Source: Anaerolineae bacterium
GTDB taxonomy: Bacteria > Chloroflexota > Anaerolineae > CG2-30-64-16
Length of the DNA stretch: 64,000 bases
Direction: 5' to 3'
Assembly (NCBI GenBank): GCA_034432655.1
Contig: DAOUBP010000157.1
Coordinates: forward strand, 6,874-70,873
This document shows positions 1 through 64,000 of this stretch, one piece after another. The position numbers were made by a program, and so were the translations under genes. The notes beneath the pieces were generated by a model. The model did not search any database. It worked only from the letters and a program-made list of their open reading frames with translations, and was not told the origin of the DNA. Positions within the stretch are counted from its first letter, which is position 1. Every line of letters starts with the position of its first letter.

Positions 1-431
1 TCCACATAGTGGCTGAAAAACGCCAGCTCGGGGGTCTCCGCGATCCAGCCGTCCACCCGGTCCAGGCCGATGGCCATCAGCTCAGGATCGAAGAAGCTGA
101 CGGACGCTGCGAAGTTGGCCATCAGGGTGCGCGCCTGGCCGGCCCGCGCAGCCGCGGCCTGATCGGTGGCATCCACCGCAGCAGCGTTCGAGGCGTAGGT
201 CATGATCTTGCCCATCAGGATGCCGGCGTCCTGATAGGCGTCCAGGAAGGCCAGCAGCACGGCCGGGCCTCCGGCCAACCGGCCACGATAGGCCGCCAAC
301 GCCGGCAAGCGCTCTTTCAGCTCCACACAGGCCGCTTCCCAATCGGCCGGGGTGGCGAAGATGCTCTCGAGATCCCAGGTTTGTTCGACCGGGACGTCGC
401 TACGCGGGGGGAGGGAGGTTGTTTCGGTCAT
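1..431 (-). CDS. pepF: Oligoendopeptidase F (M3 peptidase) N-terminal part; gene continues beyond window start
   Basis: Minus-strand ATG at 431; translation MTETTSLPPRSDVPVEQTWDLESIFATPADWEAA... matches the PepF N-terminus. Not in the ORF track because it runs off the window edge. Confidence 0.6.
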   Translation of the reverse strand, partial: MTETTSLPPRSDVPVEQTWDLESIFATPADWEAACVELKERLPALAAYRGRLAGGPAVLLAFLDAYQDAGILMGKIMTYASNAAAVDATDQAAAARAGQARTLMANFAASVSFFDPELMAIGLDRVDGWIAETPELAFFSHYV

Positions 432-498
432 GGATTCCAGTATCCTTTCGAATTCAGAGAAGCAAGCATCCTCAGATGCCGCGCTCCGATTGTGCGTG

Positions 499-519
499 TT
501 CTATCTGCGTTCCCTATAA
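499..519. promoter_or_regulatory. 21-nt motif TTCTATCTGCGTTCCCTATAA, copy 1 of 2 (second copy at 36398..36418)
   Basis: Exact 21-mer found twice in the window, both times in intergenic DNA upstream of minus-strand genes. Confidence 0.35.
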
Positions 520-543
520 GGATGCTCGCTCCGCAGTAAACGT

Positions 544-2115
544 TCAACCGTTCCACCGCTCCAGCAGCGCCGCAAACAGCCGCACGCCGTACCCGGTGGC
601 GCCCTTGGGCTGGGCGGGCTTATCCTCTTCGGCCCAGGCCATGGAGGCCATGTCTATGTGTGCCCAGGGGTAACCTTCGGTAAAATGCTCCAGGAACTTG
701 GCGCTGGTGCCGATGCCGGCAAAGCGGCCGGCTGTGTTCTTCACATCGGCCACCTGGCTCTTGATGGCCTCGGCGTACTCGTCATACAACGGCAGCCGCC
801 ACAGCCGGTCACCGGACGCCTCGGCTGCGGCCAGCAATTTGCCGGCCAGGTCATCGTTGTTGCTGAACACGGCCGCAGCCTGCGGGCCCAGGGCGATGGC
901 CTGCGCGCCGGTGAGGGTGGCGATGTCCACCACCGCAGCCGGGTTGTATTGCGCGGCATAGGCCAGCGCGTCGGCCAGCAACATACGGCCCTCGGCGTCG
1001 GTGCTGATCACCTCCATGGTCTTCCCTTTCATGCCGGTGAAGACGTCGCCCGGCTTCTGCGCGCGGCCGCCGGGCAGGTTCTCGGCGCAGGGGGCCAGGC
1101 CGACGACGCGCAGCGGCAGGTTCAAGCGGGCCACCACGCCCAGGGCCGCGATCACCGCGGCCGCGCCGGCCATGTCGTCCTTCATCTTCCACATTTCCTC
1201 GGACGGCTTGATGGAGATGCCGCCTGAGTCGAAGGTGACCCCTTTGCCGGCCAGCACCACCGTCGGCAGGTCGGTGCGATCCGGGTTGTGCTCCAGCACG
1301 ATGAACCTGGGTTCCTGCTCCGATTCCTCGGCCACAGCCATGAAGATGCCCATGCCCAACGCCTTGCACTCGGCGCGACCCAACGCCTGGAACCGCAGGC
1401 CGGTCTCCCGGGCCAGCGCCTCGGCCCGTTCGGCCATGACGGTGGGGGTCATGTGGTTGGCCGGGGTGTTCACCAGGTCGCGCGCGAAGTTGACGCCTGC
1501 CGCCACCACCTCGGCGCGGGCCGCGGCGGCCTGCAACGTGGGCAACCGCTCGGGGTCCCGCTCGACGATGGTCAGCGTCTCCGGGTCGGGCTTCCAGTCC
1601 TTGGGTGGCACGGAGCGGTAGCCGGCGTAGCGGTACAGGCCCAGCCGGGTGCCTTCGACCAGCGCGGCGGCCGCCTTAGCGGGGTCCAGCCCGCCGATGC
1701 CGGCGCCATGGACGATGGTCGCCACGGTCTTGGCGCCCAGATCGCGCGCCTTGCGCGCGGCTGTGGCAGCCGCGTTGCGCGCCTCGCGCAGATCGAACTT
1801 AGCGGCCTCACCCAGGCCGACGACCAGCACACGTGGGGCCGGCAGCGCGCCGCGGGTGTAAAGCACCAGCGTCTCGCCGCTCTTGCCGCTGAAGTCACCC
1901 GCCGCGATCACCTCGCTGATTGCGCCGCCCAGCGCCTGGTCCACTGCGCCCGTTGCGCCCCCGGGCGCGGTCACGCCCTGGAAGAGGTTGACGACGATGA
2001 GGTCAGCGATGACCTCGGTGATACTGCCTTTCCAAACGGTTATTTTCATTGCCTGGCTCCTGTCGCTGTAAATACCATGAAGTTCCGGAATTGACCCATG
2101 CTCGAATTGTAACAC
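544..2115 (-). CDS. pepA: Leucyl aminopeptidase (M17 family)
   Basis: NTDAEGR-type signature (VISTDAEGRMLLADALAYA) and NTPANHMTPT region. 523 aa. Confidence 0.9.
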   Translation of the reverse strand: MLQFEHGSIPELHGIYSDRSQAMKITVWKGSITEVIADLIVVNLFQGVTAPGGATGAVDQALGGAISEVIAAGDFSGKSGETLVLYTRGALPAPRVLVVGLGEAAKFDLREARNAAATAARKARDLGAKTVATIVHGAGIGGLDPAKAAAALVEGTRLGLYRYAGYRSVPPKDWKPDPETLTIVERDPERLPTLQAAAARAEVVAAGVNFARDLVNTPANHMTPTVMAERAEALARETGLRFQALGRAECKALGMGIFMAVAEESEQEPRFIVLEHNPDRTDLPTVVLAGKGVTFDSGGISIKPSEEMWKMKDDMAGAAAVIAALGVVARLNLPLRVVGLAPCAENLPGGRAQKPGDVFTGMKGKTMEVISTDAEGRMLLADALAYAAQYNPAAVVDIATLTGAQAIALGPQAAAVFSNNDDLAGKLLAAAEASGDRLWRLPLYDEYAEAIKSQVADVKNTAGRFAGIGTSAKFLEHFTEGYPWAHIDMASMAWAEEDKPAQPKGATGYGVRLFAALLERWNG

Positions 2116-2262
2116 ATGACAAATACCTCTCTCAAGTTAGTGTAAATGTCACTTCACATCGGCCAGATGAGGCCTTATACTGCCGACAGTTAGTGTGACG
2201 GGGCTCAGGGCGGCAGCGTGCCCTAAACCAGGCCTTCATTCTAATGCAAAGGAGAGATTCCC

Positions 2263-2400
2263 ATGACGGCTATTGACCTCAACGAACTCGAAGTTGTCGA
2301 ACAATCGGTCGTGCAGTCGGGCGCTTCGACTACCGGCGGCGTCTTGTGCGGGATCGGGTGCAGCGGCTGGATCTGCGGCCTGGGCTGCGGCTGGGTCTAA
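2263..2400 (+). CDS. 45-aa Cys/Gly/Trp-rich peptide; candidate RiPP precursor
   Basis: ATG 2263 preceded by AAAGGAGAG at 2248-2256. Translation MTAIDLNELEVVEQSVVQSGASTTGG-VLCGIGCSGWICGLGCGWV, a leader-like N-half and a core with a duplicated C-G-x-G-C-(S)-G-W motif. Too short for the ORF track. Confidence 0.5.
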   Translation: MTAIDLNELEVVEQSVVQSGASTTGGVLCGIGCSGWICGLGCGWV

Positions 2401-2485
2401 GGCTCTGCGCCGAATCGCGCCGGGGGCAGGGCGCCTGTCAGAGGGTTCCCTGTCCCCGGCCTCACCACGTATCAGGAGTTGGCTC

Positions 2486-3739
2486 ATGTTCGGTCGGAAA
2501 GTACGCTCAGGCGTTGGCGTCACGTTGCTGCTGACTGTGCTGATGCTCGGCGCATGCGCTCCCAAATCAACGCCGGGTTCGAGTACGGCCGAACAGGCGC
2601 CGACGATTCACCAAGTGCTGCTCGGCCAACGCGTGGCTCTGGATCTGGCTGCCGGACGCTACGCCTGGCAAGGAACATCCGATATCCTGTTTCTCGGTGA
2701 TCTCTTTGCGGAAGGGACCAAACCTACGCTAGTTATCGCCTACTCAGTAGCCGATCAACAGGAACGGTGGCGAACTGAGCTGACCGCCACGCCACTCAAC
2801 GCTTGGCAGGCAGGCGATACGTATCTGGTCGCGACCGCCCCAGCTGAAACCAACCATGACAACCAGGGGCATCTTGTCGCCCTGGCGACAGACGACGGCC
2901 ATGTGTTATGGGATCAGGCGCTGGGCGAGGCGAACGTGGCGGTGACCGGGCTCGGTTCGCGGGTGTGGGTGGCGGCCGCAGCTGGGGTCGTTGAGATTGA
3001 CCCGCAGACCGGCGCGACCATCGGTGACGTGGTGGCGTGGCAGGAGCGGCCGCGCGGCAACGCGCGGACGGTGCACGCCTACACCTACGAAGGGCGCACG
3101 CAACTTGTCCTATCCGGCGGTCAGGAGCTTTACGCCTACGAGGAAAGCGCGACCGGCTGGACTGAGCGTTGGCATTTTCACGCCGCAAGCCCTGTCATGG
3201 AGACGGGAACGGTGGTCTGGGAGGCGGGCCAGGCGCCACACGTAGAGGCGCTGGCCTTCGGCGCCGCGTACGACATCAAGCCGGATGGAACCACTGGCTG
3301 GCGGATCACCAACCAGGATGTGAACCAGGGGATGCAGCTCGTAAGCTGTGGCGATGGCACAGTTCGCTACGTTTTCGGCAACGTGGCGAGCGGCGTCTAC
3401 CTGGTGGGCAGCGCAGGCGTTGAGCGTTCCTGGCAGTTGCCGGGTGGCCAGGCCAGGCTGGGACCGATCCCGCTCCCGATCGCTGCCAACCCCACCTTCG
3501 GTGTAGCTGCGGGGGACTTGAACGGTGACGGACAGGACGAAATCATAGCTCGTTCGCCCAAGGCGTTGTTCGTGTTCGATTGCCGGGGCCGCCTGCTCGG
3601 CAGCACGGCGCTGAATGACGGCACAAACGATAGCCTGGTCAGCCAGATACGCGGCCTGCCAGGTTATCGGCCCTTCGTGCTGGGCGCCCAATTGGTTGTA
3701 GCCGAAAAGGGACAACTGAGTTATTTTACACTGCAATAA
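2486..3739 (+). CDS. Secreted lipoprotein with beta-propeller (PQQ/BamB-like) and FG-GAP-like repeats
   Basis: ATG 2486 after AGGAG at 2474-2478. Lipobox-like LLTVLMLGAC. Repeats such as DDGHVLWDQALGE and GDLNGDGQDEIIARSP. Confidence 0.6.
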   Translation: MFGRKVRSGVGVTLLLTVLMLGACAPKSTPGSSTAEQAPTIHQVLLGQRVALDLAAGRYAWQGTSDILFLGDLFAEGTKPTLVIAYSVADQQERWRTELTATPLNAWQAGDTYLVATAPAETNHDNQGHLVALATDDGHVLWDQALGEANVAVTGLGSRVWVAAAAGVVEIDPQTGATIGDVVAWQERPRGNARTVHAYTYEGRTQLVLSGGQELYAYEESATGWTERWHFHAASPVMETGTVVWEAGQAPHVEALAFGAAYDIKPDGTTGWRITNQDVNQGMQLVSCGDGTVRYVFGNVASGVYLVGSAGVERSWQLPGGQARLGPIPLPIAANPTFGVAAGDLNGDGQDEIIARSPKALFVFDCRGRLLGSTALNDGTNDSLVSQIRGLPGYRPFVLGAQLVVAEKGQLSYFTLQ

Positions 3740-3750
3740 GGAGCTTCAAG

Positions 3751-4275
3751 ATGACCTCCACTAAGCTGCACCTGTTCAGTGATGGGAGAACGCACATAGC
3801 CTATCACCCCGAGACCCGAATATTCTACCGGCTCGATGACGCAGCATGGGAATCCCGCGATGTGGCCGACGATGCCTTTCTCACCGCGCCGACGTTGCCG
3901 TCATCAGCCGCCAGCAAGATCCAGGGTACGTCCTCCAATGCGGCGCCAGCCGCTAGCCCCTGGACCTTGGAACGGCTGGTCATGGTGATCACAACGCACT
4001 GCAATCTGCGCTGCCGCTATTGCTATGCCGAAGGCGGGCACTACGGGACAACGCGGCAGCATATGCAGCCTGAGCTGGCGCGACAGGCATTGGCGTGGGT
4101 GCTGGAGCTTTTCGAGACGGTGGGCGTCGTGCAGTTTTTCGGGGGCGAACCTTCGCTGAATACCAAGGCGATCGCGGCCATTTGCGAGCAGTTCGACGCG
4201 CACGTAGCGGCAGGACGGCTGGCGCAGCCTCCCGGGTATGCGATGGTCACGAATGGCACATTGCTGGGAGCGTGA
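3751..4275 (+). pseudogene. Radical SAM (SPASM/anSME-type peptide maturase family) N-terminal half only; truncated
   Basis: CNLRCRYC (Cx3Cx2C), FFGGEPSLN and MVTNGTLL motifs. N-terminus LHLFSDGRTHIAYHPETRIFYRLDD typical of peptide-modifying rSAM enzymes. The ORF stops at 174 aa, directly before the ABC ATPase start, and no SPASM/C-terminal barrel half follows. Confidence 0.55.
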
Positions 4276-4279
4276 AAAC

Positions 4280-5179
4280 ATGAGCGAGCGCTTGTTGCTT
4301 GAGACGCGTCACCTGGGCAAAAGATTTGGCTCGTTCGAGGCGCTGCGCGATGTCAATCTGCATATCGCGGAGGGCGACATCTACGTGTTGCTGGGCCCGA
4401 ACGGCTCCGGCAAGAGCACGACGCTGAGCATCATCACGGGGATGCTAAGGCCTACGTCCGGCGAAGTGGTCTATACCGGCCGGCCGGGTACGCTGGCCGG
4501 CTTCATTGGCACGCCGCCGGTCTATCCCCACCTGTCGGCGCGCGCAAACCTGGAAATCTCCTACCTGATGCGCGGTCTGCCGGTGGTCACGCGCCGGATC
4601 GATGACGTGCTGGCCACCGTCGGCCTGGCGGAGGCGCGCGACCGCCGGGCGGGGGAGTTCTCCACCGGGATGCGCCAGCGGTTGGGGATCGGCCGGGCGC
4701 TTCTTTTCTCGCCGCGGCTGATCGTGCTGGATGAGCCGACGAACGGGCTCGATCCCGAGGGCATCGTGGACATCCGTGAGATAATCCAGCGTCTCAACCG
4801 GGATCACCGCATCACCTGGTTGGTTTCCAGCCACATGCTCGCGGAGGTCGAAAAGATCGCCACGCGGGCCGGCATTCTGATGAACGGATCCCTGTTGAGG
4901 GAAATGAGCCTGGATGGCGCGCTGGACAACGCAAAGGTTTTCTCACTGGATACCCCGGAGCCGGAACGGGCCAAGGCGCTTCTGCCGGTCGGAGTCACCC
5001 TGCTGGAGGAGGATGCGACGAGCCTGATCATCCAGCTCGACAACGGTCTCGGCCCGGTGGAGTTGAACCGGTATCTGGTGGGCAAGGGCATCCCGGTGGC
5101 CGGACTGGGCCGCGTGCCCAATCGGCTGGAGGCCACCTACTTTCAAGTGTGCTATGGCGGGAAAGGAGACAGACGATGA
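4280..5179 (+). CDS. ABC transporter ATP-binding protein (ABC-2/DrrA-like)
   Basis: Walker A GPNGSGKST, signature FSTGMRQRL, Walker B LIVLDEPTNGLD. Start chosen at MSERLL. Confidence 0.9.
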   Translation: MSERLLLETRHLGKRFGSFEALRDVNLHIAEGDIYVLLGPNGSGKSTTLSIITGMLRPTSGEVVYTGRPGTLAGFIGTPPVYPHLSARANLEISYLMRGLPVVTRRIDDVLATVGLAEARDRRAGEFSTGMRQRLGIGRALLFSPRLIVLDEPTNGLDPEGIVDIREIIQRLNRDHRITWLVSSHMLAEVEKIATRAGILMNGSLLREMSLDGALDNAKVFSLDTPEPERAKALLPVGVTLLEEDATSLIIQLDNGLGPVELNRYLVGKGIPVAGLGRVPNRLEATYFQVCYGGKGDRR

Positions 5180-5946
5180 TCCGGGCTGCGCTGAAAACCT
5201 ATCTCAGTTGGCGCGGATTCTGGGCGCTGAACCTCATCGGTCTGGGTTTGCTGGTGCTCTATTCGTTGGTTTTGGTCGGCATGGATCGCGTCGGCTGGAT
5301 GCCGGTGAGTGGGCTGGATTACCTGGTGGGTTCACTCAATGTCTATCTGACCAATCTGCTGCCCCTGCTGGTTTGCCTGTTCGCGGCCCAGGCCTTTGCT
5401 TCCGAGTACCAGTGGCGTACGTTGATGATCCCACTGTTCGAAGGCGTGCCGCGCTGGCGGATCGCGCTCAGCAAGGTGGTATTGAGCGCGGTTGCCACGG
5501 TCGTGTTCGTTGCGGTCTATCTTGTGGCGGCGGCCGGGCTGGCTTTTCTCCTGTTTTCGTTCAAAGGAGTGATGCTGGAAAGCCGGGTGATCTCGGCCGG
5601 CGAGGCGCTCTTCAGGCTGGCAGTCGCAGGCGGCTGGCTGACTTTGGTCATTTGCCTGTTCGGCTGGTTGGCGCTGGCGCTGGTGGTCCAGCTCAGGCAG
5701 CCCCTCCTTGCCGGTATCGGCGCGTTTCTGGTCTTCATTGCGATATTGGAAACCCAGGGCCCGCGCAGCCCATTCGCACCCTGGTTCCAGGTCGCGCAAA
5801 CCTTGGTCAAGGCGCCGGACCTGGCCAATTCGGACGTTGCGCGGCTTGTGGCCCGCGGTGGCGCCATCTGGCTGGCCGCTGCCGCCTTGATCATTGGCTG
5901 GTTGTTGTGCCTGTTCAACCGCCGCGACATCACCTTGGACGCGTGA
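5176..5946 (+). CDS. ABC-2 type transporter permease (multi-TM)
   Basis: ATGA overlap with the upstream ATPase and AAGGAG RBS. About six hydrophobic helices. Confidence 0.7.
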   Translation: MIRAALKTYLSWRGFWALNLIGLGLLVLYSLVLVGMDRVGWMPVSGLDYLVGSLNVYLTNLLPLLVCLFAAQAFASEYQWRTLMIPLFEGVPRWRIALSKVVLSAVATVVFVAVYLVAAAGLAFLLFSFKGVMLESRVISAGEALFRLAVAGGWLTLVICLFGWLALALVVQLRQPLLAGIGAFLVFIAILETQGPRSPFAPWFQVAQTLVKAPDLANSDVARLVARGGAIWLAAAALIIGWLLCLFNRRDITLDA

Positions 5947-5952
5947 CGGGTG

Positions 5953-5982
5953 TTGACGGGTTTTGGTCTGCTATGGTAGAAT
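5953..5982 (+). promoter_or_regulatory. Putative sigma70-type promoter: TTGACG / 18 bp / TGgTAGAAT (extended -10)
   Basis: Sequence read directly; drives the 6014 small ORF, polyprenyl-synthase-like gene, HK and RR block. Confidence 0.35.
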
Positions 5983-6013
5983 TCTGTCACTTTTCTCACG
6001 AAAGTAGTTCATC

Positions 6014-6223
6014 ATGAACACTCTTGCAACGGCAGTTCGGATGCTCAGTGAAGGTCGCCAGTCTTCAGACAGAATGGCCCTATCGGCCGCTGAGCGTGAA
6101 GCGTTGAAGCGGATTTCCTCCTTGCTTGATGGGTCTACGCGCCGGTTAGCTACTGCGCTCGATGAGATCAGCACAGATATGGTTTGGGTGGTTGCCCCGG
6201 AGCGTGATGCGGTCACGGGATGA
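6014..6223 (+). CDS. Hypothetical small protein (69 aa)
   Basis: ORF with ATGA overlap into the downstream gene. No recognisable domain. Confidence 0.35.
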   Translation: MNTLATAVRMLSEGRQSSDRMALSAAEREALKRISSLLDGSTRRLATALDEISTDMVWVVAPERDAVTG

Positions 6224-7236
6224 TCGGCGTTCCTCCGGCAGAGCCTGCACACATCGAGTCTCTGGTTGCCCGCTATCGGCAGGCGTTCAGCGCCCAAGTC
6301 CGTTCGGCGATCCAAGAAAGCATTGATCCGACCCCATTGCGCGCCTACTTGATACGCCTGGTTGAGGCGGGGATGCTGCGTGATGTGGAGACGGTCGGTA
6401 TTGGCTGGCTGCCAATTCTGGCCTGTGAAGCGTGCGGCGCCGATGGCGCCCGCGCCCTGCCCGTTGCTGCAGCCTGGCAACTGGTTCGTCTCGCGGTCAA
6501 GCTCCTGGACGACGTGGAAGACGGGGATGGCGGCGCCAGCGAGCACTCAGGCATCGCGATCAACGCCGCGACCGCCCTGCTCTCCGTGGCGCATGTGACA
6601 ATCGGGCACGGGACCGGCATGTCGTTGAGCCGGACACAGCGCACGGCAGATGGCTTGCAGCATGCGCTCCTGTTAGCGGCCTCCGGTCAGCATCGTGACC
6701 TGGCGGCCAGGGGTTCGGCCGATCCGATGAGCCCGGATGAGTGGCTCGCGGTCGCGGAAGCCAAATCGGGCGCGCTGCTGCGCTGGGCGGTCGAGGCTGG
6801 CGCCCTGGTCGCGGGTGCGCGTCGCGCGCTCGCGACGGCGCTGGGCGAATATGGTTGGCGCCTGGGCATCCTCCTGCAGCTGGCAGACGATCTGACCGAT
6901 TGCTGGCGAGGCGGGGATGACAGCGACCTTGCCGCAGGATCTCTGACCTTACCGCTATGCTATGCACTCTGGGTTGCATCCGACGACGAGCAGCGGCGAC
7001 TTGCGCAGCTGCTGCTGGCTCGGCGGCAGGGGGATCAGGCTGCCGCCAGCCAACTTGGGCAGATGCTGATCGACATGGGGGCCCAGGCCTACCTGCTGAC
7101 GGTCGCGCTGGCCCAGCGTGCGCAAGCACTGGCCGCGCTCGATCGGGCAGCGCCGGCGCTCGGCGAGACGGGACGGCTTCTCCTGGAGCCGATGATTGAC
7201 TATGCCTTCCCGGCATTTCGGCCGCTTGGAATTTGA
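6220..7236 (+). CDS. Polyprenyl synthetase (isoprenyl diphosphate synthase) family protein, divergent
   Basis: Two Asp-rich motifs, LLDDVEDGD and LADDLTDCWRGGDDSD, in the expected spacing for the FARM/SARM of trans-IPPS enzymes. Confidence 0.55.
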   Translation: MIGVPPAEPAHIESLVARYRQAFSAQVRSAIQESIDPTPLRAYLIRLVEAGMLRDVETVGIGWLPILACEACGADGARALPVAAAWQLVRLAVKLLDDVEDGDGGASEHSGIAINAATALLSVAHVTIGHGTGMSLSRTQRTADGLQHALLLAASGQHRDLAARGSADPMSPDEWLAVAEAKSGALLRWAVEAGALVAGARRALATALGEYGWRLGILLQLADDLTDCWRGGDDSDLAAGSLTLPLCYALWVASDDEQRRLAQLLLARRQGDQAAASQLGQMLIDMGAQAYLLTVALAQRAQALAALDRAAPALGETGRLLLEPMIDYAFPAFRPLGI

Positions 7237-7237
7237 C

Positions 7238-9493
7238 ATGGCAGACGGCATGATGGGCCGCATCCGGGCGCTTCACGATTGGAAACGGCTCTTGCGCGGG
7301 CTGGTCGGGATCGGGTTGCCGTGCCTCGGCCTGGCGATGACCATCTTCGTGGCCTACAGCGCCTGGCAGTGCCCCAGCTCAGCCTATCCGCAAGACTGTC
7401 CTACACCGGCGCTCATCATTTCCCCCAGCCTGACCGCGCTGGGTTTTCTGGGCACGGCATTTTATGCCTGGCGCGCGCGCCGGCCTGTTTCGGTCGTGGC
7501 CTACTTCTGGGTGGGGAGCATGGCGCTCGTCACCGGACTGTTTTCCGGTGCAAGCCTGGTGATTGCTGCGCCGTTATTCTATACGACCATCGTCTGGCTG
7601 GCTCCTGTCAGTCTCAAAGCACACTTGACGCTGCTCGGGCGCTCGCTCAAGCCGGTTGAGCAGATGCTCCTGGTGATCTCAGTCGCGCTGGCCGTAGTTT
7701 GGACAGCACCGTTGCTCGCGTATGTCGGCCCCGCGCTACCGGCCAGGAACTTGATCAGCAGGCTGTGGGGCGGTGTACTCCTGACCCTGGTCCTCACGCT
7801 TTTCCTCATCCCCATCGTCTTGTGGCGTGGCTATCGTTCGGGCCTGTCTCCCGCGGCCGCCCGGCAGATCCGCTTCGTGGCGGTGGGCAGCAGCCTGGCG
7901 TTCGCGCCGTTGGCCCTACTTTCGATCTTACCTGGCCAATTGGGAAGCCCGATCCAGGTACCTTACGAAATCACTTTCCCCTGGTTGCTGCTGAACCCGT
8001 TGTCCTATCTGTATACGTTCTACCGAGCGCGACTGGCGCGGATGGAACCGCTGATCGACCGGATCGCGGTGGTGTTTCTGCTGACGGTGTTCTTTCTCTC
8101 GACCTACCTGGTCATCGAACCGTTGGTTGCACGCCTGGCGATCCCGTCAGACTACAAATTGTTGGCGGTAACGGTTGCCCTCTTGTTGGGCATCCTGCTG
8201 TTTCGCCGTCTGGAGCGGGTACTCAAGGCGTTTGTCGCCTGGCCGCTTCAGGGGGATCACCCGCCCGGTGTCATTATTGACCGTCTGACCGAAGTGTTCT
8301 CGCTCACTACCGAACATGCCGTGCTTCGGCAGTTGCTGCTTGATCAGCTGCCGCAGACCTTCCGGGCGCTGGCCGAAGTGTTAGCACTGCGGACGCGAGG
8401 CCAGGAACTGGCACTGGAGTATGCTGCACATTGGACACCAGAGAAACGTTTGGGTTGGGCGATGTCCGTCAAAGGGGTGCTGGCAAGCAGGCTGGTCGAG
8501 TTGGCGCGCCCTGTGACGTTCCATGATCTTCAGAGGAGCCTGCCGGACCGCAGTAACCTTACATCGGCCGAGGTCTGCCTGCTCGAGATGCAGCCCGGTT
8601 GGCTTCTTTTACCCCTGGTTTCTGGCGGCGTTTTGCAAGGCATCTTGATCCTGGCCGGCCGGGCTGATGACGATCCCTGGCAAAACGTGGACTTTGAAAC
8701 CTTGACCATCCTGGGGCGTCAGGCCGGCGCGACGATCCACAACTTGCTGCTCCTGGAGCAAATCCGCGCCAGCCGCGATGAACTGGAACGTGTCCATCGT
8801 CAGTTCGTGGTGAGCCAGGATCGCCAGCAACGCCAGCTTGCGCAGGATCTTCATGACGGCGCGGTCCAGCACCTGCTCGGCATCAGTTACCAGTTGGCCG
8901 AGGCTCAACGCCGCGCGGCCCATCCATCGGATACCGCAGCGCCTTCCCTGGAGGAGATTCGGGCGGAGGTGCTGGCTGTCAGCGGGCAGTTGCGCAAGCT
9001 GATCGGCCAACTGCATCCTGCCGGGCTTGATGAGATGGGCCTGGTTGCCGCCCTGGAGGGCTACGTGGCACGGGTGCAGCGGGAAGCCGGGCCGCACGCG
9101 CCGTCGATCCGGCTGGATTTGGACCGTCGCGGCGCCTTCCTGCCGGAAGCGGTGAGCGTCTGCCTCTTTCGGACGGCCCAGGAGGGCATCCGCAACGCCC
9201 TGGAGCACGCTTGCGCGACCCGCATTGATGTGACGCTACGCATCAGTCGCGACGCGGCCGATCTGAGCGTGGAGGACGACGGCTGCGGGTTCCTGATCCC
9301 GGATCGTCTCAGTGAGTTGGCCCAGGCCGATCATTTCGGGTTGGTGGGTGTCGCCGAGCGGGTCGCGTGGATCGGCGGTCAGTTCGAGATACGATCTCAG
9401 CCCGCGAAAGGCGTGACGATTCGCGTCAGTGTGCCGCTGACGCAGAGTGAGGAAACGGATGAGCAGTCTGATCAGGGTAGTGCTGGCGGATGA
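7238..9493 (+). CDS. Sensor histidine kinase (multi-TM N-terminus, HisKA_3 + HATPase_c; NarX/DesK-like)
   Basis: H-box LAQDLHDGAVQHL. ATPase G-boxes DDGCGF and GLVGVAERV. Start set to ATG 7238 just after the upstream stop. Confidence 0.85.
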   Translation: MADGMMGRIRALHDWKRLLRGLVGIGLPCLGLAMTIFVAYSAWQCPSSAYPQDCPTPALIISPSLTALGFLGTAFYAWRARRPVSVVAYFWVGSMALVTGLFSGASLVIAAPLFYTTIVWLAPVSLKAHLTLLGRSLKPVEQMLLVISVALAVVWTAPLLAYVGPALPARNLISRLWGGVLLTLVLTLFLIPIVLWRGYRSGLSPAAARQIRFVAVGSSLAFAPLALLSILPGQLGSPIQVPYEITFPWLLLNPLSYLYTFYRARLARMEPLIDRIAVVFLLTVFFLSTYLVIEPLVARLAIPSDYKLLAVTVALLLGILLFRRLERVLKAFVAWPLQGDHPPGVIIDRLTEVFSLTTEHAVLRQLLLDQLPQTFRALAEVLALRTRGQELALEYAAHWTPEKRLGWAMSVKGVLASRLVELARPVTFHDLQRSLPDRSNLTSAEVCLLEMQPGWLLLPLVSGGVLQGILILAGRADDDPWQNVDFETLTILGRQAGATIHNLLLLEQIRASRDELERVHRQFVVSQDRQQRQLAQDLHDGAVQHLLGISYQLAEAQRRAAHPSDTAAPSLEEIRAEVLAVSGQLRKLIGQLHPAGLDEMGLVAALEGYVARVQREAGPHAPSIRLDLDRRGAFLPEAVSVCLFRTAQEGIRNALEHACATRIDVTLRISRDAADLSVEDDGCGFLIPDRLSELAQADHFGLVGVAERVAWIGGQFEIRSQPAKGVTIRVSVPLTQSEETDEQSDQGSAGG

Positions 9494-10100
9494 TCATCCG
9501 CTGGTCCGCGCCGGTTTGCGAACGGTACTGACCGGCGTGGAGGGCATCCAAATCGTGGGTGAGGCCGTAGACGGCCACGTCGCGCGGCGGATGGTCCAGG
9601 AGCTGCGGCCCGATGTACTGCTACTGGACTTGAGTATGCCCGGCCCGCCGGCGGTGGAGACCATTGCGTGGCTGGCCGAGCATTGCCCCCAGGTCAAAGT
9701 GCTGGCCCTGACCGCATACGACGATGACGCCTACGTGCGCGGCGTGGTGGCAGCGGGTGTACCCGGGTACGTACTCAAGGATGAGGCGCCGGAAGCCGTG
9801 GTCCGCGCGATCCGCGCGGTCATGGAGGGAGACACGTGGTTCAGCCGGCGCGTCGTGGACAAGCTCGTCCGGCTCAGCGTTGATAAGGAAGATGTCCACC
9901 TGACTAAGGTATCGCTGAGCGAGCGAGATGCGGCCGTGCTCAAGTTGATCGCGCGGGGTTGGGACAACAGCCGGATCGCTGCCGAACTTTGCGTCGCCGA
10001 GCCAACCGTGCGCAACTATGTCAGCCGCATCTACACAGCCCTGGGCGTCCGTTCGCGCGCTGAGGCGATCGTGTGGGCGCGGGAGAATGGGTACACGTGA
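9459..10100 (+). CDS. Response regulator, NarL/LuxR family (REC + HTH_LuxR)
   Basis: VVLADDHPLVRAGL and DLSMPG receiver motifs. C-terminal LuxR HTH (LSERDAAVLKLIARGWDNSRIAAEL). Confidence 0.9.
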   Translation: MSSLIRVVLADDHPLVRAGLRTVLTGVEGIQIVGEAVDGHVARRMVQELRPDVLLLDLSMPGPPAVETIAWLAEHCPQVKVLALTAYDDDAYVRGVVAAGVPGYVLKDEAPEAVVRAIRAVMEGDTWFSRRVVDKLVRLSVDKEDVHLTKVSLSERDAAVLKLIARGWDNSRIAAELCVAEPTVRNYVSRIYTALGVRSRAEAIVWARENGYT

Positions 10101-10103
10101 GAC

Positions 10104-10210
10104 GTGTTGCGTGCGTACTGCGTATTGCGTACTGCGTACTGCGTATTGCAGAGCTGCGCGCAGTTGTTAGAGTGCGAGATGAAGTACGCAGTACGCAGTG
10201 CACAGTACAC
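10104..10210. repeat. Heptanucleotide tandem repeat (TGCGTAC/TGCGTAT x~6) followed by inverted copies (GTACGCA x3); hairpin-forming
   Basis: Seen directly between convergent genes; probable bidirectional terminator-like structure. Confidence 0.7.
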
Positions 10211-10225
10211 CGGGTGTCAACGTGC

Positions 10226-10834
10226 TTAGAGCTCCTCTCGTAACCTCGCCAGGATCGCCAACGCTCTCTCCAGCCTCTGCTGGTTCGCCGCCACGTTGAA
10301 CCATTGGCTCGCGCCCGAGGGGTGAGGGAGGGGCACGATGATGCGGCCGTCGCGCTCGAAACAGCCGCCGATCAGGTCGGTCATGGCGGTCCCATTGCCC
10401 AGAAATCTCGCGATCGCCAACGCGCCGATGGGGATGAGCACCCGCGGCTGGATCAGCGCCAGCGCAGCCTCCAGCCAGGGCGCGCAGAGCGCCTGCTCGG
10501 CCCGCGTGGGCACGCGGTCCCCGCGGCCGGCCGGGTGCGGGCCAGGGTAGCACAGGGTGATCGCGGTCATGGCCTGCGTGGCGCGAAACTCGGCCTCGGC
10601 GAAGCCGGCCTCCGCCAGCCAGCGGAAGAGCCGCCGGCCGGCCGGGCCGGAGAAGGGCTGATGCGACACCTCGGCCTCGTGCCGGCCGGGCGCCTGGCCG
10701 ATCGTCATGAAGGTCGCGCCGGGGTGAAGGATGAAGATGGGCGTCGAGCCGATAAAGTAGCCCGCCTCCGCGCAGCGGCGACAAGTGGCGAGAGCGGAAC
10801 AGAGAACGTCGAGAGAAGAGATAGGGACGTTCAA
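10226..10834 (-). CDS. Uracil-DNA glycosylase superfamily protein (family 4/5-like)
   Basis: GQAPG motif and C-terminal HPS motif (PLPHPSGAS). Confidence 0.7.
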   Translation of the reverse strand: MNVPISSLDVLCSALATCRRCAEAGYFIGSTPIFILHPGATFMTIGQAPGRHEAEVSHQPFSGPAGRRLFRWLAEAGFAEAEFRATQAMTAITLCYPGPHPAGRGDRVPTRAEQALCAPWLEAALALIQPRVLIPIGALAIARFLGNGTAMTDLIGGCFERDGRIIVPLPHPSGASQWFNVAANQQRLERALAILARLREEL

Positions 10835-10860
10835 GACATCAGTCTCCCGATTTGCGAACT

Positions 10861-12015
10861 CTACACCACATTGTGCTCCCGCACCAGGTCCCCTTCTGCG
10901 AAGCGGCTGAAGCGGAGCTGACGGATGTCCAAGGTATGCGCATGGCCGTCCAGGATCAGCTCGGCCATCAGCAGGCCGGCGACCGGGCCGTGCATGAAAC
11001 CGTGGCCGCTGAAGCCGGCGACGATGTAAAAGCCCGCAGGGTCGCTCAGCCCGTCAATCACCGGGTGCGCGTCGGGGGTCACTTCGTATAGCCCAGCCCA
11101 CTCGCGCAGCAGGCCGGCCCGCTCCAGCAACGGGAAACGCCACATAGCGGTCTCCAGATGGCGCTCGGTCCAGGCGTGATCCACCGACTGGTCGAAGCCG
11201 GGCTTCTCGTCCGGGTTGGACTGGCCGGTGAGGATGCCCCGGCCCTCTCGATGGAAGTAGAGGCTGCGGCTGAAATCTATGACAAAGGGGAAATCGTCCG
11301 GTATTCCCTGCAGCGGGGTGGTGACCACAATCTGACGGCGCAGCGGCACGATCGGCAAATCCACGCCCGCCAGCGCGGCTACCTGGCCGGCCCACGGCCC
11401 GGCCGCGTTCACGACCGCCCGGGTGGCAATCGTCCCTTGGGAAGTCTCGACTGCAGCCACGCGGCCTGCCTCAACGCGGATGCCGGTGACCTCAACCCCG
11501 GTGAGGATTTGCGCGCCCAACCGCCGGGCCGCGGCCGCGTACCCCTGCACCACCCCGTTGGGGTCGGCCAGGCCGTCCCGCGCATGCCACGCGCCGGCGA
11601 TCACCCCCTCCAGGTTCAACAGGGGCACCTTTGCCCGCACCTCGTCGCGTGAAAGGATACGTGAGGGCACCCCCAGCCGGTTCTGCATGGCCACGTTGGC
11701 GCGAAAGGTCGCCAGATCACGCTCGTTATCCAGCAAGAACAGGTAGCCGGTCCAGCGCAGGTCAATCGCCTGGCCGATCTCTTCCTCGAAACGCTCCAGC
11801 ATGGGCAGGCTCAGCAGCGAGAGGCGCACGTTGATCTCGGTGCTGAACTGGTAGCGGATGCCGCCGGCGCACTTGCCGGTGGCCTCGGTGCCCAGGAACT
11901 CATGTTTCTCCAGCAAGACGATGTTCTGACAGCCACGCACAGCCAGATGGTAGGCAGTGCTGGCCCCCATCACCCCGCCGCCGATAATGACGACATCAGC
12001 AGTTTTCGGTAGCAT
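10861..12015 (-). CDS. FAD-dependent oxidoreductase (DAO family; glycine/sarcosine oxidase-like)
   Basis: N-terminal VVIIGGGVMGASTAYHLA Rossmann motif. GGAGGAG RBS upstream. Confidence 0.85.
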   Translation of the reverse strand: MLPKTADVVIIGGGVMGASTAYHLAVRGCQNIVLLEKHEFLGTEATGKCAGGIRYQFSTEINVRLSLLSLPMLERFEEEIGQAIDLRWTGYLFLLDNERDLATFRANVAMQNRLGVPSRILSRDEVRAKVPLLNLEGVIAGAWHARDGLADPNGVVQGYAAAARRLGAQILTGVEVTGIRVEAGRVAAVETSQGTIATRAVVNAAGPWAGQVAALAGVDLPIVPLRRQIVVTTPLQGIPDDFPFVIDFSRSLYFHREGRGILTGQSNPDEKPGFDQSVDHAWTERHLETAMWRFPLLERAGLLREWAGLYEVTPDAHPVIDGLSDPAGFYIVAGFSGHGFMHGPVAGLLMAELILDGHAHTLDIRQLRFSRFAEGDLVREHNVV

Positions 12016-12028
12016 GTCTCCTCCGAGT

Positions 12029-12130
12029 GAATCAGCGAATGAGCGAATGAGCGAATGAGCGAATCAACGAATCAACGAATCAGCGCATCAGCGAATCGGC
12101 GAATCAGCGAATCAGCGAATCGGCGAATGA
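12029..12130. repeat. Heptanucleotide tandem repeat GCGAAT(C/G) about 14 units
   Basis: Seen directly; intergenic. Confidence 0.8.
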
Positions 12131-12137
12131 CGAAGGT

Positions 12138-12608
12138 TCACGTCCGCAACGTGGCGATCAGCCGCAAGGGATTAAGCAGCAGGTCGAGCGCAGCCAGGAT
12201 GTCGGGCACGACGATGTCGGCCGCGTGAATGGCGTCCAGCGCGGCACCCTCGGGGCCGATCACGGCAATGCCTAGCGCGGCGGCCTGCAGCATCAGTCTG
12301 TCGCTGCGGCCGTTGCCGATGCAGACAGTATTGGCCCGGCCCAACTGGGCAGTGTAGGCCATCTTGGCATGGGCCTGCCCCTCCTTAGGGAGGACCTGAA
12401 CGACGCAGGGCAGGTCGCGCACGGCCGCGACTGCGCCGCCGAAGGTGTCGGCGGTCACCACATGCACATCCATCTGTCGGGAAAGTGCGACGATCCGTCC
12501 GGCCACGCCGGGCAACAAAGCGCCGTCGCAGGCCAGGGTGCCGTTGTAGTCCAGGACGAGATGCGCCAACCGGAGCGCCTTGTCGCCGGGGATCAAAACT
12601 TCGATCAT
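12138..12608 (-). CDS. HAD-superfamily hydrolase (soluble P-type ATPase-like domain)
   Basis: DYNGTL (motif I) and GNGRSD motifs. Confidence 0.65.
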   Translation of the reverse strand: MIEVLIPGDKALRLAHLVLDYNGTLACDGALLPGVAGRIVALSRQMDVHVVTADTFGGAVAAVRDLPCVVQVLPKEGQAHAKMAYTAQLGRANTVCIGNGRSDRLMLQAAALGIAVIGPEGAALDAIHAADIVVPDILAALDLLLNPLRLIATLRT

Positions 12609-12618
12609 CGGGATAGCT

Positions 12619-13470
12619 CTACTTTGCGCTCCGGGCGCGCGCGGCCAGTTCGGCCCACTCCGCGTCGCTCAAGGCCTCCAGCCAGTTGAACTGCCCCGCG
12701 CCCTTCAGCCATTCGCCACCGTCAATGACCACACATTCGCCGTTGATGTAGGCCGCGCCGTCGGAGAGCAAGAACGCGGCCAGATTCGCCAGCTCCTCAT
12801 GACGCCCCACACGTTTGAGCGGGATGCGGCTCAGCGCGCTCTCAGCAAGCGCAGCGCTGGGCATCAGGCGCTCCCATGCGCCAGGGGTGGGAAAAGGGCC
12901 GGGCGCGATGGCGTTCATGGTGATGCCGTATTTGGCCCATTCCACTGCCAGGGAGCGCGTCATGGCCAGCACACCGGCTTTCGCCGCAGCCGAGGGCACC
13001 ACATAGCCCGAACCGGTCCAGGCATAGGTGGTGACGATGTTGAGCACCCGCCCGCCGCGGCCGGCGGCGATCCACCGCTTGCCCAGCGCCAGGGTGCAAT
13101 AGAACGAGCCGTGCAACACGATGCCCAGGATGGCATCCACCGCGCGCGGAGAGAGCCGCTCGGTGGGACTGGCGAAGTTGCCCGCCGCGTTGTTCACCAA
13201 CACGTCAATGCCCTCGTAATGCTCCCAAACAGCGGCCATCATGCGTTCCACAGCCTCGGGATCGCGCACGTCGCACGGTATCGGGAACACTTCGCCCCCG
13301 TGCGCGGCCATCATCTCCGCCGCGGCTGTGCGCAACACCTCTTCCCGCCGGCCGCAGATCGCCAGCCTGGCGCCCAGCTGCAGAAACCGTTCCCCCATGG
13401 CGCGGCCCAGCCCCGTCCCGCCGCCGGTGATCAAGATGACCTTGTCTTTGAGCAAGTCAGGTTGAAACAT
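12619..13470 (-). CDS. SDR family NAD(P)-dependent oxidoreductase
   Basis: ITGGGTGLGRAM cofactor motif; NNAAG. Confidence 0.85.
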   Translation of the reverse strand: MFQPDLLKDKVILITGGGTGLGRAMGERFLQLGARLAICGRREEVLRTAAAEMMAAHGGEVFPIPCDVRDPEAVERMMAAVWEHYEGIDVLVNNAAGNFASPTERLSPRAVDAILGIVLHGSFYCTLALGKRWIAAGRGGRVLNIVTTYAWTGSGYVVPSAAAKAGVLAMTRSLAVEWAKYGITMNAIAPGPFPTPGAWERLMPSAALAESALSRIPLKRVGRHEELANLAAFLLSDGAAYINGECVVIDGGEWLKGAGQFNWLEALSDAEWAELAARARSAK

Positions 13471-13500
13471 GATGACCTCACGCTAAGTGTCACGACTTGC

Positions 13501-13553
13501 GGATTGTGGAGTGCGTAACGCGTGATGCGTAATACGTGATTCGCCGATTCGCT
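13501..13553. repeat. Heptad repeats TGCGTAA x3 + GATTCGC x2
   Basis: Seen directly; intergenic. Confidence 0.6.
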
Positions 13554-14019
13554 ATCTCCCAAAGCTGTCCGGCATGCGCACGCACACCACCTCCCCGCGC
13601 GCGCAGAGCTCGCCCCCCGCCGAAAGGGTGACCTCCAGCGCGACCTTCCGGCCTTTAATCTCCACCGCGCGGCCGCGCAACTCCAGCTCCGCGTCAATGG
13701 GGGTGGGGCGCAGGAAATCCACTTTGAGCGAGGCGGTGACAAAACGGGGAGCCGGGTCCACGCCGATGCGGCAGCCCTCAGCCTGGCCGGCGGCGGCCGC
13801 GGCGGTGCCGGTCGCGTGACAATCTATCAGCGACGCGATCAGCCCACCGTACACATAACCGGGGATAGCGGTGTGGTAGGGACGGGGACGAAAGTGACAG
13901 ATGGCCTCGACCCCGTCCCAATAACTCTTGATCTGCAGGCCGTGCTCGTTCAGCCGGCCGCAACCGTAGCAATGGGCGACGTTCTCAGGGTAAGTGTCTT
14001 GGATGGCAACCTTGTCCAT
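13552..14019 (-). CDS. PaaI-family hotdog thioesterase
   Basis: HGG/YGG-type motif context (CHFRPRPYHTAIPGYVYGGLIASLIDCH). Start chosen at MDKVAIQ. Confidence 0.7.
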   Translation of the reverse strand: MDKVAIQDTYPENVAHCYGCGRLNEHGLQIKSYWDGVEAICHFRPRPYHTAIPGYVYGGLIASLIDCHATGTAAAAAGQAEGCRIGVDPAPRFVTASLKVDFLRPTPIDAELELRGRAVEIKGRKVALEVTLSAGGELCARGEVVCVRMPDSFGR

Positions 14020-14117
14020 CGAAAGCCCTCGCGAGAATACTGGTCCTGCGCCCAAACAGGGCAAGGCTCAGTATCCCCCGAACGGGCAGGTTTGTCAAAG
14101 TGGCAGGGCTCAGGAAA

Positions 14118-15659
14118 TCAGCGGTTGCGGCCGTACGTCTCGTGCGCCGAAACCCAATCCAGCGATGAAATCGCAGCCGCCAGCGAGATCTCGCCGGCCA
14201 GCGCCACCCCGGCCACGATCTCGGCGAACTTGAGCACCTTGCCCTTGCCGTAGCAGCCCAGGATCTCCAGGCACTCGCGCTGGGTGGCCAGGCCGGTGCC
14301 GCCGCCATAGGTGGCCACGATCAACGACGGCAGGGTCAGGGAAAGGTAAAGATCGTGTTCGGGCGTCAGCTCCGAGTAGATGATGCCGGCCGAGGACTCC
14401 GCAACATTGGCCGCATCCTGACCCGTAGCGATAAAGAGGGCTGTGATCGCGTTGGCCGCGTGCAGGCCGTTGTTGTTGGCACCGGACAGAAACGCGCCCA
14501 CGTTGGCCACCCCCGCATGATAGGCGAGTTGTTCCGGCTCCACGCGCAACTGCTGGATCAGCACATCGCGCTTGATGGTGGCCTCGGCGGTGACGCGCTT
14601 GCCGCGCGTGCGCATGATGTTGATCTGTGAAGCTTTCTTGTCCGTGGCGAAGTTGGATTCCAGATAAAAACGCCGGATGCCGGGATAGTTATCAATGATC
14701 CAGCTGCACGCGGCAAAGGTCGCCCGGCCCACCATGTTCTGGCCAGCCGCGTCCCCGGTGTAGAAGTTAAACCGCAGATAGGCGAACTTGTTTGCCAGGA
14801 AAGGATCAATGTAGCGCAGCTTGGCCACATGGGAGGTCGCCTCGGCCTCCTCCCGGATCTTGTCAATATGCTCCTGCACCCAAACCACGAAATCGCGTGC
14901 GCCGCGGGCATCATCGAAGACGAAAACCGGTGCGCGTTGCATGGCATCATCCACCACGGTGCATTTGACGCCGCCGCACTGGTTCAGCACCTTCATACCG
15001 CGGTTGTACGAGGCCACCAGGGTGCCTTCAGCCGTTGCCAGGGGGATGATGAACTCGCCCTGGGCGTGCTCGCCGTTGATCCGCAGCGGGCCGGCAAACC
15101 CCAACGGCACTTGCGCCACGCCGGTAAAATGCTCGCAGTTGCCTTTAGCCAGATGGGGATCGAAGGAGAAATGGGAGATATGTTGCAGTTTGACGCCGCT
15201 GAAACTTTCAACGAACGCCTGCCTGCGCTTCACCACCTCATCGTTGTAGTCGTCCACAGGGTCACGCGGGATGCGGACCTGCGCCTCCTCCGTCTGAGAG
15301 ATGGCGTCTTCCACGGCAAACTGCAACTTGCCGAACGGCCGCGACTCGAACGCAACGACGATGCCGTGCTTGCCGTCCTTCAACGGCTCCACCGCCAATA
15401 CCACATCCACCACCATGCGCAGCGGAAAACTTAATGGGCGGTCGGGCGTGATCTCGGCCGGGGTCAGGCTCCGGCCGTCCGGCAGGATCAGTTTCACAGC
15501 CTGGAGCGGGACGGTGCGGCCATCGAGGACAATGCTGCGCAGGCCCACCAGCTCGGCGTCGCTCAGCCGGTTCTTGATCGAGAAAACGACCCCCTGCGGT
15601 GTGTTCTTCAGGCTGCCCAGGGTATACAACTTCTTCAAAAGCAGACTCGGGATCAACAT
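14118..15659 (-). CDS. Hydroxymethylglutaryl-CoA reductase (class I catalytic domain) with about 110-aa N-terminal extension
   Basis: HMGR motifs ATAEGTLVASYNRG, GDAAGQNMV (DAMGxN-like) and ATYGGGTG (GTVGGGT-like). Confidence 0.85.
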   Translation of the reverse strand: MLIPSLLLKKLYTLGSLKNTPQGVVFSIKNRLSDAELVGLRSIVLDGRTVPLQAVKLILPDGRSLTPAEITPDRPLSFPLRMVVDVVLAVEPLKDGKHGIVVAFESRPFGKLQFAVEDAISQTEEAQVRIPRDPVDDYNDEVVKRRQAFVESFSGVKLQHISHFSFDPHLAKGNCEHFTGVAQVPLGFAGPLRINGEHAQGEFIIPLATAEGTLVASYNRGMKVLNQCGGVKCTVVDDAMQRAPVFVFDDARGARDFVVWVQEHIDKIREEAEATSHVAKLRYIDPFLANKFAYLRFNFYTGDAAGQNMVGRATFAACSWIIDNYPGIRRFYLESNFATDKKASQINIMRTRGKRVTAEATIKRDVLIQQLRVEPEQLAYHAGVANVGAFLSGANNNGLHAANAITALFIATGQDAANVAESSAGIIYSELTPEHDLYLSLTLPSLIVATYGGGTGLATQRECLEILGCYGKGKVLKFAEIVAGVALAGEISLAAAISSLDWVSAHETYGRNR

Positions 15660-15788
15660 GGCATCCTCCCCACCTCATAGAATAACCGGCCGCAGGCTAG
15701 CGATGAAGACCGCAACAACGGCACCTATTGCATAGTGCCCGTGATGATATTGTGTTTTATTCGCAATGTCAATTTTGAGAAGAGAGGT

Positions 15789-17015
15789 TTATTCCAGCGT
15801 GAGGCGCGTCACGCGCCAGTGGACGTCGGCCGTGACCTGTTGGTTGGCGATGCTGATCAAGCGGGCCACAACCCAGCGGGGCTCGCTTGCACCGTTGAAG
15901 ACAACTGCAGCCTGCACTACAGCTTCTTCGGCACCGCACCACCATTTGGCGTCCTCCGAGTCTTGCACCATATCGAGGGGGCACTCCGCACCCTGGCCGG
16001 GGATTGCGACAACCACGCCCTGATTGATCACCGAGACGATCCGCAACGGCTGGCGGTTGGCTGTGCCCAAGGCGGCCAGGCCAGGATCCAGGAAAGCATT
16101 CTTGGTCAGAAAGCTATTACCGGTGGGGCTGCCGTCAGACCTCGGGTTGGCGCCACGCAATAAAGCGACGAGCACGGCTTCGGGGTAGACCGGATCGTTG
16201 GGCGTGCCGAAACAGAAGTCAATGGTGAAACCGGAGGTCTTCTCTATGAAATTCAGCTCCTCCAACTCCCCCGAGCGTTCAAAACGCCTTACTTCGCAGA
16301 GCAAGCTACGGTGGTTCGCCAGTCGGTCGTAAGTGGTCACCTCGGTGACTGGCGTCGCAGGATCGGTGGCCCCGGGAGCGTCTACGCGAGCATTCCCGAT
16401 GAAATGCACACCCTGGTATCCCTCCTGAGGGTTTCGCCAGCGGAAGATGGAGAGGCGGGTGGGCAGCGGTAAATAGCTGTAACCCAGAAAATACAGCTCC
16501 TCAGCGCGGCACTGGGTGGTGGCCCTCCGATCCGCCCTCTGCCCCGGTGCATAAGGATAGAATTTGACATCGGTCTCGCCCAGGTAACCCTGGCCCTTGC
16601 CGAGATAGTAGTCCGGCAACAACTTATAGGGCACCAGGAGGGCGGGGCGATACGGGCTGAGGTTGCCCAGCGCCTGGGGTACCCGGTTGACCTGTGCATC
16701 GTACACCACACCGCCGATGAGGCTATAGCCGACCTGGCCTCCGCGCGCCGCGTAAACGTTGGTCACTGCTGAATTATCGTACCGATAGAGCACCAGCCAC
16801 TCGGTTTCATCATCGCGATCCAGATCGCACGCCTGCGGTTGTCCATCCAACGGCGTCCAACTGTCAGGAATGATCTTGCGCAGCTCGATGGGGATTTGGG
16901 CCTGCTGCGAGGTGAGCGCGCCCAGGAGCCCGCGCTGGCGCAGCAACAACACCAGGATCAAAACCAGCACGATCAAGATAATCGCGAAGATGATGCCGCT
17001 GCGTCCTTTGGGCAT
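15789..17015 (-). CDS. Hypothetical membrane-anchored/secreted protein
   Basis: N-terminal TM/signal (GIIFAIILIVLVLILVLLL). No recognised domain. Lies downstream of lon. Confidence 0.45.
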   Translation of the reverse strand: MPKGRSGIIFAIILIVLVLILVLLLRQRGLLGALTSQQAQIPIELRKIIPDSWTPLDGQPQACDLDRDDETEWLVLYRYDNSAVTNVYAARGGQVGYSLIGGVVYDAQVNRVPQALGNLSPYRPALLVPYKLLPDYYLGKGQGYLGETDVKFYPYAPGQRADRRATTQCRAEELYFLGYSYLPLPTRLSIFRWRNPQEGYQGVHFIGNARVDAPGATDPATPVTEVTTYDRLANHRSLLCEVRRFERSGELEELNFIEKTSGFTIDFCFGTPNDPVYPEAVLVALLRGANPRSDGSPTGNSFLTKNAFLDPGLAALGTANRQPLRIVSVINQGVVVAIPGQGAECPLDMVQDSEDAKWWCGAEEAVVQAAVVFNGASEPRWVVARLISIANQQVTADVHWRVTRLTLE

Positions 17016-17045
17016 GGATCAACTCCAAATCTGAGCGCGCCGGGT

Positions 17046-19637
17046 CTAGGCCGCGGCCGGCAACGCCGCATTGCCGTCAGACGACGGCGCTTCAACGGCG
17101 GGTGCCGTTATCCCTTTCCTGCGCCGGGCACGCCGCGCGGCCCCGACCTGTGGCGCATCCGCCACGGGCGGCAGCAGCACGCGCGGCAAGATCTCCTCCA
17201 TCCGATCCACCAGGACCAGCTCCAGCTCGCGCTGCACCTGGCGCGGCACGTCAACCAGGTCCTTCTGATTGCGCCGGGGGATCACCACCGTCTTCATGTG
17301 CATACGGTGGGCGGCCATCAATTTCTCTTTAAGGCCGCCGATGGGCAACACCCGGCCGCGCAGGGTGATCTCACCGGTCATCGCCACATCATGGCGGACA
17401 GGGCGACGGCTTAAAGCCGAGATCAAGGCCGCGGCCATGGTGATGCCGGCGCTGGGCCCGTCCTTGGGGATGCTCCCCTCGGGCACATGGATGTGCAGGT
17501 CAATTTTGTCGAAGTCAACCTTCTCGATGCCGAAATCCTTCGCGTGGGCCCGGGCAAAGGTCAACGCGGCCTGAGCCGACTCCTGCATTACCTCGCCGAG
17601 CTGACCGGTTAGCAACAGACTCCCCTTGCCTGGGACCGCCGAAACCTCGACCTGCATCACATCGCCGCCCGCCTCAGTCCAGGCCAGGCCGTTGGCCACC
17701 CCCACCTCATCCGTCTCGTTGGCCAGCCACTCGGAGAATTGCGGCGGGCCCAGGAATTTGTAAACCAGGCTGGGCGTGATGCGCCGCGGCGCCTTCTTAC
17801 CCTCGGCCACGCGGCGGGCAATCTTGCGGCAGATGTTAGCGATCGCCCGCTCCAGGTTACGGACCCCTGCCTCGTAAGTATACTCCCGGATCATCACGCG
17901 CAACGCGGCCGTGCTGAACTGCACCTGGCCGGGCTGCAGGCCATGGGCCTCGAGCTGCCGCGGCACCAGGAACTGCCGCGCGATGGCCAGCTTCTCCTCC
18001 TCGATATACCCCGGAAACTCGATCACCTCCAGGCGGTCACGCAGTGCTGGCGGCACCGGATCCAGGTAGTTCGCCGTGGTGATGAACATCACCTTGCTGA
18101 GATCGTAGGGCACCTCCAGGTAGTGATCGCTGAACGCATGATTTTGTTCTGGGTCCAGCACTTCCAACAACGCCGAAGCCGGGTCCCCGCGGAAGTCCAT
18201 GCCCAGCTTATCAATTTCATCCAGCATGAAAAGCGGGTTGATGGTGCCCGCCGTGTGCATCGTCTGGATGATGCGGCCCGGCAACGCGCCGATGTACGTG
18301 CGCCGGTGCCCGCGGATTTCGGCCTCGTCGCGCACACCGCCCAGGCTCAGCCGCACGAACTTACGCCCCAAAGCCTCGGCAATGGATTTGCCCAGGCTGG
18401 TCTTGCCGGTGCCGGGCGGGCCGACAAAACACAGGATGGGACTCTTCATCTTGTCCTGGGCCAGCTTGCGCACGGCGATGTATTCCAGGATGCGCTCTTT
18501 GACCTTGGGCAAGCCGTAATGATTGCTCTCCAGGATCTTTGCCGCGCGCGCCAGGTCCAGGTTGTCCTCGGTGGCTGTGCTCCACGGTAGCTCCAACAAC
18601 CAGTCTATGTAGTTGCGGACAACCGTGGTCTCCGGTGAGCCGGGCGGGATGGTAGCCAGTTTGGCGATCTCCTTTTCGGCCCGGGCGTGAGCCTCCGGAG
18701 GCAGGCCTGCCTTGGCCAGTTTCTCCCGCAACTCATTGATCTCCTGTTGGACCTCGTCCCCTTCGCCCAACTCAGATTGAATGGCGCGCATCTGCTCGCG
18801 CAGATAGTATTCGCGCTGGCTCTTGTCCACCTCCTGCTGGACCTGGGTCTGGATGCGATCCTCCAGCTCCAACACGTCCAGCTCCTGGCCCAAGATGATG
18901 CTCAGGCGCTGCAGGCGTTGGTTGGCATCCAACATTTCCAGCAACTCCTGGCGCTGTGAAGTCTCCAGGTCCAGGACATGAGCCAGCAGATCGGCCAGGC
19001 TGCCCGGCTCCTTTTCGTTCATCGCTGCGACATAGGCGTCCTCGGGGACGTTGGGGTTGAGGCTGACGACCTTCTCAAACAGCGCCAGCACGGCGCGCAT
19101 CAGCGCTTCGCTGGCCATGTCGTGGCGCTCATCTTCATACAACGGCACCCCGCGCACGCGTAGGTAAGGCTCAGTGTCTATCAGCTCGATGATCCGTACC
19201 CGTTCGATGCCCTGCACCAAGACAGTGGTACCGCCGTCAGGCATGCGCAGGATACGGCCTACCTCGACCGCAGTGCCGATGGTGTACAGGTCGGCGAGAT
19301 CGGGGTTGATGATCTCAGGGTTGCGCTGCGCGACCACCAGCAGCGGCACTTCCATTTCCTCGGCCGCCTCTACGGCGCGCACCGACTGATCACGGCTCAG
19401 GAACAGCGGGGTGACCAGGTTCGGGAACACCACCGTATCGGGCAAAGGCAGGACGGGATACTCGTTGCCCTCCAGCCCCTCCAGGTCGCGGCCAGGTGCA
19501 CGCCGGGGCTCCTGCTCCTTGCGGCTGCGTCGCCGCGCCAAAAGATGAATCAACGGCCATTCAGGCACCATACGCGGGCCGATATTACGATCTAACACGT
19601 TCAAACCTACCTCCACACAAACACGATCCATTCCCAT
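17046..19637 (-). CDS. lon: ATP-dependent Lon protease (LonA)
   Basis: N-terminal LPLPDTVVFP, Walker A GPPGTGKTSLGKS, protease Ser motif DGPSAG. The true start may be an internal Met. Confidence 0.95.
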   Translation of the reverse strand: MGMDRVCVEVGLNVLDRNIGPRMVPEWPLIHLLARRRSRKEQEPRRAPGRDLEGLEGNEYPVLPLPDTVVFPNLVTPLFLSRDQSVRAVEAAEEMEVPLLVVAQRNPEIINPDLADLYTIGTAVEVGRILRMPDGGTTVLVQGIERVRIIELIDTEPYLRVRGVPLYEDERHDMASEALMRAVLALFEKVVSLNPNVPEDAYVAAMNEKEPGSLADLLAHVLDLETSQRQELLEMLDANQRLQRLSIILGQELDVLELEDRIQTQVQQEVDKSQREYYLREQMRAIQSELGEGDEVQQEINELREKLAKAGLPPEAHARAEKEIAKLATIPPGSPETTVVRNYIDWLLELPWSTATEDNLDLARAAKILESNHYGLPKVKERILEYIAVRKLAQDKMKSPILCFVGPPGTGKTSLGKSIAEALGRKFVRLSLGGVRDEAEIRGHRRTYIGALPGRIIQTMHTAGTINPLFMLDEIDKLGMDFRGDPASALLEVLDPEQNHAFSDHYLEVPYDLSKVMFITTANYLDPVPPALRDRLEVIEFPGYIEEEKLAIARQFLVPRQLEAHGLQPGQVQFSTAALRVMIREYTYEAGVRNLERAIANICRKIARRVAEGKKAPRRITPSLVYKFLGPPQFSEWLANETDEVGVANGLAWTEAGGDVMQVEVSAVPGKGSLLLTGQLGEVMQESAQAALTFARAHAKDFGIEKVDFDKIDLHIHVPEGSIPKDGPSAGITMAAALISALSRRPVRHDVAMTGEITLRGRVLPIGGLKEKLMAAHRMHMKTVVIPRRNQKDLVDVPRQVQRELELVLVDRMEEILPRVLLPPVADAPQVGAARRARRRKGITAPAVEAPSSDGNAALPAAA

Positions 19638-19648
19638 TCAGTCACGAT

Positions 19649-21070
19649 TCAGTCCGGCACAGGGGTTCCGGCCGTCTCATCTTCGAACACCCAATCGTCT
19701 GGGGCAAAAGCCTCCGGATGGCGCGCGGCCCAAACCCGACGCGCCTGCGCGACCACAAAGATAGACCCTGTCACACAGATCAAATCATCGGGTTCCGCCC
19801 ACGCCAGCGCTTCGGTGAGCGCGTTGTCAAGATCGGGCTGGACGCTGATGGGGCAGGCTCTGTTCACGCTGCGCACCAGGTCGGCCAGTTGAGCCGGCTG
19901 GGCCGAGCGGGGATGCCCGCTCTTGGTGACGATCACCTTGTCGGCCGGCGGGTAACCCGTTTCACTCTCCGGCGCCAGGAAGGTCCGCAACATGCCGCGG
20001 ATGTCCTTGTCGGCCGAGGCGCCGAAGACGATCGCCAGACGGCGTCGCGCGGGCCGCGGGAAGTAATTCGCCAGCGCAGCCCGCAACTTCTGCGCCGAGT
20101 CTTCATTATGGGCGCTGTCTACCACCAGCGCCGGCCGCTGGTGCAACACCTCGAAACGGCCCGGCCAACGGGCCATCGCCAGCCCCTGCCGCAGCGCCTC
20201 GTCCGAGATCTCCACCCCCTGATCCCGCAACTCGTGCAACATCGCCACCGCTACGGTGGCGTTATCCCGCTGGTGCTGGCCCAGCAGCGCGATGCGCAGC
20301 CCCGCCAGAACCGGCTGACCGCCCGGGCCGGTGATCCTCAAGTATTGGCCCGTCAGGTCGCGGCCATCAGGATCGCAAATCCAGTCCTGGCCGACAACGA
20401 TAAGGCGGGCCCCGGTGTCCTGGCTCACCCGGCGGATCACCGCCATCGCCTCGGGCTCTTGGGGCGCGCTCACCACCGGCACACCGGCTTTGATGATCCC
20501 AGCTTTCTCGAAGGCGATCAAGGACAACGTATGGCCCAACAGCTCCATGTGGTCATAGCTCAGGCTGGTGATGGCACAGACCGCCGGGTGTACCACGTTC
20601 GTGGCATCGAGCCGGCCGCCCAGTCCCACTTCCAGCACCGCCCACTCGACCCCTTGCTCGGCGAAAAACTGAAACGCCAGTGCCGTCATGATCTCAAACG
20701 CGGTGATGTCAGGCGTGGCGTCAATGGCCGGCCGGCAATACGCCAACAGGTCCACCAGCTGGGCCTTGGTCATCAGGGCACCGTTCACACGGATGCGCTC
20801 GCGAAACGTATGGAGATGCGGCGAGGTGAACAGGCCCGTCTTGAACCCGGCCGCGCGCAACACCGACTCCACCATGGCCGAAGTGGACCCTTTGCCTTTG
20901 GTCCCGGCGATGTGCACACACCGAAACCTGTCTTGCGGCCGACCCAACAGCGTCAGGACGTGTTCCATCCGGCTGAGATCAAAGGTCACGGCGTTATACG
21001 GGTACCGCACCTTCTTCTCATAATTCACATAACTAAAAATAGTATCCAGGGCATCCTGATAACGGCCCAT
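19649..21070 (-). CDS. folC: Folylpolyglutamate synthase/dihydrofolate synthase (Mur ligase family)
   Basis: HIAGTKGKGST P-loop and Mur-ligase layout. Confidence 0.9.
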   Translation of the reverse strand: MGRYQDALDTIFSYVNYEKKVRYPYNAVTFDLSRMEHVLTLLGRPQDRFRCVHIAGTKGKGSTSAMVESVLRAAGFKTGLFTSPHLHTFRERIRVNGALMTKAQLVDLLAYCRPAIDATPDITAFEIMTALAFQFFAEQGVEWAVLEVGLGGRLDATNVVHPAVCAITSLSYDHMELLGHTLSLIAFEKAGIIKAGVPVVSAPQEPEAMAVIRRVSQDTGARLIVVGQDWICDPDGRDLTGQYLRITGPGGQPVLAGLRIALLGQHQRDNATVAVAMLHELRDQGVEISDEALRQGLAMARWPGRFEVLHQRPALVVDSAHNEDSAQKLRAALANYFPRPARRRLAIVFGASADKDIRGMLRTFLAPESETGYPPADKVIVTKSGHPRSAQPAQLADLVRSVNRACPISVQPDLDNALTEALAWAEPDDLICVTGSIFVVAQARRVWAARHPEAFAPDDWVFEDETAGTPVPD

Positions 21071-21220
21071 CCAAAACGCTCCACCGGCTGATATCGCACC
21101 CCTGCGTATGCCGAAGTGTTCAAAAGATTATTTTAGCGCAAGCAAACACAAAACACAAACGGCTTGCTGATTCATGCCTCTGATGGCATAATCGAGGCGA
21201 CAAAACGCTCCGAGGAGAAA

Positions 21221-24085
21221 GTGCGCAAACATCTTTGGGTTCTTGTGCTCTACGCCTTGCTCAGCCTGCTGCTCACCTGGCCCACGGCAGCGCACTTCAG
21301 CACCCACGTGCCCGGCGACGGCATTGACGATCCCTCTCTCGCGTGGAACCTTTGGTGGGTCAAATATGCCCTGGTGGATCGGCCGCAGAATCCGTTTAGC
21401 TGCACCTGGCAGTTCTGGCCGATTGGGATCAATCTGGCCTTCTATACGCTGACGGTTCTCAACGGGCTGCTCAGCGTGCCGTGGCAGGTGGTCTTCGGCG
21501 TGGTGCCCGCCTATAACATCCTGCTGCTGTCGTCGTTTGTCTTGAGCGGGCTCGGCGCCTATTTGCTGAGCCTGGATTTCCTGAAGCGTCATTCACACAG
21601 CGCGTCTGCCCACCGTCCTGCTCAGGATGTTTCCCCAGGCCATTCTGATGGCACAAAGGGCCCAGAGAAACAAGGGGAGCTGCGGGTGCTGGCCGCCGCG
21701 TTTGTCGGCGGCGCGTTCTATGCGTTTGCGTCGGCCAAGATGTTCTACGCAGCGTTGGGCCAGGGCAACATCGCCAGCTCACAGTGGATCCCTTTTGCGG
21801 CGCTGTACATCCTGCGGGCTACCCGGGCCGACGGCAAGCCGCGGGAAGCGTGGCTGGCAGCGCTTTTCCTGATCCTCCAGGCCTACGCGGAGATGACCTA
21901 TGCGTCGTTCCTGGTGGTATTTGCGGCCCTGTGCGTGTTGCGTACTGCGTACAGCGTATTGCGTACGAAATACAGAATACGAAGTGCGCAGTACGCAGTA
22001 CAGAATACGGAATACACGGTACGCAATCCGCAATCCGCAATCCCCAATCCCCAATCCATCATCCTCCGCCTTGCGCTCTTCGCCCTGATCTTCGCCGTGG
22101 GGATCGCGCCGATCCTGGCCAACATGCTGCCCGACCTGCGGGCCGAGGGCGATTTCTTCACCTCCGGGGGCGGGTTTGCCGACATCTTTTCGGCCGATCT
22201 GGCGGGCTATCTGGTGCCCACGCAGCTCCATCCGGTGTTGGGCGGCCTGGTGCGGCAGTGGTCGAACAATGCCATGCCGCAACCGGACGGCCGCCACTTC
22301 GCGGTGGATAAAGGACAGCAGATCTATTTGGGCTATGTCGCGCTCGCCCTGGCGGGGGTGGGGGGTTGGCACGGCCGGCGCCGCGGCGGGACATGGTTCT
22401 GGGCCGCGGCGGCCGCGCTTTTCTTCCTGCTTACCCTGGGGCCCTCTTTGCGTATCGCCGGCCAGGATACCGGTATCCCCTTGCCTTTTCGGATTATGGA
22501 ACAATTGCCGTTTTTCAAAGGGAACCGCTATCCCAGCCGCTACAGCGTCATGCTGTTGGTAAGCCTGGCCCCACTGGTCGCGGCGGGGGTGGATCGGGTG
22601 ATTGCCTGGGCGGACCGTAGACGGCAGGCGGCAGATGGCAGATGGCGGATAGTTTCCTCTTTTCCTTTTCTCCTTCTCCTGCTCCTCCTCTTCGAGCACC
22701 TCTCCGTGCCGCTGCCCGTCTTCGACCTGCGGGTGCCAGCACTTTACGACCGGGTCGCGGCCGAGCCGGGCGATTTCGCCTTGTTGGAGCTGCCCCTGGG
22801 CTGGCGCAACGGTGCGCGTGTCGCCGGCAAGCAAGACATCGTGATCATGCAGCAGCTGTGGTATCAAACCCGACATGGCAAACGGCTGCTGGGCGGCAAC
22901 ACCTCGCGCAACCCGGAGTATAAGTTCCAGTATTTCAGCGAGGACCCCACTCTGGCGCGGCTTATCGCCGTGATCAACGCCGCTGACCTGCCGCAACACA
23001 CTGCACTGCGCGCCGCCCTGGCTGCGCGGCCCGTCACCGAGGCCGAACGGGCCGCAGCGCGCGCCTGGGCAGCCCTGCTGGAGGTCCGCTACGTCATGGT
23101 ACACCGGGACAAACTGCCTGCCGAGGCCGAGGCGTTGGCGCGTGACCTTCTGCCGCTGGACCTGGTGGCCGAGGAGGGGAGCCTGGCCCTCTACCGGCTC
23201 AGCCGACCGCTGGCCCCACCGGTGCAATTCTTGCCCGGTAGTGACACGGGGCGGCGCGTCCTCGGCGAGGGCTGGAGCCCACCCCCGTTCGACCCCGGCC
23301 AGGCGCCGGGGCCTGTCTACGCGCAACGGAAGGAAGCCCGCCTGCTGTTGCCGTTGCCCACAGCAGAAGCAACGCTCTTGCTGTCCGGCCAGGCGCTGAC
23401 CGCCGGGCAGACCGTGACCCTGATCGTCAACGGACACCGGATCGGTACGCAACCGTGGCCGCCAGAGCCCACAGCTCTGGCGTTCACCGTGCCGGCCGAC
23501 CCGACACGTCCGCCCTTGAGCGATGTGCGCTTACGCTTCGCCCGCGTCGCACCCCAGGCCGGGTTCGCCGGTGAACGCCGTGCCGTCGGGGTGCTCATCC
23601 GCAGCGCAGGCCAGGAAACAGGCGATTTCGCGCACATCTACATCGCCGGCCAGGACAGGTCACCTAACCGCCGCGGCTATAACCTGGTGGCCTTCGACCC
23701 GGGCCAGGGCCAGGTGGTGGCCGCGGCCGCCTTTGACACCCATGCCGATCCCGCCGCCGGCGCTGCGCTGGCCCGGTGGGTGGCAGCGCTGCCCGCAGGG
23801 CTGACGGTGGCGGGCGCCGTGCGCGATGAGGCCGCGATGAACCTTACCGAGGAGGCGGTTACAGCCTTGCGCAGCCTGGGGGTGATAAACGACTTGCGCG
23901 GCCATTTCCGCTGGGGCCATGCCTTCCTGGGCCAAAAGGGCGCCGCAGCCGGCACCGCGGTCGAGGCCCTGGACGGCCTCCGGCCTGCCCAGATACAGGT
24001 CGCGCCGGCGCTCAGCGCGACCGCTGCGGCCGTGACCCTGACGCAGATCGAGATCATCCCCAGCACCACGCGAATCGTCCAGTAA
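21221..24085 (+). CDS. Large polytopic membrane protein with C-terminal ILEI/FAM3-like domain (putative glycosyltransferase-associated); carries an in-frame heptad-repeat insertion
   Basis: More than 10 TM segments. PGDGIDDPSLAWNLWW N-terminal motif. C-terminal ...YIAGQDRSPNRRGYNLVAFDPGQGQVV... Start at GTG 21221 after GAGGAG. Confidence 0.55.
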   Translation: MRKHLWVLVLYALLSLLLTWPTAAHFSTHVPGDGIDDPSLAWNLWWVKYALVDRPQNPFSCTWQFWPIGINLAFYTLTVLNGLLSVPWQVVFGVVPAYNILLLSSFVLSGLGAYLLSLDFLKRHSHSASAHRPAQDVSPGHSDGTKGPEKQGELRVLAAAFVGGAFYAFASAKMFYAALGQGNIASSQWIPFAALYILRATRADGKPREAWLAALFLILQAYAEMTYASFLVVFAALCVLRTAYSVLRTKYRIRSAQYAVQNTEYTVRNPQSAIPNPQSIILRLALFALIFAVGIAPILANMLPDLRAEGDFFTSGGGFADIFSADLAGYLVPTQLHPVLGGLVRQWSNNAMPQPDGRHFAVDKGQQIYLGYVALALAGVGGWHGRRRGGTWFWAAAAALFFLLTLGPSLRIAGQDTGIPLPFRIMEQLPFFKGNRYPSRYSVMLLVSLAPLVAAGVDRVIAWADRRRQAADGRWRIVSSFPFLLLLLLLFEHLSVPLPVFDLRVPALYDRVAAEPGDFALLELPLGWRNGARVAGKQDIVIMQQLWYQTRHGKRLLGGNTSRNPEYKFQYFSEDPTLARLIAVINAADLPQHTALRAALAARPVTEAERAAARAWAALLEVRYVMVHRDKLPAEAEALARDLLPLDLVAEEGSLALYRLSRPLAPPVQFLPGSDTGRRVLGEGWSPPPFDPGQAPGPVYAQRKEARLLLPLPTAEATLLLSGQALTAGQTVTLIVNGHRIGTQPWPPEPTALAFTVPADPTRPPLSDVRLRFARVAPQAGFAGERRAVGVLIRSAGQETGDFAHIYIAGQDRSPNRRGYNLVAFDPGQGQVVAAAAFDTHADPAAGAALARWVAALPAGLTVAGAVRDEAAMNLTEEAVTALRSLGVINDLRGHFRWGHAFLGQKGAAAGTAVEALDGLRPAQIQVAPALSATAAAVTLTQIEIIPSTTRIVQ
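21931..22058 (+). repeat. Heptad tandem repeats (TGCGTAC, TACGCAG, CGCAATC, CCCAATC) inside CDS 21221..24085
   Basis: Encodes LRTAYSVLRTKYRIRSAQYAVQNTEYTVRNPQSAIPNPQSII in frame. Confidence 0.75.
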
Positions 24086-24140
24086 TTCGCAGTTGCATTT
24101 TGGGGTGTGATACGCTATCATGCGGCGGGCAGGAGCCCGG

Positions 24141-24788
24141 CTACCAGGGCGATACCGCTGACTCAATCGCCGGGGTCGGCGTGGGCACGACGACCCGCTC
24201 GGGACCGGATGTTTCCGGGGCTGCCGATACGGGAGGCGCGCTCCAGCCAGTGGAACCGACGGCTGGGCCTGGCGTGGCGACAACAGCCGGGGGCGCCGAC
24301 GCAGCGGCCCCTCTGGTTGTGAGGACCTGTCCCACGCGGATGACGTCCGAGCGCAAGCCGTTCCACCGCTTGAGACTGGTCACGCTCACGCCGCAGCGCC
24401 GGGCGATTTTCGCCAGGGTATCGCCCGCCCGTACCGTATAGTACAGGGGACACCCTGCGTTCCCGGGGCTGCTGGCCGCACTCACCGGCACGGCCAAGGC
24501 AGCGCCAGCCGGCATGACAAGCCGCTGGCCGGGGTAGATAATGGCGTCCAAGCGCAACCCGTTGGCCTGCGCCAGCTGAACTGTGGAGACACCACAACGC
24601 CCGGCGATTGCGGACAGGGTGTCGCCGGCACGCACCACGTAATACGGGATACAGCCGCCGGCGCGATTGATTGTCGGGCCGACGGCGCCAGGTGGGGTCG
24701 CTCTAGCCACCGACGGCAATCCGAAGGAGGCTAAGCCCGCCACGATGAGAAACGCCAACACGCCCGGCAGAGGAGAACGGTGGCTCAT
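24141..24788 (-). CDS. LysM domain-containing secreted protein (3 LysM repeats)
   Basis: YVVRAGDTLSAIAGRCGVS and YTVRAGDTLAKIARRCGVS LysM repeats. Signal peptide from MSHRSPLP. Confidence 0.8.
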   Translation of the reverse strand: MSHRSPLPGVLAFLIVAGLASFGLPSVARATPPGAVGPTINRAGGCIPYYVVRAGDTLSAIAGRCGVSTVQLAQANGLRLDAIIYPGQRLVMPAGAALAVPVSAASSPGNAGCPLYYTVRAGDTLAKIARRCGVSVTSLKRWNGLRSDVIRVGQVLTTRGAAASAPPAVVATPGPAVGSTGWSAPPVSAAPETSGPERVVVPTPTPAIESAVSPW

Positions 24789-24909
24789 GGACTTGTCCTC
24801 CTTTGAAGATGACGTTCGCCGCCCATGTGCAGGGTCTTGTAGGTGCATTCCGTCATCTAAAATAACTATATCACATTTCAATTCAGATTACAATAGCATT
24901 TATTTGAAA

Positions 24910-27900
24910 TTGCAAAGGCAAAATCATGAGAGGCTGTGGCGCATCGGCATCTGGCTCCTGATGGCAGTGCTGGTCTGGTTGCCGTCCACCGGCCAGGCAG
25001 CCGAGGAGCTCGCCTCCCTGTGGACGACCTTCACTGTGGAAGATGGCCTGCGCTCGGGGAATATCCTGTCCATCCTGGTGGCGCAAGACGGCACGCTTTG
25101 GTTCGGGACCGATGCCGGGGCGGGGCACTATGACGGGAGCTGGCGATGGCTGACTGAGGCAGATCGTCTGCCGGCAGGCAGAGTGCACGCCATGGCACAA
25201 ACGGCAGACGGGGCGCTGTGGTTTGCGACCAGCGCAGGGCTGGCCAGGCTGACGCCCGATGCCCCTTGTTGCACCGTATGGACAACGGCTCTCGGGCTGC
25301 CGTCGGACGACGTTCTCAGCCTGGTCGCTGCCTCTTACCCGGCAACCGACAATAAACGTCCGGGGGTTTGGGTCGGCACGGCCGGAGGTCTGGCTTACGT
25401 AGATCCACAACAGGTGACGGTTGAACGCGAGGTGCCGCCTGCAGGCATCTCAGCATTGGCGCTGGGCAGCGACGGCGTGCTGTTGGCGGGCGTCCGGGGC
25501 CGCGGTGTGTGGCAGCGCAGCCCCGCTGGCCGTTGGCAAGAACCGGAAGACACCGGGCTGTTCACAGGGGATATCTACGCGCTGTTGCCGGAGGCAGACG
25601 GCACCCTCTGGGCCGGGACGACAAACGGCCTGTTGCTGCGCCGGCCGGGCGCTCCGTGGGAGCGTTTTCCCCTGACTGAGGGCAATCGGGTCCTGCCGGT
25701 CTTCGCCCTCGTACGGGATCCCCATGGCGGATTGTGGGCAGCCACCGATCAAGGGATCTATTATGACCCGGACGCCAGGGCCGACGGCCTGCCCGTAACC
25801 CACATCCGCGCCGGCCAGGGCAGCCTGGTGAACGACTACGTACGCGCGTTGGCCCTCGACCGCGATAACGCCCTCTGGTTAGGCACCATCGGCGGGGTGA
25901 ACCGCTACACGGGTCTGATCTGGCACGTGATAACCGATGAACCCTTGTCTGGCCAGCGGATCAACGCCGTGTTGACCGACCATGCCGGCCGCGTTTGGAT
26001 CGCCACCGAGAACAACGGCCTGGTGCTGCGTGACCGCACGCGCTGGCGCCACATCACGGCCCCCGAAAGCCTGCCCGACAACCGTGCGGTAACCCTGTTC
26101 GAAGACGATACCGGCCGGGTATGGGTTGCCACCGGCACGGCGGTCGGCCGGCTGGCCGAAAACAATGGCTCGTGGCGCTTCGAGCCGCTGGATACCCGCG
26201 GCCTGATCGGCCTGCCCGTCTTCGCGTTCGCGCAAGATACCCGCGGCGGCCTGTGGCTGGGGGGCGAACAGGGAGCGGCGCGCTGGACAGCGCAGGAGGG
26301 CATCCAACGGGTCGTCGAACTGGAGGGCCAGCGTGTCAACGCGATCTATCAGGCGCAGGACGGCGTCCTGTGGTTCGGCACCCGAGGGGACGGCCTGATC
26401 CGCCGGGTCAACGGCCAGTGGCAGGCGCTGGCCGGCGCACCTGGCGGCGTGACGGTCAACGACGTGGTGGTCAACGGCATCGGCCAGACCGCTGATGGCA
26501 GCCTGTGGGTCGGCACGTATAACGACGGCCTGTGGCGGTTCCATGCTGGTCTGTGGGAACGCAACGACATGAACCTGGCCAGCCCCAAAATCCTGGCCCT
26601 GCACGCTGTGGAAGACGGCCTCTGGGTGGGCACCCGCCAGGGGCTGTCGCATTTTGACGGGCTCACCTGGCAAAGCTACCGGGGAGATGCGCTCCCGGGA
26701 TCCTGGGTAACTGCGTTGGCGGCGGAGAGGGCCGGCGCGGTCTGGATCGGCACCACGGCCGGCCTGGTGCAATACCGGCCCGAAAAAACCGCTCCCTGGG
26801 TGCAGATCGAAGCAGTGAACCTGGAAAAACCCAAGAACGGTTACCTTGCGCTCAGGGAGGACAGGTTGCGCAGCATACTCCTCCGCGCGGGCGACCTGGC
26901 CACGCGTCCCGGCGACCTGGTGTACCTGACGCAAATCGAAGGGCTCGAAAACGCCCCCCGCGTCCATACCACGCCCCAGATTGCCGCCTATAGCAGCCTG
27001 GCCCTGGCGCCGGGCACCTACGTGCTGCGAGTGATGGCCCGCGATGCCGCCTTCAACTATTCCCGGCCGGCCGAACTGAGCATTACGGTGCCGCGCATGG
27101 TGGTCTTGCCCGGCGGGCACAAGGTGCGCGCCGTCCTGTTCTATCCGCTGCTGACAGCCGGTGCGTTGATCCTGACAGGCCTCGGTATCACCAGCGGCAT
27201 CGGCCTGCGCGCCCGCGCCCGGGCTCGTCGGCTGACGGCAGAGAAAGCACAGCGACAGCGCGAGGCGCTGGCACGTGGCTTCAACCCTTACATCTCGGGC
27301 GAGCCGATCCGCGAACCGGACATGTTCTTCGGCCGCGAAGCGTTGTTACAGCGCGTCTTCAACGCCCTTCATCAAAACAGCATCATGATCCACGGCGAAC
27401 GGCGCATGGGCAAGACCACCCTGCTCTATCAGCTGGCCGACCTGCTGCGCCAGACCGACGATCCCGAGTGGATGTTCGTGCCGGTGTATGTTGATCTGGA
27501 GGGCACGCCGGAGCAACGTTTCTTCCATCAGTTGATAGAGGCGATCTGGAGCGCCCTGCAGAGCTACCTGAAAGGGACGGCCCTCCCGCTACGCTTCCAG
27601 ACCGCAACGCCGGAAGCCTACAGCGATCGCGATTTTGCAGCCGACCTCCGGCTTGTGCTGGACAAGATGAAGGAGGCGGTTGCGCCGCGCACGCTGCGCG
27701 TGATCCTGCTGATGGATGAAATGGATGTCGTCAGCAGCTACAACACGCTGACACAACAACAGTTTCGCCGTATACTGATGAGCTCCCTGGCCACCCATCT
27801 GGGCGCTGTGGTGGCGGGGGTGCACATCAGCAAAGATTGGGACCGCCTGGAAAGTCCCTGGTACAACCTGTTCAACGAGGTCGCCCTGGAACCGTTCAGC

Positions 27901-28125
27901 CCTGAGGAAGCACGCGAACTGCTGACCGAGCCGGTGCGCGGCATCTACGAATGGGAACCGGAGGCCCTCGAAACCGTGATCCGTAGGGCAGGGGGCCGGC
28001 CGCATCGCCTCCAACAGTACGCCCTGGAGGCCGTCAACCGGATGCTGGCGGATGGCCGGCTGCGGATTACCCTGGCGGACGTGGAGGCGGCACACGAAAT
28101 CATCGAACGCTCGTACGGGCCCTGA
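24910..28125 (+). CDS. Membrane receptor: periplasmic two-component-regulator propeller (Reg_prop repeats) + Y_Y_Y domain, single TM, cytoplasmic STAND/AAA-like P-loop NTPase
   Basis: Repeated W(F/V)GT..GL..YDG propeller repeats. Y_Y_Y (PGTYVLRVMARDAAFNYSRP). TM AVLFYPLLTAGALILTGL. NTPase NPYISGEPI...FFGRE...HGERRMGKTTLLYQL. Start uncertain (TTG near 24910 or ATG 24961). Confidence 0.7.
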   Translation: MQRQNHERLWRIGIWLLMAVLVWLPSTGQAAEELASLWTTFTVEDGLRSGNILSILVAQDGTLWFGTDAGAGHYDGSWRWLTEADRLPAGRVHAMAQTADGALWFATSAGLARLTPDAPCCTVWTTALGLPSDDVLSLVAASYPATDNKRPGVWVGTAGGLAYVDPQQVTVEREVPPAGISALALGSDGVLLAGVRGRGVWQRSPAGRWQEPEDTGLFTGDIYALLPEADGTLWAGTTNGLLLRRPGAPWERFPLTEGNRVLPVFALVRDPHGGLWAATDQGIYYDPDARADGLPVTHIRAGQGSLVNDYVRALALDRDNALWLGTIGGVNRYTGLIWHVITDEPLSGQRINAVLTDHAGRVWIATENNGLVLRDRTRWRHITAPESLPDNRAVTLFEDDTGRVWVATGTAVGRLAENNGSWRFEPLDTRGLIGLPVFAFAQDTRGGLWLGGEQGAARWTAQEGIQRVVELEGQRVNAIYQAQDGVLWFGTRGDGLIRRVNGQWQALAGAPGGVTVNDVVVNGIGQTADGSLWVGTYNDGLWRFHAGLWERNDMNLASPKILALHAVEDGLWVGTRQGLSHFDGLTWQSYRGDALPGSWVTALAAERAGAVWIGTTAGLVQYRPEKTAPWVQIEAVNLEKPKNGYLALREDRLRSILLRAGDLATRPGDLVYLTQIEGLENAPRVHTTPQIAAYSSLALAPGTYVLRVMARDAAFNYSRPAELSITVPRMVVLPGGHKVRAVLFYPLLTAGALILTGLGITSGIGLRARARARRLTAEKAQRQREALARGFNPYISGEPIREPDMFFGREALLQRVFNALHQNSIMIHGERRMGKTTLLYQLADLLRQTDDPEWMFVPVYVDLEGTPEQRFFHQLIEAIWSALQSYLKGTALPLRFQTATPEAYSDRDFAADLRLVLDKMKEAVAPRTLRVILLMDEMDVVSSYNTLTQQQFRRILMSSLATHLGAVVAGVHISKDWDRLESPWYNLFNEVALEPFSPEEARELLTEPVRGIYEWEPEALETVIRRAGGRPHRLQQYALEAVNRMLADGRLRITLADVEAAHEIIERSYGP

Positions 28126-28151
28126 ATCTGCGAGAGAGCAAGAGGAGCACT

Positions 28152-29465
28152 GTGCGCAACCCTTATGTCACCGGGTCGTATGTCACCGGCAGCCAGCACT
28201 ACGGCCGGGAAGACCTGTTGGACTATCTGTTGAACGGCGACAGCCGTGCCTGCTGGGTGGTGGGCACCCGCCGGATCGGAAAAACCTCGTTACTGAGACA
28301 GTTGGAGCTGTTGGCCGGCGCCGGCAAGCGCCTGGTCCCGCTTTATTGGGACATGCAGGGGTGCAATTCCTTCGCCTGCCTGGGCCGTTATCTGGCCGAC
28401 GCCGTGCGTGATCGGGCCGCGCGGCTTGAGCCATTGGGGGTGACCGAGGCGTTGATGGAAGAAGAGGACCCCCTGGCTTTGCTGGTCAATCTGCGCCGGC
28501 TGGCCCAACGCGCCGGCCGCGAACTGTTGCTCCTGGGCGACGAAACCGAAGTGCTGGTCAACATCGCGGCCGCGGAGCCGGAGGCCATGCAACGGCTGCA
28601 CCGCCAGCTTACCGCCGGGGTCGGGCTGCGCGTCGTGATGGCCTCCACGCGCCAGATCTACCGGATGCACGACGTATGTCGTGACTGGCCCACCTCGCCC
28701 TTCCTGTCCGGTTTCGATATGTCCCTGACCCTGGGCAGCCTGGAACAGGAGGCGGCCGAGGCGTTGATCTTGCAAACGCAGTCCAACCGCCGGGTACGAG
28801 CCGCCCCCGAGACAGTGGAGGCCATCTCGCGCGCCACCAACAACCATCCCTTCCTGCTGCAGGTGTTGTGCTCCCGGTTGTTCGTCACCAGTGGCCGGCT
28901 GCGCAACTTGACCCCTGAAGACCTGCGGGTGGATCCCCTGCTGGCGGGCTTTTTCGAGCACGATTTCCGCCAGCTCACCAACGCCGACCGGAGGACGGTG
29001 CTGGCCGTGCACCGGGAGAAACTGGCCGATGAAGCGCAGCTCATGAAAGTGACCGGGGACAACCCGGTGGAGCTCAGCCTGCGTCTGCACAACCTGGAGG
29101 GGCTGGGCTACCTGCGCCGCGCCTACGGCCGGATCGAGATCGGCAACGATTTCCTGGCGAACTGGCTGGCTGCGGCCGACGACAGGCTGGACATGCTGCC
29201 CCTTGCGGAGACCTCAGAAACGGCAGCCCGCCGCGCGTTCGTGCGCCAGCAGCTCCAGGACCTCCCTTCGCTGGTCGCCCAGCTGAACGCCCGGCGTTCG
29301 CGCCTGGTCGAGCTGGAGCTGATCCGCGCGCAAGAGCTCGCCAACGTCTCGCCACAGGTGCTGGCGGAGATCGAACAGGTGGAAAACGAAATCGTCGCGC
29401 TGCGGAGCGCGCTGGATCGGCGAGAAGGCTCGCCAGCATCTTCAAAAGGAGTGTCTGCTTTATGA
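28152..29465 (+). CDS. Soluble STAND/AAA-like P-loop NTPase, paralog of the upstream receptor C-terminal domain, with C-terminal coiled coil
   Basis: NPYVTGS...YGREDLL...VVGTRRIGKTSLLRQL. GTG start after AGAGGAG. C-terminal heptad-rich helix. Confidence 0.7.
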   Translation: MRNPYVTGSYVTGSQHYGREDLLDYLLNGDSRACWVVGTRRIGKTSLLRQLELLAGAGKRLVPLYWDMQGCNSFACLGRYLADAVRDRAARLEPLGVTEALMEEEDPLALLVNLRRLAQRAGRELLLLGDETEVLVNIAAAEPEAMQRLHRQLTAGVGLRVVMASTRQIYRMHDVCRDWPTSPFLSGFDMSLTLGSLEQEAAEALILQTQSNRRVRAAPETVEAISRATNNHPFLLQVLCSRLFVTSGRLRNLTPEDLRVDPLLAGFFEHDFRQLTNADRRTVLAVHREKLADEAQLMKVTGDNPVELSLRLHNLEGLGYLRRAYGRIEIGNDFLANWLAAADDRLDMLPLAETSETAARRAFVRQQLQDLPSLVAQLNARRSRLVELELIRAQELANVSPQVLAEIEQVENEIVALRSALDRREGSPASSKGVSAL

Positions 29466-30601
29466 CGACAACAATTCCCCTGGTTGATCTGCAGGCGCAG
29501 TATGCTGCCATCCAGGACGAGATTGACGCAGCTATCCGGCGGGTGGTGCAAAGCGCTAACTTCATCATGGGGCCTGAAGTCCACAACTTCGAGGAAGCTT
29601 TTGCCCGCTTCGTCGGTTGTGCCGAGGCGGTAGGGGTCGCCTCGGGCACCGCGGCCCTGCACCTGGCGCTACTGGCCTGTGGCATTGGGCCGGGAGATGA
29701 GGTGATCACCACGCCTTTCACGTTCTACGCCACAGCTGAGGCCATCGTCCAGGCCGGGGCTACGCCTATCTTTGTGGACATTCGACCCGACACGTATAAT
29801 ATGGATCCGGAGAAACTGCCCGCGGCGATTACGCCGCGGACGCGAGCTATCATTCCGGTGCATCTGTTTGGCCAGCCCGCAGACATGGACCCGATCTTGG
29901 CCGTGGCGCGGCAGCACGGACTGTGGGTGATCGAAGACGCTGCCCAAGCTCATGCTGCAGACTATCGCGGCCGACGCTGTGGAAGCATCGGCGACCTGGC
30001 TTGCTTCAGCTTTTTCCCAAGCAAGAACCTGGGCTGCTATGGTGATGGCGGAATGGTGACCACCAACGACCCGACACTGGCAGCGCGCATACGGAGGCTG
30101 CGCGATCATGGCCGGGTCAGCAAATACGAACATGTCGAGCCAGGCTGGGGCTATCGGCTGGACGCCTTGCAGGCCGCGATTCTGGCCGCTAAACTGCCTC
30201 ATTTGGAACAGTGGACCGAACAACGACGCGCGGCAGCACGCCGTTATGCTGAACTTTTGCAAGACTCTGAAGTGATCTTACCGGTGGAACTGCCCGGCAA
30301 CCGACACGTTTATCACCTGTACGTGATCCGCACGCCGCGGCGCGATGAGCTGTATCAGCATCTGGCTGCGCAGGGGATCGGTGTGGGGATCCATTACCCG
30401 TTGCCGTTACATCTTCAACCTGTACATCGCAACATGGGCTGGGGGCCGGGCTCGTTTCCGGTGGCCGAGTTCGTCGCCAACGAAGTGCTCTCGCTGCCCC
30501 TCTACGCCGAGATCACCCCGGAACAGCAGGCCCGAGTAGCGAGTGCGCTCCTGGCGTTCACAAGTCAAGGTAACGGGCGGCGAGAAAAGCGAAAACCATG
30601 A
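29462..30601 (+). CDS. DegT/DnrJ/EryC1/StrS family PLP-dependent sugar aminotransferase
   Basis: Family-typical N-terminus (PLVDLQAQYAAIQDEIDAA) and PLP-Lys region FSFFPSKNLG. Confidence 0.9.
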   Translation: MTTTIPLVDLQAQYAAIQDEIDAAIRRVVQSANFIMGPEVHNFEEAFARFVGCAEAVGVASGTAALHLALLACGIGPGDEVITTPFTFYATAEAIVQAGATPIFVDIRPDTYNMDPEKLPAAITPRTRAIIPVHLFGQPADMDPILAVARQHGLWVIEDAAQAHAADYRGRRCGSIGDLACFSFFPSKNLGCYGDGGMVTTNDPTLAARIRRLRDHGRVSKYEHVEPGWGYRLDALQAAILAAKLPHLEQWTEQRRAAARRYAELLQDSEVILPVELPGNRHVYHLYVIRTPRRDELYQHLAAQGIGVGIHYPLPLHLQPVHRNMGWGPGSFPVAEFVANEVLSLPLYAEITPEQQARVASALLAFTSQGNGRREKRKP

Positions 30602-31680
30602 GCAAGCGCAGAACGACCGACTATGCGCGGCGCGAGACAGCGGATGTCCTTCCGGCTTTCCCGGCCAACGCCTTCCCCGGCGACCGGACGCACCGGCAAT
30701 CGGCGGACGGACCGAGAGTATCGGTCTTAGTGCCGGCGCATGACGAAGCAGGCAACGTCGCCGAACTGGTGGCCCGGGTCGGCCGGGCGTTCGCAGCGCG
30801 CGACTTGACCGCCGGCCAGGGTGAGCTGGTTGTCGTCAACGATGGCTCCACCGACGGGACGGGAGAACTGCTCGAACAGCTCAAGCCTGACTACCCGTTT
30901 CTGCGCGTCATCCACCATCGGCGCAATTTGGGTTTGACGGCCGCGTTGCGCACCGGCTTTCGGGCTGTGCGCGGCGATCTGATCCTGTTTCTGCCGGCCG
31001 ATCTTGAATCGGACCCCGAGACTGATATCCCCTTGCTGCTGGACAAGCTGGCCGAAGGGTATGACATCGTGGCTGGCTGGCGCCAGGGCCGCAAAGAAGG
31101 CAAGGTCTTCGCCTCCGGGATTTATAACCTGGTATCGCGCTGGCTGTTCGGGTTGCAGCTACACGACATGAACTGGATCAAAGGCTTCCGTCGTGAGGTG
31201 ATCGAGTCTTTGCCGCCGCTGCGCTCCGACTGGCACCGTTTTATCCTGCACATTGCTGCCCACCAGGGCTATCGCATCGGCGAGGTGGCAACTCCCTGGC
31301 ACAAGCGCCGCGCCGGCCGTTCGAAATTCGGGCTCAGCCGCATCCCTATTTCACTCCTCGATGTATTGGTGGTGTGGTTTTTGCTCACCTTCAGCCGCGC
31401 GCCCATGCGCTTTTTCGGCGGGCTAGGGCTCGCCTCGCTGACTTTGAGCGGCCTGACCTTCTTGTGGCTGTTGTGGCTGTGGCTGGCCTATGAAACCCAA
31501 CGCCGGCCTGTTTTCTGGGCAGCCAGCGGCCTGGCCATCGCCGGCCTGCTGCTCTTCCTGATCGGGTTTGTCGCCGAGTTGGTGGTAAGCCAGGCTGACC
31601 AGCTGGCCGAGATTGAGCGATCCCTGCGCGTTTCTCCGTCTTCTCTTCAGGCCCCCGGAGAGGATCGGGAGGGCGCATGA
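30598..31680 (+). CDS. GT2 polyprenyl-phosphate glycosyltransferase (ArnC/GtrB/DPM-synthase-like) with C-terminal TM helices
   Basis: VLVPAHDEAGNV, VVVNDGSTDGT and DAD motifs, plus 2 C-terminal TM helices. Confidence 0.85.
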   Translation: MSKRRTTDYARRETADVLPAFPANAFPGDRTHRQSADGPRVSVLVPAHDEAGNVAELVARVGRAFAARDLTAGQGELVVVNDGSTDGTGELLEQLKPDYPFLRVIHHRRNLGLTAALRTGFRAVRGDLILFLPADLESDPETDIPLLLDKLAEGYDIVAGWRQGRKEGKVFASGIYNLVSRWLFGLQLHDMNWIKGFRREVIESLPPLRSDWHRFILHIAAHQGYRIGEVATPWHKRRAGRSKFGLSRIPISLLDVLVVWFLLTFSRAPMRFFGGLGLASLTLSGLTFLWLLWLWLAYETQRRPVFWAASGLAIAGLLLFLIGFVAELVVSQADQLAEIERSLRVSPSSLQAPGEDREGA

Positions 31681-32957
31681 AGATCGGCGTCCTCACTCAC
31701 AACTATCCCCGTTTCCCCGGCGATTTCTCCGGCCGCTTTGTCGAAGCCCTAAGCGAGGAGCTAGCCGCGCAGGGGCACCAGGTCACCGTATTGGCTCCCT
31801 GGGACCCGGCCTATGCGCGCCGGCCTGACGATCACCGCGTGGAAATACTTCTCTACCGCTACGCACCACGGGCCGACTGGCATCGCCTGGGCTACATGCG
31901 CACCATGAAGGCCGATCTGGCGATGCGCAAGTTGACCTATTTGCTGGCCCCGGGGCTGTTCCTGGCCGGAGCGCGGGCGGTGTTGCACTGGACTGCAGCA
32001 GCCCGCCCCGATGTGCTGCATGCCCACTGGGTGCTTCCCAACGGCTTTTTGGCTGCGCTGGCCGCCCGGCGCTATCACGTCCCGTTGGTGGTCTCGATCC
32101 CCGGTTCGGATGCGACCGTGGCGACGGCAAGCCCGGCGTTCCGCTGGATGGCCCGTTTTGCGTTCGCCACTGCCGGGCTGATCACCGCCAACTCCACTGC
32201 GCTACGAGACGTGGCAGTGAAACAATTGGGCGCTGATCCGGCCAGGTTTGACCTGATTGCCTACGGCGTGGCACCCGACGCACTGCGCCCGGACCCTACA
32301 AACACCGCCGCATTGCGGGCACGCCTGGGCATCCCGGCCAACGCCTTTGTCGCGCTGGCCGTGGGCCGAATGGTGCATAAGAAGGGGTTCGATCACCTCT
32401 TGCGCGCGGCAGCGATCGTGCAAGGCACCAGCGAAGACCAGAAACAGCCGAGCGCCGGTGCGACGTCCCCCGAGCCCAACCCTGCCACCCTTGCGCCCCT
32501 GCACCTGGTCATGATCGGCGAGGGGGACTTGTGGGCCGAATGGCAGGCCTTGGGCGAAAGGCTGGGGCTAAATGACCGCGTGCACTGGGTAGGCAACGTC
32601 CCTACCGACCGTATCGGCGTCTTCTACAACATGGCCGACGTGCTGGTGATGCCGGCGGTCACACTGCCTGCCGATGGGCTGAACGTGACGGTGCTGGATG
32701 CTATGTCATGCAGCAAGCCGGTAATCGGCACTGCGGCCGCGGGGAACGAGCTGGCAATTCGCGACGGGGTCAACGGTTTTCTGTTGCCAGAAGGAGACGA
32801 TCTTGCTCTGGCGAACGCCCTGGTGAAGCTGATGCATGATCCTGAGCTGTGTGCCAAGATGGGCCGCGCCGGCCGACAGCTCATCGAGACGGAACTGGGC
32901 TGGCCGGTCCTGGCACGCCGCTACCTGGCCCACTTCGAACAACTCAAGAGGTCCTGA
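31677..32957 (+). CDS. Glycosyltransferase family 1 (GT4-like)
   Basis: GT-B fold N-terminus KIGVLTHNYPRFPG. C-terminal EG-type region. Confidence 0.8.
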   Translation: MKIGVLTHNYPRFPGDFSGRFVEALSEELAAQGHQVTVLAPWDPAYARRPDDHRVEILLYRYAPRADWHRLGYMRTMKADLAMRKLTYLLAPGLFLAGARAVLHWTAAARPDVLHAHWVLPNGFLAALAARRYHVPLVVSIPGSDATVATASPAFRWMARFAFATAGLITANSTALRDVAVKQLGADPARFDLIAYGVAPDALRPDPTNTAALRARLGIPANAFVALAVGRMVHKKGFDHLLRAAAIVQGTSEDQKQPSAGATSPEPNPATLAPLHLVMIGEGDLWAEWQALGERLGLNDRVHWVGNVPTDRIGVFYNMADVLVMPAVTLPADGLNVTVLDAMSCSKPVIGTAAAGNELAIRDGVNGFLLPEGDDLALANALVKLMHDPELCAKMGRAGRQLIETELGWPVLARRYLAHFEQLKRS

Positions 32958-34012
32958 TGACCGAATTACTCCGTTTCGGCCTGATCGGCTGTGGCCGTGT
33001 GGCACCCCGCCACGCCGACTCGCTGAGTTCACTGCCCGGCGTCAAGCTGGTTGCCGTGGCTGACATTAGGGCAAGCCGCGCCGAACGCTTTGGCGCGCAA
33101 TACGGCGCGACCGCGTACACCGATTATCGGGCGCTCCTGGACCGGTCCGACGTTGACGTGGTCAACATTTGCACACCCAGCGGTACCCACGCGCCAATTG
33201 CGCTGGACGCGCTTTCCGCCGGAAAGCATGTCCTGGTGGAGAAGCCAATCGCCTTGTCGTTGGCCGACGCCAACCGTATGATCGCAGCGGCCAAACAGGC
33301 AGACCGCAGGCTGGGCGTGGTGTTGCAAAACCGTTACAACCCGCCTATGCAGGACCTCAAACGCGCAGTGGATGAAGGCCGTTTGGGCCGGTTGTTTCTG
33401 GGCAATGCCACCGTGCGCTGGTATCGCACCCAGGAGTACTACGAGGACGACTGGCACGGCACCTGGGCCATGGACGGTGGCGCGTTGATGAATCAATCCA
33501 TTCATCACATTGATGCGTTGCAGTGGCTGATGGGGCGGCCGGAGAGCGTGTTCGCCTACACTGCGACCCTGGCCCATCGCATGGAAGCAGAAGATGTCGG
33601 CGTGGCCGTGATCCGCTTTTCCGAGGGCGCCCTGGCCACGGTAGAAGGTTCCACGGTAACCTACCCGGAAAACCTGGAGGGATCGGTGGCGGTCTTCGGC
33701 GAGCGGGGCTCCGCCAAAGTGGGCGGCACCGCGCTCAACCGCAAGGTCTTGTGGAAAATCGCCGGGGAGCTAGAGCGCGAACGCGAGCTGCTGACCCGTG
33801 AGCAGGTGGACCCGCCCTCGGTGTACGGTGCCAGCCACAAGGCCGTGATCGCTGACATGGCTGCTGCTGTGCACGAGGGACGTGATCCGCAGACTAATGG
33901 TTGGGAGGCGCGCAAGTCACTGGCCCTGGTGCTGGCCATGTACGAGTCGGCGCGCACCGGCCAGCCGATCACCATCGGCAACGGCATCTGGGACGAAGAG
34001 CCGGCAAGCTGA
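32957..34012 (+). CDS. Gfo/Idh/MocA family oxidoreductase (UDP-sugar dehydrogenase WbpB-like)
   Basis: LRFGLIGCGRVAPRHA Rossmann. EKP and NRY motifs. Confidence 0.85.
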   Translation: MTELLRFGLIGCGRVAPRHADSLSSLPGVKLVAVADIRASRAERFGAQYGATAYTDYRALLDRSDVDVVNICTPSGTHAPIALDALSAGKHVLVEKPIALSLADANRMIAAAKQADRRLGVVLQNRYNPPMQDLKRAVDEGRLGRLFLGNATVRWYRTQEYYEDDWHGTWAMDGGALMNQSIHHIDALQWLMGRPESVFAYTATLAHRMEAEDVGVAVIRFSEGALATVEGSTVTYPENLEGSVAVFGERGSAKVGGTALNRKVLWKIAGELERERELLTREQVDPPSVYGASHKAVIADMAAAVHEGRDPQTNGWEARKSLALVLAMYESARTGQPITIGNGIWDEEPAS

Positions 34013-34114
34013 ACCAGGCATTCATGCCAACGCGTTCATTGCAATAGGAGAGGAGACCGAGTACAACATCCCTACTCCCGGAGAAGCGCCGAAGCACAAA
34101 GGCCCGGCAGGACT

Positions 34115-35284
34115 TCAGCCATGCAGGGCCGCACCCAGTGCCTCGATCACCCGGACAACCTGTTCATCCTGCAATTCGGGAAACATGGGGAGGCTCATTA
34201 CCTCGCGTGCCGCCTGTTCCGTGACCGGCAACCCGGTCCCTATCCAGACACGATCCTGATACGCGGACTGACAATGAACCGGCAGCGGATAGTGTACTAA
34301 CGTGCCGATCCCAGCGGCCGCCAAACGCTCTCGCAGCACGTCACGCTGTGGGTGTCGTACCACAAACTGATGATAGACATGGGTGACCCCGGGCCGCTCC
34401 ACAGGCAACACGAGACTGGTATTGCTCAAACCAGCCCGATACCTGGCGGCCAATACACGGCGCCGCTCGTTCTCGGCCCGCAGATGGCGCAGCTTGACGC
34501 GCAATATCGCCGCCTGCAGTTCATCCAATCGGCTATTGTATCCCGGCAAGGCGCTGACATAGCGCTCACGCCAGCCGTATTCGCGCAGCAGCCGCGCCCG
34601 CTCGGCCAGTTCAGGATCGTTGGTGGCGATTGCACCGCCATCCCCTAGCGCAGCCAGGTTCTTAGTGGGGTAAAAGCTGAAGGCAGCTATGTCACCGATG
34701 GAACCGGTCATCCGCTCGCCGATCGAAGCACCGTGTGACTGCGCGCAGTCTTCGATCAGCCACAGGTCATAGCGCCGGGCAATCTCGCCCAGCGCGACCA
34801 TGTCGGCCGGGTGACCGTAGAGATGCACGGCGATGATAGCGCCGCGCCGCGCCGGCCCTCGCCTGCTGGCGCCAGCCCCCCGCTCTCTGCTCACCGCCCG
34901 CACTGCATCCTCGAGTCGGTCAGGGTCCAGGGTATAAGTAGGAGCCGAGATGTCCACCAAGCAAGGGGTCGCGCCAGCATGTTCGATCGCCGCTACTGTG
35001 GCCACCGCGGTGTGCGAAACGGTGAACACCGGCGCGCCGTGGCCGACCTGGCAGGCGCGCAGAGCGAGATGTAGGGCATCCGTCCCGCTGGCCACTCCGA
35101 TCACATGGCCGACGCCCAGGAACGCAGCAAACTCACGTTCAAAACACGCCACTTGCGGGCCTAAGATGTAACGACCGCCCGCCAACGCCTGGGCAATGGC
35201 CGCGTCTATTTCGGCGCGGTGGGCCAGGTAGTTTGCCAAAGGGCTCGTTTGGGGGACGGGTGTGGTCATGGGATTACTAGACAT
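34115..35284 (-). CDS. DegT/DnrJ/EryC1/StrS family aminotransferase
   Basis: PLP-Lys region FSFYPTKNLAALGDGG. Start moved to MSSNPM because the upstream ORF part overlaps the epimerase gene. Confidence 0.85.
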   Translation of the reverse strand: MSSNPMTTPVPQTSPLANYLAHRAEIDAAIAQALAGGRYILGPQVACFEREFAAFLGVGHVIGVASGTDALHLALRACQVGHGAPVFTVSHTAVATVAAIEHAGATPCLVDISAPTYTLDPDRLEDAVRAVSRERGAGASRRGPARRGAIIAVHLYGHPADMVALGEIARRYDLWLIEDCAQSHGASIGERMTGSIGDIAAFSFYPTKNLAALGDGGAIATNDPELAERARLLREYGWRERYVSALPGYNSRLDELQAAILRVKLRHLRAENERRRVLAARYRAGLSNTSLVLPVERPGVTHVYHQFVVRHPQRDVLRERLAAAGIGTLVHYPLPVHCQSAYQDRVWIGTGLPVTEQAAREVMSLPMFPELQDEQVVRVIEALGAALHG

Positions 35285-36272
35285 ATCTCGCCAAATGCTC
35301 GCGATAATACCCCAGGGTACGCGCCAGGCCGGTCCGCAGATCAACCGCCGGCGCCCAACCCAAGGTCGTGCGCAGCAAACGATCATCGGCATAGTAATCG
35401 CCGATGTCAATCCGCTTCCGTTCGGGCGGGAAAGGCCGGAGCACGAAACTGCCACCGCCGTTGATCTCCACCAGCAAGTGGGCCAACGCTTCCAGGCTGA
35501 TCGGCGGGTCCCCACCCACGTTGAAAACTTTGCCGTCGGCGGCCGGGCTGACCGCGGCCAGCAACAGCGCCTCCACGGCATCATCCACGTAGCTGAAATC
35601 GCGCAACTGCTGGCCATCCCACACCTCAAACGGCCGGCCTTCGACCAGGCGACGAATCCACACTCCGAGGAAGGTCTGACGAGCATCCTTAATGCGCATG
35701 CGCGGCCCATACGTGTTGGTCAGCCGCAGCGCGCAGGCCCGAATGCCGTACACGTTGTTGTAGAGGATATGATACCACTCGCCGGCCATCTTGTTGATGC
35801 CGTTCACATCCACAGGCCGCAAGGGATGAGCCTCATCCACCGGCAGATAATCCGGCTTGCCGTAGATCTGTCGCGTGCTGGCGAAAACCACCTTGACCCC
35901 TGGGTTGCCTTTGCGACACGCCTCCAGGATTGCCAGCTGGGCCCGACAGTTGATGTCCAGGTCGGTGTAAGGATCATGCATTGAGTCCAAATGGCTGGTC
36001 TGGCCGGCCAGGTTGAACAGGTAATCCTGCCCCTGTACCAGATAGCGCATGCTATACTCATCCCGCACGTCGGAGATGTTCACCCGCACCCGATCCTCGA
36101 TGCCGGCAATATTGAACAGGTTGCCGCCGTATTCCGGGATCAGGCTGTCGGCCAGAGTAACGTGCGCGCCGGCCGCGACCAGGCGCCGGGCCAGGTTCGA
36201 GCCGATGAAGCCGAGCCCGCCGGTGATCAAAACATAGCGATCAGCGAAAAGAGTGTTGGCGTCCTCAAACAT
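35277..36272 (-). CDS. NAD-dependent epimerase/dehydratase family (UDP-glucuronate decarboxylase/ArnA-C-like or dTDP-glucose dehydratase-like)
   Basis: VLITGGLGFIGSNL; STRQIYG (YxxxK region). Start chosen at MFEDANT. Confidence 0.8.
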   Translation of the reverse strand: MFEDANTLFADRYVLITGGLGFIGSNLARRLVAAGAHVTLADSLIPEYGGNLFNIAGIEDRVRVNISDVRDEYSMRYLVQGQDYLFNLAGQTSHLDSMHDPYTDLDINCRAQLAILEACRKGNPGVKVVFASTRQIYGKPDYLPVDEAHPLRPVDVNGINKMAGEWYHILYNNVYGIRACALRLTNTYGPRMRIKDARQTFLGVWIRRLVEGRPFEVWDGQQLRDFSYVDDAVEALLLAAVSPAADGKVFNVGGDPPISLEALAHLLVEINGGGSFVLRPFPPERKRIDIGDYYADDRLLRTTLGWAPAVDLRTGLARTLGYYREHLARYV

Positions 36273-36397
36273 GATCCATAAAGCGTCTGTTTGGGTATCT
36301 CGATGGTCAACGTAAACCGATAATAACGCAAGGCCTATTCGTTGGCAAATGGAGATTTCAAACCCAGTAACAGCATTCACCTTCCCACGCGCTCATC

Positions 36398-36418
36398 TTC
36401 TATCTGCGTTCCCTATAA
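36398..36418. promoter_or_regulatory. 21-nt motif TTCTATCTGCGTTCCCTATAA, copy 2
   Basis: Exact match to 499..519. Lies in the divergent intergenic region between the epimerase (minus) and the 36458 (plus) gene. Confidence 0.35.
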
Positions 36419-36457
36419 CTTTCTCACGCGCCACATCTATGATATGATTTTATTATT

Positions 36458-37399
36458 ATGCGGAACCGATGGACACGGTTGATCAAAGGCCTCGTTCTCG
36501 TTGCGGCACTAGGTTTCCTGGCAGCCCTGGTGCGCAGCCAATGGTCAGCCCTCCATAACTACAACTGGCAGTTGGCACCGGGATGGGTGCTGACGGCCCT
36601 GATCGGCTTCGAGTTGACCTGGTTTTTCGAGGCAGCCACCTGGCGAGCGATTATCGTCAATATCGGCGGATCTCTGACTTACCGACAGGTTTGGCCCATC
36701 TGGTTTCTCAGTAACATCGTGCGCTACATCCCAGGCAATGTCTGGCAATTCCTCGGCATGGCCGAGCTGGCCGCAGAGCATGGCGTGCCTCGCCTGGTCA
36801 CGCTGACCGGCATCGTGTTGCATCAGGTGATCTCGATCACGGTAGCCATCGTACTGGCTGCAGCCTATTTCGCCGCGACCGGACAGGGCACCTGGTTCGA
36901 TCAGGTGCGGCCCGTGTTGTGGCTGACACCTCTGGGCCTGCTCTTGCTGCAACCGCGCCTCCTCGAACGGGTTTTGAACTGGGCCCTGGCGCGCCTGGGC
37001 CGACCTCCGATCCGCGTTACACTCAGTTGGGGCCAGATCGTGCTGCTCTGTCTGCGCTACACGATTGTCTGGCTCGGCTTGGGTCTGAGCTATGCAGCCC
37101 TGGTACGCGCGCTGACCCCTTTTCCTGGCGCTATCATCCCCCATCTCGCCGCAGCGTGGACAGCAGCCTACGTGATCGGCTTCCTCAGCTTGCTCACGCC
37201 ATCGGGCCTGGGGGTGCGTGAAGGGGTGATGATCTTGCTGCTGAATCCCATCCTGCCGCCGCCGTTGCCGGCCGTGGTCGCTATCATCGCCCGACTCTGG
37301 ATGGTGGTGGGTGAACTGGCCGGGGCTGGCCTGGCCCTGTTAATGCGGCCCGCCGGCCGCAAAGTGCCGGCGCGTCGACAAGCTATGCACCATGAGTGA
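36458..37399 (+). CDS. Lysylphosphatidylglycerol-synthase-TM-region/flippase-like membrane protein (UPF0104)
   Basis: 8 TM segments; IVRYIPGNVWQ motif. Confidence 0.65.
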   Translation: MRNRWTRLIKGLVLVAALGFLAALVRSQWSALHNYNWQLAPGWVLTALIGFELTWFFEAATWRAIIVNIGGSLTYRQVWPIWFLSNIVRYIPGNVWQFLGMAELAAEHGVPRLVTLTGIVLHQVISITVAIVLAAAYFAATGQGTWFDQVRPVLWLTPLGLLLLQPRLLERVLNWALARLGRPPIRVTLSWGQIVLLCLRYTIVWLGLGLSYAALVRALTPFPGAIIPHLAAAWTAAYVIGFLSLLTPSGLGVREGVMILLLNPILPPPLPAVVAIIARLWMVVGELAGAGLALLMRPAGRKVPARRQAMHHE

Positions 37400-37402
37400 C
37401 CT

Positions 37403-39994
37403 GTGATTGCGACCCCTGCTTCCCATTGGACCCCAGCCCCCGCCGCACGACGCGGTGCAACCTGGCTCGTCATCGGGCTGATGCTGCTGTTCGCTGCCTG
37501 GTTCTCGGCCTACAGCATCCGTCTACATGACGCACACCTGACCCATAAGGCCGACTTGGGGCAGATTGATCATGCCATCTGGAACACGGCCCACGGCCGG
37601 TTACTGCAAGAGATAAAGGATGATCACCTCAGCACGCGGCTGACCGACCACGTGGAACCGATTTTTTTGTTGGTAGCCCCGATCTTCTGGCTGTGGGATG
37701 ACGTGCGCGCCCTGCTGGTGTTGCAAGCGGTGGCGTTGGCTGCGGGCGCCTGGCCGATTTACCTGTTCGCGCGCCAGAAGCTCATCCGGGTGGCGCCCGG
37801 CGCAATGGCGGAGTGGGGTGCAGCGGTATTTGCGGCAGCCTATCTTCTGTACCCGGCGCTGCAAGCAGCCGCCGTCGCCGAGTTCCACGCGCTGCCACTG
37901 GCTGCGCCGCTGATCGCGGCCGCGGTGTGGGCAGCCGAAGAGCAACGCTGGGGCCGGTTTGTCCTCTGGACTGTAGCAGTGATGGCGGTTCAAGAAGGCG
38001 CGGCGCTGTTGGGTGCCACGCTGGGCGCCTATGTGGCGGTCACCAGCGGTCGCGCCGCCTGGCAGAACCGGGTTTCGCGGAGAAACCCGATTTCGACGGG
38101 GCCACTCGCCAAGGGCGTCGTCAGTGGCCTGGGCGTCTTCCTGGCCGGCCTGGTTTGGTTCGGCCTTGCTACCTTCGTCATCATCCCCCGCTTTGCGGCT
38201 GCGGCTTACGCCCTGGATCAGAGCCCTTACGTGGCCCGTTATGGCGCGCTGGGCGATTCTTTCGGAGATGTGTTGATCGCCCTGGTCACCCGACCTGCGA
38301 CAGTCGTGCAAATCGCAGGGGAGCCGCTGCGCGTGCAATATCTGCTGGGACTGCTGCTGCCCGCGGCCGGGCTGGCATTACTCAGCCCCGGGCTACTGCT
38401 GGCCAGCGCACCCTTGCTGCTGGCGAACCTGCTCAGCGCGTTCCCCTTGCAGTTCTCGGGTGAATCGCACTATTCTGCTGCGTTGGTACCATTCTTTGTG
38501 CTGGCGGCTGCCTCAGGTGCGGCACGGGTGCTGGGACGTCAGAAAGCGCAACAAGGCTGGGCAGCCTTGATGGGCAACCGGCTGCCGGCCTTTATGTTCA
38601 GCGTCGTAGCGATGTGCGCCATCGTGTTTCAAGTGGCCGAAGGGTTCACACCCATCGGCGGCGAATTCCGACGGAGCCCCAGCCGAGGCTGGCCGGAGGT
38701 GACTGCCCATCACCGACTGCTGGAGCGCCTCGCCCGCGACATCCCGGCCGACGCAGCCGTCTCTACCACACCGCCGCTACATCCACATCTCTCGCACCGC
38801 CAGCGCATCTACCTTTTCCCGGTCATCGGGGACGCGGACTATGTGCTGGTAGATGTGGCCGGCACCACCGACATGCACCCGGCCGATGTCAAGGCCAAAC
38901 TGGAGCGACTGATCGCCACCGGCGAGTTTGGCGTGGTGGCTGCCGAGGACGGCTATCTGCTCTTGGCCCGTGATGCAAGCAGGCCAGTTGGCGGCGTTCC
39001 CGATCCCTTCTTCGACTTCGCCCGGGCCAAAAAGCCACCACGCTACCCTCTGGATGTGACATTTGGCGATCATCTCACACTGATCGGGTATGATGTGGAG
39101 GATAACCCCAAATGGCGGCTGACGCGCTTGCGGTTCTACTGGCAGGTTGACAAGCCCTTGCCTGCCGACGCGACTTTAAAGTTTCAAGTGATGACGCCCT
39201 GGGGCGAAATCGCTGATGATAGTGCGTTGCGTCCCCCGCCAGCACTCCTGTGGTACCCGCCAGCGCAATGGCGTCCGGGAGAAACGTTGATGATCGAGAC
39301 CCTGCCGTGGTTCATGCCACGGGCCTGGGCCGCAACGCTGTCCCTCACAACCAGCTCCGGACCGTTGTGGCCGCAGGTCAACGCCGCATCCCCCGTCCCC
39401 GAGCTGGAAATAGCCCCGGATGGCCGGTTGCGCCTGCCGGCATGGACGCGAAAAGAAGGCGCATTGGTGCCGCTGAGCGGCTCGCCCTATCCCTCCGAAC
39501 CGGCCGAGGCGCGCTTTGCCCAGGGGAACTGGACAGTCCGATTGCTGGAATGGGCGGCGCCGATGGCGGCAGCGCCGGGTGGCGTTCTGCCGGTGATGCT
39601 GCATTGGCGCGCTAACGGCCCCGCCGGACAAGACCTGGCAGTGTTCCTGCATTTGCGCGACGCCACAGGGCGCACCGTAGCCCAGGGCGATGCCGGCCCG
39701 GCCTGGTTCGTGCCACGGCCGACCTCACAGTGGCCGACCAAAAACGGCGATCCCGCGGGCCTCTGGAGTGCCCATGCGATTTCACTGCCGGACGACATGC
39801 CGGAAGGCCGTTACGAGCTGGTGGTAGGCTGGTACGATTGGCAGAGCGGTATGCGGCTCCCATCAGTGGACGCAGTGGGGAACCCCAACGGAGATGAATA
39901 CGTCCTTGGCCCCGTAACGCTTGACCAACGGGCCGTACCGCGACCTGATATCGCTTGCCTGTTGCTGCCGGAAAGCTGTGCGGCGCAGGAGTGA
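37403..39994 (+). CDS. DUF2079-family polytopic membrane protein (putative GT-C-like glycosyltransferase) with large C-terminal extracytoplasmic domain
   Basis: HDAHLTHKADLGQIDHAIWNTAHG N-terminal motif. Multi-TM. Confidence 0.65.
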   Translation: MIATPASHWTPAPAARRGATWLVIGLMLLFAAWFSAYSIRLHDAHLTHKADLGQIDHAIWNTAHGRLLQEIKDDHLSTRLTDHVEPIFLLVAPIFWLWDDVRALLVLQAVALAAGAWPIYLFARQKLIRVAPGAMAEWGAAVFAAAYLLYPALQAAAVAEFHALPLAAPLIAAAVWAAEEQRWGRFVLWTVAVMAVQEGAALLGATLGAYVAVTSGRAAWQNRVSRRNPISTGPLAKGVVSGLGVFLAGLVWFGLATFVIIPRFAAAAYALDQSPYVARYGALGDSFGDVLIALVTRPATVVQIAGEPLRVQYLLGLLLPAAGLALLSPGLLLASAPLLLANLLSAFPLQFSGESHYSAALVPFFVLAAASGAARVLGRQKAQQGWAALMGNRLPAFMFSVVAMCAIVFQVAEGFTPIGGEFRRSPSRGWPEVTAHHRLLERLARDIPADAAVSTTPPLHPHLSHRQRIYLFPVIGDADYVLVDVAGTTDMHPADVKAKLERLIATGEFGVVAAEDGYLLLARDASRPVGGVPDPFFDFARAKKPPRYPLDVTFGDHLTLIGYDVEDNPKWRLTRLRFYWQVDKPLPADATLKFQVMTPWGEIADDSALRPPPALLWYPPAQWRPGETLMIETLPWFMPRAWAATLSLTTSSGPLWPQVNAASPVPELEIAPDGRLRLPAWTRKEGALVPLSGSPYPSEPAEARFAQGNWTVRLLEWAAPMAAAPGGVLPVMLHWRANGPAGQDLAVFLHLRDATGRTVAQGDAGPAWFVPRPTSQWPTKNGDPAGLWSAHAISLPDDMPEGRYELVVGWYDWQSGMRLPSVDAVGNPNGDEYVLGPVTLDQRAVPRPDIACLLLPESCAAQE

Positions 39995-40061
39995 CAGGGA
40001 TAGGAGGCACAGAGACACGGAGACGAAGGGTCAAGGGAAACGCGGAGAACAGCAGGCCAGC

Positions 40062-42191
40062 GTGAAACGAAACCGACGCGCCGATCCTGCTCGGCTCTGG
40101 CTGGCAGCCATGTTGCTGCTGGCCCTCGCCCTGCGCGTCTACCGGCTGGACGCGCAAAGTCTGTGGTACGACGAGGCAGTCACCGCGCAGGTGGCCGGCC
40201 GCGGCATCGCCGAGCTCACCCGCTGGACCGCCGATGACATCCAACCGCCGCTGTATTACTACGTGGTGGCCGGTTGGACGCGGCTGGCCGGCCGCTCCGA
40301 ATGGGCGCTGCGTTTCCCTTCTGCCTGCTTCGGCATCCTGACGGTGCCGCTGCTTTGGGCGGCCGGCCGGCGCCTGTTTGGCCGCAGGAACACCGGGCGC
40401 TGGGCGGCCGGCCTCGCGGCGTTGCTGGCTGCGACCTTACCGCTCTACGTCTACTACGCTCAGGAAGCACGCATGTACACGCTGCTGACGTTCCTGGGCG
40501 CCCTGGCCGGGTATGCCCTGCTGCGGACGACGGCCAGGAAGCCGGGGGCAGAGGACAGGGAGCAGGGGACAGGCGCCAGGGAGCAGGCAACCGAGGACAG
40601 GCAGCAGGAGACAGAGGACAAAGGGGCCAGGGAAACCAGTTCAGGCCGGCCAGGCGGATTTGCGCCCTTGGTTGTCAGGGCAACAGGCTCGACCTGGTGG
40701 CTCGTTTTCGTGCTGGCTGCGGCGGCCTTGCTCTACACCCACTACTTCGGCATCTTCTTGCTGGGCGCATATGGCATCTGCTGGTTGGCGTGGTGGACCC
40801 TGACAGCTCACGCGACAAGGCTGCGCTCGCTGACCGCGTTCGCGATCTCCGCCCTGACGATCATCGTGCTCTATCTGCCCTGGCTGCCGGCCATGCTCAA
40901 CCGTTATCGGGCCGACGCATCCTACTGGCGGGGCGCGCTGAAACTGGGCGAAGCGCTGCGCCACGTCGCGATCAACTTCAGCGTGGCCGCACCGGAGATG
41001 ATGCTGGAAAGCGAGGCCGTGCGACTGCTGCCCATCTTCGGCGGGGCCTTTGCCCTGGCCTTGATCTCGCTCTTCTGGCAGGGCAGACATGCGCGCCAGG
41101 CCAGCCTTCTGCTGATCGTCCTGCTGGTGCCGATAATCGCTGTGCTGTTCCTGGCCTCGCGCACCCCTAAGTTCAACCCACGCTACCTGATGCTGGCATC
41201 ACCGGCGTATGTGCTGCTGTTGGCGGGCGGCGTCAGCGCGCTGCGTGGACGACGTGAAAAGCCCCCGACACGACAAGGCATGCAGCACGCCACACGCAGC
41301 ACACCATACGCCATACGCCACACCTCAGCCCTCCTGCTGACCGCCTTCCTGGTTGCAGCGTCTCTGGTCAGCCTTCGTAACTGGTTCACCGACCCGGCCT
41401 TCACCAAGGCCCAGTGGCGCGAGTTGACCGCCTTGGTGCGCGCCGAACGCGCGCCAGATGAAGCTGTGCTGCTGGTCTCCGGCCATGCGTATCCGGCCTG
41501 GGACTACTACGCGGCCGATATCCCGGTTGTGCGGCTGCCCCAGATCGAGATCCTGGACGTCAACGCCGTGTTGGATTTCGGTGTCGGCGCAGAGCTGGCC
41601 ACTGCCCTGGCCGGCAAAAAGGGCGCCTGGCTGGTAAGCTGGCAGGATGAGGTAGTGGATCCCGTGGGGATCGTGCCCTACCTCCTGGAGCGCGCTGGGG
41701 CCGAGCAGGAAGTCCCCCGCAGCTTCTGGCACCTGAAACTACGGCACTGGCGGCTGCAGCCTGATGCCGCCTTCCCGACCGAGCCGCAACCCCAGCACCT
41801 CCAGGGCGCCAACTTCGACCACAAACTGGCGCTGTTGGGCTGGGATGACCCGGTGGGTGGCGAGATCATCATGTACTGGCGCGTGCTCAACATGCTGACC
41901 CAAGACTACCAGATCGCGCTGGTGATCGAGGACGCGGCAGGCAACCGGTTGGGCCAGTGGGATGGCCGGCCGGCCGGTTACCATTACCCGACGTTTCGCT
42001 GGCGGCCCGGCCAGGTTTTGTTCGGCCGTTACCCGCTCCCGCTGCCGGCTGGGGCGGCCGCCGGGGATTACACCATCACTTTGACCGTCTACGACCCCGC
42101 CGACCCCAGCGGCCTGGACATCCGTGACGTGGCCGATAACCCGGCCGGCAAACAGGCACGCCTGGGGCCGGTACGGATGAGGGGGGATTAG
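40062..42191 (+). CDS. GT-C glycosyltransferase, ArnT/PMT (GT39/GT83)-like, with heptad-repeat-encoded low-complexity inserts
   Basis: YDEAVTAQVAGRGIAE...DIQPPLYYYVVAGWTRLAG N-terminal loop motif. Multi-TM. The start (GTG 40062 or ATG 40110) is uncertain. Confidence 0.7.
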   Translation: MKRNRRADPARLWLAAMLLLALALRVYRLDAQSLWYDEAVTAQVAGRGIAELTRWTADDIQPPLYYYVVAGWTRLAGRSEWALRFPSACFGILTVPLLWAAGRRLFGRRNTGRWAAGLAALLAATLPLYVYYAQEARMYTLLTFLGALAGYALLRTTARKPGAEDREQGTGAREQATEDRQQETEDKGARETSSGRPGGFAPLVVRATGSTWWLVFVLAAAALLYTHYFGIFLLGAYGICWLAWWTLTAHATRLRSLTAFAISALTIIVLYLPWLPAMLNRYRADASYWRGALKLGEALRHVAINFSVAAPEMMLESEAVRLLPIFGGAFALALISLFWQGRHARQASLLLIVLLVPIIAVLFLASRTPKFNPRYLMLASPAYVLLLAGGVSALRGRREKPPTRQGMQHATRSTPYAIRHTSALLLTAFLVAASLVSLRNWFTDPAFTKAQWRELTALVRAERAPDEAVLLVSGHAYPAWDYYAADIPVVRLPQIEILDVNAVLDFGVGAELATALAGKKGAWLVSWQDEVVDPVGIVPYLLERAGAEQEVPRSFWHLKLRHWRLQPDAAFPTEPQPQHLQGANFDHKLALLGWDDPVGGEIIMYWRVLNMLTQDYQIALVIEDAAGNRLGQWDGRPAGYHYPTFRWRPGQVLFGRYPLPLPAGAAAGDYTITLTVYDPADPSGLDIRDVADNPAGKQARLGPVRMRGD
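40532..40640 (+). repeat. Heptad-periodic repeat (xxxCAGG units) inside GT-C CDS
   Basis: Encodes RKPGAEDREQGTGAREQATEDRQQETEDKGARE. A second heptad tract (CATACGC units) lies at about 41281-41322. Confidence 0.6.
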
Positions 42192-42287
42192 GGAGTGCGG
42201 ATGGCGAATTACGGACTGCCGCTCATGAGAATAATTTGAGTTGCAATTTTGACGTTGGGTAATCTATCGTTTAGACTCTCACCACCA

Positions 42288-42333
42288 TTCGTTGATTCGC
42301 CGATTCGCTGATTCGCCGATTCGCTATTCGCTC
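42288..42333. repeat. Heptad tandem repeat GATTCGC x6 (reverse complement of the GCGAATC family)
   Basis: Seen directly, upstream of the 42349 gene. Confidence 0.75.
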
Positions 42334-42348
42334 ATGCGGAGGTTTCTC

Positions 42349-43653
42349 ATGCGGGTGCGCCCCCGTTTGGTTTTGTGGTTTGGGCTGATGCTGTTGCTCA
42401 GCAGCTGTTCTCTGGGGCCGCTGTTATCTGAAGTCTCGGTCAACCCTGACGTCATCAGCCCCAATGCGGACGGCCAGGACGATGTTACATTGATCCGCTA
42501 TCGCATCAACCGGACCGCCGATGTTTCGATCTACTTTACGGACCAGAGTGGCCGACGCTTCTTCTTCCGCCAGAACGAACGCCGTTCGCCCGGCAGGTAC
42601 AACGTCTATTGGGGCGGCGTCATCAACGATCCCGAGGTGCGCACGTTGAACGGCAGCACCATGTTGGTGGAAAGCCAGGTGTTGCCCGACGGCCGGTATC
42701 TCTGGACCATCGAGGCGGTGGATGACCGGGGGCGCAGTCAAAAGGTAGAGGGCCAGATGATATTGCAGGGCGCCGATACGACGCTGCCGGAGCTCCGCAA
42801 CTTCACTGTGGTGCCGCAAGAGTTCACCCCGAACCAGGACAGCATCCGCGACCGCGTCTCCATCTCATACTACCTGACCAAGAAAGCTGAACGTGTCCAG
42901 GTGTATCTGGAGCCTTTGACGCCGGTGCTGGGACGAACGCTGCCCAAGTATCCTGTTGCCGAGAAGCAGTCTTCCTCCACAGCCGAGCCCGGCGACCCCG
43001 GCTATCACGGCTATGACTATGATGGCGGCGTGGACCTCTTTGCCGAGCCGCCTCCCGATGGAGATTACATCGTCTGGGCCCGCGCGGAGGATAAGGTGGG
43101 GAACCGGGTGGTGGTTTCTTCCACTCTGACCATCAAAGAGGGGGGCAAACCGCGCGCTGAGGTGGTTGGGGGCGAGATTGATTGGGCCGGCGAGATGAAC
43201 CGCGTCGTCAGCGTACCGCTGGGACAAACCCTGTGTTTCACGGCTACCGTGCAGAACATCGGGCCGGTGCCCATCCGCACCGCCGGGCCCTGGCCCGGAC
43301 AGACCTTCAAGTTTAGCGAAAACTACAATACCCTGGCAGCCCGTTCGGGTGAGGCGTCATGGTACCAGCAAGCCGGCATCTGGCGGTTCGGCATCAACTT
43401 CGACACCACCGGCGTGGACTTCCCCTTCCGCTGGGCCGTGGGCCGGCCCGAGGACCTGGAGCTGCGCATCATTGACGGACAGCCGCAATACTACCTGTTG
43501 CCGGGGAAGCGCGGGCTGGTATCCGGCTGCATCGAGTTCGACCAACCGCCGCCGGTGGGCACTCTTTTCTGGTGGGGCGGCTTGATCCACGAGTTTGTGG
43601 AAGTGGCCAACAATTACATTGATCGGATCACCGTGTCGGTGGGCACGCCTTAG
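42349..43653 (+). CDS. Hypothetical lipoprotein/secreted protein
   Basis: GGAGG RBS. Signal with lipobox LLSSC. No confident domain. Confidence 0.5.
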   Translation: MRVRPRLVLWFGLMLLLSSCSLGPLLSEVSVNPDVISPNADGQDDVTLIRYRINRTADVSIYFTDQSGRRFFFRQNERRSPGRYNVYWGGVINDPEVRTLNGSTMLVESQVLPDGRYLWTIEAVDDRGRSQKVEGQMILQGADTTLPELRNFTVVPQEFTPNQDSIRDRVSISYYLTKKAERVQVYLEPLTPVLGRTLPKYPVAEKQSSSTAEPGDPGYHGYDYDGGVDLFAEPPPDGDYIVWARAEDKVGNRVVVSSTLTIKEGGKPRAEVVGGEIDWAGEMNRVVSVPLGQTLCFTATVQNIGPVPIRTAGPWPGQTFKFSENYNTLAARSGEASWYQQAGIWRFGINFDTTGVDFPFRWAVGRPEDLELRIIDGQPQYYLLPGKRGLVSGCIEFDQPPPVGTLFWWGGLIHEFVEVANNYIDRITVSVGTP

Positions 43654-43763
43654 GACAGGGGGTAGGGGTCAGAGGTCAGTCCTCGTGCTGCCCGGGGCGT
43701 GAAATCTCAGGCAACTCCTGCCGGGTTGCCCTGCTGGGCAGCGGGTTAATGACGAGATGGGAG

Positions 43764-44822
43764 ATGGACGCGCAACACGGAGTACGCAATACGCAATACG
43801 GAGTACGCAATACGCAATACGGAGTACGCAATACGCTCGCCATCATCGTCGTCAGCTACAACGTGCGTGATTTGTTGCGCGCCTGCCTGCAAGCCACGTA
43901 CGCCAGCCTGGCGCTCAGCCCGGAGATCGCGGCAACCGTGTGGGTGGTAGACAACGCCTCGGCCGATGGCAGCGCCGAGATGGTAGCGGCCGAATTCCCC
44001 CAAGCGCGCTTGATCGCCAGCCCCCAGAATCTGGGCTTCGCCGGCGGCAACAACTTGGTGTTGCATGCACTGGGCTTTGGAGATTCAACACAACAGGATG
44101 ATCGGAAACACTCCCCAAGCCCCAATCCCCAATACGTCCTTCTGCTCAACCCCGACGCCGAACCCATCGGCGACGCCATCGGACAGATGGTCCGTTTCTT
44201 GCGCGAACACCCGGGAGTTGGTGGCGCCGGCGCGCAGCTCCAGTACCCCGATGGCAGATTTCAGCACGCCGCGTTCGCCTTTCCGGGGCTGCTGCAACTG
44301 TGGTTCGACCTCTTCCCCCCGCGGCCGCGGCGGCTGTTAGATTCCCGCCTCAACGGCCGCTACCCCAGACGGCGCTACCAGGCCGGGCAACCCTTCCCGG
44401 TTGATTTCGTCTTGGGCGCGGCGTTGCTGGTGCGGCGAGAGGCGATCGCGGCGGTGGGCCTGCTGGATGAGGGCTACTTTATGTACGCCGAAGAGGTGGA
44501 CTGGTGCTGGCGGATGCGCCGCGCGGGCTGGCCGCTATGGTGCGTGCCCTCGGCCCGCGTGATCCATCATGGCGGCGCCAGCGCGCAGCAATTCCGCTCG
44601 CAATCGTTCGTCAACCTCTGGCGCAGCCGCCAGCGCTTGTATTCTCGTTTCTATGGGCCGCTGCGGCAAAGGCTGGCAAGCTGGATCGTGCGCCTGGGCA
44701 TGGCAGCCGAGATCAGGCGGGCAAAAGCCGGCTACAGACGCGGGGAGATCAGCATGGAAGAACGGGAGGCCCGAATCCAGGCAGCGCAAACCGTGAAAAA
44801 GCTATTCGCGAGGAACAGATGA
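43764..44822 (+). CDS. Glycosyltransferase family 2
   Basis: IIVVSYNVRDLL...VDNASADGS...GFAGGNN GT2 motifs. The 5' end carries a repeat-encoded (GVRNTQY)x3. Confidence 0.75.
   Translation: MDAQHGVRNTQYGVRNTQYGVRNTLAIIVVSYNVRDLLRACLQATYASLALSPEIAATVWVVDNASADGSAEMVAAEFPQARLIASPQNLGFAGGNNLVLHALGFGDSTQQDDRKHSPSPNPQYVLLLNPDAEPIGDAIGQMVRFLREHPGVGGAGAQLQYPDGRFQHAAFAFPGLLQLWFDLFPPRPRRLLDSRLNGRYPRRRYQAGQPFPVDFVLGAALLVRREAIAAVGLLDEGYFMYAEEVDWCWRMRRAGWPLWCVPSARVIHHGGASAQQFRSQSFVNLWRSRQRLYSRFYGPLRQRLASWIVRLGMAAEIRRAKAGYRRGEISMEEREARIQAAQTVKKLFARNR
43779..43836 (+). repeat. 21-nt unit (GGAGTAC-GCAATAC-GCAATAC) x about 3 within the 5' coding region of the GT2
   Basis: Seen directly. Confidence 0.75.
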
Positions 44823-45607
44823 GTGAACTTTTGTACCCTGTTCAGCTGGCGGCCATTATCCTGACCAAAAACGCGGCCCGCCATATCGGCGACTGCATCG
44901 CCACCCTGGCGTTCGCCGACCAGGTCGTGGTCTCCGACTCGTACAGCGACGACGGCACGGTGGAACTGGCCCGCCAGGCTGGCGCGATCGTGATCCAGCG
45001 GCCGTTCGACAACTTCGCCGGTCAACGTAACGCGGCTATGGAGGCGGTGCAGGCCGAATGGATCTTCTTCGTGGACGCAGATGAGCGCATCCCTCCCGCG
45101 CTGGCCGCAGAGGTGCGGCAGGTGATTGCCGAACGCCCCGAGGTGGGATGGTGGGTGCCGCGGCACAACTACATCGTGGGGCGACATGTACGCTACGGCG
45201 GGTTCTACCCGGATTATCAATTGCGACTGATGCGCCGGGATCGCGCGCGCTACGACCCAGCGCGGCCTGTGCACGAGGTCGTTCTACTGGACGGGCCTTC
45301 AGGTGAACTTCAGAACGTGATGATCCATTACAACTATGACACCTGGGCCCAATTCCACGCCAAACAACGACGCTACGCGCAACTGGAGGGAGAGGCTTTA
45401 CGCCAACGGGGCATAAGACCGTGGCCACATAAATTCGTGCGCCAGCCGCTGCGCGAATTCTGGCGCCGTTATGTCAGGTTACAAGGCTACCGGGACGGAT
45501 GGATCGGCTTCAAACTGGCGGTTTTACTAGGTTTCTACTATGGCTTTATGCCCCACTGGTATTTATTGAAAGGCGCCTCAGGATCCTCGGCAGCCCGGCG
45601 TCAATGA
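44819..45607 (+). CDS. Glycosyltransferase family 2
   Basis: ATGA overlap with the upstream GT2. LAAIILTKNAARHIGDCI and DSYSDDGT motifs. Confidence 0.8.
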   Translation: MSELLYPVQLAAIILTKNAARHIGDCIATLAFADQVVVSDSYSDDGTVELARQAGAIVIQRPFDNFAGQRNAAMEAVQAEWIFFVDADERIPPALAAEVRQVIAERPEVGWWVPRHNYIVGRHVRYGGFYPDYQLRLMRRDRARYDPARPVHEVVLLDGPSGELQNVMIHYNYDTWAQFHAKQRRYAQLEGEALRQRGIRPWPHKFVRQPLREFWRRYVRLQGYRDGWIGFKLAVLLGFYYGFMPHWYLLKGASGSSAARRQ

Positions 45608-46025
45608 GTCTTTCCAAAAGATCTGCTGTTTGCTCATACCCTTCGATGGGCCCTCCGTAGGGATCTGCCACCTCATCGTATTCGCCCGCCATCTCGGCAA
45701 GCAGAAAAACTTTCCCCAGATGTTGCGGGGCCATATAAAACAGCGACCGCCGATGCGCCTCCTCCATGACAAGCACAATATTTGCCTGGTCCAGCAGCGC
45801 AGGTGTCACCTGACGGGACCGGTGGCCGGTCAGATCGCAATCTCGCTGGCCCAACACTTTGACGGCATTGCGGCTGGCCTCCAAACCTTCCTCGGCCCAC
45901 ACGCCGGCCGACAGCACTTGCACTTGATCCGCCAGCCCCAGCTCAGCAATGCGACGGCGCATGATGGCAGCGGCCATCGGAGAACGACAAATGTTGGCAG
46001 TACAGACGAAGAGGATCGTTTTCAC
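45546..46025 (-). CDS. Low-molecular-weight protein-tyrosine phosphatase
   Basis: P-loop VCTANICRSPMA. Confidence 0.85.
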   Translation of the reverse strand: MKTILFVCTANICRSPMAAAIMRRRIAELGLADQVQVLSAGVWAEEGLEASRNAVKVLGQRDCDLTGHRSRQVTPALLDQANIVLVMEEAHRRSLFYMAPQHLGKVFLLAEMAGEYDEVADPYGGPIEGYEQTADLLERLIDAGLPRILRRLSINTSGA

Positions 46026-46084
46026 GAGGTCTCCAGAGGGGGCCTCCAGGCCCGGTACGGGCCTGGTGGCCGGCTGATCATCAA

Positions 46085-46645
46085 CTAGGCGAGCTCAGGC
46101 TGGATCAGCCCATAATCACCGCTGCGTCGGCGGTAGAGGACGTTGATCTGGTTCTGGTTGATGTTGTAGAATACATAAAAATCGTGCCCCAGCAGTTCCA
46201 TCTGCTCGATCGCCTCTTCCTCGTCCATAGGAATCATCTGGAACCGCTTCACACGGGTAACCCCCTTGCGCTCCTCCTCAGGGGCCTCCTCTGCGAGCGC
46301 CTCCTCGGGAAGCTGCGCCTCGATCTCACCGCCCTCACCCCGCCGAGCGCGGCGCCGACGCTTATGTCGGTCAATCTGGCGCTGCATCTTTTCAAAAACG
46401 GCATCCACCGAAGCGAACATGTCAGCTGACGCTTCCTCCGCCCGCAGGATCGCGTTTTTTGTCCGGAGGGTTACCTGCGCAATCTGCCGGTCTTCAGCGG
46501 CGCGAGCTCCGTCGGCAACGGCAAGCTCAACACGGCCATCAATGATATTGGGGAGGAAACGTTCCAGGCGGCCGATCTTTTTCTCGACGTACTTGCGCAG
46601 GTTGTCGTTGATTTCGAGGTTCTTGCCGGTGATGCTGAGTTGCAT
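46085..46645 (-). CDS. hpf: Ribosome hibernation promoting factor (long HPF/RaiA)
   Basis: MQLSITGKNLEINDNLRKYVEKK N-terminus. AAGGAG RBS. Confidence 0.9.
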   Translation of the reverse strand: MQLSITGKNLEINDNLRKYVEKKIGRLERFLPNIIDGRVELAVADGARAAEDRQIAQVTLRTKNAILRAEEASADMFASVDAVFEKMQRQIDRHKRRRRARRGEGGEIEAQLPEEALAEEAPEEERKGVTRVKRFQMIPMDEEEAIEQMELLGHDFYVFYNINQNQINVLYRRRSGDYGLIQPELA

Positions 46646-46794
46646 AGGCCTATGCTCCTTTCCGTAATCGTGGCGGCGTATGCGCTTTGACGATCAGCCT
46701 GCGGGGTATAGCCGATCGCTGGCCGGAATTTCGGGCGCATGAGGCCGCCGGATGTGGGTAAACAGATTTTAATCTGAGTTGTGCGAAAAGTCAA

Positions 46795-47568
46795 TTAACT
46801 CGCGGCGTCCGGGGCAGGCTGGCCTGGCTCCCAACGCGCCCGGGCCAGGGTGAAGCCGCCGACCCACGACGCGCCTCCGCCGCGCAATGCCTCGGCGCAG
46901 GCCTGCAACGTGCTGCCGGTAGTACAGACATCATCCACCAGCACGATTCGCTTTCCCGCCACGCTGCGGGTACAAGCGAACGCCCCTACTACGTTCAGAG
47001 CGCGCTCTGAACGTCCCAGCCCAACCTGCTGCCGCGTCGCTCGGACGCGAACCAACGTTTGCTCGTCCACCGGGACACCCACGGCCTCGGCCAGGCCCTT
47101 CGCCAACAGCGCCGCCTGATTGTAGCCACGCTCAGCGACCCGCTGGCGGTGCAATGGCACGGGCACGATCACATCTGCCGGGGCAGGGATACGTGGCCAG
47201 GCAGCCGCCATCAGCGCGGCCAACGGCTCTGCGAGGCTGCGGTTGTTCTCGTATTTCAGCTGATGAATAGCATCCCGCAGAGGCGGAGCGAAGACAGCGG
47301 CCGAGATGATGACGTCCAACGGTGAAGGGAGCGCCAGACAATCCGGGCAGAGCAACTCGTCCGGGCCCGGCCGGCCACAACGCGGACAGGCCGGCGCAGG
47401 CGGTGGCACGACCCGTGCCAGGCAAGCCCGACAAAACACCTCCCCCATGCGCCCACAACCGGGGCAGCGCGGGGGGTAAAGCACATCAAGCAGGATCCGG
47501 CCGGCCCGCCGCAACTCACGCCGGAGCCCTGTGAACCTGGCGGCACCGGTTAAAGCCATCCCCATCAT
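46795..47568 (-). CDS. comF: ComF family protein (zinc-ribbon + phosphoribosyltransferase domain)
   Basis: CPGCG/CPRCG double zinc ribbon. PRTase motif VLVDDVCTTGST. Confidence 0.8.
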   Translation of the reverse strand: MMGMALTGAARFTGLRRELRRAGRILLDVLYPPRCPGCGRMGEVFCRACLARVVPPPAPACPRCGRPGPDELLCPDCLALPSPLDVIISAAVFAPPLRDAIHQLKYENNRSLAEPLAALMAAAWPRIPAPADVIVPVPLHRQRVAERGYNQAALLAKGLAEAVGVPVDEQTLVRVRATRQQVGLGRSERALNVVGAFACTRSVAGKRIVLVDDVCTTGSTLQACAEALRGGGASWVGGFTLARARWEPGQPAPDAAS

Positions 47569-47590
47569 CCGTCCCTCTCCCGGGGACGTC

Positions 47591-47746
47591 TCACTGACGG
47601 CCGGTGAACAGGCCCTGGACGGTGTTGATGACCCATAAACGAAGGTCATCACCCATGATCAGCAAAATGGCCACGATGATGATGGCGATCAGAACGATGA
47701 TCAGGGCCAGCTCAAGGAGGCTGGCACTAGAACCTTGATTACGCAT
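47591..47746 (-). CDS. Small (51 aa) membrane peptide, Flp/type IV pilin-like
   Basis: MRNQGSSASLLELALIIVLIAIIIVAILLIMG... with RBS AAAGGTAGAGG. Below the ORF-track size cutoff. Confidence 0.35.
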   Translation of the reverse strand: MRNQGSSASLLELALIIVLIAIIIVAILLIMGDDLRLWVINTVQGLFTGRQ

Positions 47747-47844
47747 CCTCTACCTTTCTCTCAACCTCTGGCGCCAGCCTGATGATACACCGGCCGCGCT
47801 GTCATGTGAAGTATCCATCTCATCAATCACCTGCTCTGCCTCTG

Positions 47845-48612
47845 TCAACGGCCGGACGGCGCCAGCGCGGCCCGGATGCGACGCCCTTTGCGCAAGAGCC
47901 GCCGGAGCGCAAGCCGCAGAACGGTGCGCGCGGCTTTCAGGATCTCGTTGCGGGAGATCTTGGATTGTCCCAGGCGACGATCAACGAAAACGATCGGCAC
48001 CTCACCGACAGTGAAGCCGAGCTGCTGACAATTGTACAACATCTCGATCAGATATGAATAGCCATTGGCACGAATCGCATCCAGATCAATGGCTTCCAGC
48101 ACCGCGCGACGATAGCAACGAAAGCCCGCTGTGCAATCGCGCGCGTGCAGGCCCAGTACCAGGTGTGCCAGCGTGTTTGCGCCCCAACTCAGCAACTTGC
48201 GCTCAACTCCCCACAGGCGCACCCCGCCCCCTGGGACATACCGCGACCCGATGACCAGGTCGTAACGCTGGCTGGCCTCCAACAGGGCAGGCAGATAAGA
48301 AGGATCATGGGAGAAATCGGCGTCCATCGTCAGGATCAAATCTGCTCCCATCGCCAGGGCCTGCCGAAAGCCGGCTGTGTAGGCCGTGCCCAGGCCTAAC
48401 TTGCCGGCCCGATGGATGACGTGAATATCATCGCGGCCGCGCGCCAGCTCATCGGCCAGCTGGCCGGTGCCATCGGGAGAATTGTCGTCTACGATGATGA
48501 CCTGGATCGGGGCAGACAGCGCTGAGATCGCCGCAATGAGAGCGCGCAGGTTCTCTCGCTCATTGTAAGTCGGCAATACAAGGACCACGTTAGGACGATA
48601 AGTATGGGGCAC
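47845..48612 (-). CDS. GT2 polyprenol-phosphate mannosyl/glucosyltransferase (DPM1/Ppm1-like)
   Basis: VVLVLPTYNERENL and IIVDDNSPDGT motifs. Start likely the GTG after GAGGAAAA. The longer ORF would run into the divergent promoter. Confidence 0.8.
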   Translation of the reverse strand: MPHTYRPNVVLVLPTYNERENLRALIAAISALSAPIQVIIVDDNSPDGTGQLADELARGRDDIHVIHRAGKLGLGTAYTAGFRQALAMGADLILTMDADFSHDPSYLPALLEASQRYDLVIGSRYVPGGGVRLWGVERKLLSWGANTLAHLVLGLHARDCTAGFRCYRRAVLEAIDLDAIRANGYSYLIEMLYNCQQLGFTVGEVPIVFVDRRLGQSKISRNEILKAARTVLRLALRRLLRKGRRIRAALAPSGR

Positions 48613-48755
48613 GAACTGTTTTCCTCGATGAGAATGGCCAGACTTTAACTGCCATGCACGTTTCAAGCCTATTCTAGCACAACCTGACATACGACGCCAG
48701 TGTAATGGGGGCAGTGGTGCAATTGATGAAACTAGAAAAATCTTGCACAAACCCC

Positions 48756-48783
48756 TTGACATTCTCGTGAAAATCATTATAAT
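48756..48783 (+). promoter_or_regulatory. Near-consensus sigma70 promoter TTGACA / 16 bp / TATAAT
   Basis: Read directly; 60 nt upstream of the Rrf2 start. Confidence 0.55.
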
Positions 48784-48802
48784 TGAGACTAGTTTAGTCT
48801 CA
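48784..48802. promoter_or_regulatory. Perfect palindrome TGAGACTA-gtt-TAGTCTCA abutting the -10; candidate Rrf2 operator (autoregulation)
   Basis: 8-bp arms, 3-bp spacer, located at the predicted transcription start. Confidence 0.5.
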
Positions 48803-48842
48803 ATTCCTCAACGCAAGTTCTTACGCAACCGGCTGAGCTGCC

Positions 48843-49265
48843 ATGATCACTATCAACCGTGAGACCGACTATGCAGCTCGCGTGCTCCTGCATCTGGCAC
48901 TCCAGGAACCAGGCAGCCGCGTCACTGCGCAACAAATAGCCGCGCAGCGCGTGATCCCTCGTGCTCTGGTGCGCCGGGTGGTCAGCCGCCTCAGCGCCGC
49001 CGGTCTCGTGATCACGACGCGCGGCAGCGAAGGCGGGATCAGCCTGGCCCGGCCAGCTGCGCAGATCAGCCTGTTGGATGTCGTGGAAGCCCTCGAGGGG
49101 CCACTGGCTCTCAACATCTGCACCATCGAGCCCGAAGTGTGCCCCTTGATCCCGGTTTGCACCGTACACGACGCCTGGGTCCACGCCCGGCAGCTATTGC
49201 GCGACACCCTGGCCCAGATCACATTCGACAGGCTGGCGAACAAGAAGGAGGTGGGTAGCGGGTAG
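48843..49265 (+). CDS. Rrf2 family transcriptional regulator (IscR/NsrR-like, 3 Cys)
   Basis: N-terminal wHTH (YAARVLLHLA). C-x6-C-x5-C cluster ligands. Confidence 0.85.
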   Translation: MITINRETDYAARVLLHLALQEPGSRVTAQQIAAQRVIPRALVRRVVSRLSAAGLVITTRGSEGGISLARPAAQISLLDVVEALEGPLALNICTIEPEVCPLIPVCTVHDAWVHARQLLRDTLAQITFDRLANKKEVGSG

Positions 49266-49267
49266 GA

Positions 49268-49365
49268 GCGAAACAGCGAAGCAACGAATCATGAATCAGC
49301 GAATCAGCGAATCACGAATTCACTGTTCGTCCGTTCGCCGTTTGCTGATTCGCCCATTCACCGTC
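49268..49365. repeat. Heptad tandem repeat CGAATCA x~5 followed by its inverted copy (TGATTCG); large hairpin
   Basis: Seen directly between the Rrf2 gene and cydA. Confidence 0.75.
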
Positions 49366-49398
49366 AGGTATCAGCCATTTCTCTGTGGAGGTTGACGC

Positions 49399-50766
49399 AT
49401 GGATTCCCTTATTCTGGCGCGCTGGCAGTTTGCCATCACGACTGTCTACCACTTCTTCTTCGTGCCTCTGACGTTGGGGCTGTCGGTCCTGGTTGCCCTC
49501 ATGCAGACCATCTATGTGCGCACCGGAGACGAAACCTGGAAGCGCATGACTAAATTCTGGGGCAAGCTATTCGTCATCAACTTCGCCATGGGGGTCGTCA
49601 CCGGCATCGTCCAGGAGTTCCAGTTCGGCATGAACTGGTCGGAATACTCCCGCTTTGTAGGCGATATCTTCGGCGCACCGCTGGCCATAGAGGCATTATT
49701 GGCCTTCTTCATGGAGTCTACCTTCCTGGGGGTCTGGATCTTCGGCTGGGACAGGCTGTCCAAGAAGGTGCATCTGGCGTCCATCTGGTTGGTGGCGATC
49801 GGTTCCAACCTGTCGGCGCTGTGGATTCTGATTGCCAATTCGTTCATGCAAGAGCCGGTCGGTTTCGTAATCCGTGGCGGCCGGGCCGAAATGGTGGACT
49901 TCGGCGCCTTGCTGACCAATCCCCACGTCTGGTTGCAATGGCCGCATGTCTTCTTCTCCGGTTTGGCCACCGCTGCCTTCTTCATGCTGGGCATCGTGGC
50001 GTGGCGGATGCTACGAAAGGATAGCGACCGGAGCTTTCTACGCCGCTCGTTCCAGATGGCGGCAGTGGTTGCGCTGTTAGGCTCTGTCATGGTGGGGCTG
50101 ATCGGCCATTCCCAGGCCCAGCACATGATCCGGACGCAACCGATGAAGATGGCCGCGGCCGAGGCGCTGTGGAACACGGAACAACCGGCTGCCATGTCTC
50201 TTTTCACCGTCGGCGATATGGTCAACCGCCGCGACATCTTCGCCATCCGCTTGCCGGCTGTGTTGAGCATCCTGGCCTGCAACCGCACCGATTGCGCAGT
50301 GCAAGGCATCAACGAGCTGCAAGCGCAATATGAATCGCAATACGGGCCGGGCAATTACGTGCCGTTCGTGGTATTAATCTACTGGGCCTTTCGGGCAATG
50401 GTGGGGGCCGGTGTGGCGATGGTCGCGCTGGGCGCATGGGCTTTGTATCGCGTGTTGCGTGATCGCATCAGCGCGCCGGGCTGGCTGCTGCGACTCCTGC
50501 CGTTAGCGATCGCCCTACCGTATATTGCGAATACCGCAGGTTGGATCCTCACCGAAATGGGCCGCCAGCCATGGATCGTGTTTGGCGTGTTGAAAACCGA
50601 AGATGCCGTATCGCCCAACGTGGCCGGCGGGATGGTGCTGGCATCGCTGATCGGCTTCACGCTGCTTTACGGCGTGTTGATGGCTGCCGATGTCTACCTG
50701 CTGGCGAAATACGCCAAAGCCAATACCGAGGACGTGGCAAAGGACGTGGTCCCGAGCTGGGCGTGA
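49399..50766 (+). CDS. cydA: Cytochrome bd ubiquinol oxidase subunit I
   Basis: MDSLILARWQFAITTVYHFFFVPLTLG and Q-loop. Confidence 0.95.
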   Translation: MDSLILARWQFAITTVYHFFFVPLTLGLSVLVALMQTIYVRTGDETWKRMTKFWGKLFVINFAMGVVTGIVQEFQFGMNWSEYSRFVGDIFGAPLAIEALLAFFMESTFLGVWIFGWDRLSKKVHLASIWLVAIGSNLSALWILIANSFMQEPVGFVIRGGRAEMVDFGALLTNPHVWLQWPHVFFSGLATAAFFMLGIVAWRMLRKDSDRSFLRRSFQMAAVVALLGSVMVGLIGHSQAQHMIRTQPMKMAAAEALWNTEQPAAMSLFTVGDMVNRRDIFAIRLPAVLSILACNRTDCAVQGINELQAQYESQYGPGNYVPFVVLIYWAFRAMVGAGVAMVALGAWALYRVLRDRISAPGWLLRLLPLAIALPYIANTAGWILTEMGRQPWIVFGVLKTEDAVSPNVAGGMVLASLIGFTLLYGVLMAADVYLLAKYAKANTEDVAKDVVPSWA

Positions 50767-50807
50767 GGGACGTATTGCGTAGTGTGTACACACAACGGAG
50801 GCAACTC

Positions 50808-51821
50808 ATGGAGCTCAGTACCCTCTGGTTTATCCTGATCGGTGTGCTTTTCACCGGTTTCTTCATCCTGGAAGGGTTTGACTACGGCGTGGGTATCCTG
50901 TTGCCGTTCTTGGGCAAGAAGGACGAAGAACGCCGGGTGATCATCAACACCATTGGTCCATTTTGGGACGCCAACGAGGTGTGGCTGCTGACGGCCGGTG
51001 GTGCGATGTTCGCCGCGTTTCCCAACTGGTACGCCACGCTGTTCAGCGGTTTCTATCTGGCGCTGTTCCTCATGCTGGCGGCATTGATCGTGCGCGGGGT
51101 GGCGTTCGAGTTCCGCAGTAAAGACAAAAATCCCCGCTGGCGCGCCCTATGGGATTGGTGCATCTTCGTCGGCAGTTTCGTGCCCGCGCTGTTGTGGGGC
51201 GTGGCAATGTCCAACATTGTGCGCGGGGTGCCCATTGACGCGAACATGCACTACGTGGGCGGCTTCTTCAACCTCTTGAATCCTTACGCGCTGTTGGGCG
51301 GCGTGGCCGGATTGGGTGTGTTCACCCTGCACGGGGCGATCTTCCTGAGCTTGCGCACCGAGGGCGAGCTACATGCACGCGCAGAAACGGTGGCGAACCG
51401 TCTGTGGCCGATCGTGCTGGCCGTCGGCGCGGCAACCGTGGTTGCCAGCTACTTCGCCACCGACATCTTCCAGCGGTTAGGGATCAACCCGGGCATCAGC
51501 GCGCTGGGCGCGGGCGCAGCATTCCTGGCCGGCGGCTGGTTCTTGCGGCAGAAGCAAACGGGGTGGGCCTTCGCCATGACCGCCCTGACCATTGCACTGA
51601 CGATCGTGACTACCTTCCGCGGGCTCTACCCGCGTGTAATGGTGTCCAGCCTGAACCCGGATTGGAGCCTGACGGTCGCCAACGCCTCGTCGTCGCCTTA
51701 CACCTTGCGCGTCATGACCATCGTCGCGCTGATCTTTGTGCCCATCGTGCTGATTTATCAGGCCTGGAATTACTGGGTGTTCCGGGCCCGGCTCAGCGGT
51801 AAGAGCGCCCTGAAGTACTGA
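50808..51821 (+). CDS. cydB: Cytochrome bd ubiquinol oxidase subunit II
   Basis: MELSTLWFILIGVLFTGFFILEGFDYGVG. ACGGAGG RBS. Confidence 0.9.
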   Translation: MELSTLWFILIGVLFTGFFILEGFDYGVGILLPFLGKKDEERRVIINTIGPFWDANEVWLLTAGGAMFAAFPNWYATLFSGFYLALFLMLAALIVRGVAFEFRSKDKNPRWRALWDWCIFVGSFVPALLWGVAMSNIVRGVPIDANMHYVGGFFNLLNPYALLGGVAGLGVFTLHGAIFLSLRTEGELHARAETVANRLWPIVLAVGAATVVASYFATDIFQRLGINPGISALGAGAAFLAGGWFLRQKQTGWAFAMTALTIALTIVTTFRGLYPRVMVSSLNPDWSLTVANASSSPYTLRVMTIVALIFVPIVLIYQAWNYWVFRARLSGKSALKY

Positions 51822-51876
51822 TCTGCCTCGGTGCAGGTGTAGTCAATCAGGCTCAATAGCAGCAAAGGGGTGAGCG

Positions 51877-51933
51877 TCCTCAGATGCGGACGGCGAATGC
51901 GCACAACCCTGTAAGACCGCTCGCATCTGAGGA
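51877..51933 (+). other. 12-bp perfect inverted repeat (TCCTCAGATGCG...CGCATCTGAGGA) with 33-nt loop between cydB and cydDC
   Basis: Seen directly. Confidence 0.3.
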
Positions 51934-51992
51934 TGCTTGCTCCTCAGCCTTACTCCCCAACGCCATTCCTGGCAGTCACCCACGGGCTCGGC

Positions 51993-54900
51993 ATGTCTAA
52001 ATTCTTCGACCGCCGCCTTCTGAAAGAGGCCCAAGAGCGCCGCCTCGGCCTGGGACTGACCGTTGCGCTCAGCGCGCTGGCCGGCATCCTGACGGTGGGC
52101 CAGGCAACCGCTCTGAGTCATGCCGTAGCTGCCGTTTTCCTGGCCAACAGCGATCTGGGAGGCGTGCAACCCTGGCTGCTGGCACTGGCCGGCCTGACGG
52201 CGGCGCGCAGCCTGGCGGCCTGGGGAGGCGAGGTGGCGGCCAATCGCCTGGCGTTACAAGTGAAAAGCACGCTGCGCGCGCGGCTGATGGGCCACATCCT
52301 GACGTTGGGCCCGGCCTACATCCGAGGCGAGCGCACCGGTGAGCTGGTCAACACGGTCACCGAAGGGGTCGAGGCGCTGGATGCATACTTCAGCCAATAC
52401 CTGCCGCAAGTGGCACTGGCCGCTATTGTCCCGTTGGCTTTCCTCGCCGTCGTGTTCCCACGCGATCCGCTTTCCGGCCTGGTGTTGCTCCTGACAGCAC
52501 CGCTGATCCCCCTCTTCATGGTGCTGATCGGCAACGTGGCAGACGCGCTCACCCGCCGCCAATGGGGCGCACTCGGCCGCATGAGCGCGCACTTCCTGGA
52601 CGTGCTACAGGGTTTGACCACTCTCAAACTTTTCGGCCGCAGCCGGGAGCAGATCGCCATCATCCGACAGATCACCGATCAGCATCGCGATGCTACGCTG
52701 AAGGTGCTGCGGGTGGCTTTCCTGTCTGCTCTGGTGCTGGAGATGGTGGGCACGATCAGCACCGCCATCGTCGCGGTCGCGATCGGCCTGCGGTTGCTTT
52801 ACGGCAAGATGCTCTTTCAAGACGCGTTTTTCGTGTTGATCCTGGCTCCGGAATTCTACCTGCCGTTGCGCCTGCTGGGCACGCGTTTTCACGCCGGCAT
52901 AGCGGGGGTGGCAGCGGCTGGACGTATCTTCCAGGTGTTAGAGACAGGGGAGTGCAGAGACGCGGCGACGCAGGGACGCGAGGACATTGGGGCGCAGAGA
53001 CGCGGCGACGCGGACACAGAAACGCGGGGACGCGAAGACGCAGGGACATTGAGATGCGGGGGCGCGGAGACGCAAGGACGCTCTGCGTCTCCCTCTCTCC
53101 ACGTCTCCCTCTCCCCCCCTCTCCCCCTTCGCGTCGTGTTCGAGAACGTCTCCTACACCTATCCGACCCGCGCTACCCCTGCGCTGGACAGCATCAGCTT
53201 TGAGATCGGTCCCGGCGAAGTAGTGGCACTGGTCGGCCCCACCGGCGCAGGCAAGAGCACCGTGGCACAACTGCTCCTGGGCTTTATTCGTCCCACAACG
53301 GGCAAAATCACGGCGAAGATCGAAACAAAACCCGATGCCCATCAAACCGTCCGGCCTGACGCCACACCTCAGCCCCCAGCCTCCAGCTCCCGGCTCCCGA
53401 CTCCCGGTTCCCAGCCGCCGGCCGCCAGCCCCCGGCCACCAGCTGCCAGTCTCCAGCTTCCAGCCACCAGCTTCCGTCCTGCCTGGATGCCGCAATCTCC
53501 TTATCTGTTCTACGCCTCAGTGGCCGATAACATCCGGCTCGGCCGGCCCGCTGCCTCATGGGAGGAACTGCTTCGTGCAGCCGAGGCCGCCAACGCAGAC
53601 GACTTCATCCGGGCGTTGCCTCAAGGCTACGACACCGTCATCGGCGAACGCGGGGAACGACTCAGCGGCGGCCAGGCACAGCGGATCGCCCTGGCGCGCG
53701 CCTTGCTGATGGATGCACCGCTGGTAGTGTTGGACGAGCCCACGGCCAATCTGGACCTGGAAAGCGAAGCAGCAGTGCAGGCCGGCATCGGACGTTTGCT
53801 GCAAGGCCGCAGCGCCCTGATCATCGCCCACCGGCTGAACACGGTGCGCGCCGCGGATCGCATCATCGTGCTCGATGCCGGAAGGATCGTCGAACAAGGC
53901 ACACACGACGAGCTGATGGCGCGCCAGGGCAGCTACGCACAATTGGTGACCAGTGCGCAAGCCGAGAGCGCACCGGACGCGGCGGTCAGCCCTGTGTCAC
54001 CGGCGGCCGACCTGCAAACGCTTCGGCGCCAGGACTTACACACGGCACAACGTGGAGCACAGGACACGCAACACGCGGCACACAATACCCAGGACGCAAT
54101 ACACAACACGCAGTACGGAATACACAATCCCCAATCCACAATCATCGCCCTTCTCTCGTTTCTCGCCCCTTTCTGGCGCTGGGTGGCACTGGCAGTACTG
54201 CTGGGATTTCTGGCCATCGGCAGCAGCATCGGGTTATTGGGCACCTCAGCCTGGATCATCGCCATGGCCGCACTGCAGCCTTCCATCGCAGTCCTGCAGG
54301 TCGCAATCGTGGGGGTGCGCTTCTTCGGCATCGCGCGCGGCGTTTTCCGCTACCTGGAACGCCTGGTCTCCCATCAAGTCACATTCCGGCTGCTCGCCCA
54401 ATTGCGGGTCTGGTTCTACAGCATGATCGAGCCGCTGGCACCGGCGCAGCTCTCCGGCCGGCGGAGCGGCGACCTGCTGAACAGGATCGTATCCGACATC
54501 GCGGCGCTAGAGCAGTTCTACGTCCGGGCCGTCGCACCGCCCCTGGTCGCCCTGCTCACATCTGCCCTGGCGGTCTTGATCGTCGGCCTACACCACCCGG
54601 TGTTGATCGGGCCGTTGTTGATCTTTCTGGCCTTGACCGGCCTTGCAACACCGTTCGTTGTCCAACTGCTGGCCCGACCGGTGGGGGTAGAAGTAGCAGA
54701 AAGCCGCGCTGCGCTGAGTGCTGCGCTGGTGGATGGCGTGCAAGGCGCGGCCGATTTGCTGGCCTTTGGGGCTGAGGAAACGCACCTGGGACACATACAA
54801 GACCTCGACCGCCGGCTCGCTGATGGCCAGGCGCGCACGGCGGCCATCACTGCGCTGAGCACTGCACTGGGTATCCTGTTCACGTGGCTGGCAGCAACCT

Positions 54901-55949
54901 TGATCCTGGCGACAGCCATTCCCTTGGTAACTGGGGGCCAATTGTCCGGTGTCAACCTGGCTGTATTGGCGCTGGTAACCCTGGCAGCCTTCGAAGGGGT
55001 GCTCCCGCTGTCGCAAGCTGCACACGCGCTGCAGACCAGCCTGGCAGCGGCACACCGCCTGTTCGAGCTGATCGCGCAGCCGGCTTATGGCGTGCCGCTG
55101 TCGTCCCCTGCCCCTGTCACCGGCCTGCCGGCCGAAATACGGCCTCTTCCGGCACCGCCAGCGGCCCAACAGCCCCCCACTTTGACCGCCGCCCCACCGC
55201 TCCGGGTGGAGAACCTGACCATGCGCTACGCGGCGGACGAGCTGCCGGCCCTGTGGGATGTGAGCTTTGCCGTGCCGGCTGGCGGCCGGGTTGCCATCGT
55301 GGGGGCCAGCGGCGCGGGGAAATCGTCCCTGGCCGCCGTCCTGCTCCGTCTCTGGGATTACCAGCAGGGCCAGGTGTGGCTGGGTGACTACGAGCTGCGT
55401 GAACTGCCTCCCGAATGGGTACGCCAACAGATTGCAGTCGTAACGCAGCAGGCCCATCTATTCAACGGGACGATACGGGACAACCTCCTGTTGGCCCGAC
55501 CGGAAGCGACCCCAATCGAACTGGAACAGGCGGCGCGCGCAGCACAAATCCACGACTTCATTCGAGCGTTGCCGGCCGGCTATGACACCTGGATCGGCGA
55601 GCATGGCCTGCAGCTCAGCGGAGGGGAGCGTCAACGGCTGGCGATCGCGCGGGCCTTTCTAAAAAACGCTCCCATTTTGATCCTGGATGAGCCAACCGCC
55701 AACCTGGATGCGCACACTGCCCGTGCTTTGCTACAGGCACTTACACCGCTGACTGCGGGCAAGACCACACTCATCATCACCCATCGTCTGGAGCAACTGC
55801 GCGATGACGACCAGGTCCTCCTTCTCAACCGCGGGCGGCTGATAGCAACCGGCTATCACGCAGACCTGCTGGCGCGTGACCCTCTATATCAGCGCCTCTG
55901 GCGGCGCGAACGCGAAACACTGGACGACCAGGCGGGCAGACAATGGTAA
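51993..55949 (+). CDS. cydDC: Fused CydD-CydC thiol-reductant ABC exporter (two TMD-NBD halves in one ORF) with repeat-encoded inserts
   Basis: Two ABC halves, each with Walker A (GPTGAGKST; GASGAGKSS), signature (LSGGQAQR; LSGGERQR) and Walker B. Continuous 1338-aa ORF in the track. Confidence 0.8.
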   Translation: MSKFFDRRLLKEAQERRLGLGLTVALSALAGILTVGQATALSHAVAAVFLANSDLGGVQPWLLALAGLTAARSLAAWGGEVAANRLALQVKSTLRARLMGHILTLGPAYIRGERTGELVNTVTEGVEALDAYFSQYLPQVALAAIVPLAFLAVVFPRDPLSGLVLLLTAPLIPLFMVLIGNVADALTRRQWGALGRMSAHFLDVLQGLTTLKLFGRSREQIAIIRQITDQHRDATLKVLRVAFLSALVLEMVGTISTAIVAVAIGLRLLYGKMLFQDAFFVLILAPEFYLPLRLLGTRFHAGIAGVAAAGRIFQVLETGECRDAATQGREDIGAQRRGDADTETRGREDAGTLRCGGAETQGRSASPSLHVSLSPPLPLRVVFENVSYTYPTRATPALDSISFEIGPGEVVALVGPTGAGKSTVAQLLLGFIRPTTGKITAKIETKPDAHQTVRPDATPQPPASSSRLPTPGSQPPAASPRPPAASLQLPATSFRPAWMPQSPYLFYASVADNIRLGRPAASWEELLRAAEAANADDFIRALPQGYDTVIGERGERLSGGQAQRIALARALLMDAPLVVLDEPTANLDLESEAAVQAGIGRLLQGRSALIIAHRLNTVRAADRIIVLDAGRIVEQGTHDELMARQGSYAQLVTSAQAESAPDAAVSPVSPAADLQTLRRQDLHTAQRGAQDTQHAAHNTQDAIHNTQYGIHNPQSTIIALLSFLAPFWRWVALAVLLGFLAIGSSIGLLGTSAWIIAMAALQPSIAVLQVAIVGVRFFGIARGVFRYLERLVSHQVTFRLLAQLRVWFYSMIEPLAPAQLSGRRSGDLLNRIVSDIAALEQFYVRAVAPPLVALLTSALAVLIVGLHHPVLIGPLLIFLALTGLATPFVVQLLARPVGVEVAESRAALSAALVDGVQGAADLLAFGAEETHLGHIQDLDRRLADGQARTAAITALSTALGILFTWLAATLILATAIPLVTGGQLSGVNLAVLALVTLAAFEGVLPLSQAAHALQTSLAAAHRLFELIAQPAYGVPLSSPAPVTGLPAEIRPLPAPPAAQQPPTLTAAPPLRVENLTMRYAADELPALWDVSFAVPAGGRVAIVGASGAGKSSLAAVLLRLWDYQQGQVWLGDYELRELPPEWVRQQIAVVTQQAHLFNGTIRDNLLLARPEATPIELEQAARAAQIHDFIRALPAGYDTWIGEHGLQLSGGERQRLAIARAFLKNAPILILDEPTANLDAHTARALLQALTPLTAGKTTLIITHRLEQLRDDDQVLLLNRGRLIATGYHADLLARDPLYQRLWRRERETLDDQAGRQW
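52944..53125 (+). repeat. Heptad-periodic GC-rich repeat tract with internal inverted segment inside cydD half (between TMD and NBD)
   Basis: Encodes ETGECRDAATQGREDIGAQRRGDADTETRGREDAGTLRCGGAETQGRSASPSLHVSLSPPLPL. Confidence 0.6.
53377..53478 (+). repeat. Heptad repeat CCAGCTx x~14 inside the CydD NBD (between Walker A and Q-loop)
   Basis: Encodes a Pro/Ala/Ser-rich insert ...PQPPASSSRLPTPGSQPPAASPRPPAASLQLPATSF... Confidence 0.7.
54040..54147 (+). repeat. Heptad repeats (CACGCAA/ATACACA/CCCAATC) forming the CydD-CydC linker
   Basis: Encodes HTAQRGAQDTQHAAHNTQDAIHNTQYGIHNPQSTII. Confidence 0.7.
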
Positions 55950-55997
55950 GGTTTTGGGCAAATGTTCACCGCTACCACAGGAGGCCCCTGACCCCAG

Positions 55998-56024
55998 CCC
56001 GCCCCCCGCTTGGCGGGGGGCGGG
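55998..56024 (+). terminator. GC-rich hairpin CCCGCCCCCCGC-ttg-GCGGGGGGCGGG after cydDC (no U-tract)
   Basis: Seen directly. Confidence 0.35.
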
Positions 56025-56161
56025 AGGCATCACTGATCTGGAAGCATGACAAGCCCAGTTTTGGGGCCCACAAGAGGATTATGGTATACTCATCACCTAC
56101 AAAGGCAGCCCCAAATGATTGGGGCTGTGTGTTTTGAATCAAGGCAGGAGGCGGTTTTACT

Positions 56162-56386
56162 GTGAAGATCTATCTGTATCTGGCGCAGATCATCCTCGCC
56201 ATTGTCATCATGGCGTTGGTGCTCATTCAGGCCAAAGACGCGGGCCTTAGCAACGTCTTCGGCGGCAGCGATATGGGCGTAGCCAGGACCCGCCGCGGCG
56301 TAGAAAAGACGCTATTCAACGCAACCATTGTCACGGGCATCCTCTTCCTGGTGCTCGCCCTCGTCACCGTCATCATCGCCGGGTAA
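56162..56386 (+). CDS. secG: Preprotein translocase subunit SecG
   Basis: GTG start after GGAGG. VLIQAKDAGLSNVFGG SecG motif. Two TM helices. Confidence 0.8.
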   Translation: MKIYLYLAQIILAIVIMALVLIQAKDAGLSNVFGGSDMGVARTRRGVEKTLFNATIVTGILFLVLALVTVIIAG

Positions 56387-56388
56387 CC

Positions 56389-58053
56389 TTGGGCAAATAC
56401 TTACGTTGGCAGGCGGTCATTGCCTTTTTGGGCGTTCTCTTGCTGGCCGCCCTGCTGCACTATTCCGCCTACAACTTCACCAGCGTAACCGTACCGGAGC
56501 GGGGAGGTACGCTGGTGGAGGGAATAGCCGGGAATCCGCAATATGTGAATCCCCTCCTCAGCCAGTACAACCAGGTAGACGAGGTGCTTTGCGCCTTGCT
56601 CTTCAATGGTTTGACGCGGCTGGACGAACGCGGCAACGTGGTCCCTGACCTGGCCGATACCCTGACCATTGCCCCCGATGGCCTCACCTATGATTTCCGT
56701 CTGCGTTCCGGCCTCTACTGGCACGATGGCGTCCCTGTCACCGCGGCAGATGTCCTTTTCACAATAGGGGCGATGCAGTCAGATGACTTCCCGGGCGTTT
56801 CATGGCTGAGGACGTTCTGGCAGGCGGTGGAGGTGTCTGCGCCTGACGGGCCCGATGGCCTGGCGGTGCGGTTTCAGCTCCAGCAGCCCCTGGCTACTTT
56901 CCTGGATTACACCACTATCGGCCTGTTGCCGGCGCATCTCTGGGAAAAGGTGCCGGTCGCCGAGATGATGGCATCGCAGTTCAACACCCGACCGGTGGGC
57001 ACCGGGCCGTTCCAGCTGACCCAGATCACCGCTACCCGGGCGGAACTAAGTGTCAACCCACGTTATCATGGCCCTACACCCTACCTGACCGGCATCAAAT
57101 TTCGCTTCTATCCCGATCATCAAAGCCTGCTACCGGCCTACGATCGGGGAGAGATAGATGCCATCAGCTGGCTCTGGCCTGAAGACATGGCCGAGGCGGG
57201 CCAACGGCAGGATTTGCAGCTTTTCACCGCTCCCCTGGCCGGCTATACATTGGTATATCTGAACCTGCAAAACACCAACGTGGCCTTTTTCCAGGAGACA
57301 GCAGTGCGTCAGGCGCTCTTGTATGCCCTGGATCGGCAAGCCCTGCTGGATAAGCTGGAAAACGGCCAGGGGCTGGTGGCGCACACGCCGGTCCTGCCTG
57401 GCTCGTGGGCCTATGAACCACAGGTCAAGCAATATAGCTTCAACCCTGCAGAGGCGAAACGCCTGCTGGAAGAAGCCGGCTGGACCGACAACGATGGGGA
57501 CGGCGTGCGAGAGCGCGATGGGATTGCGCTCCGCTTTGTGCTCTTGGGCAAAGACCAGGCCTGGCTGGACGCTCTGTCGTCGGCCTGGGCTGCTATCGGC
57601 GTCCAGGCTGTTCCGCAAGCGGTCACCCTGGCCGGATTGACGCGAGATTTCCTGGCCCCACGCGCCTTCGACGCGGCAATAGTAAGTTGGGAGTTGTCCG
57701 GCGACCCTGACCCATATCCCCTCTGGCACTCGACACAGGCACAAAACGGACAAAACTTCGGAGGCTGGTCGAACCGTCAAGCGGATGAAGCGATCGAGCG
57801 GGCGCGCTCGATCAACGATCGGGAACTGCGAAGGGGTTACTACGCGGAGTTCCAACGCATCTTTGCCGAAGAGATGCCTGCTTTGCTCCTGTACTACCCC
57901 GTGTACACCTACGGCGTGCGCTCCAAGATCCACAACGTTCAGATGGGCCCGCTCAACAGTCCGGCCGATCGTTTCCGCACCATCGCCGACTGGTACATCG
58001 TGACCAAACGTATCACAGTCAGCAACGCGGGACTTGACAGCGCAAGGCAATAG
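56389..58053 (+). CDS. ABC transporter substrate-binding protein, family 5 (Opp/Dpp-like)
   Basis: SBP_bac_5 architecture. N-terminal hydrophobic anchor. TTG start. Confidence 0.85.
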   Translation: MGKYLRWQAVIAFLGVLLLAALLHYSAYNFTSVTVPERGGTLVEGIAGNPQYVNPLLSQYNQVDEVLCALLFNGLTRLDERGNVVPDLADTLTIAPDGLTYDFRLRSGLYWHDGVPVTAADVLFTIGAMQSDDFPGVSWLRTFWQAVEVSAPDGPDGLAVRFQLQQPLATFLDYTTIGLLPAHLWEKVPVAEMMASQFNTRPVGTGPFQLTQITATRAELSVNPRYHGPTPYLTGIKFRFYPDHQSLLPAYDRGEIDAISWLWPEDMAEAGQRQDLQLFTAPLAGYTLVYLNLQNTNVAFFQETAVRQALLYALDRQALLDKLENGQGLVAHTPVLPGSWAYEPQVKQYSFNPAEAKRLLEEAGWTDNDGDGVRERDGIALRFVLLGKDQAWLDALSSAWAAIGVQAVPQAVTLAGLTRDFLAPRAFDAAIVSWELSGDPDPYPLWHSTQAQNGQNFGGWSNRQADEAIERARSINDRELRRGYYAEFQRIFAEEMPALLLYYPVYTYGVRSKIHNVQMGPLNSPADRFRTIADWYIVTKRITVSNAGLDSARQ

Positions 58054-58062
58054 TGGTATAAA
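58034..58062 (+). promoter_or_regulatory. Promoter TTGACA / 17 bp / TGgTATAAA upstream of tRNA-Leu
   Basis: Read directly; overlaps the SBP 3' end. Confidence 0.45.
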
Positions 58063-58088
58063 ATAGGCCGTAACAAGCATAGACCTAT

Positions 58089-58176
58089 GCCGAAGTGGCG
58101 GAATGGCAGACGCGCTAGGTTCAGGACCTAGTGAGGATTAGACCTCGTGTGGGTTCAACTCCCACCTTCGGCACCA
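58089..58176 (+). tRNA. tRNA-Leu (anticodon CAG), long variable arm, encoded CCA
   Basis: Acceptor GCCGAAG/CTTCGGC. Anticodon loop TTCAGGA. T-arm GGTTCAACTCC. Confidence 0.85.
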
Positions 58177-58249
58177 CGTTTCGTAAGAATCCCACGCACG
58201 ATTGTCGTGGGATTCTGCGCTTGAAGGCCACAGAAGACTGGAGGATGGC

Positions 58250-58654
58250 ATGTCCGCAGACCGCGGGTGGCGGCGTCTGCCGAGCCGCGAACACTGGCTC
58301 TTGCTAGTCGGTATTGCGGCACTGGTCTTCTTCGCCTTCGGTTTCGTGGAATTGACCGTCACCCGGCAGAATTTGATGGCTCGTTACGAACGTGCCGCCG
58401 GGCGGGTGGAACGGATGCGAGAGCAAAACGCTCTTCTGCAACCAGAACTGACCCGGGGCCAACAAGATGAACATCTGCCCGGGCGGGCGTGGCAATACTT
58501 CGGGCAGACCCCGCCGGGGGCTGGGGTGATCATTGCCGAACCGCCAACAATGGCAGCGCCGCAGCCAGCCGCAACGACATCGGCAACGCGGGAACCTGTT
58601 TGGATTGTGGTCTGGAAACGTTTGATCGGGGCTTTGACAAATCGGCGGTTTTGA
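58250..58654 (+). CDS. Hypothetical small membrane protein, FtsB/DivIC (septum formation initiator)-like
   Basis: Single TM (WLLLVGIAALVFFAFGF) followed by a coiled coil (NLMARYERAAGRVERMREQNALLQ). Confidence 0.4.
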   Translation: MSADRGWRRLPSREHWLLLVGIAALVFFAFGFVELTVTRQNLMARYERAAGRVERMREQNALLQPELTRGQQDEHLPGRAWQYFGQTPPGAGVIIAEPPTMAAPQPAATTSATREPVWIVVWKRLIGALTNRRF

Positions 58655-58661
58655 TTATAAT
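58634..58661 (+). promoter_or_regulatory. Consensus promoter TTGACA / 16 bp / TATAAT for initiator tRNA
   Basis: Read directly; 12 nt upstream of the tRNA 5' end. Confidence 0.55.
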
Positions 58662-58673
58662 ATAAGTCAGTGA

Positions 58674-58747
<74 letters not shown>

Positions 58748-58750
58748 TCG

Positions 58751-58788
58751 TAAGCCTGATAGCAAAAGCTATCAGGCTTATTCTTTTG
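58751..58788 (+). terminator. Rho-independent terminator (TAAGCCTGATAGC-aaaa-GCTATCAGGCTTA + TTCTTTT)
   Basis: Seen directly after the tRNA-fMet. Confidence 0.6.
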
Positions 58789-58852
58789 CGGAACTAATCA
58801 CAGCGTGAGCCCGTCGGGCCTTTTCAGGCTGAGAAGCGCAATCGGCTGCGAT

Positions 58853-58881
58853 TTGACCGCGGAGCCCTACTTGCATATAAT
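58853..58881 (+). promoter_or_regulatory. Promoter TTGACC / 17 bp / TATAAT upstream of tRNA-Met
   Basis: Read directly. Confidence 0.5.
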
Positions 58882-58894
58882 GTAAATGGCTTAC

Positions 58895-58968
58895 GGCGAC
58901 GTAGCTCAGTGGCAGAGCAAGCGGCTCATAATCGCTGGGTCGACAGTTCAAGTCTGTCCGTCGCCACC
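58895..58968 (+). tRNA. tRNA with CAT anticodon (elongator Met or lysidine Ile2)
   Basis: Acceptor GGCGACG/CGTCGCC. Loop CTCATAA. T-arm GACAGTTCAAGTCTGTC. Confidence 0.8.
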
Positions 58969-59006
58969 TGAGCAGGTGGCCCATTGACCACCATTCAATC
59001 CGATAA

Positions 59007-59050
59007 CGCCCTGTCGCAGGTCCATGGCCGCGCCAGGGCGTTTTGTATTT
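59007..59050. terminator. Hairpin CGCCCTG...CAGGGCG followed by TTTTGTATTT
   Basis: Seen directly between the tRNA and the msrA 3' end. Confidence 0.4.
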
Positions 59051-59613
59051 CACCGCTTCAATTTCGCCATGAACTCTTTCCGAAATTTGGCCACCTTCGG
59101 CGCGATCACAAAGGCGCAGTAGCCCTGTCCGGGATTGCGGGCGAAGTACTCCTGATGATACGCCTCGGCCGGGTAAAAAGCTGTGAATGGCGTCACCTCG
59201 GTGACGATCGGCCGGGGCCACAGCCTGGCCGCATTCAACTCGGCGATCATTTGTTCCGCTACCGCCTTCTGCTCAGGCGAGTGGTAGAAAATCGCCGAGC
59301 GGTATTGCGTCCCCACATCGGCGCCCTGACGGTTGAGGGTCGTCGGATCATGTATGGCAAAAAAGACCTGCAGAATCTCACGAAAGCTGATGGTCTGCGG
59401 GTCAAAGGTCACCTGAACCACCTCAGCATGGCCGGTCGTGCCGGTACACACTTGTTCGTACGAAGGGTTGGGAACATGCCCGCCGGCATAGCCGGAGACG
59501 ACATCCTCGACCCCGCGCAACTGGTCATAAACTGCCTCCAGGCACCAAAAGCAACCACCGCCCAAGGTGGCAACTTCTTTGCGGCCTGATTCTGGTTGTC
59601 CTGTATTGCTCAT
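59050..59613 (-). CDS. msrA: Peptide-methionine (S)-S-oxide reductase
   Basis: [12 protein letters not shown] active-site motif. Confidence 0.9.
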
Positions 59614-59649
59614 GGCATCTCGCTCTCAAGAATAAGTTGTTGCCGGGCC

Positions 59650-61209
59650 TTACACCCGTTCGCTGATCACTTTGGCCTGCATGAAAAGCAACAAATAGTC
59701 GCTGCCGCCGGCCTTCGAGTCGGTACCGCTCATATTGAAGCCGCCGAAGGGATGCACCCCCACCAACGCATGGGTGCACTTACGGTTCAGATACAGGTTG
59801 CCGCAATGGAACTCCTCGCGGGCGCGTGCCAGCCGATCGCGACGCATGGAGTAGACGCTGCCCGTCAGGCCGTACTCGGTGTTGTTGGCAATCGCCAGGC
59901 CATCCTCAAAGTCCCTAGCCTTGATGACCGACAACACCGGGCCGAAGATTTCCTCTTGCGCCAGCCGGGCATGCGGTGAAATCTCGGCAAAAATCGTGGG
60001 CTCCAGGAAGTAGCCACCGCTCGGCACTGAAATGGCTTTTCCGCCGGTCACCAGCCGGCCTTCCCGCTTGCCGACCTCGATGTACTCCAGGTGTTTCGCC
60101 AACGCGTTCCCATCTATCACCGGCCCCATGTCCACCTCGGGCCCCAGCGCCGGATCGTCCACCCTCAGGCGCTCGGTGCGCTCAACGATTTTGGCCAGCA
60201 AGGCATCATAGATCGGCTCGACCAGGATCGCCCGAGAGCAGGCCGAACACTTCTGACCCTGATAACCGAAGGCGGCTGCCACGATGCCGGCCGCTGCTTC
60301 GTCCAGATCGGCGGTTTCGTCCACCAGGATCGCATCCTTGCCCCCCATTTCCAGGATGGTGCGCTTAAGCCACTTCTGGCCGGGATGAACCAGCGCAGCG
60401 CGCTGGAAGATACGGAGGCCCACCTCCTTGCTGCCGGTGAACGCAATGAAACGGGTCAGAGGATGATCCACCAGCACGTCCCCCACCGCGCTGCCGGGCC
60501 CCGGCACGAAGTTCAGCACACCGGGGGGCAGGTACAGTTCGTCGTTGAACAGCTCAGCCAGCCAGGCTGCGATGACAGGGGTGGCGCTGGCCGGTTTCAA
60601 TACCGCAGTGTTGCCGCTGACAATGGTGGCCGTGGTCATGCCGGTCATGATAGCGCAGGGAAAATTCCAGGGCGGAATGACCACCCCGACCCCCAACGGG
60701 ATATAGTGCAGTTCGGTCTCGTGGTTCGGTTCGGGCAGCGTGGGGAGCGGACAACATAGCCGCAGCATCTCGCGACCGTAAAACTCCAGAAAATCAATCG
60801 CCTCGGCCGTATCTGCATCCGCTTCAGCCCAGGTCTTGCCCGCCTCCAGCACCATCAGCGCGCTGAACTCATGTTTGCGTTGACGCATGAGTTTGGCTGC
60901 CGAGAACAGATAGCGCGCCCGCTCGACGGCCGGCACCCGTCGCCAGCTTTCAAAGGCCTCGGCCGCAGCGCGCACGGCACGGTCAGCCAGCTCCGGAGTA
61001 GCCTTGCTCACCCGCCCGATGATCTCAGCAGGATTAGCAGGGTTGATAGAGACGAAAGTGTCTTTTGTATAGATTTTCTCGCCGCCGATGATGAGCGGAT
61101 AGGTGCGCCCGAGGTTGGCCCGCACCTTCTCCAGCGCGGCGCGAAAGGCCGCCACGTTCTCAGGGACGCTGAAATCGGTCAACGGCTCATTGCTAAACGG
61201 CTTCTTCAT
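59650..61209 (-). CDS. L-glutamate gamma-semialdehyde (1-pyrroline-5-carboxylate) dehydrogenase, aldehyde dehydrogenase family
   Basis: [10 protein letters not shown] and [13 protein letters not shown] catalytic motifs. Start MKKPF after CGGGGAGGA RBS. Confidence 0.85.
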
Positions 61210-61322
61210 GGCAGATTCCTCCCCGACACTCTTGGATTTTGCACAAACATAACACAAAAGACGGAGGCGGTCTGTAACTGGTTTCTCACTTACGAGGGAG
61301 GAACATGTTCGCAACAAACGCC

Positions 61323-61360
61323 TGCAAAAAAACAACGCAGCCGGTGGGGGACCGGCTGCG
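61323..61360 (-). terminator. Rho-independent terminator for the DinB-family gene (CGCAGCCGGT-ccccc-ACCGGCTGCG + TTGTTTTTTTG on the minus strand)
   Basis: Seen directly. Confidence 0.55.
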
Positions 61361-61398
61361 CAAATAAGGAATCTACCGAACGGAAAGCAAAAGGGGAT

Positions 61399-61887
61399 CT
61401 AGTCGCAGCCTTCCAGGCAATCCTTCTGATACTTCTGGAGCGGCTTGGCGTGCTCCGTATAATGCTCGGCCATGCTATACAAGAAGTCCACCAAAGACAT
61501 CTTCTCGCCCCACGGCGCCTTGCCCTCGGCGGCCAGCGTTTTGTCGTCGAGGACATCCAACAGATGCATCATCTGCCGATGCGCGCTGGTCAGACCATCC
61601 ACCACCGTGATCAGAGGCAGAGAGGCGCGCTCGTGTACCTGGTGTTCATTCCAGGCATCATCGTAAACCACACCTTCCTGCCAGGGGCGCCGGTCTCGCC
61701 AGGCCCGGGCCGTCTGAACCGCCTCTTCGGCCCACGACCACAAATGGGCAATCACATCTTTCACCGTCCAATGCCCTTCCACAGGCGTTGAGACCAACTC
61801 CTCTTCGGTCAGTTGTCCCAAACAGTCCATCAACGTCTTGAAGCTTCGATCCAGGGCATCGAACGTCTCTTCCCTCGTGTGCACCAC
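61399..61887 (-). CDS. DinB/YfiT-like (DinB_2) family protein
   Basis: Conserved His ligands in helix-bundle context (DVIAHLWSW, HYTEH). Confidence 0.75.
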   Translation of the reverse strand: MVHTREETFDALDRSFKTLMDCLGQLTEEELVSTPVEGHWTVKDVIAHLWSWAEEAVQTARAWRDRRPWQEGVVYDDAWNEHQVHERASLPLITVVDGLTSAHRQMMHLLDVLDDKTLAAEGKAPWGEKMSLVDFLYSMAEHYTEHAKPLQKYQKDCLEGCD

Positions 61888-61899
61888 TTGACACCTCCT

Positions 61900-62667
61900 T
61901 TACCGCTCTGCACGCACACGCGCCAGCCCTGTGTACACATTCAGGCTGCCGCGCCGAACGTAACCGACCACGGTCACGTTCCACACCTCTGCCAGCGCTA
62001 ACGTCAAAGTCGTCGGTGACGTGCGGCTAGCCACGATCGGCGCCCGCATCCGGGCTGCCTTACGCAACATCTCGGAACTGATCCGCCCCGTCGTGAGCAC
62101 GATCCGATCCTGTGTCGCAATCCCTTCGACCAGGCACCGGCCCCACAATTTATCAACGGCATTATGCCGTCCTACATCCTCTGCCACGGCCAACAGCCGC
62201 TCACCATCCGCCAGGGCCGCGGTGTGAATGCCGCGGATGCGTTGCCCCTCCTGAAGCATAAACAACAGACGTCCCAACTGATCGGCCGTCACGGTCAGAT
62301 TGGAATCCAGCGGCTCCACCTTCTCCGTCAGATCTGCAAACGTAATGCCGCCGCCGCAGCCGCTGGTCAAAACCCGGGCAGTCGGCAGCGCGCGACCGGC
62401 GTCCCATAGCCATACCTCAACGCACGTGCCACTGGGACAGACCACGATGCGCCGCACATCCGAGAAGCTCTCAATGATCCCCTCACTGCGCAAAAAGCCT
62501 ACCGCCAGGTGGTCCAGAGCAACCGGTGTGCACATGATCATGGCCAGCTCCTGCCCGTTCACATGGATGCGAACCAAGCCCTCCCGCACCACCTGGGTGG
62601 TCACGTTGGAGAACTGGCCGCTCTCATAGCGCAGGTGCACCACCTCCTGACTGACTGACATGCTCAC
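61900..62667 (-). CDS. fdhD: Formate dehydrogenase accessory sulfurtransferase FdhD
   Basis: GRHNAVDKLWG motif and conserved Cys (CPSGTC). Confidence 0.85.
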   Translation of the reverse strand: MSMSVSQEVVHLRYESGQFSNVTTQVVREGLVRIHVNGQELAMIMCTPVALDHLAVGFLRSEGIIESFSDVRRIVVCPSGTCVEVWLWDAGRALPTARVLTSGCGGGITFADLTEKVEPLDSNLTVTADQLGRLLFMLQEGQRIRGIHTAALADGERLLAVAEDVGRHNAVDKLWGRCLVEGIATQDRIVLTTGRISSEMLRKAARMRAPIVASRTSPTTLTLALAEVWNVTVVGYVRRGSLNVYTGLARVRAER

Positions 62668-62856
62668 TCCTCAGCAAACACGCAATATTATAACCTGTGT
62701 GCGGTGACATGTGCAAAGTCATCGTCAACCCTCTTGTTCCTCTGCGGCACGTGCAAATTTGACACATCGGTTCGCTTCAGGTATACAGTTTTATCAGTGT
62801 CCAGAAGTCGTCGGTCTGCAATAGGCCAGCGACGATTTTTATGCCTAGCAAGGAGT

Positions 62857-63156
62857 ATGGTTGTGAAAAAGGAACCGGTTGCGAACAGCTCGAAGGTCTC
62901 GGTCACCTTCGAAATGCCGTCTGACATCCAGGCCGCGAGCCTGGCGGTGGTGGGAGATTTCAACAAGTGGGATCCGGCAGCGGGTCAAATGAAGCGACGG
63001 AAAGACGGTACATGGGCCAGGACGATCCGCTTGGATCCGGGCACCTATCGTTTTCGGTATGTGACGGGCGACAACGTCTGGTATAACGATCCTGAGGCCG
63101 ATGGTTACGAGCCTTCTGGCCTGGGCGAGGACAACTGCATTCTGGTGGTCGGGTAA
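62857..63156 (+). CDS. Small glycogen-binding (CBM48/AMPK-beta GBD-like) domain protein
   Basis: VTFEMPSDIQAASLAVVGDFNKWDP...GTYRFRYVTGDNVWYNDPEA. AAGGAG RBS. Confidence 0.55.
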   Translation: MVVKKEPVANSSKVSVTFEMPSDIQAASLAVVGDFNKWDPAAGQMKRRKDGTWARTIRLDPGTYRFRYVTGDNVWYNDPEADGYEPSGLGEDNCILVVG

Positions 63157-63200
63157 ATCAGCCAGGCCCCCCTGCCGTAACTACAGGTGATCACAAAAAG

Positions 63201-63241
63201 AGAGGCCGCCTTCCTGTGCATGAAAGGCGGCCTCTTTTTTT
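63201..63241. terminator. Bidirectional rho-independent terminator (AGAGGCCGCC...GGCGGCCTCT flanked by A-run and TTTTTTT)
   Basis: Seen directly between convergent genes. Confidence 0.65.
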
Positions 63242-63267
63242 GACCTTTGCACGACTGCCAGGAGTCG

Positions 63268-64000
63268 TTAACGCTTCGCCTGGGCCTGCGCTGCAACAGC
63301 CGCTGCAGCCCGCGCCGCGGCTTCCGGATCGCCGAGATAGTAGTGCCGGATGGGCTTCAAATCATCGTCCAGCTCGTACACCAACGGGATGCCGGTGGGG
63401 ATGTTCAGCTCGACGATGTCTTCATCGGAGATGTTATCCAGATACTTCACCAACGCGCGCAGGCTATTACCGTGCGCCGCAATGATGACCCGCTTGCCAG
63501 CTTTCAGAGTTGGCACGATTGTCTCGTGCCAGAAGGGCAAGAAACGGGCCACGGTGTCTTTCAAACACTCGGTGAACGGAATGTCTTCGGGTGCCAGGTC
63601 CTTGTAGCGAGGATCGTGACCCGGCCAGCGCGGGTCATCCCTGGTCAGGGCCGGCGGTCGGACATCATAAGAGCGGCGCCACAACTTCACCTGCTTCTCA
63701 CCGTATTGCTCAGCGGTCTGGGCTTTGTTGAGACCTTGTAAAGCGCCGTAATGCCGTTCGTTGAGACGCCAAGAATTGATGATCGGGATCCACATCAGGT
63801 CCATCTCATCCAGCACAATCCAAAGGGTGCGGATCGCGCGCTTCAATACGGATGTGTAAGCAATGTCAAAGACATAACCTTCTTCACGCAGCAGCCGGCC
63901 GGCCTCATGAGCCTCCTGCAGGCCTTTTTCGGATAGATCCACATCGGTCCATCCGGTGTAAAGATTCTCCTTGTTCCAGACGCTCTCGCCGTGGCGGAGC
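63268..64000 (-). CDS. gpmA: 2,3-bisphosphoglycerate-dependent phosphoglycerate mutase; N-terminus runs past window end
   Basis: Upstream of the track ORF the frame continues as [26 protein letters not shown] (dPGM catalytic His motif). Confidence 0.9.

Follow-up and report, generated by a model that had tools for sequence, protein, structure and literature searches.

A conserved RiPP cassette in an Anaerolineae contig has very probably been crippled by two recent deletions

The five genes that a preliminary description had proposed near the start of the window (i.e. the whole 64-kb stretch of DNA analysed) are all present where it had placed them, on the + strand; the other genes and promoter-like sites given below lie on this strand too. 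They encode a short Cys-rich precursor peptide, a beta-propeller lipoprotein, part of a radical-SAM (rSAM) enzyme, an ABC transporter ATPase and an ABC-2 permease. They are real genes rather than chance ORFs: eight further distinct loci show this gene order, the 45-aa peptide gene included, and the maturases of those loci are 42–59% identical to that of an intact relative, L006. This relative is known from one metagenome contig rather than from a finished genome, and is the sole intact close comparator. It encodes three paralogous precursors with Gly/Cys-rich cores (46, 45, and 45 aa), a 417-aa lipoprotein, a 464-aa rSAM/SPASM protein, a 409-aa protein, and the ABC and ABC-2 proteins. Comparison of the window with L006 using blastn reveals 99.57% identity over 2191–4262 (precursor, lipoprotein, and 5′ part of the rSAM gene) and 97.9% over 4262–10390, with 99–100% up to approximately 9960.

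A predicted promoter-like site (TTCACA-17-TATACT; 2153..2181, consensus scan) lies upstream of the precursor gene, within a segment shared with L006 (1733–1761), where it precedes the first of the three precursor genes. Blastn, junction sequences, and translations place the junction of a 417-bp deletion at 2190..2191. Specifically, L006 1771–2187, which contains the genes for precursors A and B (46 and 45 aa), is absent from the window, where only the TAG stop of gene B remains, at 2191–2193. The deletion took out precursors A and B, so that precursor C now follows the original promoter-like site. This remaining gene (2263..2400; 45 aa), identified by its ORF, L006 identity, and family alignment, is 100% identical to L006 2260–2397. 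It has an AGGAG ribosome-binding site and encodes a 26-aa leader ending in GG (MTAIDLNELEVVEQSVVQSGASTTGG) followed by a 19-aa core with four Cys (VLCGIGCSGWICGLGCGWV). In an alignment of 15 family precursors these four core Cys are invariant (CGxxC-x(3-4)-CGxxC), and no Pfam or NCBIfam model matches the precursors.

The extracytoplasmic beta-propeller lipoprotein (2486..3739; 417 aa) is supported by Pfam, homologues, and an AF2 model. Its true start is at 2486, and not at the TTG at 2273 of the mechanical ORF, and it has the lipobox LGAC. Pfam returns PQQ_2 (28.8 bits, cut-off 27.6) and FG-GAP (25.6 bits, cut-off 22.1), and one FG-GAP-type DxDGDG loop is present. AF2 predicts an all-beta structure with a mean pLDDT of 60, and the folds that match it best are those of BamB and tetrathionate hydrolase. 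An HMM search of 1.84 billion proteins finds only about 15 representatives of this family. The propeller had been regarded as unusual for such clusters; homologue contexts show that it is not the oddity of one locus, but a conserved, family-specific part of a rare cassette. As for its role, immunity and peptide binding are both guesses.

The next ORF (3751..4275) is only 174 codons long, and just 4 nt separate it from the ABC ATPase gene, in line with the maturase having been described as cut to 174 aa. Pfam, blastn, the junction, and the family alignment identify it as a chimeric remnant, consisting of codons 1–170 of an rSAM/SPASM maturase followed by LLGA and the stop codon from the 3′ end of a protease gene. 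The remnant keeps the CxxxCxxC (CNLRCRYC) and GGE (FFGGEP) motifs and ends in VTNGTLLGA, lacking the remaining barrel and all seven SPASM cysteines. The Pfam Radical_SAM profile is matched only at positions 1–88 of 166, and tblastn with the intact 464-aa protein recovers only residues 1–172 in the window. No continuation of the rSAM gene is found in any frame or elsewhere in the 64 kb, nor are the deleted DNA and proteins, a second CxxxCxxC ORF, or another rSAM gene.

A sequencing frameshift at 4250–4300, which had been raised as a possible cause of the truncation, is rejected: 2,123 bp are missing (L006 4260–6382), and the ABC ATPase gene starts just past the stop. As the lesion is a deletion, resequencing 4250–4300 would not restore the gene. 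Blastn and junction sequences place the deletion at 4262..4263, with 1–2 nt of microhomology, no repeat, and an in-frame fusion that shares the TGA stop of the protease gene. The event fused the rSAM gene after codon 170 with the final four protease codons, in frame, which produced the 174-aa ORF and kept the downstream ABC genes translationally coupled. It also removed the whole gene for the 409-aa protein, which in L006 matches daptide and YydH/LiaK HExxH intramembrane protease models and carries HEAAH and an NxxPxxPxTDG motif (NLLPILPLTDG); it is a site-2-protease-like metalloprotease. This protease probably removes the precursor leader after GG. The 510-nt rSAM remnant has zero substitutions compared with L006, so the 2,123-bp deletion is recent.

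Both transporter genes are intact. The ABC ATPase gene (4280..5179; NCBIfam, L006 comparison) has kept its start codon, 18 nt past the deletion junction, and its Shine-Dalgarno sequence. Its best NCBIfam model is the lantibiotic-protection ABC ATPase TIGR03740, at 210.6 bits and thus below the cut-off of 309.75. It differs from L006 by 9 nonsynonymous and 2 synonymous changes and carries G177R at a Gly that is invariant in six homologues. The ABC-2 permease gene (5176..5946; 256 aa, six hydrophobic segments; Pfam, L006 comparison, family loci) overlaps it through ATGA, as had been noted, and every family locus that reaches far enough carries this permease gene, at 255–256 aa. By analogy with known systems only, the ABC-2 transporter and the lipoprotein may confer immunity.

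A second predicted promoter-like site (TTGACG-18-TAGAAT with a TG extension; 5953..5982, consensus scan) precedes genes for a small peptide, a prenyltransferase-like protein, and a kinase. The first is a 69-aa ORF (6014..6223), recognized by its counterparts of 74–88 aa, which occupy this position in five further distinct loci; two of these counterparts are NHLP-clan-like, below cut-off. A Trp lies in its C-terminal tail (...DMVWVVAPERDAVTG). Next is a polyprenyl-synthase-fold protein (6220..7236; 338 aa), assigned by Pfam, PDB matches, and motif alignment, the last of which reveals that the basic GGKRxRP region is absent. Its PDB matches include octaprenyl-PP synthase and the indole prenyltransferase Ord1, the latter scoring about equal to true chain-elongating synthases, and the protein is a candidate ComQ/Ord1-like peptide prenyltransferase. 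The module ends with a membrane histidine kinase (7238..9493; approximately 10 hydrophobic segments, GAF, HisKA_3, and HATPase_c) and a NarL/GerE-type response regulator (9459..10100). The L006 cassette includes this module as well.

Synteny favors decay, one of the two readings first offered for the short maturase, since L006 holds an intact 464-aa rSAM/SPASM gene at exactly the same position. Relatives might instead have conserved the 174-aa gene; all 17 maturase relatives (42–59% identity) are 446–470 aa long with seven conserved SPASM Cys, and none is short. In the family alignment the copy in the window breaks off after VTNGT. The L006 rSAM scores above cut-off with the SPASM domain model TIGR04085. 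Its best curated models are PapB (192.5 bits), QhpD (158.8), nif11-peptide rSAM (156.1), and the SCIFF maturase (133.1), all far under the family cut-offs of 340–519 bits. The gene makeup (precursor, rSAM/SPASM maturase, and exporter) had been likened to that of sactipeptide and ranthipeptide clusters; none of the curated models of those families fits the maturase, PapB, QhpD, and SCIFF being merely the nearest. Homology suggests that the maturase makes Cys-derived thioether cross-links, and homology is the sole basis of this assignment, because the family cores lack the Asp, Glu, and Thr acceptors of the PapB, QhpD, and SCIFF maturases.

The same gene order is found in L002–L005, L009–L012, and L014–L016, so the full-length state is ancestral. 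The cassette is rare, and occurs in contigs annotated as Anaerolineales or Anaerolineae. In most copies, genes for a small Trp peptide, a ComQ-like prenyltransferase, and a HisKA_3/GerE two-component system come next. We found no published description of it. Decay as such is ordinary, and the intact family is the more interesting find.

Very probably, the locus is a copy of this conserved RiPP cassette that was crippled recently, when the lineage of the window underwent two deletions; these, with their junctions and polarity, are shown by the sequence comparisons, as is the intactness of every retained gene. The 174-aa remnant is presumably catalytically dead, because about two-thirds of the enzyme are missing, including both auxiliary Fe-S sites. 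Therefore, the strain most likely no longer makes mature peptide, and has kept the transporter, lipoprotein, and regulator genes. Export or self-protection (ABC-2 transporter and lipoprotein) and signalling may thus persist.

Why the deletion persists is a separate matter, and only here does selected loss compete with neutral decay. An immune, signal-responsive non-producer, or "cheater," could have shed costly biosynthesis while keeping self-protection and sensing, a scenario that is possible though doubtful. The deletions struck production genes only, namely precursors A and B, the maturase, and the protease. Because the junction is in frame, the ABC ATPase gene keeps its translational coupling and its Shine-Dalgarno sequence, and all seven retained genes are intact, none with an internal stop. 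Furthermore, pN/pS compared with L006 is ≤0.4 for the lipoprotein, permease, prenyltransferase-like gene, kinase, and regulator, and the best model of the ATPase is a lantibiotic-protection one. A precedent is the blp locus of pneumococci, whose non-producing alleles reportedly retain immunity and signal response. However, tiny substitution counts (0–9 per gene) give pN/pS little power, the ATPase has an excess of nonsynonymous changes, including G177R, the immunity role is an analogy, and the deletion is so recent that the retained genes may not have had time to decay.

It is very improbable that the genome has a full-length maturase and that the contig collapsed or skipped 2.1 kb. The window does stem from a draft-style contig of 140 kb, both alleles may coexist in the metagenome population, with the deletion allele as one variant, and the two assemblies with the deletion may share the same reads. 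However, neither junction has a repeat that an assembler could have collapsed, only 1–2 nt of microhomology; the lesion is a loss of DNA and not a frameshift; and an independently built Logan contig (L001, run SRR7903765) is identical through the junction (100% over 9,235 bp, with the same 174-aa ORF). Even less likely is the other option first offered, in which the 174-aa protein works as a half enzyme and a second rSAM/SPASM fragment or protein complements it in trans. Its ORF is intact, with both motifs and a good ribosome-binding site, but the protein breaks off within the core barrel, directly behind the VTNGT strand, and carries four foreign protease-gene codons, no relative has a split or short form, the 64 kb hold no other CxxxCxxC/SPASM ORF or trace of the missing part, and the leader protease and two precursor genes are also lost; with all relatives full-length, this option is left without support. 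Finally, an ancestral short form, with L006 gaining 2.1 and 0.4 kb by insertion, is scarcely credible, as nothing beyond the bare indel favors it, the full architecture is common to loci with lipoproteins 43–53% and maturases 42–59% identical to those of the window and L006, these divergent loci hold the full-length rSAM and protease genes and as many as three types of precursor, likewise arranged A-B-C, and the remnant ends in the protease's own last codons.

The cassette has close counterparts in the ranthipeptide systems of PapB/freyrasin and the SCIFF maturases (CteB/ScfB) and in QhpD of quinohemoprotein amine dehydrogenase, which share an rSAM/SPASM protein like the intact maturase and short, Cys-rich, leader-bearing substrates. 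PapB, QhpD, and CteB use Asp, Glu, or Thr acceptors, whereas the cassette cores have four Cys (CGxxC-x(3-4)-CGxxC) without such acceptors, and the cassette has its own propeller lipoprotein as well as an HExxH intramembrane protease. The epipeptide operon yydFGHIJ of Bacillus subtilis, i.e. precursor, radical-SAM enzyme, membrane-embedded HExxH protease, ABC ATPase, and ABC-2 permease, follows the same logic, and the YydH/LiaK epipeptide protease model matches the L006 409-aa protein (E 3.4e-6), but at 26.9 bits against a cut-off of 225. YydG is an epimerase outside the PapB/SCIFF-like SPASM clade and that operon is not known to include a propeller lipoprotein; the cassette has one, and its Cys-rich precursors differ as well. 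Sactipeptide operons such as subtilosin sbo-alb likewise combine a Cys-containing precursor and its rSAM/SPASM maturase with metalloprotease(s) and with an ABC-2-type transporter for export and immunity; however, the L006 rSAM scores only 73.5 bits with the sactipeptide maturase model RumMC (cut-off 720) and 53.5 with StsB (cut-off 625).

Like the pneumococcal blp "cheater" alleles, the window has lost production genes next to intact protection and regulatory genes, whose roles here are predicted. Non-producing blp alleles reportedly have a disrupted transporter, whereas the window lost maturase and protease by deletion and not by a transporter frameshift. Downstream of the ABC genes, the Trp-containing ORF, IPPS-fold protein, multi-TM HisKA_3 kinase, and GerE regulator resemble the ComQXPA quorum-sensing system of Bacillus and the StheQ/StheX pair of Sphaerobacter thermophilus (bioRxiv 10.64898/2026.08.29.745113). 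There are differences: the Trp of the window peptide lies 12 residues from the C-terminus, and its prenylation is putative. The order is X-Q-P-A rather than Q-X-P-A, and the second Asp-rich motif of the IPPS-fold protein is a canonical DDLTD, unlike the pseudo-SARM NDxxx of ComQ and StheQ.

The locus is a natural-product gene cluster seen shortly after losing its maturase, its leader protease and two of its three precursor genes, and the finding itself is one of gene decay. All five genes listed in the preliminary description are present on the + strand as they had been described. Specifically, a precursor ORF of 45 aa (2263-2400; MTAIDLNELEVVEQSVVQSGASTTGG-VLCGIGCSGWICGLGCGWV) with an AGGAG ribosome-binding site upstream is followed by a secreted lipoprotein (biological start at 2486, end at 3739; MFGRKVRSGVGVTLLLTVLMLGAC..., lipobox LGAC), a 174-aa radical SAM (rSAM) ORF (3751-4275) with CNLRCRYC and FFGGEP motifs, an ABC ATPase (4280-5179) that starts 4 nt past the rSAM stop codon, and a 256-aa ABC-2 permease that starts at 5176 in an ATGA overlap. 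The rSAM ORF carries the CxxxCxxC and GGE motifs and matches Pfam Radical_SAM at 39.8 bits (cut-off 29.5), over profile positions 1-88 of 166 only. In NCBIfam, the best matches come from peptide maturases (PapB, nif11 rSAM, the SCIFF maturase, and GggB), each over its N-terminal third, and the ORF lacks a complete partial-TIM barrel and a SPASM domain with seven Cys.

The best NCBIfam match of the ATPase is TIGR03740 (lantibiotic-protection, LanF-like; 210.6 bits, below the cut-off of 309.75), while an NCBIfam scan of the permease gave no match. The four-Cys precursor ORF of the window has no NCBIfam or Pfam match, and these databases gave no model for any other Cys-rich precursor or for a 69-aa ORF farther downstream in the window. 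Neither Rfam nor tRNA scanning of the window returned anything close to the locus, and a consensus terminator scan yielded a number of sites not above that of shuffled sequence. Elsewhere, ARAGORN calls a tRNA-Ser(GGA) at 15330-15419 (- strand) amid long ORFs on both strands, where the Rfam tRNA model has no match at gathering threshold; the other three tRNAs, at 58089-58968, are confirmed.

Queried by word-indexed homology search, the 174-aa remnant found no sequence but itself, and relatives were reached via a lipoprotein search and then via an intact 464-aa protein. One of them, L006, is a 12.5-kb metagenome contig (Logan, run SRR28579829) whose lipoprotein is 99% identical at the protein level. 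In order, it carries pepA on the opposite strand, three small ORFs (46, 45, and 45 aa), genes for a 417-aa lipoprotein, a Radical_SAM + SPASM protein of 464 aa, a 409-aa protein, a 299-aa ABC ATPase, and a 256-aa permease, a 69-aa ORF, and finally polyprenyl-synthase-like, kinase, and regulator genes. The suggestion that the cluster is decaying is thus borne out: an intact rSAM/SPASM gene sits at this position in L006, and a search with its product recovers 17 clusters at 42-59% identity, all of 446-470 aa.

Comparison of the window with L006 by blastn gives three collinear blocks—i.e. window 544-2190 with L006 124-1770 (89.5% identity), 2191-4262 with 2188-4259 (99.57%), and 4262-10390 with 6382-12486 (97.9%). 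Absent from the window are L006 1771-2187 (417 bp) and 4260-6382 (2,123 bp). At the large deletion, the window reads ...ACGAATGGCACATT up to the junction and GCTGGGAGCGTGAAAACATG... after it; L006 has ...GGCACATT followed by TTTGCCGCC... on the left side (rSAM ...VTNGTFLPP...) and ...GGGTGCTGTT followed by GGGAGCGTGAAAACATG... on the right (protease ...RVLLGA and stop, then the ABC start). The reading frame is kept across the deletion, with rSAM codons 1-170 running into a hybrid Leu codon, the L-G-A of the protease, and its TGA stop. The last native stretch of the remnant, VTNGT, lies inside the core barrel, and the HExxH protease is represented in the window by its last four codons only. The junction shows microhomology of 1-2 nt only and no repeat; 18 nt downstream of it, the ABC ATPase keeps its GGGAG Shine-Dalgarno sequence and its ATG untouched. 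At the small deletion, promoter-proximal sequence up to window 2190 abuts the TAG that ends precursor gene B; with genes A and B missing, a promoter-like site at 2153-2181 now precedes precursor C. No trace of the deleted segments or their products was found elsewhere in the 64 kb by blastn and tblastn, nor any SPASM-like sequence elsewhere in the window. Relocation of the missing half within the window was considered and rejected, the deleted DNA and proteins not being found there.

We infer that the deletion is young because neither the rSAM remnant (510 nt) nor the precursor gene carries any substitution relative to L006. The retained genes are all open and near-identical to those of L006, with at most 9 nonsynonymous and at most 7 synonymous differences per gene. 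For the ATPase, the counts are 9 nonsynonymous and 2 synonymous, and outgroups place derived changes on both lineages. Among these differences, the window ATPase carries G177R (position 4808, codon 177; NRDH[G>R]ITWLVSSH), where L006 and five more distant homologues have Gly (6/6). The allele may persist as neutral decay caught early, or, a reading that we regard as possible and somewhat doubtful, through selected loss of production with protection and sensing kept; the substitutions are too few to separate the two. The window and L006 form a natural knock-out/wild-type pair, 99-100% identical across the cluster, which is useful for dating the loss and for testing whether selection acts on production or on protection alone.

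Identity between the window and L006 is 99-100% from ~2044 to ~9960, ~89-90% in the pepA-side flank (544-2043; pS of 0.27 for pepA), and 76-88% in the far flank beyond 9963 (to 10390). Given this island of near-identity between divergent flanks, the whole cluster seems to have been recently exchanged by recombination, or swept, between lineages that are ~10% divergent; alternatively, the island could come from a chimeric metagenome contig. It is unlikely that the deletion itself is an assembly artefact. Its junctions are without repeat, the lesion is not a frameshift, and the junction lies within 9,235 bp that match at 100% identity in L001, a Logan contig (SRR7903765) assembled independently, although the window assembly and L001 may rest on the same reads.

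The intact form of the locus is found well beyond L006. In the maturase alignment A2, the CNLRCxYC, FFGGEP, and TNG motifs are invariant, and the seven SPASM Cys (C327, C345, C387, C390, C396, C399, and C418) are kept in ~90% or more of sequences. We compared gene contexts at eight more distant distinct loci (L002-4, L005, L007, L009/10, L011/12, L013, L014/15, and L016), and the same cassette is present in six of them (L002-4, L005, L009/10, L011/12, L014/15, and L016). The order in these six is 1-3 small Cys/Gly-rich ORFs, a ~400-424-aa propeller (381 aa in the L005 gene call), the rSAM/SPASM enzyme, a ~395-416-aa protein, an ABC ATPase, and a 255-256-aa permease. Usually the cassette has a HisKA_3 kinase and a GerE regulator before or after it. 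On L007, a 3.2-kb contig that ends within the gene after the propeller, only the cassette start is visible, and L013 has the maturase and downstream module and lacks the propeller and protease. L017, with a maturase 38% identical, has a different context, marking the edge of the family.

At L013, a 104-aa precursor (9431-9745), its long N-terminal leader NHLP-like on visual inspection and its core containing CGNGC, adjoins the same-family maturase (45% identity). Its neighbours are C39-peptidase ABC exporters in place of the propeller and HExxH protease, with the peptide/IPPS/kinase/regulator module still near. This arrangement suggests that the CGxGC core, and not the leader type, tracks with this maturase branch. 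In one pair of contigs, L010 (6672-7727) and L009 (11529-12749), which are 99.9% identical over the compared protease region, a 1-nt indel puts the HExxH protease gene of L010 out of frame at residue 345 (351 aa vs 406). The indel may be a sequencing error; otherwise, it is a second knock-out of a production gene in the cassette family.

These relatives bear on two further readings of the short gene. The preliminary description had offered a half enzyme complemented in trans, in which the 174-aa protein would be functional; this finds no support, as the relatives are uniformly long, the remnant stops inside the barrel, and it is the sole ORF of the 64 kb with the radical-SAM-typical CxxxCxxC motif, with no partner or other SPASM ORF in the window. 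That the short form is original and L006 gained insertions is contradicted by the full-length cassette in distant loci, from which we infer that the long form is ancestral and the window the derived, deleted state.

The intact maturase clears the SPASM model TIGR04085 (52.4 bits, cut-off 27) and stays below the cut-off of each nearest family model. Its best family match is PapB (NF047865; 192.5 bits, cut-off 340; 69.7 for the remnant), followed by QhpD (158.8 bits, cut-off 453), the nif11-peptide rSAM model (156.1 bits, cut-off 518.7), and the SCIFF maturase (TIGR03974; 133.1 bits, cut-off 425; 50.9 for the remnant). The locus falls outside the SCIFF system, as the maturase scores too low for it and the precursor has four Cys and no match to the six-Cys-in-forty-five peptide family that defines SCIFF precursors. 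Placed by these scores, the maturase is a separate branch beside the thioether-forming maturases, outside every curated family. In sactipeptides, the Cys sulfur is linked to the C-alpha of the acceptor residue, and in ranthipeptides to C-beta or C-gamma; homology of the maturase makes either class a candidate for the product here.

The precursors share a leader (alignment A3: M-x-x-[IV]-D-L-[TN]-[DE]-L-E-x-[VI]-E-E-S-...-G-G) and a core with four invariant Cys, CGxxC-x(3-4)-CGxxC. Their paralogues are of three types: A ends in ...WC[YW]P, B has extra Cys/Gly repeats, and C ends in ...GCG[FWY]x, the window retaining type C only. The 409-aa protein is a candidate site-2-protease-like leader peptidase. 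It matches the daptide HExxH intramembrane metalloprotease model NF041824 (E 3.7e-15, 55.9 bits, cut-off 300), the YydH/LiaK epipeptide protease model NF058609 (E 3.4e-6, 26.9 bits, cut-off 225), and, weakly, Pfam Peptidase_M50. Further features are HEAAH at residue 200, a conserved NxxPxxPxTDG that reads NLLPILPLTDG in L006, and some five hydrophobic segments; its N-terminal ~95 residues look peptide-recognition-like by eye, without support from a Pfam model.

The lipoprotein had been called BamB-like, which holds for its fold only, as the BamB model TIGR03300 gives 15 bits where membership, which also implies belonging to the outer-membrane BAM complex, takes at least 285.2. It marginally clears Pfam PQQ_2 (PF13360; 28.8 bits vs a cut-off of 27.6) and FG-GAP (PF01839; 25.6 vs 22.1). 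An AlphaFold2 model from a 7-sequence alignment is all-beta at moderate confidence (mean pLDDT 60), and Foldseek with this low-confidence model returns generic 7- and 8-bladed propellers, BamB first (TM ~0.39) and tetrathionate hydrolase and YxaL near; the predicted structure supports the fold class and nothing beyond. Searched against 1.84 billion representative proteins, the propeller profile gives ~15 near-full-length or fragment matches at E ~1e-29 or better, and then falls to generic FG-GAP/PQQ repeat proteins at E 1e-13, the pattern of a small, sharply bounded family. A profile scan of genome contigs with the lipoprotein alignment found one species representative, an Anaerolineales MAG already among the relatives, and the same scan of metagenome contigs confirmed nothing. 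The named carriers among the relatives are Anaerolineales or Anaerolineae MAGs.

Downstream of the ABC genes, window 6014-10100 holds a module of four genes. A small ORF (6014-6223; 69 aa) with Trp in its C-terminal tail precedes an IPPS-fold protein (6220-7236) with DDVED and DDLTD motifs and without the basic GGKRxRP region, a multi-TM HisKA_3 membrane kinase (7238-9493), and a GerE regulator (9459-10100). The same module follows the ABC genes in the window, L006, L002, L005, L011, and L014/15, and lies on the opposite strand in L013. The small ORF is 69 aa in the window and 74-88 aa elsewhere, with a C-terminal-tail Trp in 6/6 distinct sequences, and those of L002 and L005 match the NHLP-clan Os1348 model below its cut-off. 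The first Asp-rich motif of the IPPS-fold protein is DDxxD in the window (DDVED) and a degenerate DxxxD in relatives; the second is DDLTD in the window and DD[LY]x[DG] in relatives rather than NDxxx. In a PDB search with this protein, the indole prenyltransferase Ord1 (9v4g) ranks second (E 1e-10), about level with true synthases. The Trp ORF, kinase, and regulator adjoin the enzyme as neighbours typical of ComQXPA-type signalling. A ComQXPA-like role, in which the peptide Trp would be prenylated and the kinase would respond, is a lead and not a finding. Most cassette copies are linked to the Trp peptide, ComQ-like enzyme, kinase, and regulator, and the cassette loci offer a candidate sensor kinase, regulator, and regulated output.

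In the intact cassette, the conserved leader would serve for precursor binding, and the rSAM/SPASM enzyme would cross-link the four Cys, with a thioether as the favoured guess because all nearest characterized relatives form thioethers. The membrane HExxH protease would then cut the leader off after GG, and the ABC-2 transporter may export the product, protect the producer, or both. By analogy with LanI lipoproteins, the extracytoplasmic propeller might provide immunity or bind the peptide. In the window, cross-linking and leader removal would be lost, and mature peptide should not form, since the protease is gone and the remnant is short of two thirds of the maturase, both auxiliary-cluster sites among them.

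As classified from its genes, the locus belongs with the rSAM/SPASM RiPPs and survives in the window as a remnant only; it is filed as a variant among these because the curated cut-offs of all nearest families are failed and the precursors match nothing. The intact relatives of the remnant reveal a rare cassette with an extracytoplasmic propeller and Cys/Gly-rich cores. In the part of the literature covered on ranthipeptides in Chloroflexi, sactipeptides in Anaerolineae, and rSAM enzymes with propeller lipoproteins, no description of this cassette was found. Tentatively, and with more doubt than confidence, the intact locus may represent an undescribed RiPP family, with peptides of the four-Cys pattern CGxxC-x(3-4)-CGxxC that come in as many as three paralogous types, a distinct thioether-type rSAM/SPASM branch, its own propeller and site-2-protease-like leader peptidase, and a mostly hard-wired ComX/ComQ/ComP/ComA-like module. 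If true, peptide-pheromone quorum sensing would control a RiPP in uncultured Chloroflexota, and the window strain would be a natural non-producer with sensing and self-protection kept.

Among known systems, the closest to the intact cassette in operon logic is yydFGHIJ of B. subtilis, which comprises a precursor, an rSAM enzyme, a HExxH membrane protease, an ABC ATPase, and an ABC-2 permease. In enzyme similarity, the intact maturase is closest to the thioether maturases PapB, SCIFF, and QhpD. The downstream module likewise resembles comQXPA in combining a small peptide, an IPPS-fold protein, a kinase, and a regulator, in the order X-Q-P-A rather than Q-X-P-A. The pseudo-SARM NDxxx, which replaces the canonical second DDxxD in ComQ and StheQ (10.64898/2026.08.29.745113), is absent from the IPPS-fold protein of the window. 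The module also resembles the StheQ/StheX pair of Sphaerobacter, another member of Chloroflexota: in an August 2026 preprint that gives the biological role as unknown (10.64898/2026.08.29.745113), peptide prenylation by the ComQ-like StheQ was demonstrated.

Follow-up and report, generated by a model that had tools for sequence, protein, structure and literature searches.

Tandem arrays of 7- and 8-nt units between and within genes of an Anaerolineae bacterium

Occurrence of the arrays

The tandem arrays of short units in the window (the whole stretch of 64,000 nt that was analysed) are real and far exceed what chance would produce. They are best read as STRR-like or long simple-sequence repeats (LSSRs) with 7- and 8-nt units. 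We consider it moderately likely that they were generated by slippage and template switching and that they persist under weak constraint, with those in coding sequence being filtered by selection. A preliminary description had reported heptamer arrays; short-unit arrays of this kind are indeed present, and the longest of them are octamers. The window has a GC content of 62.8%, so that the earlier figure of 65% requires correction.

Using Tandem Repeats Finder (TRF) on the 64-kb window, 19 rows scoring at least 50 were obtained, compared to 0.33 in 30 dinucleotide-preserving shuffles (largest shuffle value 2). Period 7 was found in 16 rows, compared to 1.4 in the same shuffles, and the largest arrays (12029-12128, 42287-42331, and 49267-49319) have period 8. 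The unit words are confined to arrays: CGAATCA, TGCGTAC, and GCGAATC occur 12, 13, and 14 times inside arrays and 0, 1, and 4 times outside, where counts do not exceed the third-order Markov expectation.

It had been considered that base composition or assembly errors might account for the arrays. Shuffles and Markov expectation rule out chance. The arrays are not assembly artefacts: over 6,784 nt, arrays included, the NCBI MAG contig and an independent Logan assembly do not differ, complete isolate genomes hold arrays of the same kind, and the reading frame is intact through all in-gene arrays. Assemblies can nevertheless break or gap at arrays, as illustrated by a run of N within a (CGAATCAG)n array in L039. 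Copies of REP- or MITE-type mobile elements are disfavoured because array ends are not conserved, target-site duplications are absent, flanks align directly between species, and units occur almost solely in tandem. That the arrays are chance matches, artefacts, or mobile elements is thus extremely improbable.

Arrays between genes

The sites described previously, together with the corrected coordinates, are:

10112-10149 and 10183-10208 (no strand assigned): TGCGTAY, 5.4 copies with 90% matches, and inverted AGTACGC, 3.7 copies (TRF, sequence reading).
12029-12128 (- strand): octamer array, 12.5 copies, GAATCAGC on the + strand and GCTGATTC in the sense of the flanking genes (TRF period 8, 90% matches, score 144).
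13512-13553 (- strand): short mixed 7/8-nt array, TGCGTAA/CGCGTGA, 4 copies, then TTCGCCGA TTCGC (TRF period 14, score 44).
39995-40061 (+ strand): GA-rich degenerate spacer 5' of a PMT_2-family gene (sequence reading).
42287-42331 (+ strand): octamer array GATTCGCY, 5.5 copies, period 8/16 (TRF).
49267-49365 (+ strand): (A)GCGAATC(A), 6.9 copies, period 8 (49267-49319), then an inverted arm GTTCGYC/GATTCGCC (TRF).
50770-50795 (+ strand): decayed remnant ACGTAT TGCGTAG TGTGTAC, about three degenerate units (sequence reading; below TRF score 30).

TRF supports the sites at 10112-10208, 12029-12128, 13512-13553, 42287-42331, and 49267-49365. At the proposed site 39990-40060, the GA-rich sequence gave no row at score 30 and hence contains no detectable tandem array; it precedes a PMT_2-family gene that probably starts at 40062, judging by its reading frame and the orthologue of L003. 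The weak site 50770-50795 is located in the cydA-cydB spacer, directly 5' of the cydB Shine-Dalgarno sequence, and aligns with clear arrays of L001, L208, L217, L226, and L003. Array density is 5.7-fold higher between genes than within them, yet the arrays are not intergenic as a class, as had been assumed, because 676 of the 1,024 array bases (about two-thirds) belong to coding sequence.

The unit families are mutually reverse-complementary as reported (e.g., GCGAATC and GATTCGC). Inverted copies generate long imperfect hairpins at only three sites (e.g., 10101-10215 and 49262-49370), and such pairs of array and inverted array fold into very stable stem-loops; pure direct arrays fold worse than shuffles. 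The first hairpin lies in the convergent spacer between genes assigned by Pfam to a LuxR-type response regulator (ends 10100, +) and the UDG family (ends 10226, -), and the 33-nt centre between its arms contains a small GC palindrome. For the + strand of 10101-10215, the predicted RNA fold has -55.4 kcal/mol (z -3.2); for the - strand, the values are -46.7 kcal/mol and z -3.8. The hairpin at 49267-49365 lies between cydA and the gene of an Rrf2-family regulator (-35.6 kcal/mol, z -3.2, for 49262-49370). The label "terminator-like" is based on location only: T-tracts are absent and the terminator scan had no hits at any array, including 10112-10208.

Direct arrays are predicted to be structure-poor spacers before ribosome-binding sites, and several lie directly 5' of such a site, in agreement with the reported position upstream of starts. 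The array at 12029-12128 fills the spacer from the stop of a 156-aa gene (12138) to the Shine-Dalgarno/ATG of an FAD oxidoreductase gene (12015), with structure below that of shuffles (z +2.0); the orthologous spacer of L125 carries the 8-mer array GATTTGCC. A thioesterase-family gene that ends at 13552 and an SDR gene that starts at 13470 flank the array at 13512-13553, whose RNA fold shows no significant structure (z +0.25). That at 42287-42331, also unstructured (z +0.5), fills the 5' UTR of a gene encoding a CHU_C-domain protein, between a promoter-like site revealed by promoter scan (TTGACG-17-TAGACT, 42249-42277) and the Shine-Dalgarno and ATG (42349). In L003, promoter-like site, Shine-Dalgarno, and start are conserved and the array has about 8.5 units. 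No arrays were found in the six divergent, promoter-bearing spacers.

Such positions could indicate dedicated cis-regulatory mRNA or DNA elements, the 7-8-nt units being recognized by a lineage-encoded factor (e.g., an OB-fold/cold-shock-type protein, one per unit, with copy number setting the strength) that tunes downstream translation or transcript fate. In favour of this are several arrays ending from a few to about 30 nt 5' of a Shine-Dalgarno, one array filling a 5' UTR from conserved promoter-like site to conserved Shine-Dalgarno, the stability of arrays among near-identical genomes, the few unit families common to the clade, and the array-specific conservation between L001 and L208 described below. 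An equivalent role was proposed for TAACTGA repeats (PMC4679880), and deletion of heptamer repeats changed recO reporter output in Nostoc (bioRxiv 10.1101/2022.06.06.494920). However, intergenic orientation (sense-strand A vs. T) is unbiased (9:9), the unit at one spacer varies between sister species (GCGAATCA vs. CGCAATC; CATCGTA vs. GATTCGCC), the same units are abundant and translated in coding regions, the downstream genes share no common function, and no candidate binding protein was identified. We regard this explanation as unlikely.

Arrays within genes

The following coding-region arrays were absent from the preliminary description:

21939-22057 (+ strand): composite in-frame array in the gene of a 954-aa ILEI-domain membrane protein (21221-24085) (TRF, translation).
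40535-40620 (+ strand): in-frame G/A-rich array with a 21-nt superunit (three 7-mers) in a PMT_2-family glycosyltransferase gene (TRF period 21, score 95).
41282-41323 (+ strand): second in-frame array, period 14, in the PMT_2-family gene (TRF).
43771-43836 (+ strand): heptamer array CGCAATA/CGGAGTA, 21-nt superunit, 3.1 copies with 97% matches (TRF).
52954-53128 (+ strand): G-rich octamers GACGCGGR/GGGACGCA, then the C-rich inverse CGTCTCCC (TRF).
53370-53475 (+ strand): CAGCCNC, 15 copies (TRF).
54064-54143 (+ strand): ACGCAAT-family heptamers, 21-nt superunit, encoding ...HNTQDAIHNTQYGIHNPQS... (TRF, translation, alignment).

The array at 21939-22057 encodes the loop VLRTAYSVLRTKYRIRSAQYAVQNTEYTVRNPQSAIPNPQS, and its first 66 nt (21939-22004) form a hairpin (-44.9 kcal/mol, z -5.7). 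Its units run from TGCGTAC (4 copies) through AATACAG/AATACGA, AGTACGC, and AATCCGC to AATCCCC. Aligning 16 homologues revealed three hypervariable loops filled with repeats, and the array falls at one of these. The first array of the PMT_2-family gene encodes ...GAEDREQGTGAREQATEDRQQETEDKGARE...; at this place, where the BLAST alignment breaks, the orthologue of L003 contains another array, 161 nt in length and with a 35-nt superunit. At the gap corresponding to the second array, L003 has 21.6 copies of GGGGACGC. The array at 43771-43836, unstructured as RNA (z +3.2), encodes the N-terminal end of a GT2 glycosyltransferase (MDAQHGVRNTQYGVRNTQYGVRNT-LAIIVVSYN); the Pfam GT2 domain begins at residue 30, and no start codon separates it from the array. 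At this N-terminus, the orthologues of L001 and L003 have arrays of 4.7 and 14 units.

CydD and CydC are encoded as a single, fused 1,318-aa transporter protein (51993-55949) with a linker of about 75 aa, in which the array at 54064-54143 is located. According to its translation, the array at 52954-53128 is a 42-aa insertion at the boundary between the CydD membrane and ATPase domains; its fold cannot be told apart from shuffles in the window (z +0.3), with modest structure in L003 and L001 (z -2.4 and -2.9). The array at 53370-53475 is a 38-aa Pro/Ala/Ser-rich insertion within the CydD ATPase domain, with shorter, different versions in L001 and L003. Both insertions are missing in the aligned outgroup L127, where CydD (571 aa) and CydC (569 aa) are encoded by separate genes with a 63-nt spacer. 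Judged from these alignments and from the hypervariable loops of the 16 homologues, the arrays within genes represent true insertions.

Of 29 coding arrays, 14 have a best period divisible by 3, vs. 2 of 20 intergenic ones (Fisher p = 0.006), and the sense strand has A>T in 17 coding arrays vs. 3 (p = 0.003). With a sense strand rich in A or G, these arrays yield hydrophilic peptides with a periodicity of 7 or 8 residues on translation. The kept frame and the enrichment of three-unit super-periods may be the result of selection within genes.

Neither 7 nor 8 is divisible by three, so that gain or loss of one unit in a gene would shift the frame. The arrays might thus be contingency loci, with frequent unit changes switching genes by frameshift or, in UTRs, altering expression; simple-sequence repeats are known to drive phase variation in other bacteria (PMC4692102). 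However, none of the orthologues compared has a frame-disrupted allele, and arrays are identical, without copy-number difference, across nine samples and also unchanged in a pair of MAGs with 99.93% identity, which are separated by 8 SNPs and 1 indel. The genes concerned are housekeeping genes (cydDC, glycosyltransferases), and UTR arrays lie 3' of the -10 element, so that promoter spacing is unaltered. We consider this very improbable.

Comparison across related genomes

In related Anaerolineae, arrays occupy the same spacers and loops but differ in units and copy numbers, while the DNA of flanking genes is 72-86% identical. Shared sites are the Rrf2-cydA and cydA-cydB spacers, the CHU_C 5' UTR, the GT2 N-terminus, three CydDC sites, and two PMT_2 loops. 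In the cydAB region of L001 and L208 (83% DNA identity), a (CATCGTA)4.5 block is identical at 40 of 41 positions, irregular unit included, and the 16-nt stretch that leads from the stop codon to this block is randomized. The pattern points to purifying selection acting on one array or more.

The hairpin layout in the Rrf2-cydA spacer is kept in at least four species, being present also in L003 (341 nt, -125 kcal/mol, z -7.8) and L217/L218 and partly in L226, and L016 has an array-plus-inverted-array layout at another locus. For arrays paired with an inverted copy, selection might have acted on the RNA stem-loop as a punctuation mark in the transcript, through termination or attenuation independent of a U-tract, processing by RNase III, or stabilization of the 3' end; the repeats would then be no more than the means of making long stems. 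No shuffle folds as well as these hairpins, one of them sits between convergent genes, and the one at Rrf2-cydA separates a regulator gene from an operon possibly under its control. Against this stand the missing T-tracts and terminator hits, the absence of the hairpin from the Rrf2-cydA spacer of L001, L208, and L219, a strong hairpin within a coding region (21939-22004), and the lack of an inverted arm in most arrays. Such a role seems to us distinctly unlikely.

Relation to known repeat systems

Mazel and colleagues reportedly described in 1990 the STRR sequences of heterocystous cyanobacteria as tandem heptanucleotides. The STRR1-3 units are CCCCAGT, TTGGTCA, and CAACAGT, and no tandems of these were found within the window. 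In both cases, heptanucleotides have been amplified in tandem and are spread over numerous non-coding positions in a filamentous bacterium; the host phylum differs, and octamers and coding-region arrays are prominent here.

The tandem heptamers of Xanthomonas (GGGAATC, one base apart from GCGAATC here) and Nostoc (GGGGA(T/C)T) are likewise mostly intergenic near ORFs, with some inverted pairs able to form stem-loops, and they occur between the same gene pairs in sister species while varying widely in length and sequence (Rehm et al., 2015, PMC4692102). The G-rich 8-mers of our set (GGGGACGC) may form quadruplexes too, whereas the main units (GCGAATCA, TGCGTAC, CGCAATA) lack G-runs and are thus, unlike those of Xanthomonas/Nostoc, not quadruplex-forming. 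Further differences are that octamers are as prominent as heptamers, that a large fraction is translated, and that the host belongs to the Chloroflexota. TAACTGA direct repeats from marine Beggiatoaceae and some Cyanobacteria and Bacteroidetes (MacGregor, 2015, PMC4679880) are concentrated directly 5' of start codons, with singletons not enriched, are occasionally found in ORFs as 7-residue peptide repeats, and are scattered across phyla, all of which resembles the present case. However, no TAACTGA tandem occurs within the window, where many unit families exist instead of a dominant one, arrays are longer, and inverted arms are frequent. Parallels published for these repeats comprise an intergenic location close to starts, pairing with inverted copies, and lengths that vary from one sister species to the next (PMC4679880, PMC4692102).

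As relayed in PMC4679880 and PMC4692102, the survey of Mrazek et al. (2007) covers prokaryotic LSSRs with 5-11-nt units, heptanucleotides being the commonest, proposes slippage as their origin, and reports a scattered phylogenetic distribution (Burkholderia, Xanthomonas, cyanobacteria, actinobacteria). The arrays found here belong to this statistical class. In that survey, as so relayed, units that are multiples of three are likeliest in coding sequence, whereas here 7- and 8-nt units are common in genes, with the frame kept array-wide.

The novelty first attributed to the arrays was overstated, as heptamer LSSRs are documented far beyond heterocystous cyanobacteria (PMC4679880, PMC4692102) and (CGAATCA)n is found in at least 120 loci from many phyla. 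Period 7 is commonest among those loci (192 period-7 arrays, 74 with the CGAATCA unit). Our literature search yielded no description of such arrays in Chloroflexota. Since they are known from cyanobacteria, Xanthomonas, and sulfur bacteria, a lineage is added and not a new system.

Origin and possible role

Under the preferred explanation, arrays would be born and changed by slipped-strand mispairing, inverted arms would result from template switching in replication, and units would drift by point mutation followed by re-amplification, which may be why one array grades from TGCGTAC via AGTACGC and AATCCGC to AATCCCC. The arrays are located in weakly constrained sequence: 5' UTRs, intercistronic and convergent spacers, and surface loops or linkers of proteins. 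Several observations count against slippage. The arrays lack visible hypermutability in the nine samples and the two near-identical MAGs, the L001/L208 array looks constrained, and the Rrf2-cydA layout is retained across species. In addition, a few unit families recur over deep divergence (TGCGTAC and CAATACG in L126, with 74% CydA identity; CGAATCA across phyla), which would not be expected from mere slippage of arbitrary sequence.

Neither known RNA families nor canonical terminators were detected at the arrays. A dedicated regulatory role is possible; direct arrays or stem-loops may have been co-opted locally, for which dedicated machinery would be unnecessary.

Tandem arrays in the window

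The preliminary description listed seven intergenic sites built of heptameric units. Tandem Repeats Finder (TRF) applied to the 64-kb window, together with direct reading, confirmed five of these. The site at 50770-50795 carries only about three degenerate units, and TRF detected no array in the GA-rich stretch 39990-40060.

Confirmed sites of the initial listing (TRF)
10112-10149: TGCGTAY x5.4, with inverted AGTACGC x3.7 at 10183-10208
12029-12128: period 8, 12.5 copies, 90% matches
13512-13553: short array of mixed units
42287-42331: period 8, GATTCGCY x5.5
49267-49365: period 8, (A)GCGAATC(A) x6.9 plus an inverted arm

Further arrays, absent from that listing, were found by TRF at 21939-22057, 40535-40620, 41282-41323, 43771-43836, 52954-53128, 53370-53475, and 54064-54143. 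The description of the units as heptameric holds in so far as 7 is the commonest period (16 TRF rows), but period 8 (seven rows, the longest arrays among them) applies at three of the five confirmed sites (12029, 42287, and 49267). Heptamer or octamer arrays occupy about 12 loci in 64 kb, half of them in genes, a figure for this one window rather than for the whole genome. The GC content of the window is 62.8% and not 65% as initially stated.

Thirty dinucleotide-preserving shuffles of the window served as chance control. TRF rows scoring at least 50 numbered 19 in the window and 0.33 in the shuffles, and period-7 rows 16 and 1.4, respectively. This excludes that the arrays are no commoner than composition predicts, and chance fails as an explanation. 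The counts of unit words inside and outside arrays are 12 and 0 for CGAATCA, 13 and 1 for TGCGTAC, and 14 and 4 for GCGAATC, with counts outside arrays at or below third-order Markov expectation. Because the unit words are nearly confined to arrays, the arrays represent local amplifications rather than clustered copies of a dispersed motif. REP or MITE elements are ruled out by the lack of conserved ends and the occurrence of units only in tandem, and CRISPR by units that are far too short and by the absence of spacers.

Relatives and assembly quality

The best protein matches of the window are from Anaerolineae/Chloroflexota MAGs. Syntenic loci were fetched from relatives and ordered by CydA identity to the window; at the DNA level, the closer relatives are 78-87% identical in cydAB.

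CydA identity to the window, and arrays in the two cyd spacers
Window: Rrf2-cydA, GCGAATCA plus inverse; cydA-cydB, remnant
L001 (97%): Rrf2-cydA, CGCAATC x4 only; cydA-cydB, CATCGTA
L003 (94%): Rrf2-cydA, GCGAATCA plus inverse, three times longer than in the window; cydA-cydB, GATTCGCC
L217/L218 (94%): Rrf2-cydA (L217), hairpin similar to that of the window; cydA-cydB (L217), GATTCGCC
L226 (91%): Rrf2-cydA, hairpin decayed
L208-L216 (90%): cydA-cydB (L208), CATCGTA
L124 (85%)
L125 (82%): cydA-cydB, GCGTAAA-type units
L126 (74%)
L127 (69%): outgroup

An origin of the arrays as assembly artefacts is excluded by three observations. Over 6,784 nt, arrays included, the NCBI MAG contig L001 shows zero mismatches to L002, an independent Logan assembly; the reading frame is intact through every coding array; and complete isolate genomes also hold the same kind of array. 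As long arrays can break short-read assemblies, the lengths recorded for arrays in MAGs are minimum values. An N run at about 3370-3440 of L039, from the HGW-Chloroflexi-1 MAG, is a scaffold gap inside a (CGAATCAG)n array. Array-caused breaks were also suspected in nine Logan contigs which end 62-70 nt upstream of cydA, but these ends proved to be ordinary sequence.

Arrays between genes

The gene map was derived from codon statistics and cross-checked with the gene calls of relatives. Arrays are found in the co-directional spacers 12016-12137, 13471-13551, 42192-42348, 49266-49398, and 50767-50807, and in one convergent spacer (10101-10225). None of the six divergent spacers in the window, which are AT-richer and must hold promoters, carries an array, numbers that are too small for significance. 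Arrays cover 6.5% of the intergenic and 1.15% of the coding bases of the window. The initial characterization of the arrays as intergenic is thus correct with respect to density, but 676 of the 1,024 array bases are coding.

Several arrays abut a ribosome-binding site. The clearest example is the array at 42287-42331, which has a promoter-like TTGACG-17-TAGACT (42249-42277) upstream and a Shine-Dalgarno sequence with ATG downstream; L003 keeps both flanks, but its array counts about 8.5 units against 5.5 in the window. A suspected preference for the T-rich (GATTCGC) orientation beside Shine-Dalgarno sequences found no support, since the sense-strand orientation over all intergenic arrays splits 9:9 (a small sample).

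Hairpin formation had been proposed for the arrays, often by way of their inverted copies. Pairs of an array and its inverted copy fold strongly, but arrays made of direct repeats alone have less structure than their shuffles (z +2.0 for 12020-12137 and z +3.2 for 43765-43840). The G-rich/C-rich pair in cydD was rejected as a hairpin, its z of +0.3 in the window being indistinguishable from composition.

Predicted folds of array pairs
10101-10215: -55.4 kcal/mol, z -3.2
49262-49370: -35.6 kcal/mol, z -3.2
21935-22060 (hairpin at about 21935-22000, in a gene): -44.9 kcal/mol, z -5.7
Rrf2-cydA spacer of L003 (341 nt): -125 kcal/mol, z -7.8

The suggestion that the arrays are terminator-like finds no support beyond their location. 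On reading of the sequence, no T-tract follows the hairpins, and a terminator scan returned no site at 10101-10225, 12016-12137, or 13471-13551, which rules out canonical intrinsic terminators. At gathering scores, the sole Rfam matches in the whole window are three tRNAs, so that a riboswitch or another Rfam family is also ruled out. A tRNA-Ser called by ARAGORN at 15330-15419 lies within a coding region, has no support from Rfam, and is probably false.

tRNAs (ARAGORN and Rfam)
58089-58176: tRNA Leu-CAG
58674-58747: tRNA Met-CAT
58895-58968: tRNA Met-CAT

Arrays inside genes

The cydDC gene (51993-55949) encodes one protein of 1,318 residues. CydD and CydC are fused in the window and in L001, L003, L125, and L217, and are separate in the more distant outgroup L127 (12468-15956), where genes for CydD (571 aa) and CydC (569 aa) lie 63 nt apart. 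BLASTP comparison of the window protein with these two reveals two clean insertions and a linker.

Insertions and linker in CydDC
Residues ~321-365, between membrane and ATPase domains: G-rich 8-mers plus C-rich inverse
Residues ~441-481, within the ATPase domain: CAGCCNC x15
Residues ~655-730, linker of roughly 75 aa joining CydD to CydC: partly ACGCAAT heptamers, read as HNTQDAIHNTQYGIHNPQS

The CydDC proteins of L001 and L003 carry insertions at these three positions too, built of other units and differing in length. The ILEI-domain membrane protein (21221-24085; 954 residues) has three hypervariable loops across sixteen homologues, down to 52% identity, and these are filled with differing periodic peptides (STHYALR x5 in homologue P0123). 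The N-terminus of the GT2 glycosyltransferase is a translated array (MDAQHGVRNTQYGVRNTQYGVRNT...), with no start codon between the array and the catalytic domain.

Of 29 coding arrays, 14 have a best TRF period divisible by three (21, 24, or 48), as do 2 of the 20 that are intergenic (Fisher p = 0.006). On the sense strand A-rich coding arrays outnumber T-rich ones by 17 to 3 (p = 0.003), against a background coding A/(A+T) of 0.47, and the same measure gives 9:9 for intergenic arrays; both statistics include orthologous arrays, which are not independent. With this proviso, the period and strand biases are taken as signatures of selection on the coding arrays.

Change and stasis across relatives

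Spacers and loops occupied by arrays stay the same between related species, while units and lengths differ. Single arrays show units grading one into another, and the unit families TGCGTAC, CAATACG, GATTCGC, and GGGGACGC recur out to L126 but not in L127. Among the matches listed in a metagenome scan for close CydA relatives, none exceeds 85% identity; arrays of 7- or 8-mers were present at 12 of the 80 listed cydA loci with 55-85% identity and at four of the five with 71-75% identity.

Copy number differs between species-level relatives. In consensus assemblies, no difference was found across nine samples with an identical array, nor in arrays between two MAGs of 99.93% identity (8 SNPs, 1 indel). 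The arrays are not hypermutable, and the polymorphism within populations or very close strains which marks contingency loci was not seen in these consensus assemblies. Logan sets with identical CydA are clonal. One cydAB contig (L219-L225) is identical in samples of several sequencing projects, one version being present in at least 20 samples, which suggests either a shared enrichment or a clonal population of Anaerolineae with a wide distribution.

Ahead of the cydB ribosome-binding site, L001 (7905-7945) and L208 (1460-1500) share a (CATCGTA)4.5 block identical at 40 of 41 positions, including a shared irregular unit, although cydAB identity between these loci is only 83%. The 16 nt from the stop codon to the block are randomised. 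This pattern of substitutions suggests that the array may be under purifying selection in L001 and L208. Because of these stasis and conservation results, two rival explanations remain alive. That the arrays have a dedicated regulatory role we consider unlikely, and that the hairpin subset serves to punctuate transcripts we consider quite improbable.

Relation to known repeats and distribution in other phyla

Heptanucleotide long simple-sequence repeats (LSSRs) are reportedly the commonest class in many bacterial genomes, and slippage has been suggested as their origin (Mrazek 2007, as cited in PMC4679880 and PMC4692102). The window arrays share the features of this class (5-11-nt units): head-to-tail units longer than composition predicts, heptanucleotide predominance, non-coding enrichment (6.5% vs. 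1.15%), and copy-number variation between related genomes, here at the species level.

They differ from the individual systems described. The cyanobacterial units STRR1 (CCCCAGT), STRR2 (TTGGTCA), and STRR3 (CAACAGT) have no tandem in the window, and their host is a heterocystous cyanobacterium, whereas the window proteins are closest to those of Anaerolineae and Chloroflexota MAGs. In Beggiatoaceae, cyanobacteria, and Bacteroidetes, TAACTGA repeats precede start codons and are now and then found within ORFs (PMC4679880); the window has one singleton and no tandem of this unit. The Beggiatoaceae-type repeats lie immediately upstream of starts in one orientation; in the window several arrays abut a Shine-Dalgarno sequence, and the small sample of intergenic arrays splits 9:9 in orientation. 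GGGAATC repeats of Xanthomonas are intergenic and sometimes inverted, their position being kept while their length varies between sister species (PMC4692102), and heptamer repeats in Nostoc are reported to have modest reporter effects (bioRxiv 10.1101/2022.06.06.494920). Each unit of the latter two systems contains a G-run that could form a G-quadruplex. The main window units (GCGAATCA, TGCGTAC, CGCAATA) lack G-runs; the G-rich 8-mers, both those at 52954-53081 and those of L003, contain them. No tandem of any unit of these systems occurs in the window, and the arrays are thus outside strict STRR1-3, TAACTGA, and GGGAATC repeats but belong to the same general class. Their presumed novelty outside cyanobacteria is not upheld for the class, which is known from Xanthomonas and Beggiatoaceae, but our literature search found no paper tying such repeats to Chloroflexota.

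When species-representative genomes were scanned for exact matches to (CGAATCA[N])x3, at least 120 loci emerged, against a chance expectation of about one (a hand estimate from pattern size). About 20 of the listed loci are from Chloroflexota; others are from Lysobacterales (Luteimonas, Lysobacter, and others), Burkholderia, Bacteroidota, Latescibacterota, Gemmatimonadota, and Acidobacteriota. Arrays of period 7 strongly predominate at these loci (192 vs. 71 with period 8), and the query unit occurs in only 74 of the 192. As in the window, L016 has an array and its inverse in the stretch from a stop codon to the following Shine-Dalgarno sequence, and L078 and L115 have composite arrays.

A sequence-specific system spanning many bacterial phyla might be envisaged, in which a small set of heptamer/octamer units (AATC-CG and GTAC-GC families) is made or maintained by a dedicated activity and read by a unit-counting nucleic-acid-binding protein that sets translation or transcript fate. 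If true, this would explain the recurrence of units in Chloroflexota, Lysobacterales, Bacteroidota, and Latescibacterota, the stability of non-hypermutable arrays, and the conservation of one array beside a randomised spacer. We regard it as very unlikely.

Other elements

Small intergenic elements of another family, unrelated to the arrays, occur at 455-536, 36398-36418, and 51870-51947; they could represent a regulatory site or an element resembling REP or MITE sequences.

Copies of the second family
499-519 and 36398-36418: exact 21-mer TTCTATCTGCGTTCCCTATAA (0 expected)
519-536 (+), 455-472 (-, inverted), and 51930-51947 (+): motif AGGATGCTYGCTCCKCAG, the last copy adjoined by the palindrome CCTCAGATGCG...CGCATCTGAGG

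Among the relatives, L125 has a 25-nt palindromic unit, TGTATCGCAAGCTTCAGCTTGCGTT x6.9 (18340-18512), and a 26-nt unit, AGCGGCGTCGAGCCGCCGCAAGCCAG x2, is found in both L124 (6485-6535) and L125 (1637-1687).

The region 2263-5179 of the window looks, from its gene content, like a RiPP precursor with maturation genes.

Region 2263-5179
2263-2400: ORF for a 45-aa Cys/Gly-rich peptide (MTAIDLNELEVVEQSVVQSGASTTGGVLCGIGCSGWICGLGCGWV), with its own Shine-Dalgarno sequence and no Pfam match
2486-3739: beta-propeller/FG-GAP gene
3751-4275: radical SAM gene

Origin and implications

Overall, the initial observation is real and its description right in part, and the interpretation as hairpin-forming, terminator-like, intergenic, and new outside cyanobacteria is only partly supported. 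We lean towards the view that the arrays originate as simple-sequence repeats by slippage and template switching and would endure where constraint is weak, selection on coding arrays favouring an intact frame and a hydrophilic product. Local co-option may occur both for direct arrays, which are poor in structure, and for the very stable inverted pairs.

For annotation, repeat-filled N-termini and linkers are to be taken as real coding sequence, and for assembly, arrays can leave gaps. The window together with L001, L003, L125, L208, L217, and L226 provides a usable comparative set of orthologous arrays. The range of heptamer/octamer LSSRs now takes in Anaerolineae (Chloroflexota), with a dense case of about one array per 5 kb. 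Such repeats reshape proteins: where unit length is not divisible by three, translation runs through all three frames of the unit and yields periodic hydrophilic loops, and one heptamer run sits within the linker of the fused CydD-CydC.

Follow-up and report, generated by a model that had tools for sequence, protein, structure and literature searches.

The STRR of cyanobacteria, whose units read CCCCAGT, TTGGTCA and CAACAGT, are tandem arrays of 7-base units which occupy many dispersed loci per genome, share genome-specific units, vary in copy number and are in part arranged as inverted pairs. They belong to the same described class as the long-unit (5-11 base) simple-sequence repeats (SSRs) of large GC-rich genomes (PMC4692102 and the introduction of PMC4679880), in which heptamers are the most abundant category (PMC4679880 introduction, PMC4692102) and for which slippage, favouring 7-base units, has been proposed as the origin (summarised in the introduction of PMC4679880). 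Intragenic repeats constitute 7-11% of the total in Xanthomonas (PMC4692102), and the dispersed, G-quadruplex-forming GGGAATC/GGGGAYT heptamer SSRs of Xanthomonas and Nostoc are variable in copy number and in part intragenic (PMC4692102). The TAACTGA direct repeats of marine Beggiatoaceae form heptamer arrays mainly in 5' leaders, a minority residing inside ORFs (mostly at protein peripheries) and encoding the 7-residue repeat LSVISYQ (PMC4679880). Furthermore, the Rickettsia palindromic elements (RPE) are in-frame, translated and regarded as "selfish DNA in protein-coding genes" (reviewed in PMC10969869), and the contingency loci of Haemophilus and Neisseria carry units that are no multiple of three in the 5' coding region of glycosyltransferases.

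Within the window (i.e. the whole 64 kb stretch of Anaerolineae DNA, Chloroflexota, that was analysed) we identified nine tracts of 7/8-base units inside four genes, with the reading frame kept in 9/9; the closest protein relatives of the hosts are encoded by Anaerolineae/Chloroflexota MAGs. The features listed above for STRR recur here, but the host is not a cyanobacterium, octamers are found alongside heptamers and the units (TGCGTAC, CGCAATC, CAGCYNC and others) are unrelated to the three cyanobacterial ones, so that host and units place the arrays outside STRR sensu stricto (the cyanobacterial HIP1 octamer GCGATCGC has a raw count of 7 in the window). In contrast to the Beggiatoaceae repeats (one dominant unit, with stops in the forward orientation), several stop-free families are present, the arrays lie mid-protein in conserved enzymes, even inside an ABC nucleotide-binding domain (NBD), and their positions recur class-wide. 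Since the units are not G-tract repeats, there is no reason to expect G-quadruplexes, and the structure seen here, differently from Xanthomonas and Nostoc, consists of hairpins formed by inverted arms. We consider it probable that these are STRR-like 7/8-base arrays which are resized by slippage and kept where a stop-free, multiple-of-three tract is tolerated, their translation being passive. Repeat-driven protein variation is known (cyanobacteria, Beggiatoaceae, Xanthomonas); for Anaerolineae we found no earlier description of it in the literature.

Abundance, location and unit families of the tracts

Periods, and the coordinates marked TRF, are Tandem Repeats Finder (TRF) calls. In comparison to 200 third-order Markov shuffles of the window, in which 0.05 period-7 and 0.02 period-8 tracts were expected, the window harbored eight and three of them (an excess of more than 100-fold for both), with periods 6, 9 and 12 contributing at most one tract each and showing no excess. 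Tandem 5-11 base units far above chance are what characterizes long-unit SSRs, and the STRR-like nature put forward in a preliminary description of this DNA is borne out by the period-7/8 tracts; its likening to REP is not, as the arrays are tandem, only some possess an inverted arm, and REP palindromes match them poorly. All the sites which it listed exist, each inside an uninterrupted ORF (TRF, translations), and the translations match the repeat peptides that it had predicted, although two tracts (22610-22694 and 44112-44133) had been omitted.

The arrays measure between 30 and 185 bases, and towards their edges they degenerate and fade out; on reading the array sequences of the window by eye, we saw no fixed ends, shared flanks or target-site duplications. 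They comprise at least five unrelated unit families, among which TGCGTAC/ACGCAAT/CGCAATC is the only one common to genic and intergenic arrays: the TGCGTAC at 21939 (coding) is identical to the unit of the intergenic array at 10112, CGCAATA (43771) and CGCAATC (22022) differ by a single mismatch from one another, as they do from the TGCGTAC family, and the arrays at 41282 and 54064 were judged by eye to be members. Separate families are represented by CAGCYNC (53370), GGACAGG/GAGCAGG (40535), the octamers (52954) and AGATGGC (22619). The earlier notion of the same heptad repeat everywhere, translated throughout as 7-residue peptides, is thus accurate as to sameness for the TGCGTAC/ACGCAAT/CGCAATC subset and as to heptads for most sites, the tract at 52944-53128 (period 8/16, peptide of about 8 residues) being of another kind.

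Most period-7 bases are hosted by four ORFs, encoding an ILEI-domain membrane protein, a GT-C, a GT2 and a fused CydDC. With 405 period-7 bases coding versus 89 intergenic, the window departs from the predominantly intergenic location usual for long-unit SSRs and from the small intragenic share in Xanthomonas; per base, the intergenic density is about twice the coding one (a rough estimate, taking about 90% of the window as coding), and the perfect octamer arrays are all situated in leaders. An intergenic array at 10103..10213, between convergent genes for a response regulator and UDG, is composed of (TGCGTAC)x5, a spacer and (AGTACGC)x4, and has the potential to form a hairpin of -58.6 kcal/mol (z -3.8).

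The intergenic arrays have a best period of 7 or 8 (82-91% matches), and three coding arrays have a best period of 21 (43771, 97% matches; 40535, 75%; 54080, 78%). Codon-position bias is absent from most arrays: GC3 lies within 0.15 of GC2 in most coding arrays, as compared to a gap of 0.25-0.30 in the host genes, and falls below GC2 in the array that we designate S2 (in cydDC). The exception is the GT-C tract at 40532-40640, with a host-like GC2-GC3 gap of 0.25.

Arrays inside the four host genes

All host genes and their tracts lie on the + strand. The first gene (21221..24085, 954 aa from GTG 21221) encodes a polytopic membrane protein with a C-terminal ILEI domain (Pfam PF15711), matched at 100% by P0121 (which starts at MRKHLWV) and modelled by AlphaFold with a mean pLDDT of 75. 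Its array at 21931..22065 (TRF 21939-22057, period 7/14/28) is in frame, possesses inverted arms, is laid out as (TGCGTAC)x4, spacer, (GCAGTAC)-type units, (CGCAATC)x3 and (CCCAATC)x2, and encodes LRTAYSVLRTKYRIRSAQYAVQNTEYTVRNPQSAIPNPQSII; an RNA hairpin at 21925-22070 reaches -49 kcal/mol (z -4.9). The tract corresponds to P0121 residues 237-282, i.e. the end of a helix, a loop (258-273, pLDDT <50) and the start of the next helix, and the loop varies between about 9 and 85 residues among orthologs (alignment A5). A second array at 22610..22694 (TRF and scan), AGATGGC x4.6 followed by TTTCCTCT/TTCTCC tracts, encodes ADRRRQAADGRWRIVSSFPFLLLLLLL (ADGRWRIV...) in a loop that is variable in A5 and reads MADGRWQMVDGRR in ortholog P0126. 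Both arrays are predicted by the model to span inter-helix loops (pLDDT 40-54).

The GT-C-type glycosyltransferase (PMT_2; Pfam PF13231, alignment A6) is placed at 40064..42191, with GTG 40064 as the likelier start because the maximal ORF, from TTG 39921, overlaps the upstream gene. Its tract at 40532..40640 (TRF 40535-40620) is a degenerate heptamer/21-mer array of GGACAGG/GAGCAGG units, with 75% matches at period 21 and only 60% at period 7, which encodes the charged tract GAEDREQGTGAREQATEDRQQETEDKGARE and adds about 45 residues to a loop of about 10 residues in most homologs (A6). Being degenerate and codon-like in composition (GC1/2/3 of 0.67/0.56/0.81), it is the weakest case of a repeat tract, and the composition suggests an older one. 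A short heptamer array at 41281..41322 (GCAGCAC/GCCACAC/CCATACG; TRF 41282-41323, period 14/7) encodes MQHATRSTPYAIRHT in a loop variable in A6, where homolog P0385 has SRFTFHVSRHTQHATRLTFDVLRFT. In the homology search with GT-C, the match was broken into several stretches by the tracts.

The family 2 glycosyltransferase (GT2; 43749..44822, 357 aa, Pfam PF00535) harbors at 43768..43839 a near-perfect array (TRF 43771-43836) of a 21-base unit, ACGCAAT ACGCAAT ACGGAGT, in 3.1 copies, with 97% matches at period 21 versus only 77% at period 7. It encodes (GVRNTQY)x3 in the N-terminal extension just ahead of the first beta-strand, LAIIVVSYN, and the stretch from the array to the conserved IIVVSYN strand offers no start codon in frame. 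The syntenic ortholog (L002 985-2043) has a degenerate array at this position. A small in-frame array, TCCCCAA x3 (SPSPNPQ), is situated at 44105..44135 (TRF 44112-44133); judging by the offset from the gene start, CAATCCG x5 at L002 1316-1349 looks like its equivalent.

Three tracts are found in the fused CydD-CydC ABC transporter (51993..55949, 1318 aa from ATG 51993; Pfam), which lies downstream of cydAB, is matched at 100% by P0001, finds its PDB matches in 7zd5_D (CydD) and 7zd5_C (CydC), and has intact catalytic motifs in CydD NBD1. S1 (52944..53128, TRF period 8/16/62) occupies the linker between the first transmembrane domain (TMD1) and NBD1 and comprises degenerate octamers (GAGACGCG/GGGACGCA) followed by a reverse-complement arm (CGTCTCCC/TCTCCCCC), the peptide having a roughly 8-residue periodicity. 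S2 (53363..53478; TRF 53370-53475, period 7) lies in NBD1, in the stretch that separates the Walker A strand from the Q-loop; this (CAGCYNC)x15 array encodes a peptide rich in Pro, Ser and Ala. S3 (54040..54147; TRF 54064-54143, period 7/14/21), at the CydD-CydC junction, is built from ACACGCA/ATACACA/AATCCMC heptamers with a 21-base superperiod and encodes TQHAAHNTQDAIHNTQYGIHNPQSTI.

Variation among relatives and origin of the arrays

Site lengths were measured in 81 fused cydDC loci (70 Chloroflexota and 11 outgroup). Compared with the baseline, the window is longer at S1 (63 vs about 19 aa), S2 (57 vs 19 aa) and S4 (42 vs about 20 aa). Arrays of 7/8 bases were present in 30/70 Chloroflexota loci versus 1/11 outgroup loci, and they cluster at query residues about 340-390, 435-480, 600-700 and 1020-1075 with units that differ between lineages: L002, L003, L005 and L066 have S1 arrays of different units, and S3 is occupied by (CAATCCG)n in L002 and by RSTQYAP, RNPQSTI or INHSP repeats in other orthologs (alignment A1). 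In the outgroups (Paenibacillus, Veillonella, Neomoorella) the TMD-NBD linkers and the NBD1 segment are short and fixed in length. All 11 outgroup loci have the canonical 19 aa at this segment (S2) and 19-34 aa in the TMD1-NBD1 linker, so that the tracts were added to the ancestral protein, though not as one-off insertions.

Between relatives, array lengths change in place. At S2, L002 is shorter than the window by exactly 42 bases (six heptamers, 14 codons), and the membrane-protein loop at 21931 has exactly 42 bases (six heptamers, 14 codons) fewer in L083; in L084 this loop is replaced by a one-orientation (ACGCAST)n array with a 21-base superperiod. Copy number at the same locus thus differs between related genomes, as in long-unit SSRs, and site lengths vary widely over the 81 cydDC loci. 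In a near-identical pair of assemblies, 2/1317 CydDC residues differ, both within the S1 repeat arm. Arrays occupy the same sites in a second species, GCA_041082185.1, which has about 80-86% nucleotide identity, and the maintenance of position between the window and L002 is much like the 83% reported between sister species for the Xanthomonas/Nostoc heptamers (PMC4692102). In line with the proposed placement in loops and linkers, every tract falls in a variable segment of the ortholog alignments (A1, A5, A6), and the tracts are regions of fast protein-length change between orthologs, as the suggestion of rapid protein variation had implied. The term "inserted", in the sense of one recent common element, has to be abandoned: these are old, recurrent hot spots that predate the split from GCA_041082185.1, that change by 42-base indels and unit turnover, and whose units are unrelated between lineages. 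In distant orthologs the same position is indeed occupied, by sequences that are unrelated.

MAG assemblies can mis-size short repeats, and one could suspect assembly errors, pseudogenes or mis-called ORFs with nothing translated. We give this hardly any credence, as the frame is kept in nine tracts of four genes and conserved domains carry on behind them without a change of frame, CydD NBD1 retains its catalytic motifs, and other species have open frames with arrays at the same sites; moreover, the Logan assembly of SRR7903765 matches without a difference across 7261 bases (100% identity) that take in all three cydDC sites, even if it may share the reads of the window and therefore may not be an independent confirmation.

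A unit length that is no multiple of three, and the position of the GT2 array at 43768-43839 in the 5' coding region of a glycosyltransferase, are classic attributes of phase variation, in which the frame shifts whenever one 7-base unit is gained or lost and envelope enzymes such as GT2 would be switched on and off, as in Haemophilus and Neisseria; heptanucleotide SSRs are mentioned for Haemophilus in PMC2651432, and repeat-bearing [Pasteurella] aerogenes glycosyltransferase fragments were among the peptide-search matches. Nevertheless, the two clean array indels that distinguish relatives, one at S2 and one in the membrane-protein loop, each amount to a whole multiple of 21 bases, the remaining arrays shared with relatives leave the frame open, and no frameshifted alleles were found in the assembled relatives or the metagenome scans (the latter yielded no further alleles of the arrays at all). 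The GT2 array, given its 97% periodicity at 21 bases versus 77% at 7, would favour in-frame slippage steps, arrays are also found mid-gene in essential-looking domains (e.g. CydD NBD1), and the differences from the contingency loci extend to the imperfection of the arrays at the 7-base level, to the restriction to 21-/42-base in-frame differences and to a source organism that is not a host-adapted pathogen. Switching by frameshift is accordingly very improbable here.

We favour instead a slippage-based origin for these 7/8-base arrays of the long-unit simple-sequence class, which occur generally in this Anaerolineae lineage. Arrays would arise and be resized through replication slippage or unequal recombination; those that damage genes would be lost, and the survivors would be retained in intergenic spacers and leaders and, within genes, in loops and inter-domain linkers only. 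Neither 7 nor 8 is divisible by three, and an array therefore passes through all three codon phases; a unit without a stop in any coding-strand phase can fit any frame (the Beggiatoaceae authors reasoned in parallel on stop codons and orientation; PMC4679880), and the peptide then repeats in step with the unit, every 7 aa (21 bases) or every 8 aa (24 bases). As a change of length would survive only if divisible by three, coding arrays are expected to step by 21 or 42 bases and to gain a 21-base superperiod. The proteins are presumably made with the tracts included, and the low-complexity peptides would be tolerated, neutral spacers, with translation as a by-product.

Simple slippage does not account for everything. 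Many arrays, even in coding sequence, pair a (unit)n run with a subsequent (reverse-complement unit)n run, an arrangement that it does not explain, and array pairs within one mismatch are more frequent within a genome (13/60) than between genomes (35/1140). Such within-genome sharing is unpredicted by local slippage and points to an additional dispersal, gene-conversion or biased-generation step. One could envisage an active, lineage-specific process which seeds the genome's own 7/8-base unit widely, often as inverted pairs, and continually rebuilds the linkers of conserved membrane enzymes; we hold this to be unlikely.

Unit sharing far above the between-genome level is also what a selfish mobile repeat (RPE/MITE-like) would produce, if a hairpin module, (unit)n-spacer-(reverse-complement unit)n, were copied and its in-frame copies survived in surface loops. 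The TGCGTAC family occurs at no fewer than six window loci, both intergenic and genic, inverted-arm modules are likewise intergenic (10103-10213) and genic (21931-22010; S1 of L002, L003 and L068), and all tracts occupy permissive positions (variable loops or linkers of four unrelated hosts). RPEs set a precedent of in-frame survival in proteins (PMC10969869), and they resemble the present arrays in affecting unrelated housekeeping genes at fold-tolerant positions and in their palindromic potential. Each RPE, however, is a discrete element with a family consensus and a length of about 150 bp, whereas we observe tandem arrays of 7-8 base units, variable in length, whose edges fade into degenerate units, with no conserved termini and no target-site duplications seen on reading the sequences; the likeness is one of outcome and not of membership. 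Furthermore, orthologous sites differ by whole-unit indels and not by presence/absence, no transposase or RAYT-type gene was identified in the 64 kb window, and the unrelated units at the same protein positions across lineages fit recurrent local growth better. We therefore regard a mobile element as unlikely.

The array richness of the cydDC ORFs, 4x that of 572 kb of flanking sequence, together with the class-wide recurrence at the same four domain boundaries, could speak for a selected function, either as flexible hydrophilic linkers or as RNA hairpins that pause ribosomes or control mRNA processing for the membrane insertion and folding of multi-domain proteins. Strong hairpins do exist (21925-22070, as above; L002 S1, z -3.9; L003 S4, z -4.4; L046 S3, z -9.1), but hairpin potential is not conserved: the three cydDC sites of the window have z from +0.5 to -0.7, and many arrays are single-orientation and structureless. 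Lineages differ freely in the sequence, length and amino-acid composition of the tracts, minimal linkers suffice in many orthologs and in all outgroups, and most arrays lack codon adaptation, so that we consider a selected role quite improbable. The fourfold enrichment fits the presence of four free linkers, as passive retention after slippage would have it, and could also mean positive selection; some arrays at domain boundaries, for instance in the CydDC linkers between TMD and NBD, might have acquired a secondary use as RNA hairpins or as sites of ribosome pausing.

Implications for Anaerolineae genomes and proteins

For genome analyses, the tracts split homology searches into several stretches, and MAG assemblies may mis-size them. 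We also observed short, repeat-only ORFs annotated as spurious "hypothetical" or "pilin" genes. At the protein level, the tracts mark insertion-tolerant loops and linkers of CydDC, GT-C and GT2. A mutational process that is usually tied to intergenic DNA would be a steady source of variation, in sequence and in length, within conserved proteins too, reaching as far as an ABC nucleotide-binding domain in a large and mostly uncultured bacterial class. Anaerolineae genomes would be a good place to study the sharing of units between the loci of one genome and, if the seeding process were true, it would represent an SSR-based counterpart of the "selfish DNA in proteins" of Rickettsia.

In-frame arrays of seven- and eight-base units

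The best protein matches of the window (G+C 58-68%) were to uncultured Anaerolineae (Chloroflexota). A preliminary description, made from the sequence alone, had reported in-frame heptad repeats inside its genes (21931-54147); this observation is real and right in outline, since Tandem Repeats Finder finds arrays at all of the positions listed and the quoted peptide translations were reproduced. Taking as a tract any stretch whose self-match over 21 bases reaches 80% or more, and as a null 200 third-order Markov shuffles, we counted 8 period-7 tracts (0.05 in shuffles) and 3 period-8 tracts (0.02 in shuffles), against 1, 1 and 0 at periods 6, 9 and 12, so that the enrichment is confined to periods 7 and 8. 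When genes were roughly modelled, four ORFs took in 405 of the period-7 bases; the other 89 are intergenic, all of them in the hairpin locus 10103-10213. Two further in-frame arrays (22610-22694 and 44112-44133) had been overlooked, and the one at 40532-40640 in the GT-C gene is degenerate (60% matches at period 7, 75% at period 21). The claim that one and the same repeat recurs stands for the TGCGTAC / ACGCAAT / CGCAATC family, the only one to link coding and intergenic arrays (the TGCGTAC unit at 21939 equals that at 10112; CGCAATA and CGCAATC are one mismatch off), and falls for the set as a whole, in which at least five unit families are present. Likewise, the cydD tract at 52944-53128 is not heptad-based: an arm of octamers resembling GAGACGCG comes first and a reverse-complement arm (CGTCTCCC) second, and its peptide is 8-periodic. 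As the frames are continuous, none of the corresponding domains turned up and the tracts are plain tandem repeats, an intein, an intron and a programmed frameshift were dropped as explanations.

A separate 8-base family (GAATCAGC / GATTCGCY, up to 12.5 copies) occupies 5' leaders directly before the ribosome-binding site and start codon (12024-12131, 42284-42331, 49267-49360, 13540-13556 and 40000-40050), the genes behind these arrays being those for a DAO-family oxidoreductase (10861-12015, minus strand), a CHU_C-domain protein (ATG 42349) and cydA (49399). In the cydA leader the array has an inverted partner, with which it forms a predicted hairpin (z -2.5), and degenerate GAGACRNG octamers lie upstream of the probable GT-C start (GTG 40064). 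This family may act as a regulatory or structural element at the leader level. Rfam matched only tRNAs over the window, none overlapping the arrays; ARAGORN and Rfam agree on tRNAs Leu, Met and Met (58089-58968), and a tRNA-Ser (anticodon gga) called by ARAGORN at 15330-15419 (minus strand), within a 513-aa ORF (14118-15659, minus strand), is probably a false positive, as it is without Rfam support.

Position of the tracts in the host proteins

Ortholog alignments place the CydDC, membrane-protein and GT-C tracts in linkers or variable loops, as had been proposed. The fused CydD-CydC (51993-55949; Pfam, PDB 7zd5 chains D and C) was compared with 17 orthologs, and with 70 full-length loci from 81 genome loci. 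Its first site (S1, 52944-53128) is the TMD1-NBD1 linker (63 aa in the window, baseline ~19 aa), the second (S2, 53363-53478) lies within NBD1, after the Walker A strand and ahead of the Q-loop (57 aa, baseline ~19 aa), the third (S3, 54040-54147) is the CydD-CydC junction (67 aa), and the fourth (S4), the TMD2-NBD2 linker, is expanded and non-periodic (42 aa, baseline ~20 aa). S2 measures 19 aa in all 11 outgroup loci (Paenibacillus, Veillonella, Neomoorella). Within the Anaerolineae it ranges from the 57 aa of the window to a shortened 9-17 aa in other lineages (relatives' loci considered: L003, L009, L024, L032, L038, L051 and L081), and the catalytic motifs of CydD NBD1 are intact in all these length variants. 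Judging from the sequences, the Anaerolineae clade seems able to do without this piece of the ABC beta-subdomain.

The two arrays of the ILEI-domain membrane protein (21221-24085) occupy two of its three variable inter-helix loops. In the AlphaFold model, whose pLDDT averages 75, the first array encodes residues 237-282, which comprise a helix end, a loop (258-273, pLDDT <50) and the start of the next helix, and the second array falls in a loop with pLDDT ~54. Both tracts of the GT-C protein (40064-42191) fall in loops that are ~10 residues long or gapped in most homologs, and phmmer matches to it are split into 3-4 stretches at the tracts. In the stretch 39921-40063 the maximal GT-C ORF (TTG 39921) shares bases with the end of the preceding gene (37403-39994) and crosses an octamer-like tract; GTG 40064 is the more likely start, and the N-terminal 'RRRSDRDRRHRDTETKGQGKRGE' is therefore probably untranslated. 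The GT2 array belongs to an N-terminal extension (gene 43749-44822) and, since no in-frame start codon separates it from the conserved first strand LAIIVVSYN, must be part of the translated protein in any GT2 enzyme that is produced.

Variation and spread among relatives

A Logan contig (run SRR7903765), which may come from the same reads, is 100% identical to window 51444-58704, and a contig of another species (GCA_041082185.1, locus L002) is syntenic with 42772-64000 at ~80-86% nucleotide identity; an exact-protein look-up of GT2 returned no record. L002 shares its array sites with the window and has related units there, but the lengths differ, S2 being exactly 42 bases shorter in L002 (six heptamers, i.e. 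14 codons). The membrane-protein loop likewise has exactly 42 bases fewer in L083, and in L084 holds a one-orientation (ACGCAST)n array with a 21-base superperiod instead of the two-arm one (L084 and L085 are identical over 5826 bases, hence this pair carries no information on variation). The best period is 21 for the coding arrays at 43771 (97% matches), 40535 (75%) and 54080 (78%), and 7 or 8 for the intergenic ones (82-91%), a difference expected as the product of frame-constrained slippage. Furthermore, GC3 lies within 0.15 of GC2 in most coding arrays, whereas in the host genes the two are 0.25-0.30 apart (the first GT-C insert, with a host-like 0.25, is the exception). The codon-position signature is missing from these arrays because a 7-base unit cycles through the three phases, and its absence also shows that codon selection has left no mark on the tracts. 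Two near-identical genomes (GCA_900175145.1 and GCA_900174595.1; proteins P0004 and P0511) differ at 2 of 1317 CydDC residues, adjacent (FD versus SP) and both within the repeat-derived S1 arm; as SP equals the adjacent SPSP repeat, this faintly hints at homogenisation, assembly noise being the alternative. Metagenome scans for further alleles, with the array/gene junction GTACGCAATACGCTCGCCATCATC and with a 43-base cydD anchor common to the window and L002, gave no match.

Arrays of 7 or 8 bases were present in cydDC at 30 of 70 Chloroflexota loci, versus 1 of 11 outgroup loci (a weak match). They concentrate at query residues ~340-390, 435-480, 600-700 and 1020-1075, with units that vary by lineage (GTGACGA, CAGGAAT, ATCAGGG, CATTAAC, ATCGACC, CCCTCCA, GTTCAAAG and others), and their density is 0.234/kb in cydDC ORFs versus 0.058/kb in flanking DNA (572 kb). 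One of the loci with arrays in cydDC, L013, comes from a MAG assigned to Anaerolinea thermophila. The repeat peptides include RNPQSAI, APRSTQY, HSTFHIP, INHSP and the 8-residue GDAGTRGY (three octamers) in CydDC orthologs, RSTHYAL (x5) and GSGVRNQ in membrane-protein orthologs, and FHVSRHT/QHATR in GT-C homologs. Units matched within one mismatch in 13 of 60 array pairs within a genome, versus 35 of 1140 between genomes.

A contig labelled as a Sphingomonadaceae MAG (L019, JBLNDL010000091.1) has a fused cydDC of Anaerolineae type (48% identity), with GACGCGGA octamers in the linker between TMD2 and NBD2; mis-binning of this contig is probable. A search with a synthetic RNTQYAI/RNPQSAI/RSTQYAV peptide told little about host proteins: its matches, spread over many phyla, were for the most part short ORFs made up of repeats only. 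The short ORFs (P0241-P0360) consist almost wholly of RNTQYAI/RSTQYAV-type repeats and come from MAGs labelled Bacteroidota, Acidobacteria, Verrucomicrobia, Desulfobulbaceae and others; JGI's frequent name for them, 'major type 1 subunit fimbrin (pilin)', seems to be a wrong label put on heptamer arrays in translation.

Structure, origin and known repeat classes

The arrays take two forms, inverted pairs that fold into strong predicted hairpins (21925-22070, z -4.9; intergenic 10100-10220, z -3.8) and single-orientation arrays without structure (GT2, S2, S3 and GT-C arrays, z from -1.9 to +0.65). Strong hairpins occur at expanded linkers elsewhere (L002 S1, z -3.9; L003 S4, z -4.4; L046 S3, z -9.1). 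Across loci, many expanded cydDC linker tracts, the window's three included, are not strong hairpins, and a conserved RNA-hairpin role at these linkers is therefore not supported, only some lineages folding strongly; an RNA-level role at individual sites is possible. The intergenic hairpin (10103-10213; (TGCGTAC)x5 and (AGTACGC)x4, -58.6 kcal/mol) lies between a response-regulator gene and a UDG gene that converge on it, at the place expected for a bidirectional terminator, and a T-run is not obvious.

We infer that the tracts are STRR-type long-unit simple-sequence arrays which slippage would create and resize, and selection would filter. Within genes, such neutral arrays would persist solely in loops and linkers, where their units carry no stop codon on the coding strand and their net length is divisible by three, and the ribosome would read them as 7- or 8-residue peptide repeats. 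Slippage leaves over the genome-specific sharing of units, the frequent inverted-pair architecture and the enrichment in cydDC, which keep alive a component of dispersal or gene conversion and, with a small chance, a selected role.

Passages in two earlier accounts (PMC4679880, PMC4692102) describe heptanucleotide SSRs as the commonest among repeats of 5-11 bases in most genomes examined, and propose polymerase slippage as their origin. Intragenic copies are known from the Beggiatoaceae TAACTGA repeat, translated as LSVISYQ peptides chiefly at protein peripheries (PMC4679880), and from the G-rich heptamers of Xanthomonas and Nostoc (PMC4692102). The hallmark of Rickettsia RPEs is the survival of repeats in frame at permissive protein positions (PMC10969869); as RPEs are discrete elements, unlike the window tracts, the likeness is one of outcome only. 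In every defining feature but a predominantly intergenic location, the tracts agree with long-unit SSRs; they depart from STRRs sensu stricto in host and in units, and match neither MITEs nor RPEs, fixed ends being seen in none of the sequences read. Literature searches brought up no account of heptamer arrays from Chloroflexota or Anaerolineae. The repeat class itself is known, and the advance over earlier accounts consists of three aspects: linker hot spots that recur at the same positions across a class, a tract inside a nucleotide-binding domain, and hairpin-forming arrays inside coding sequence.
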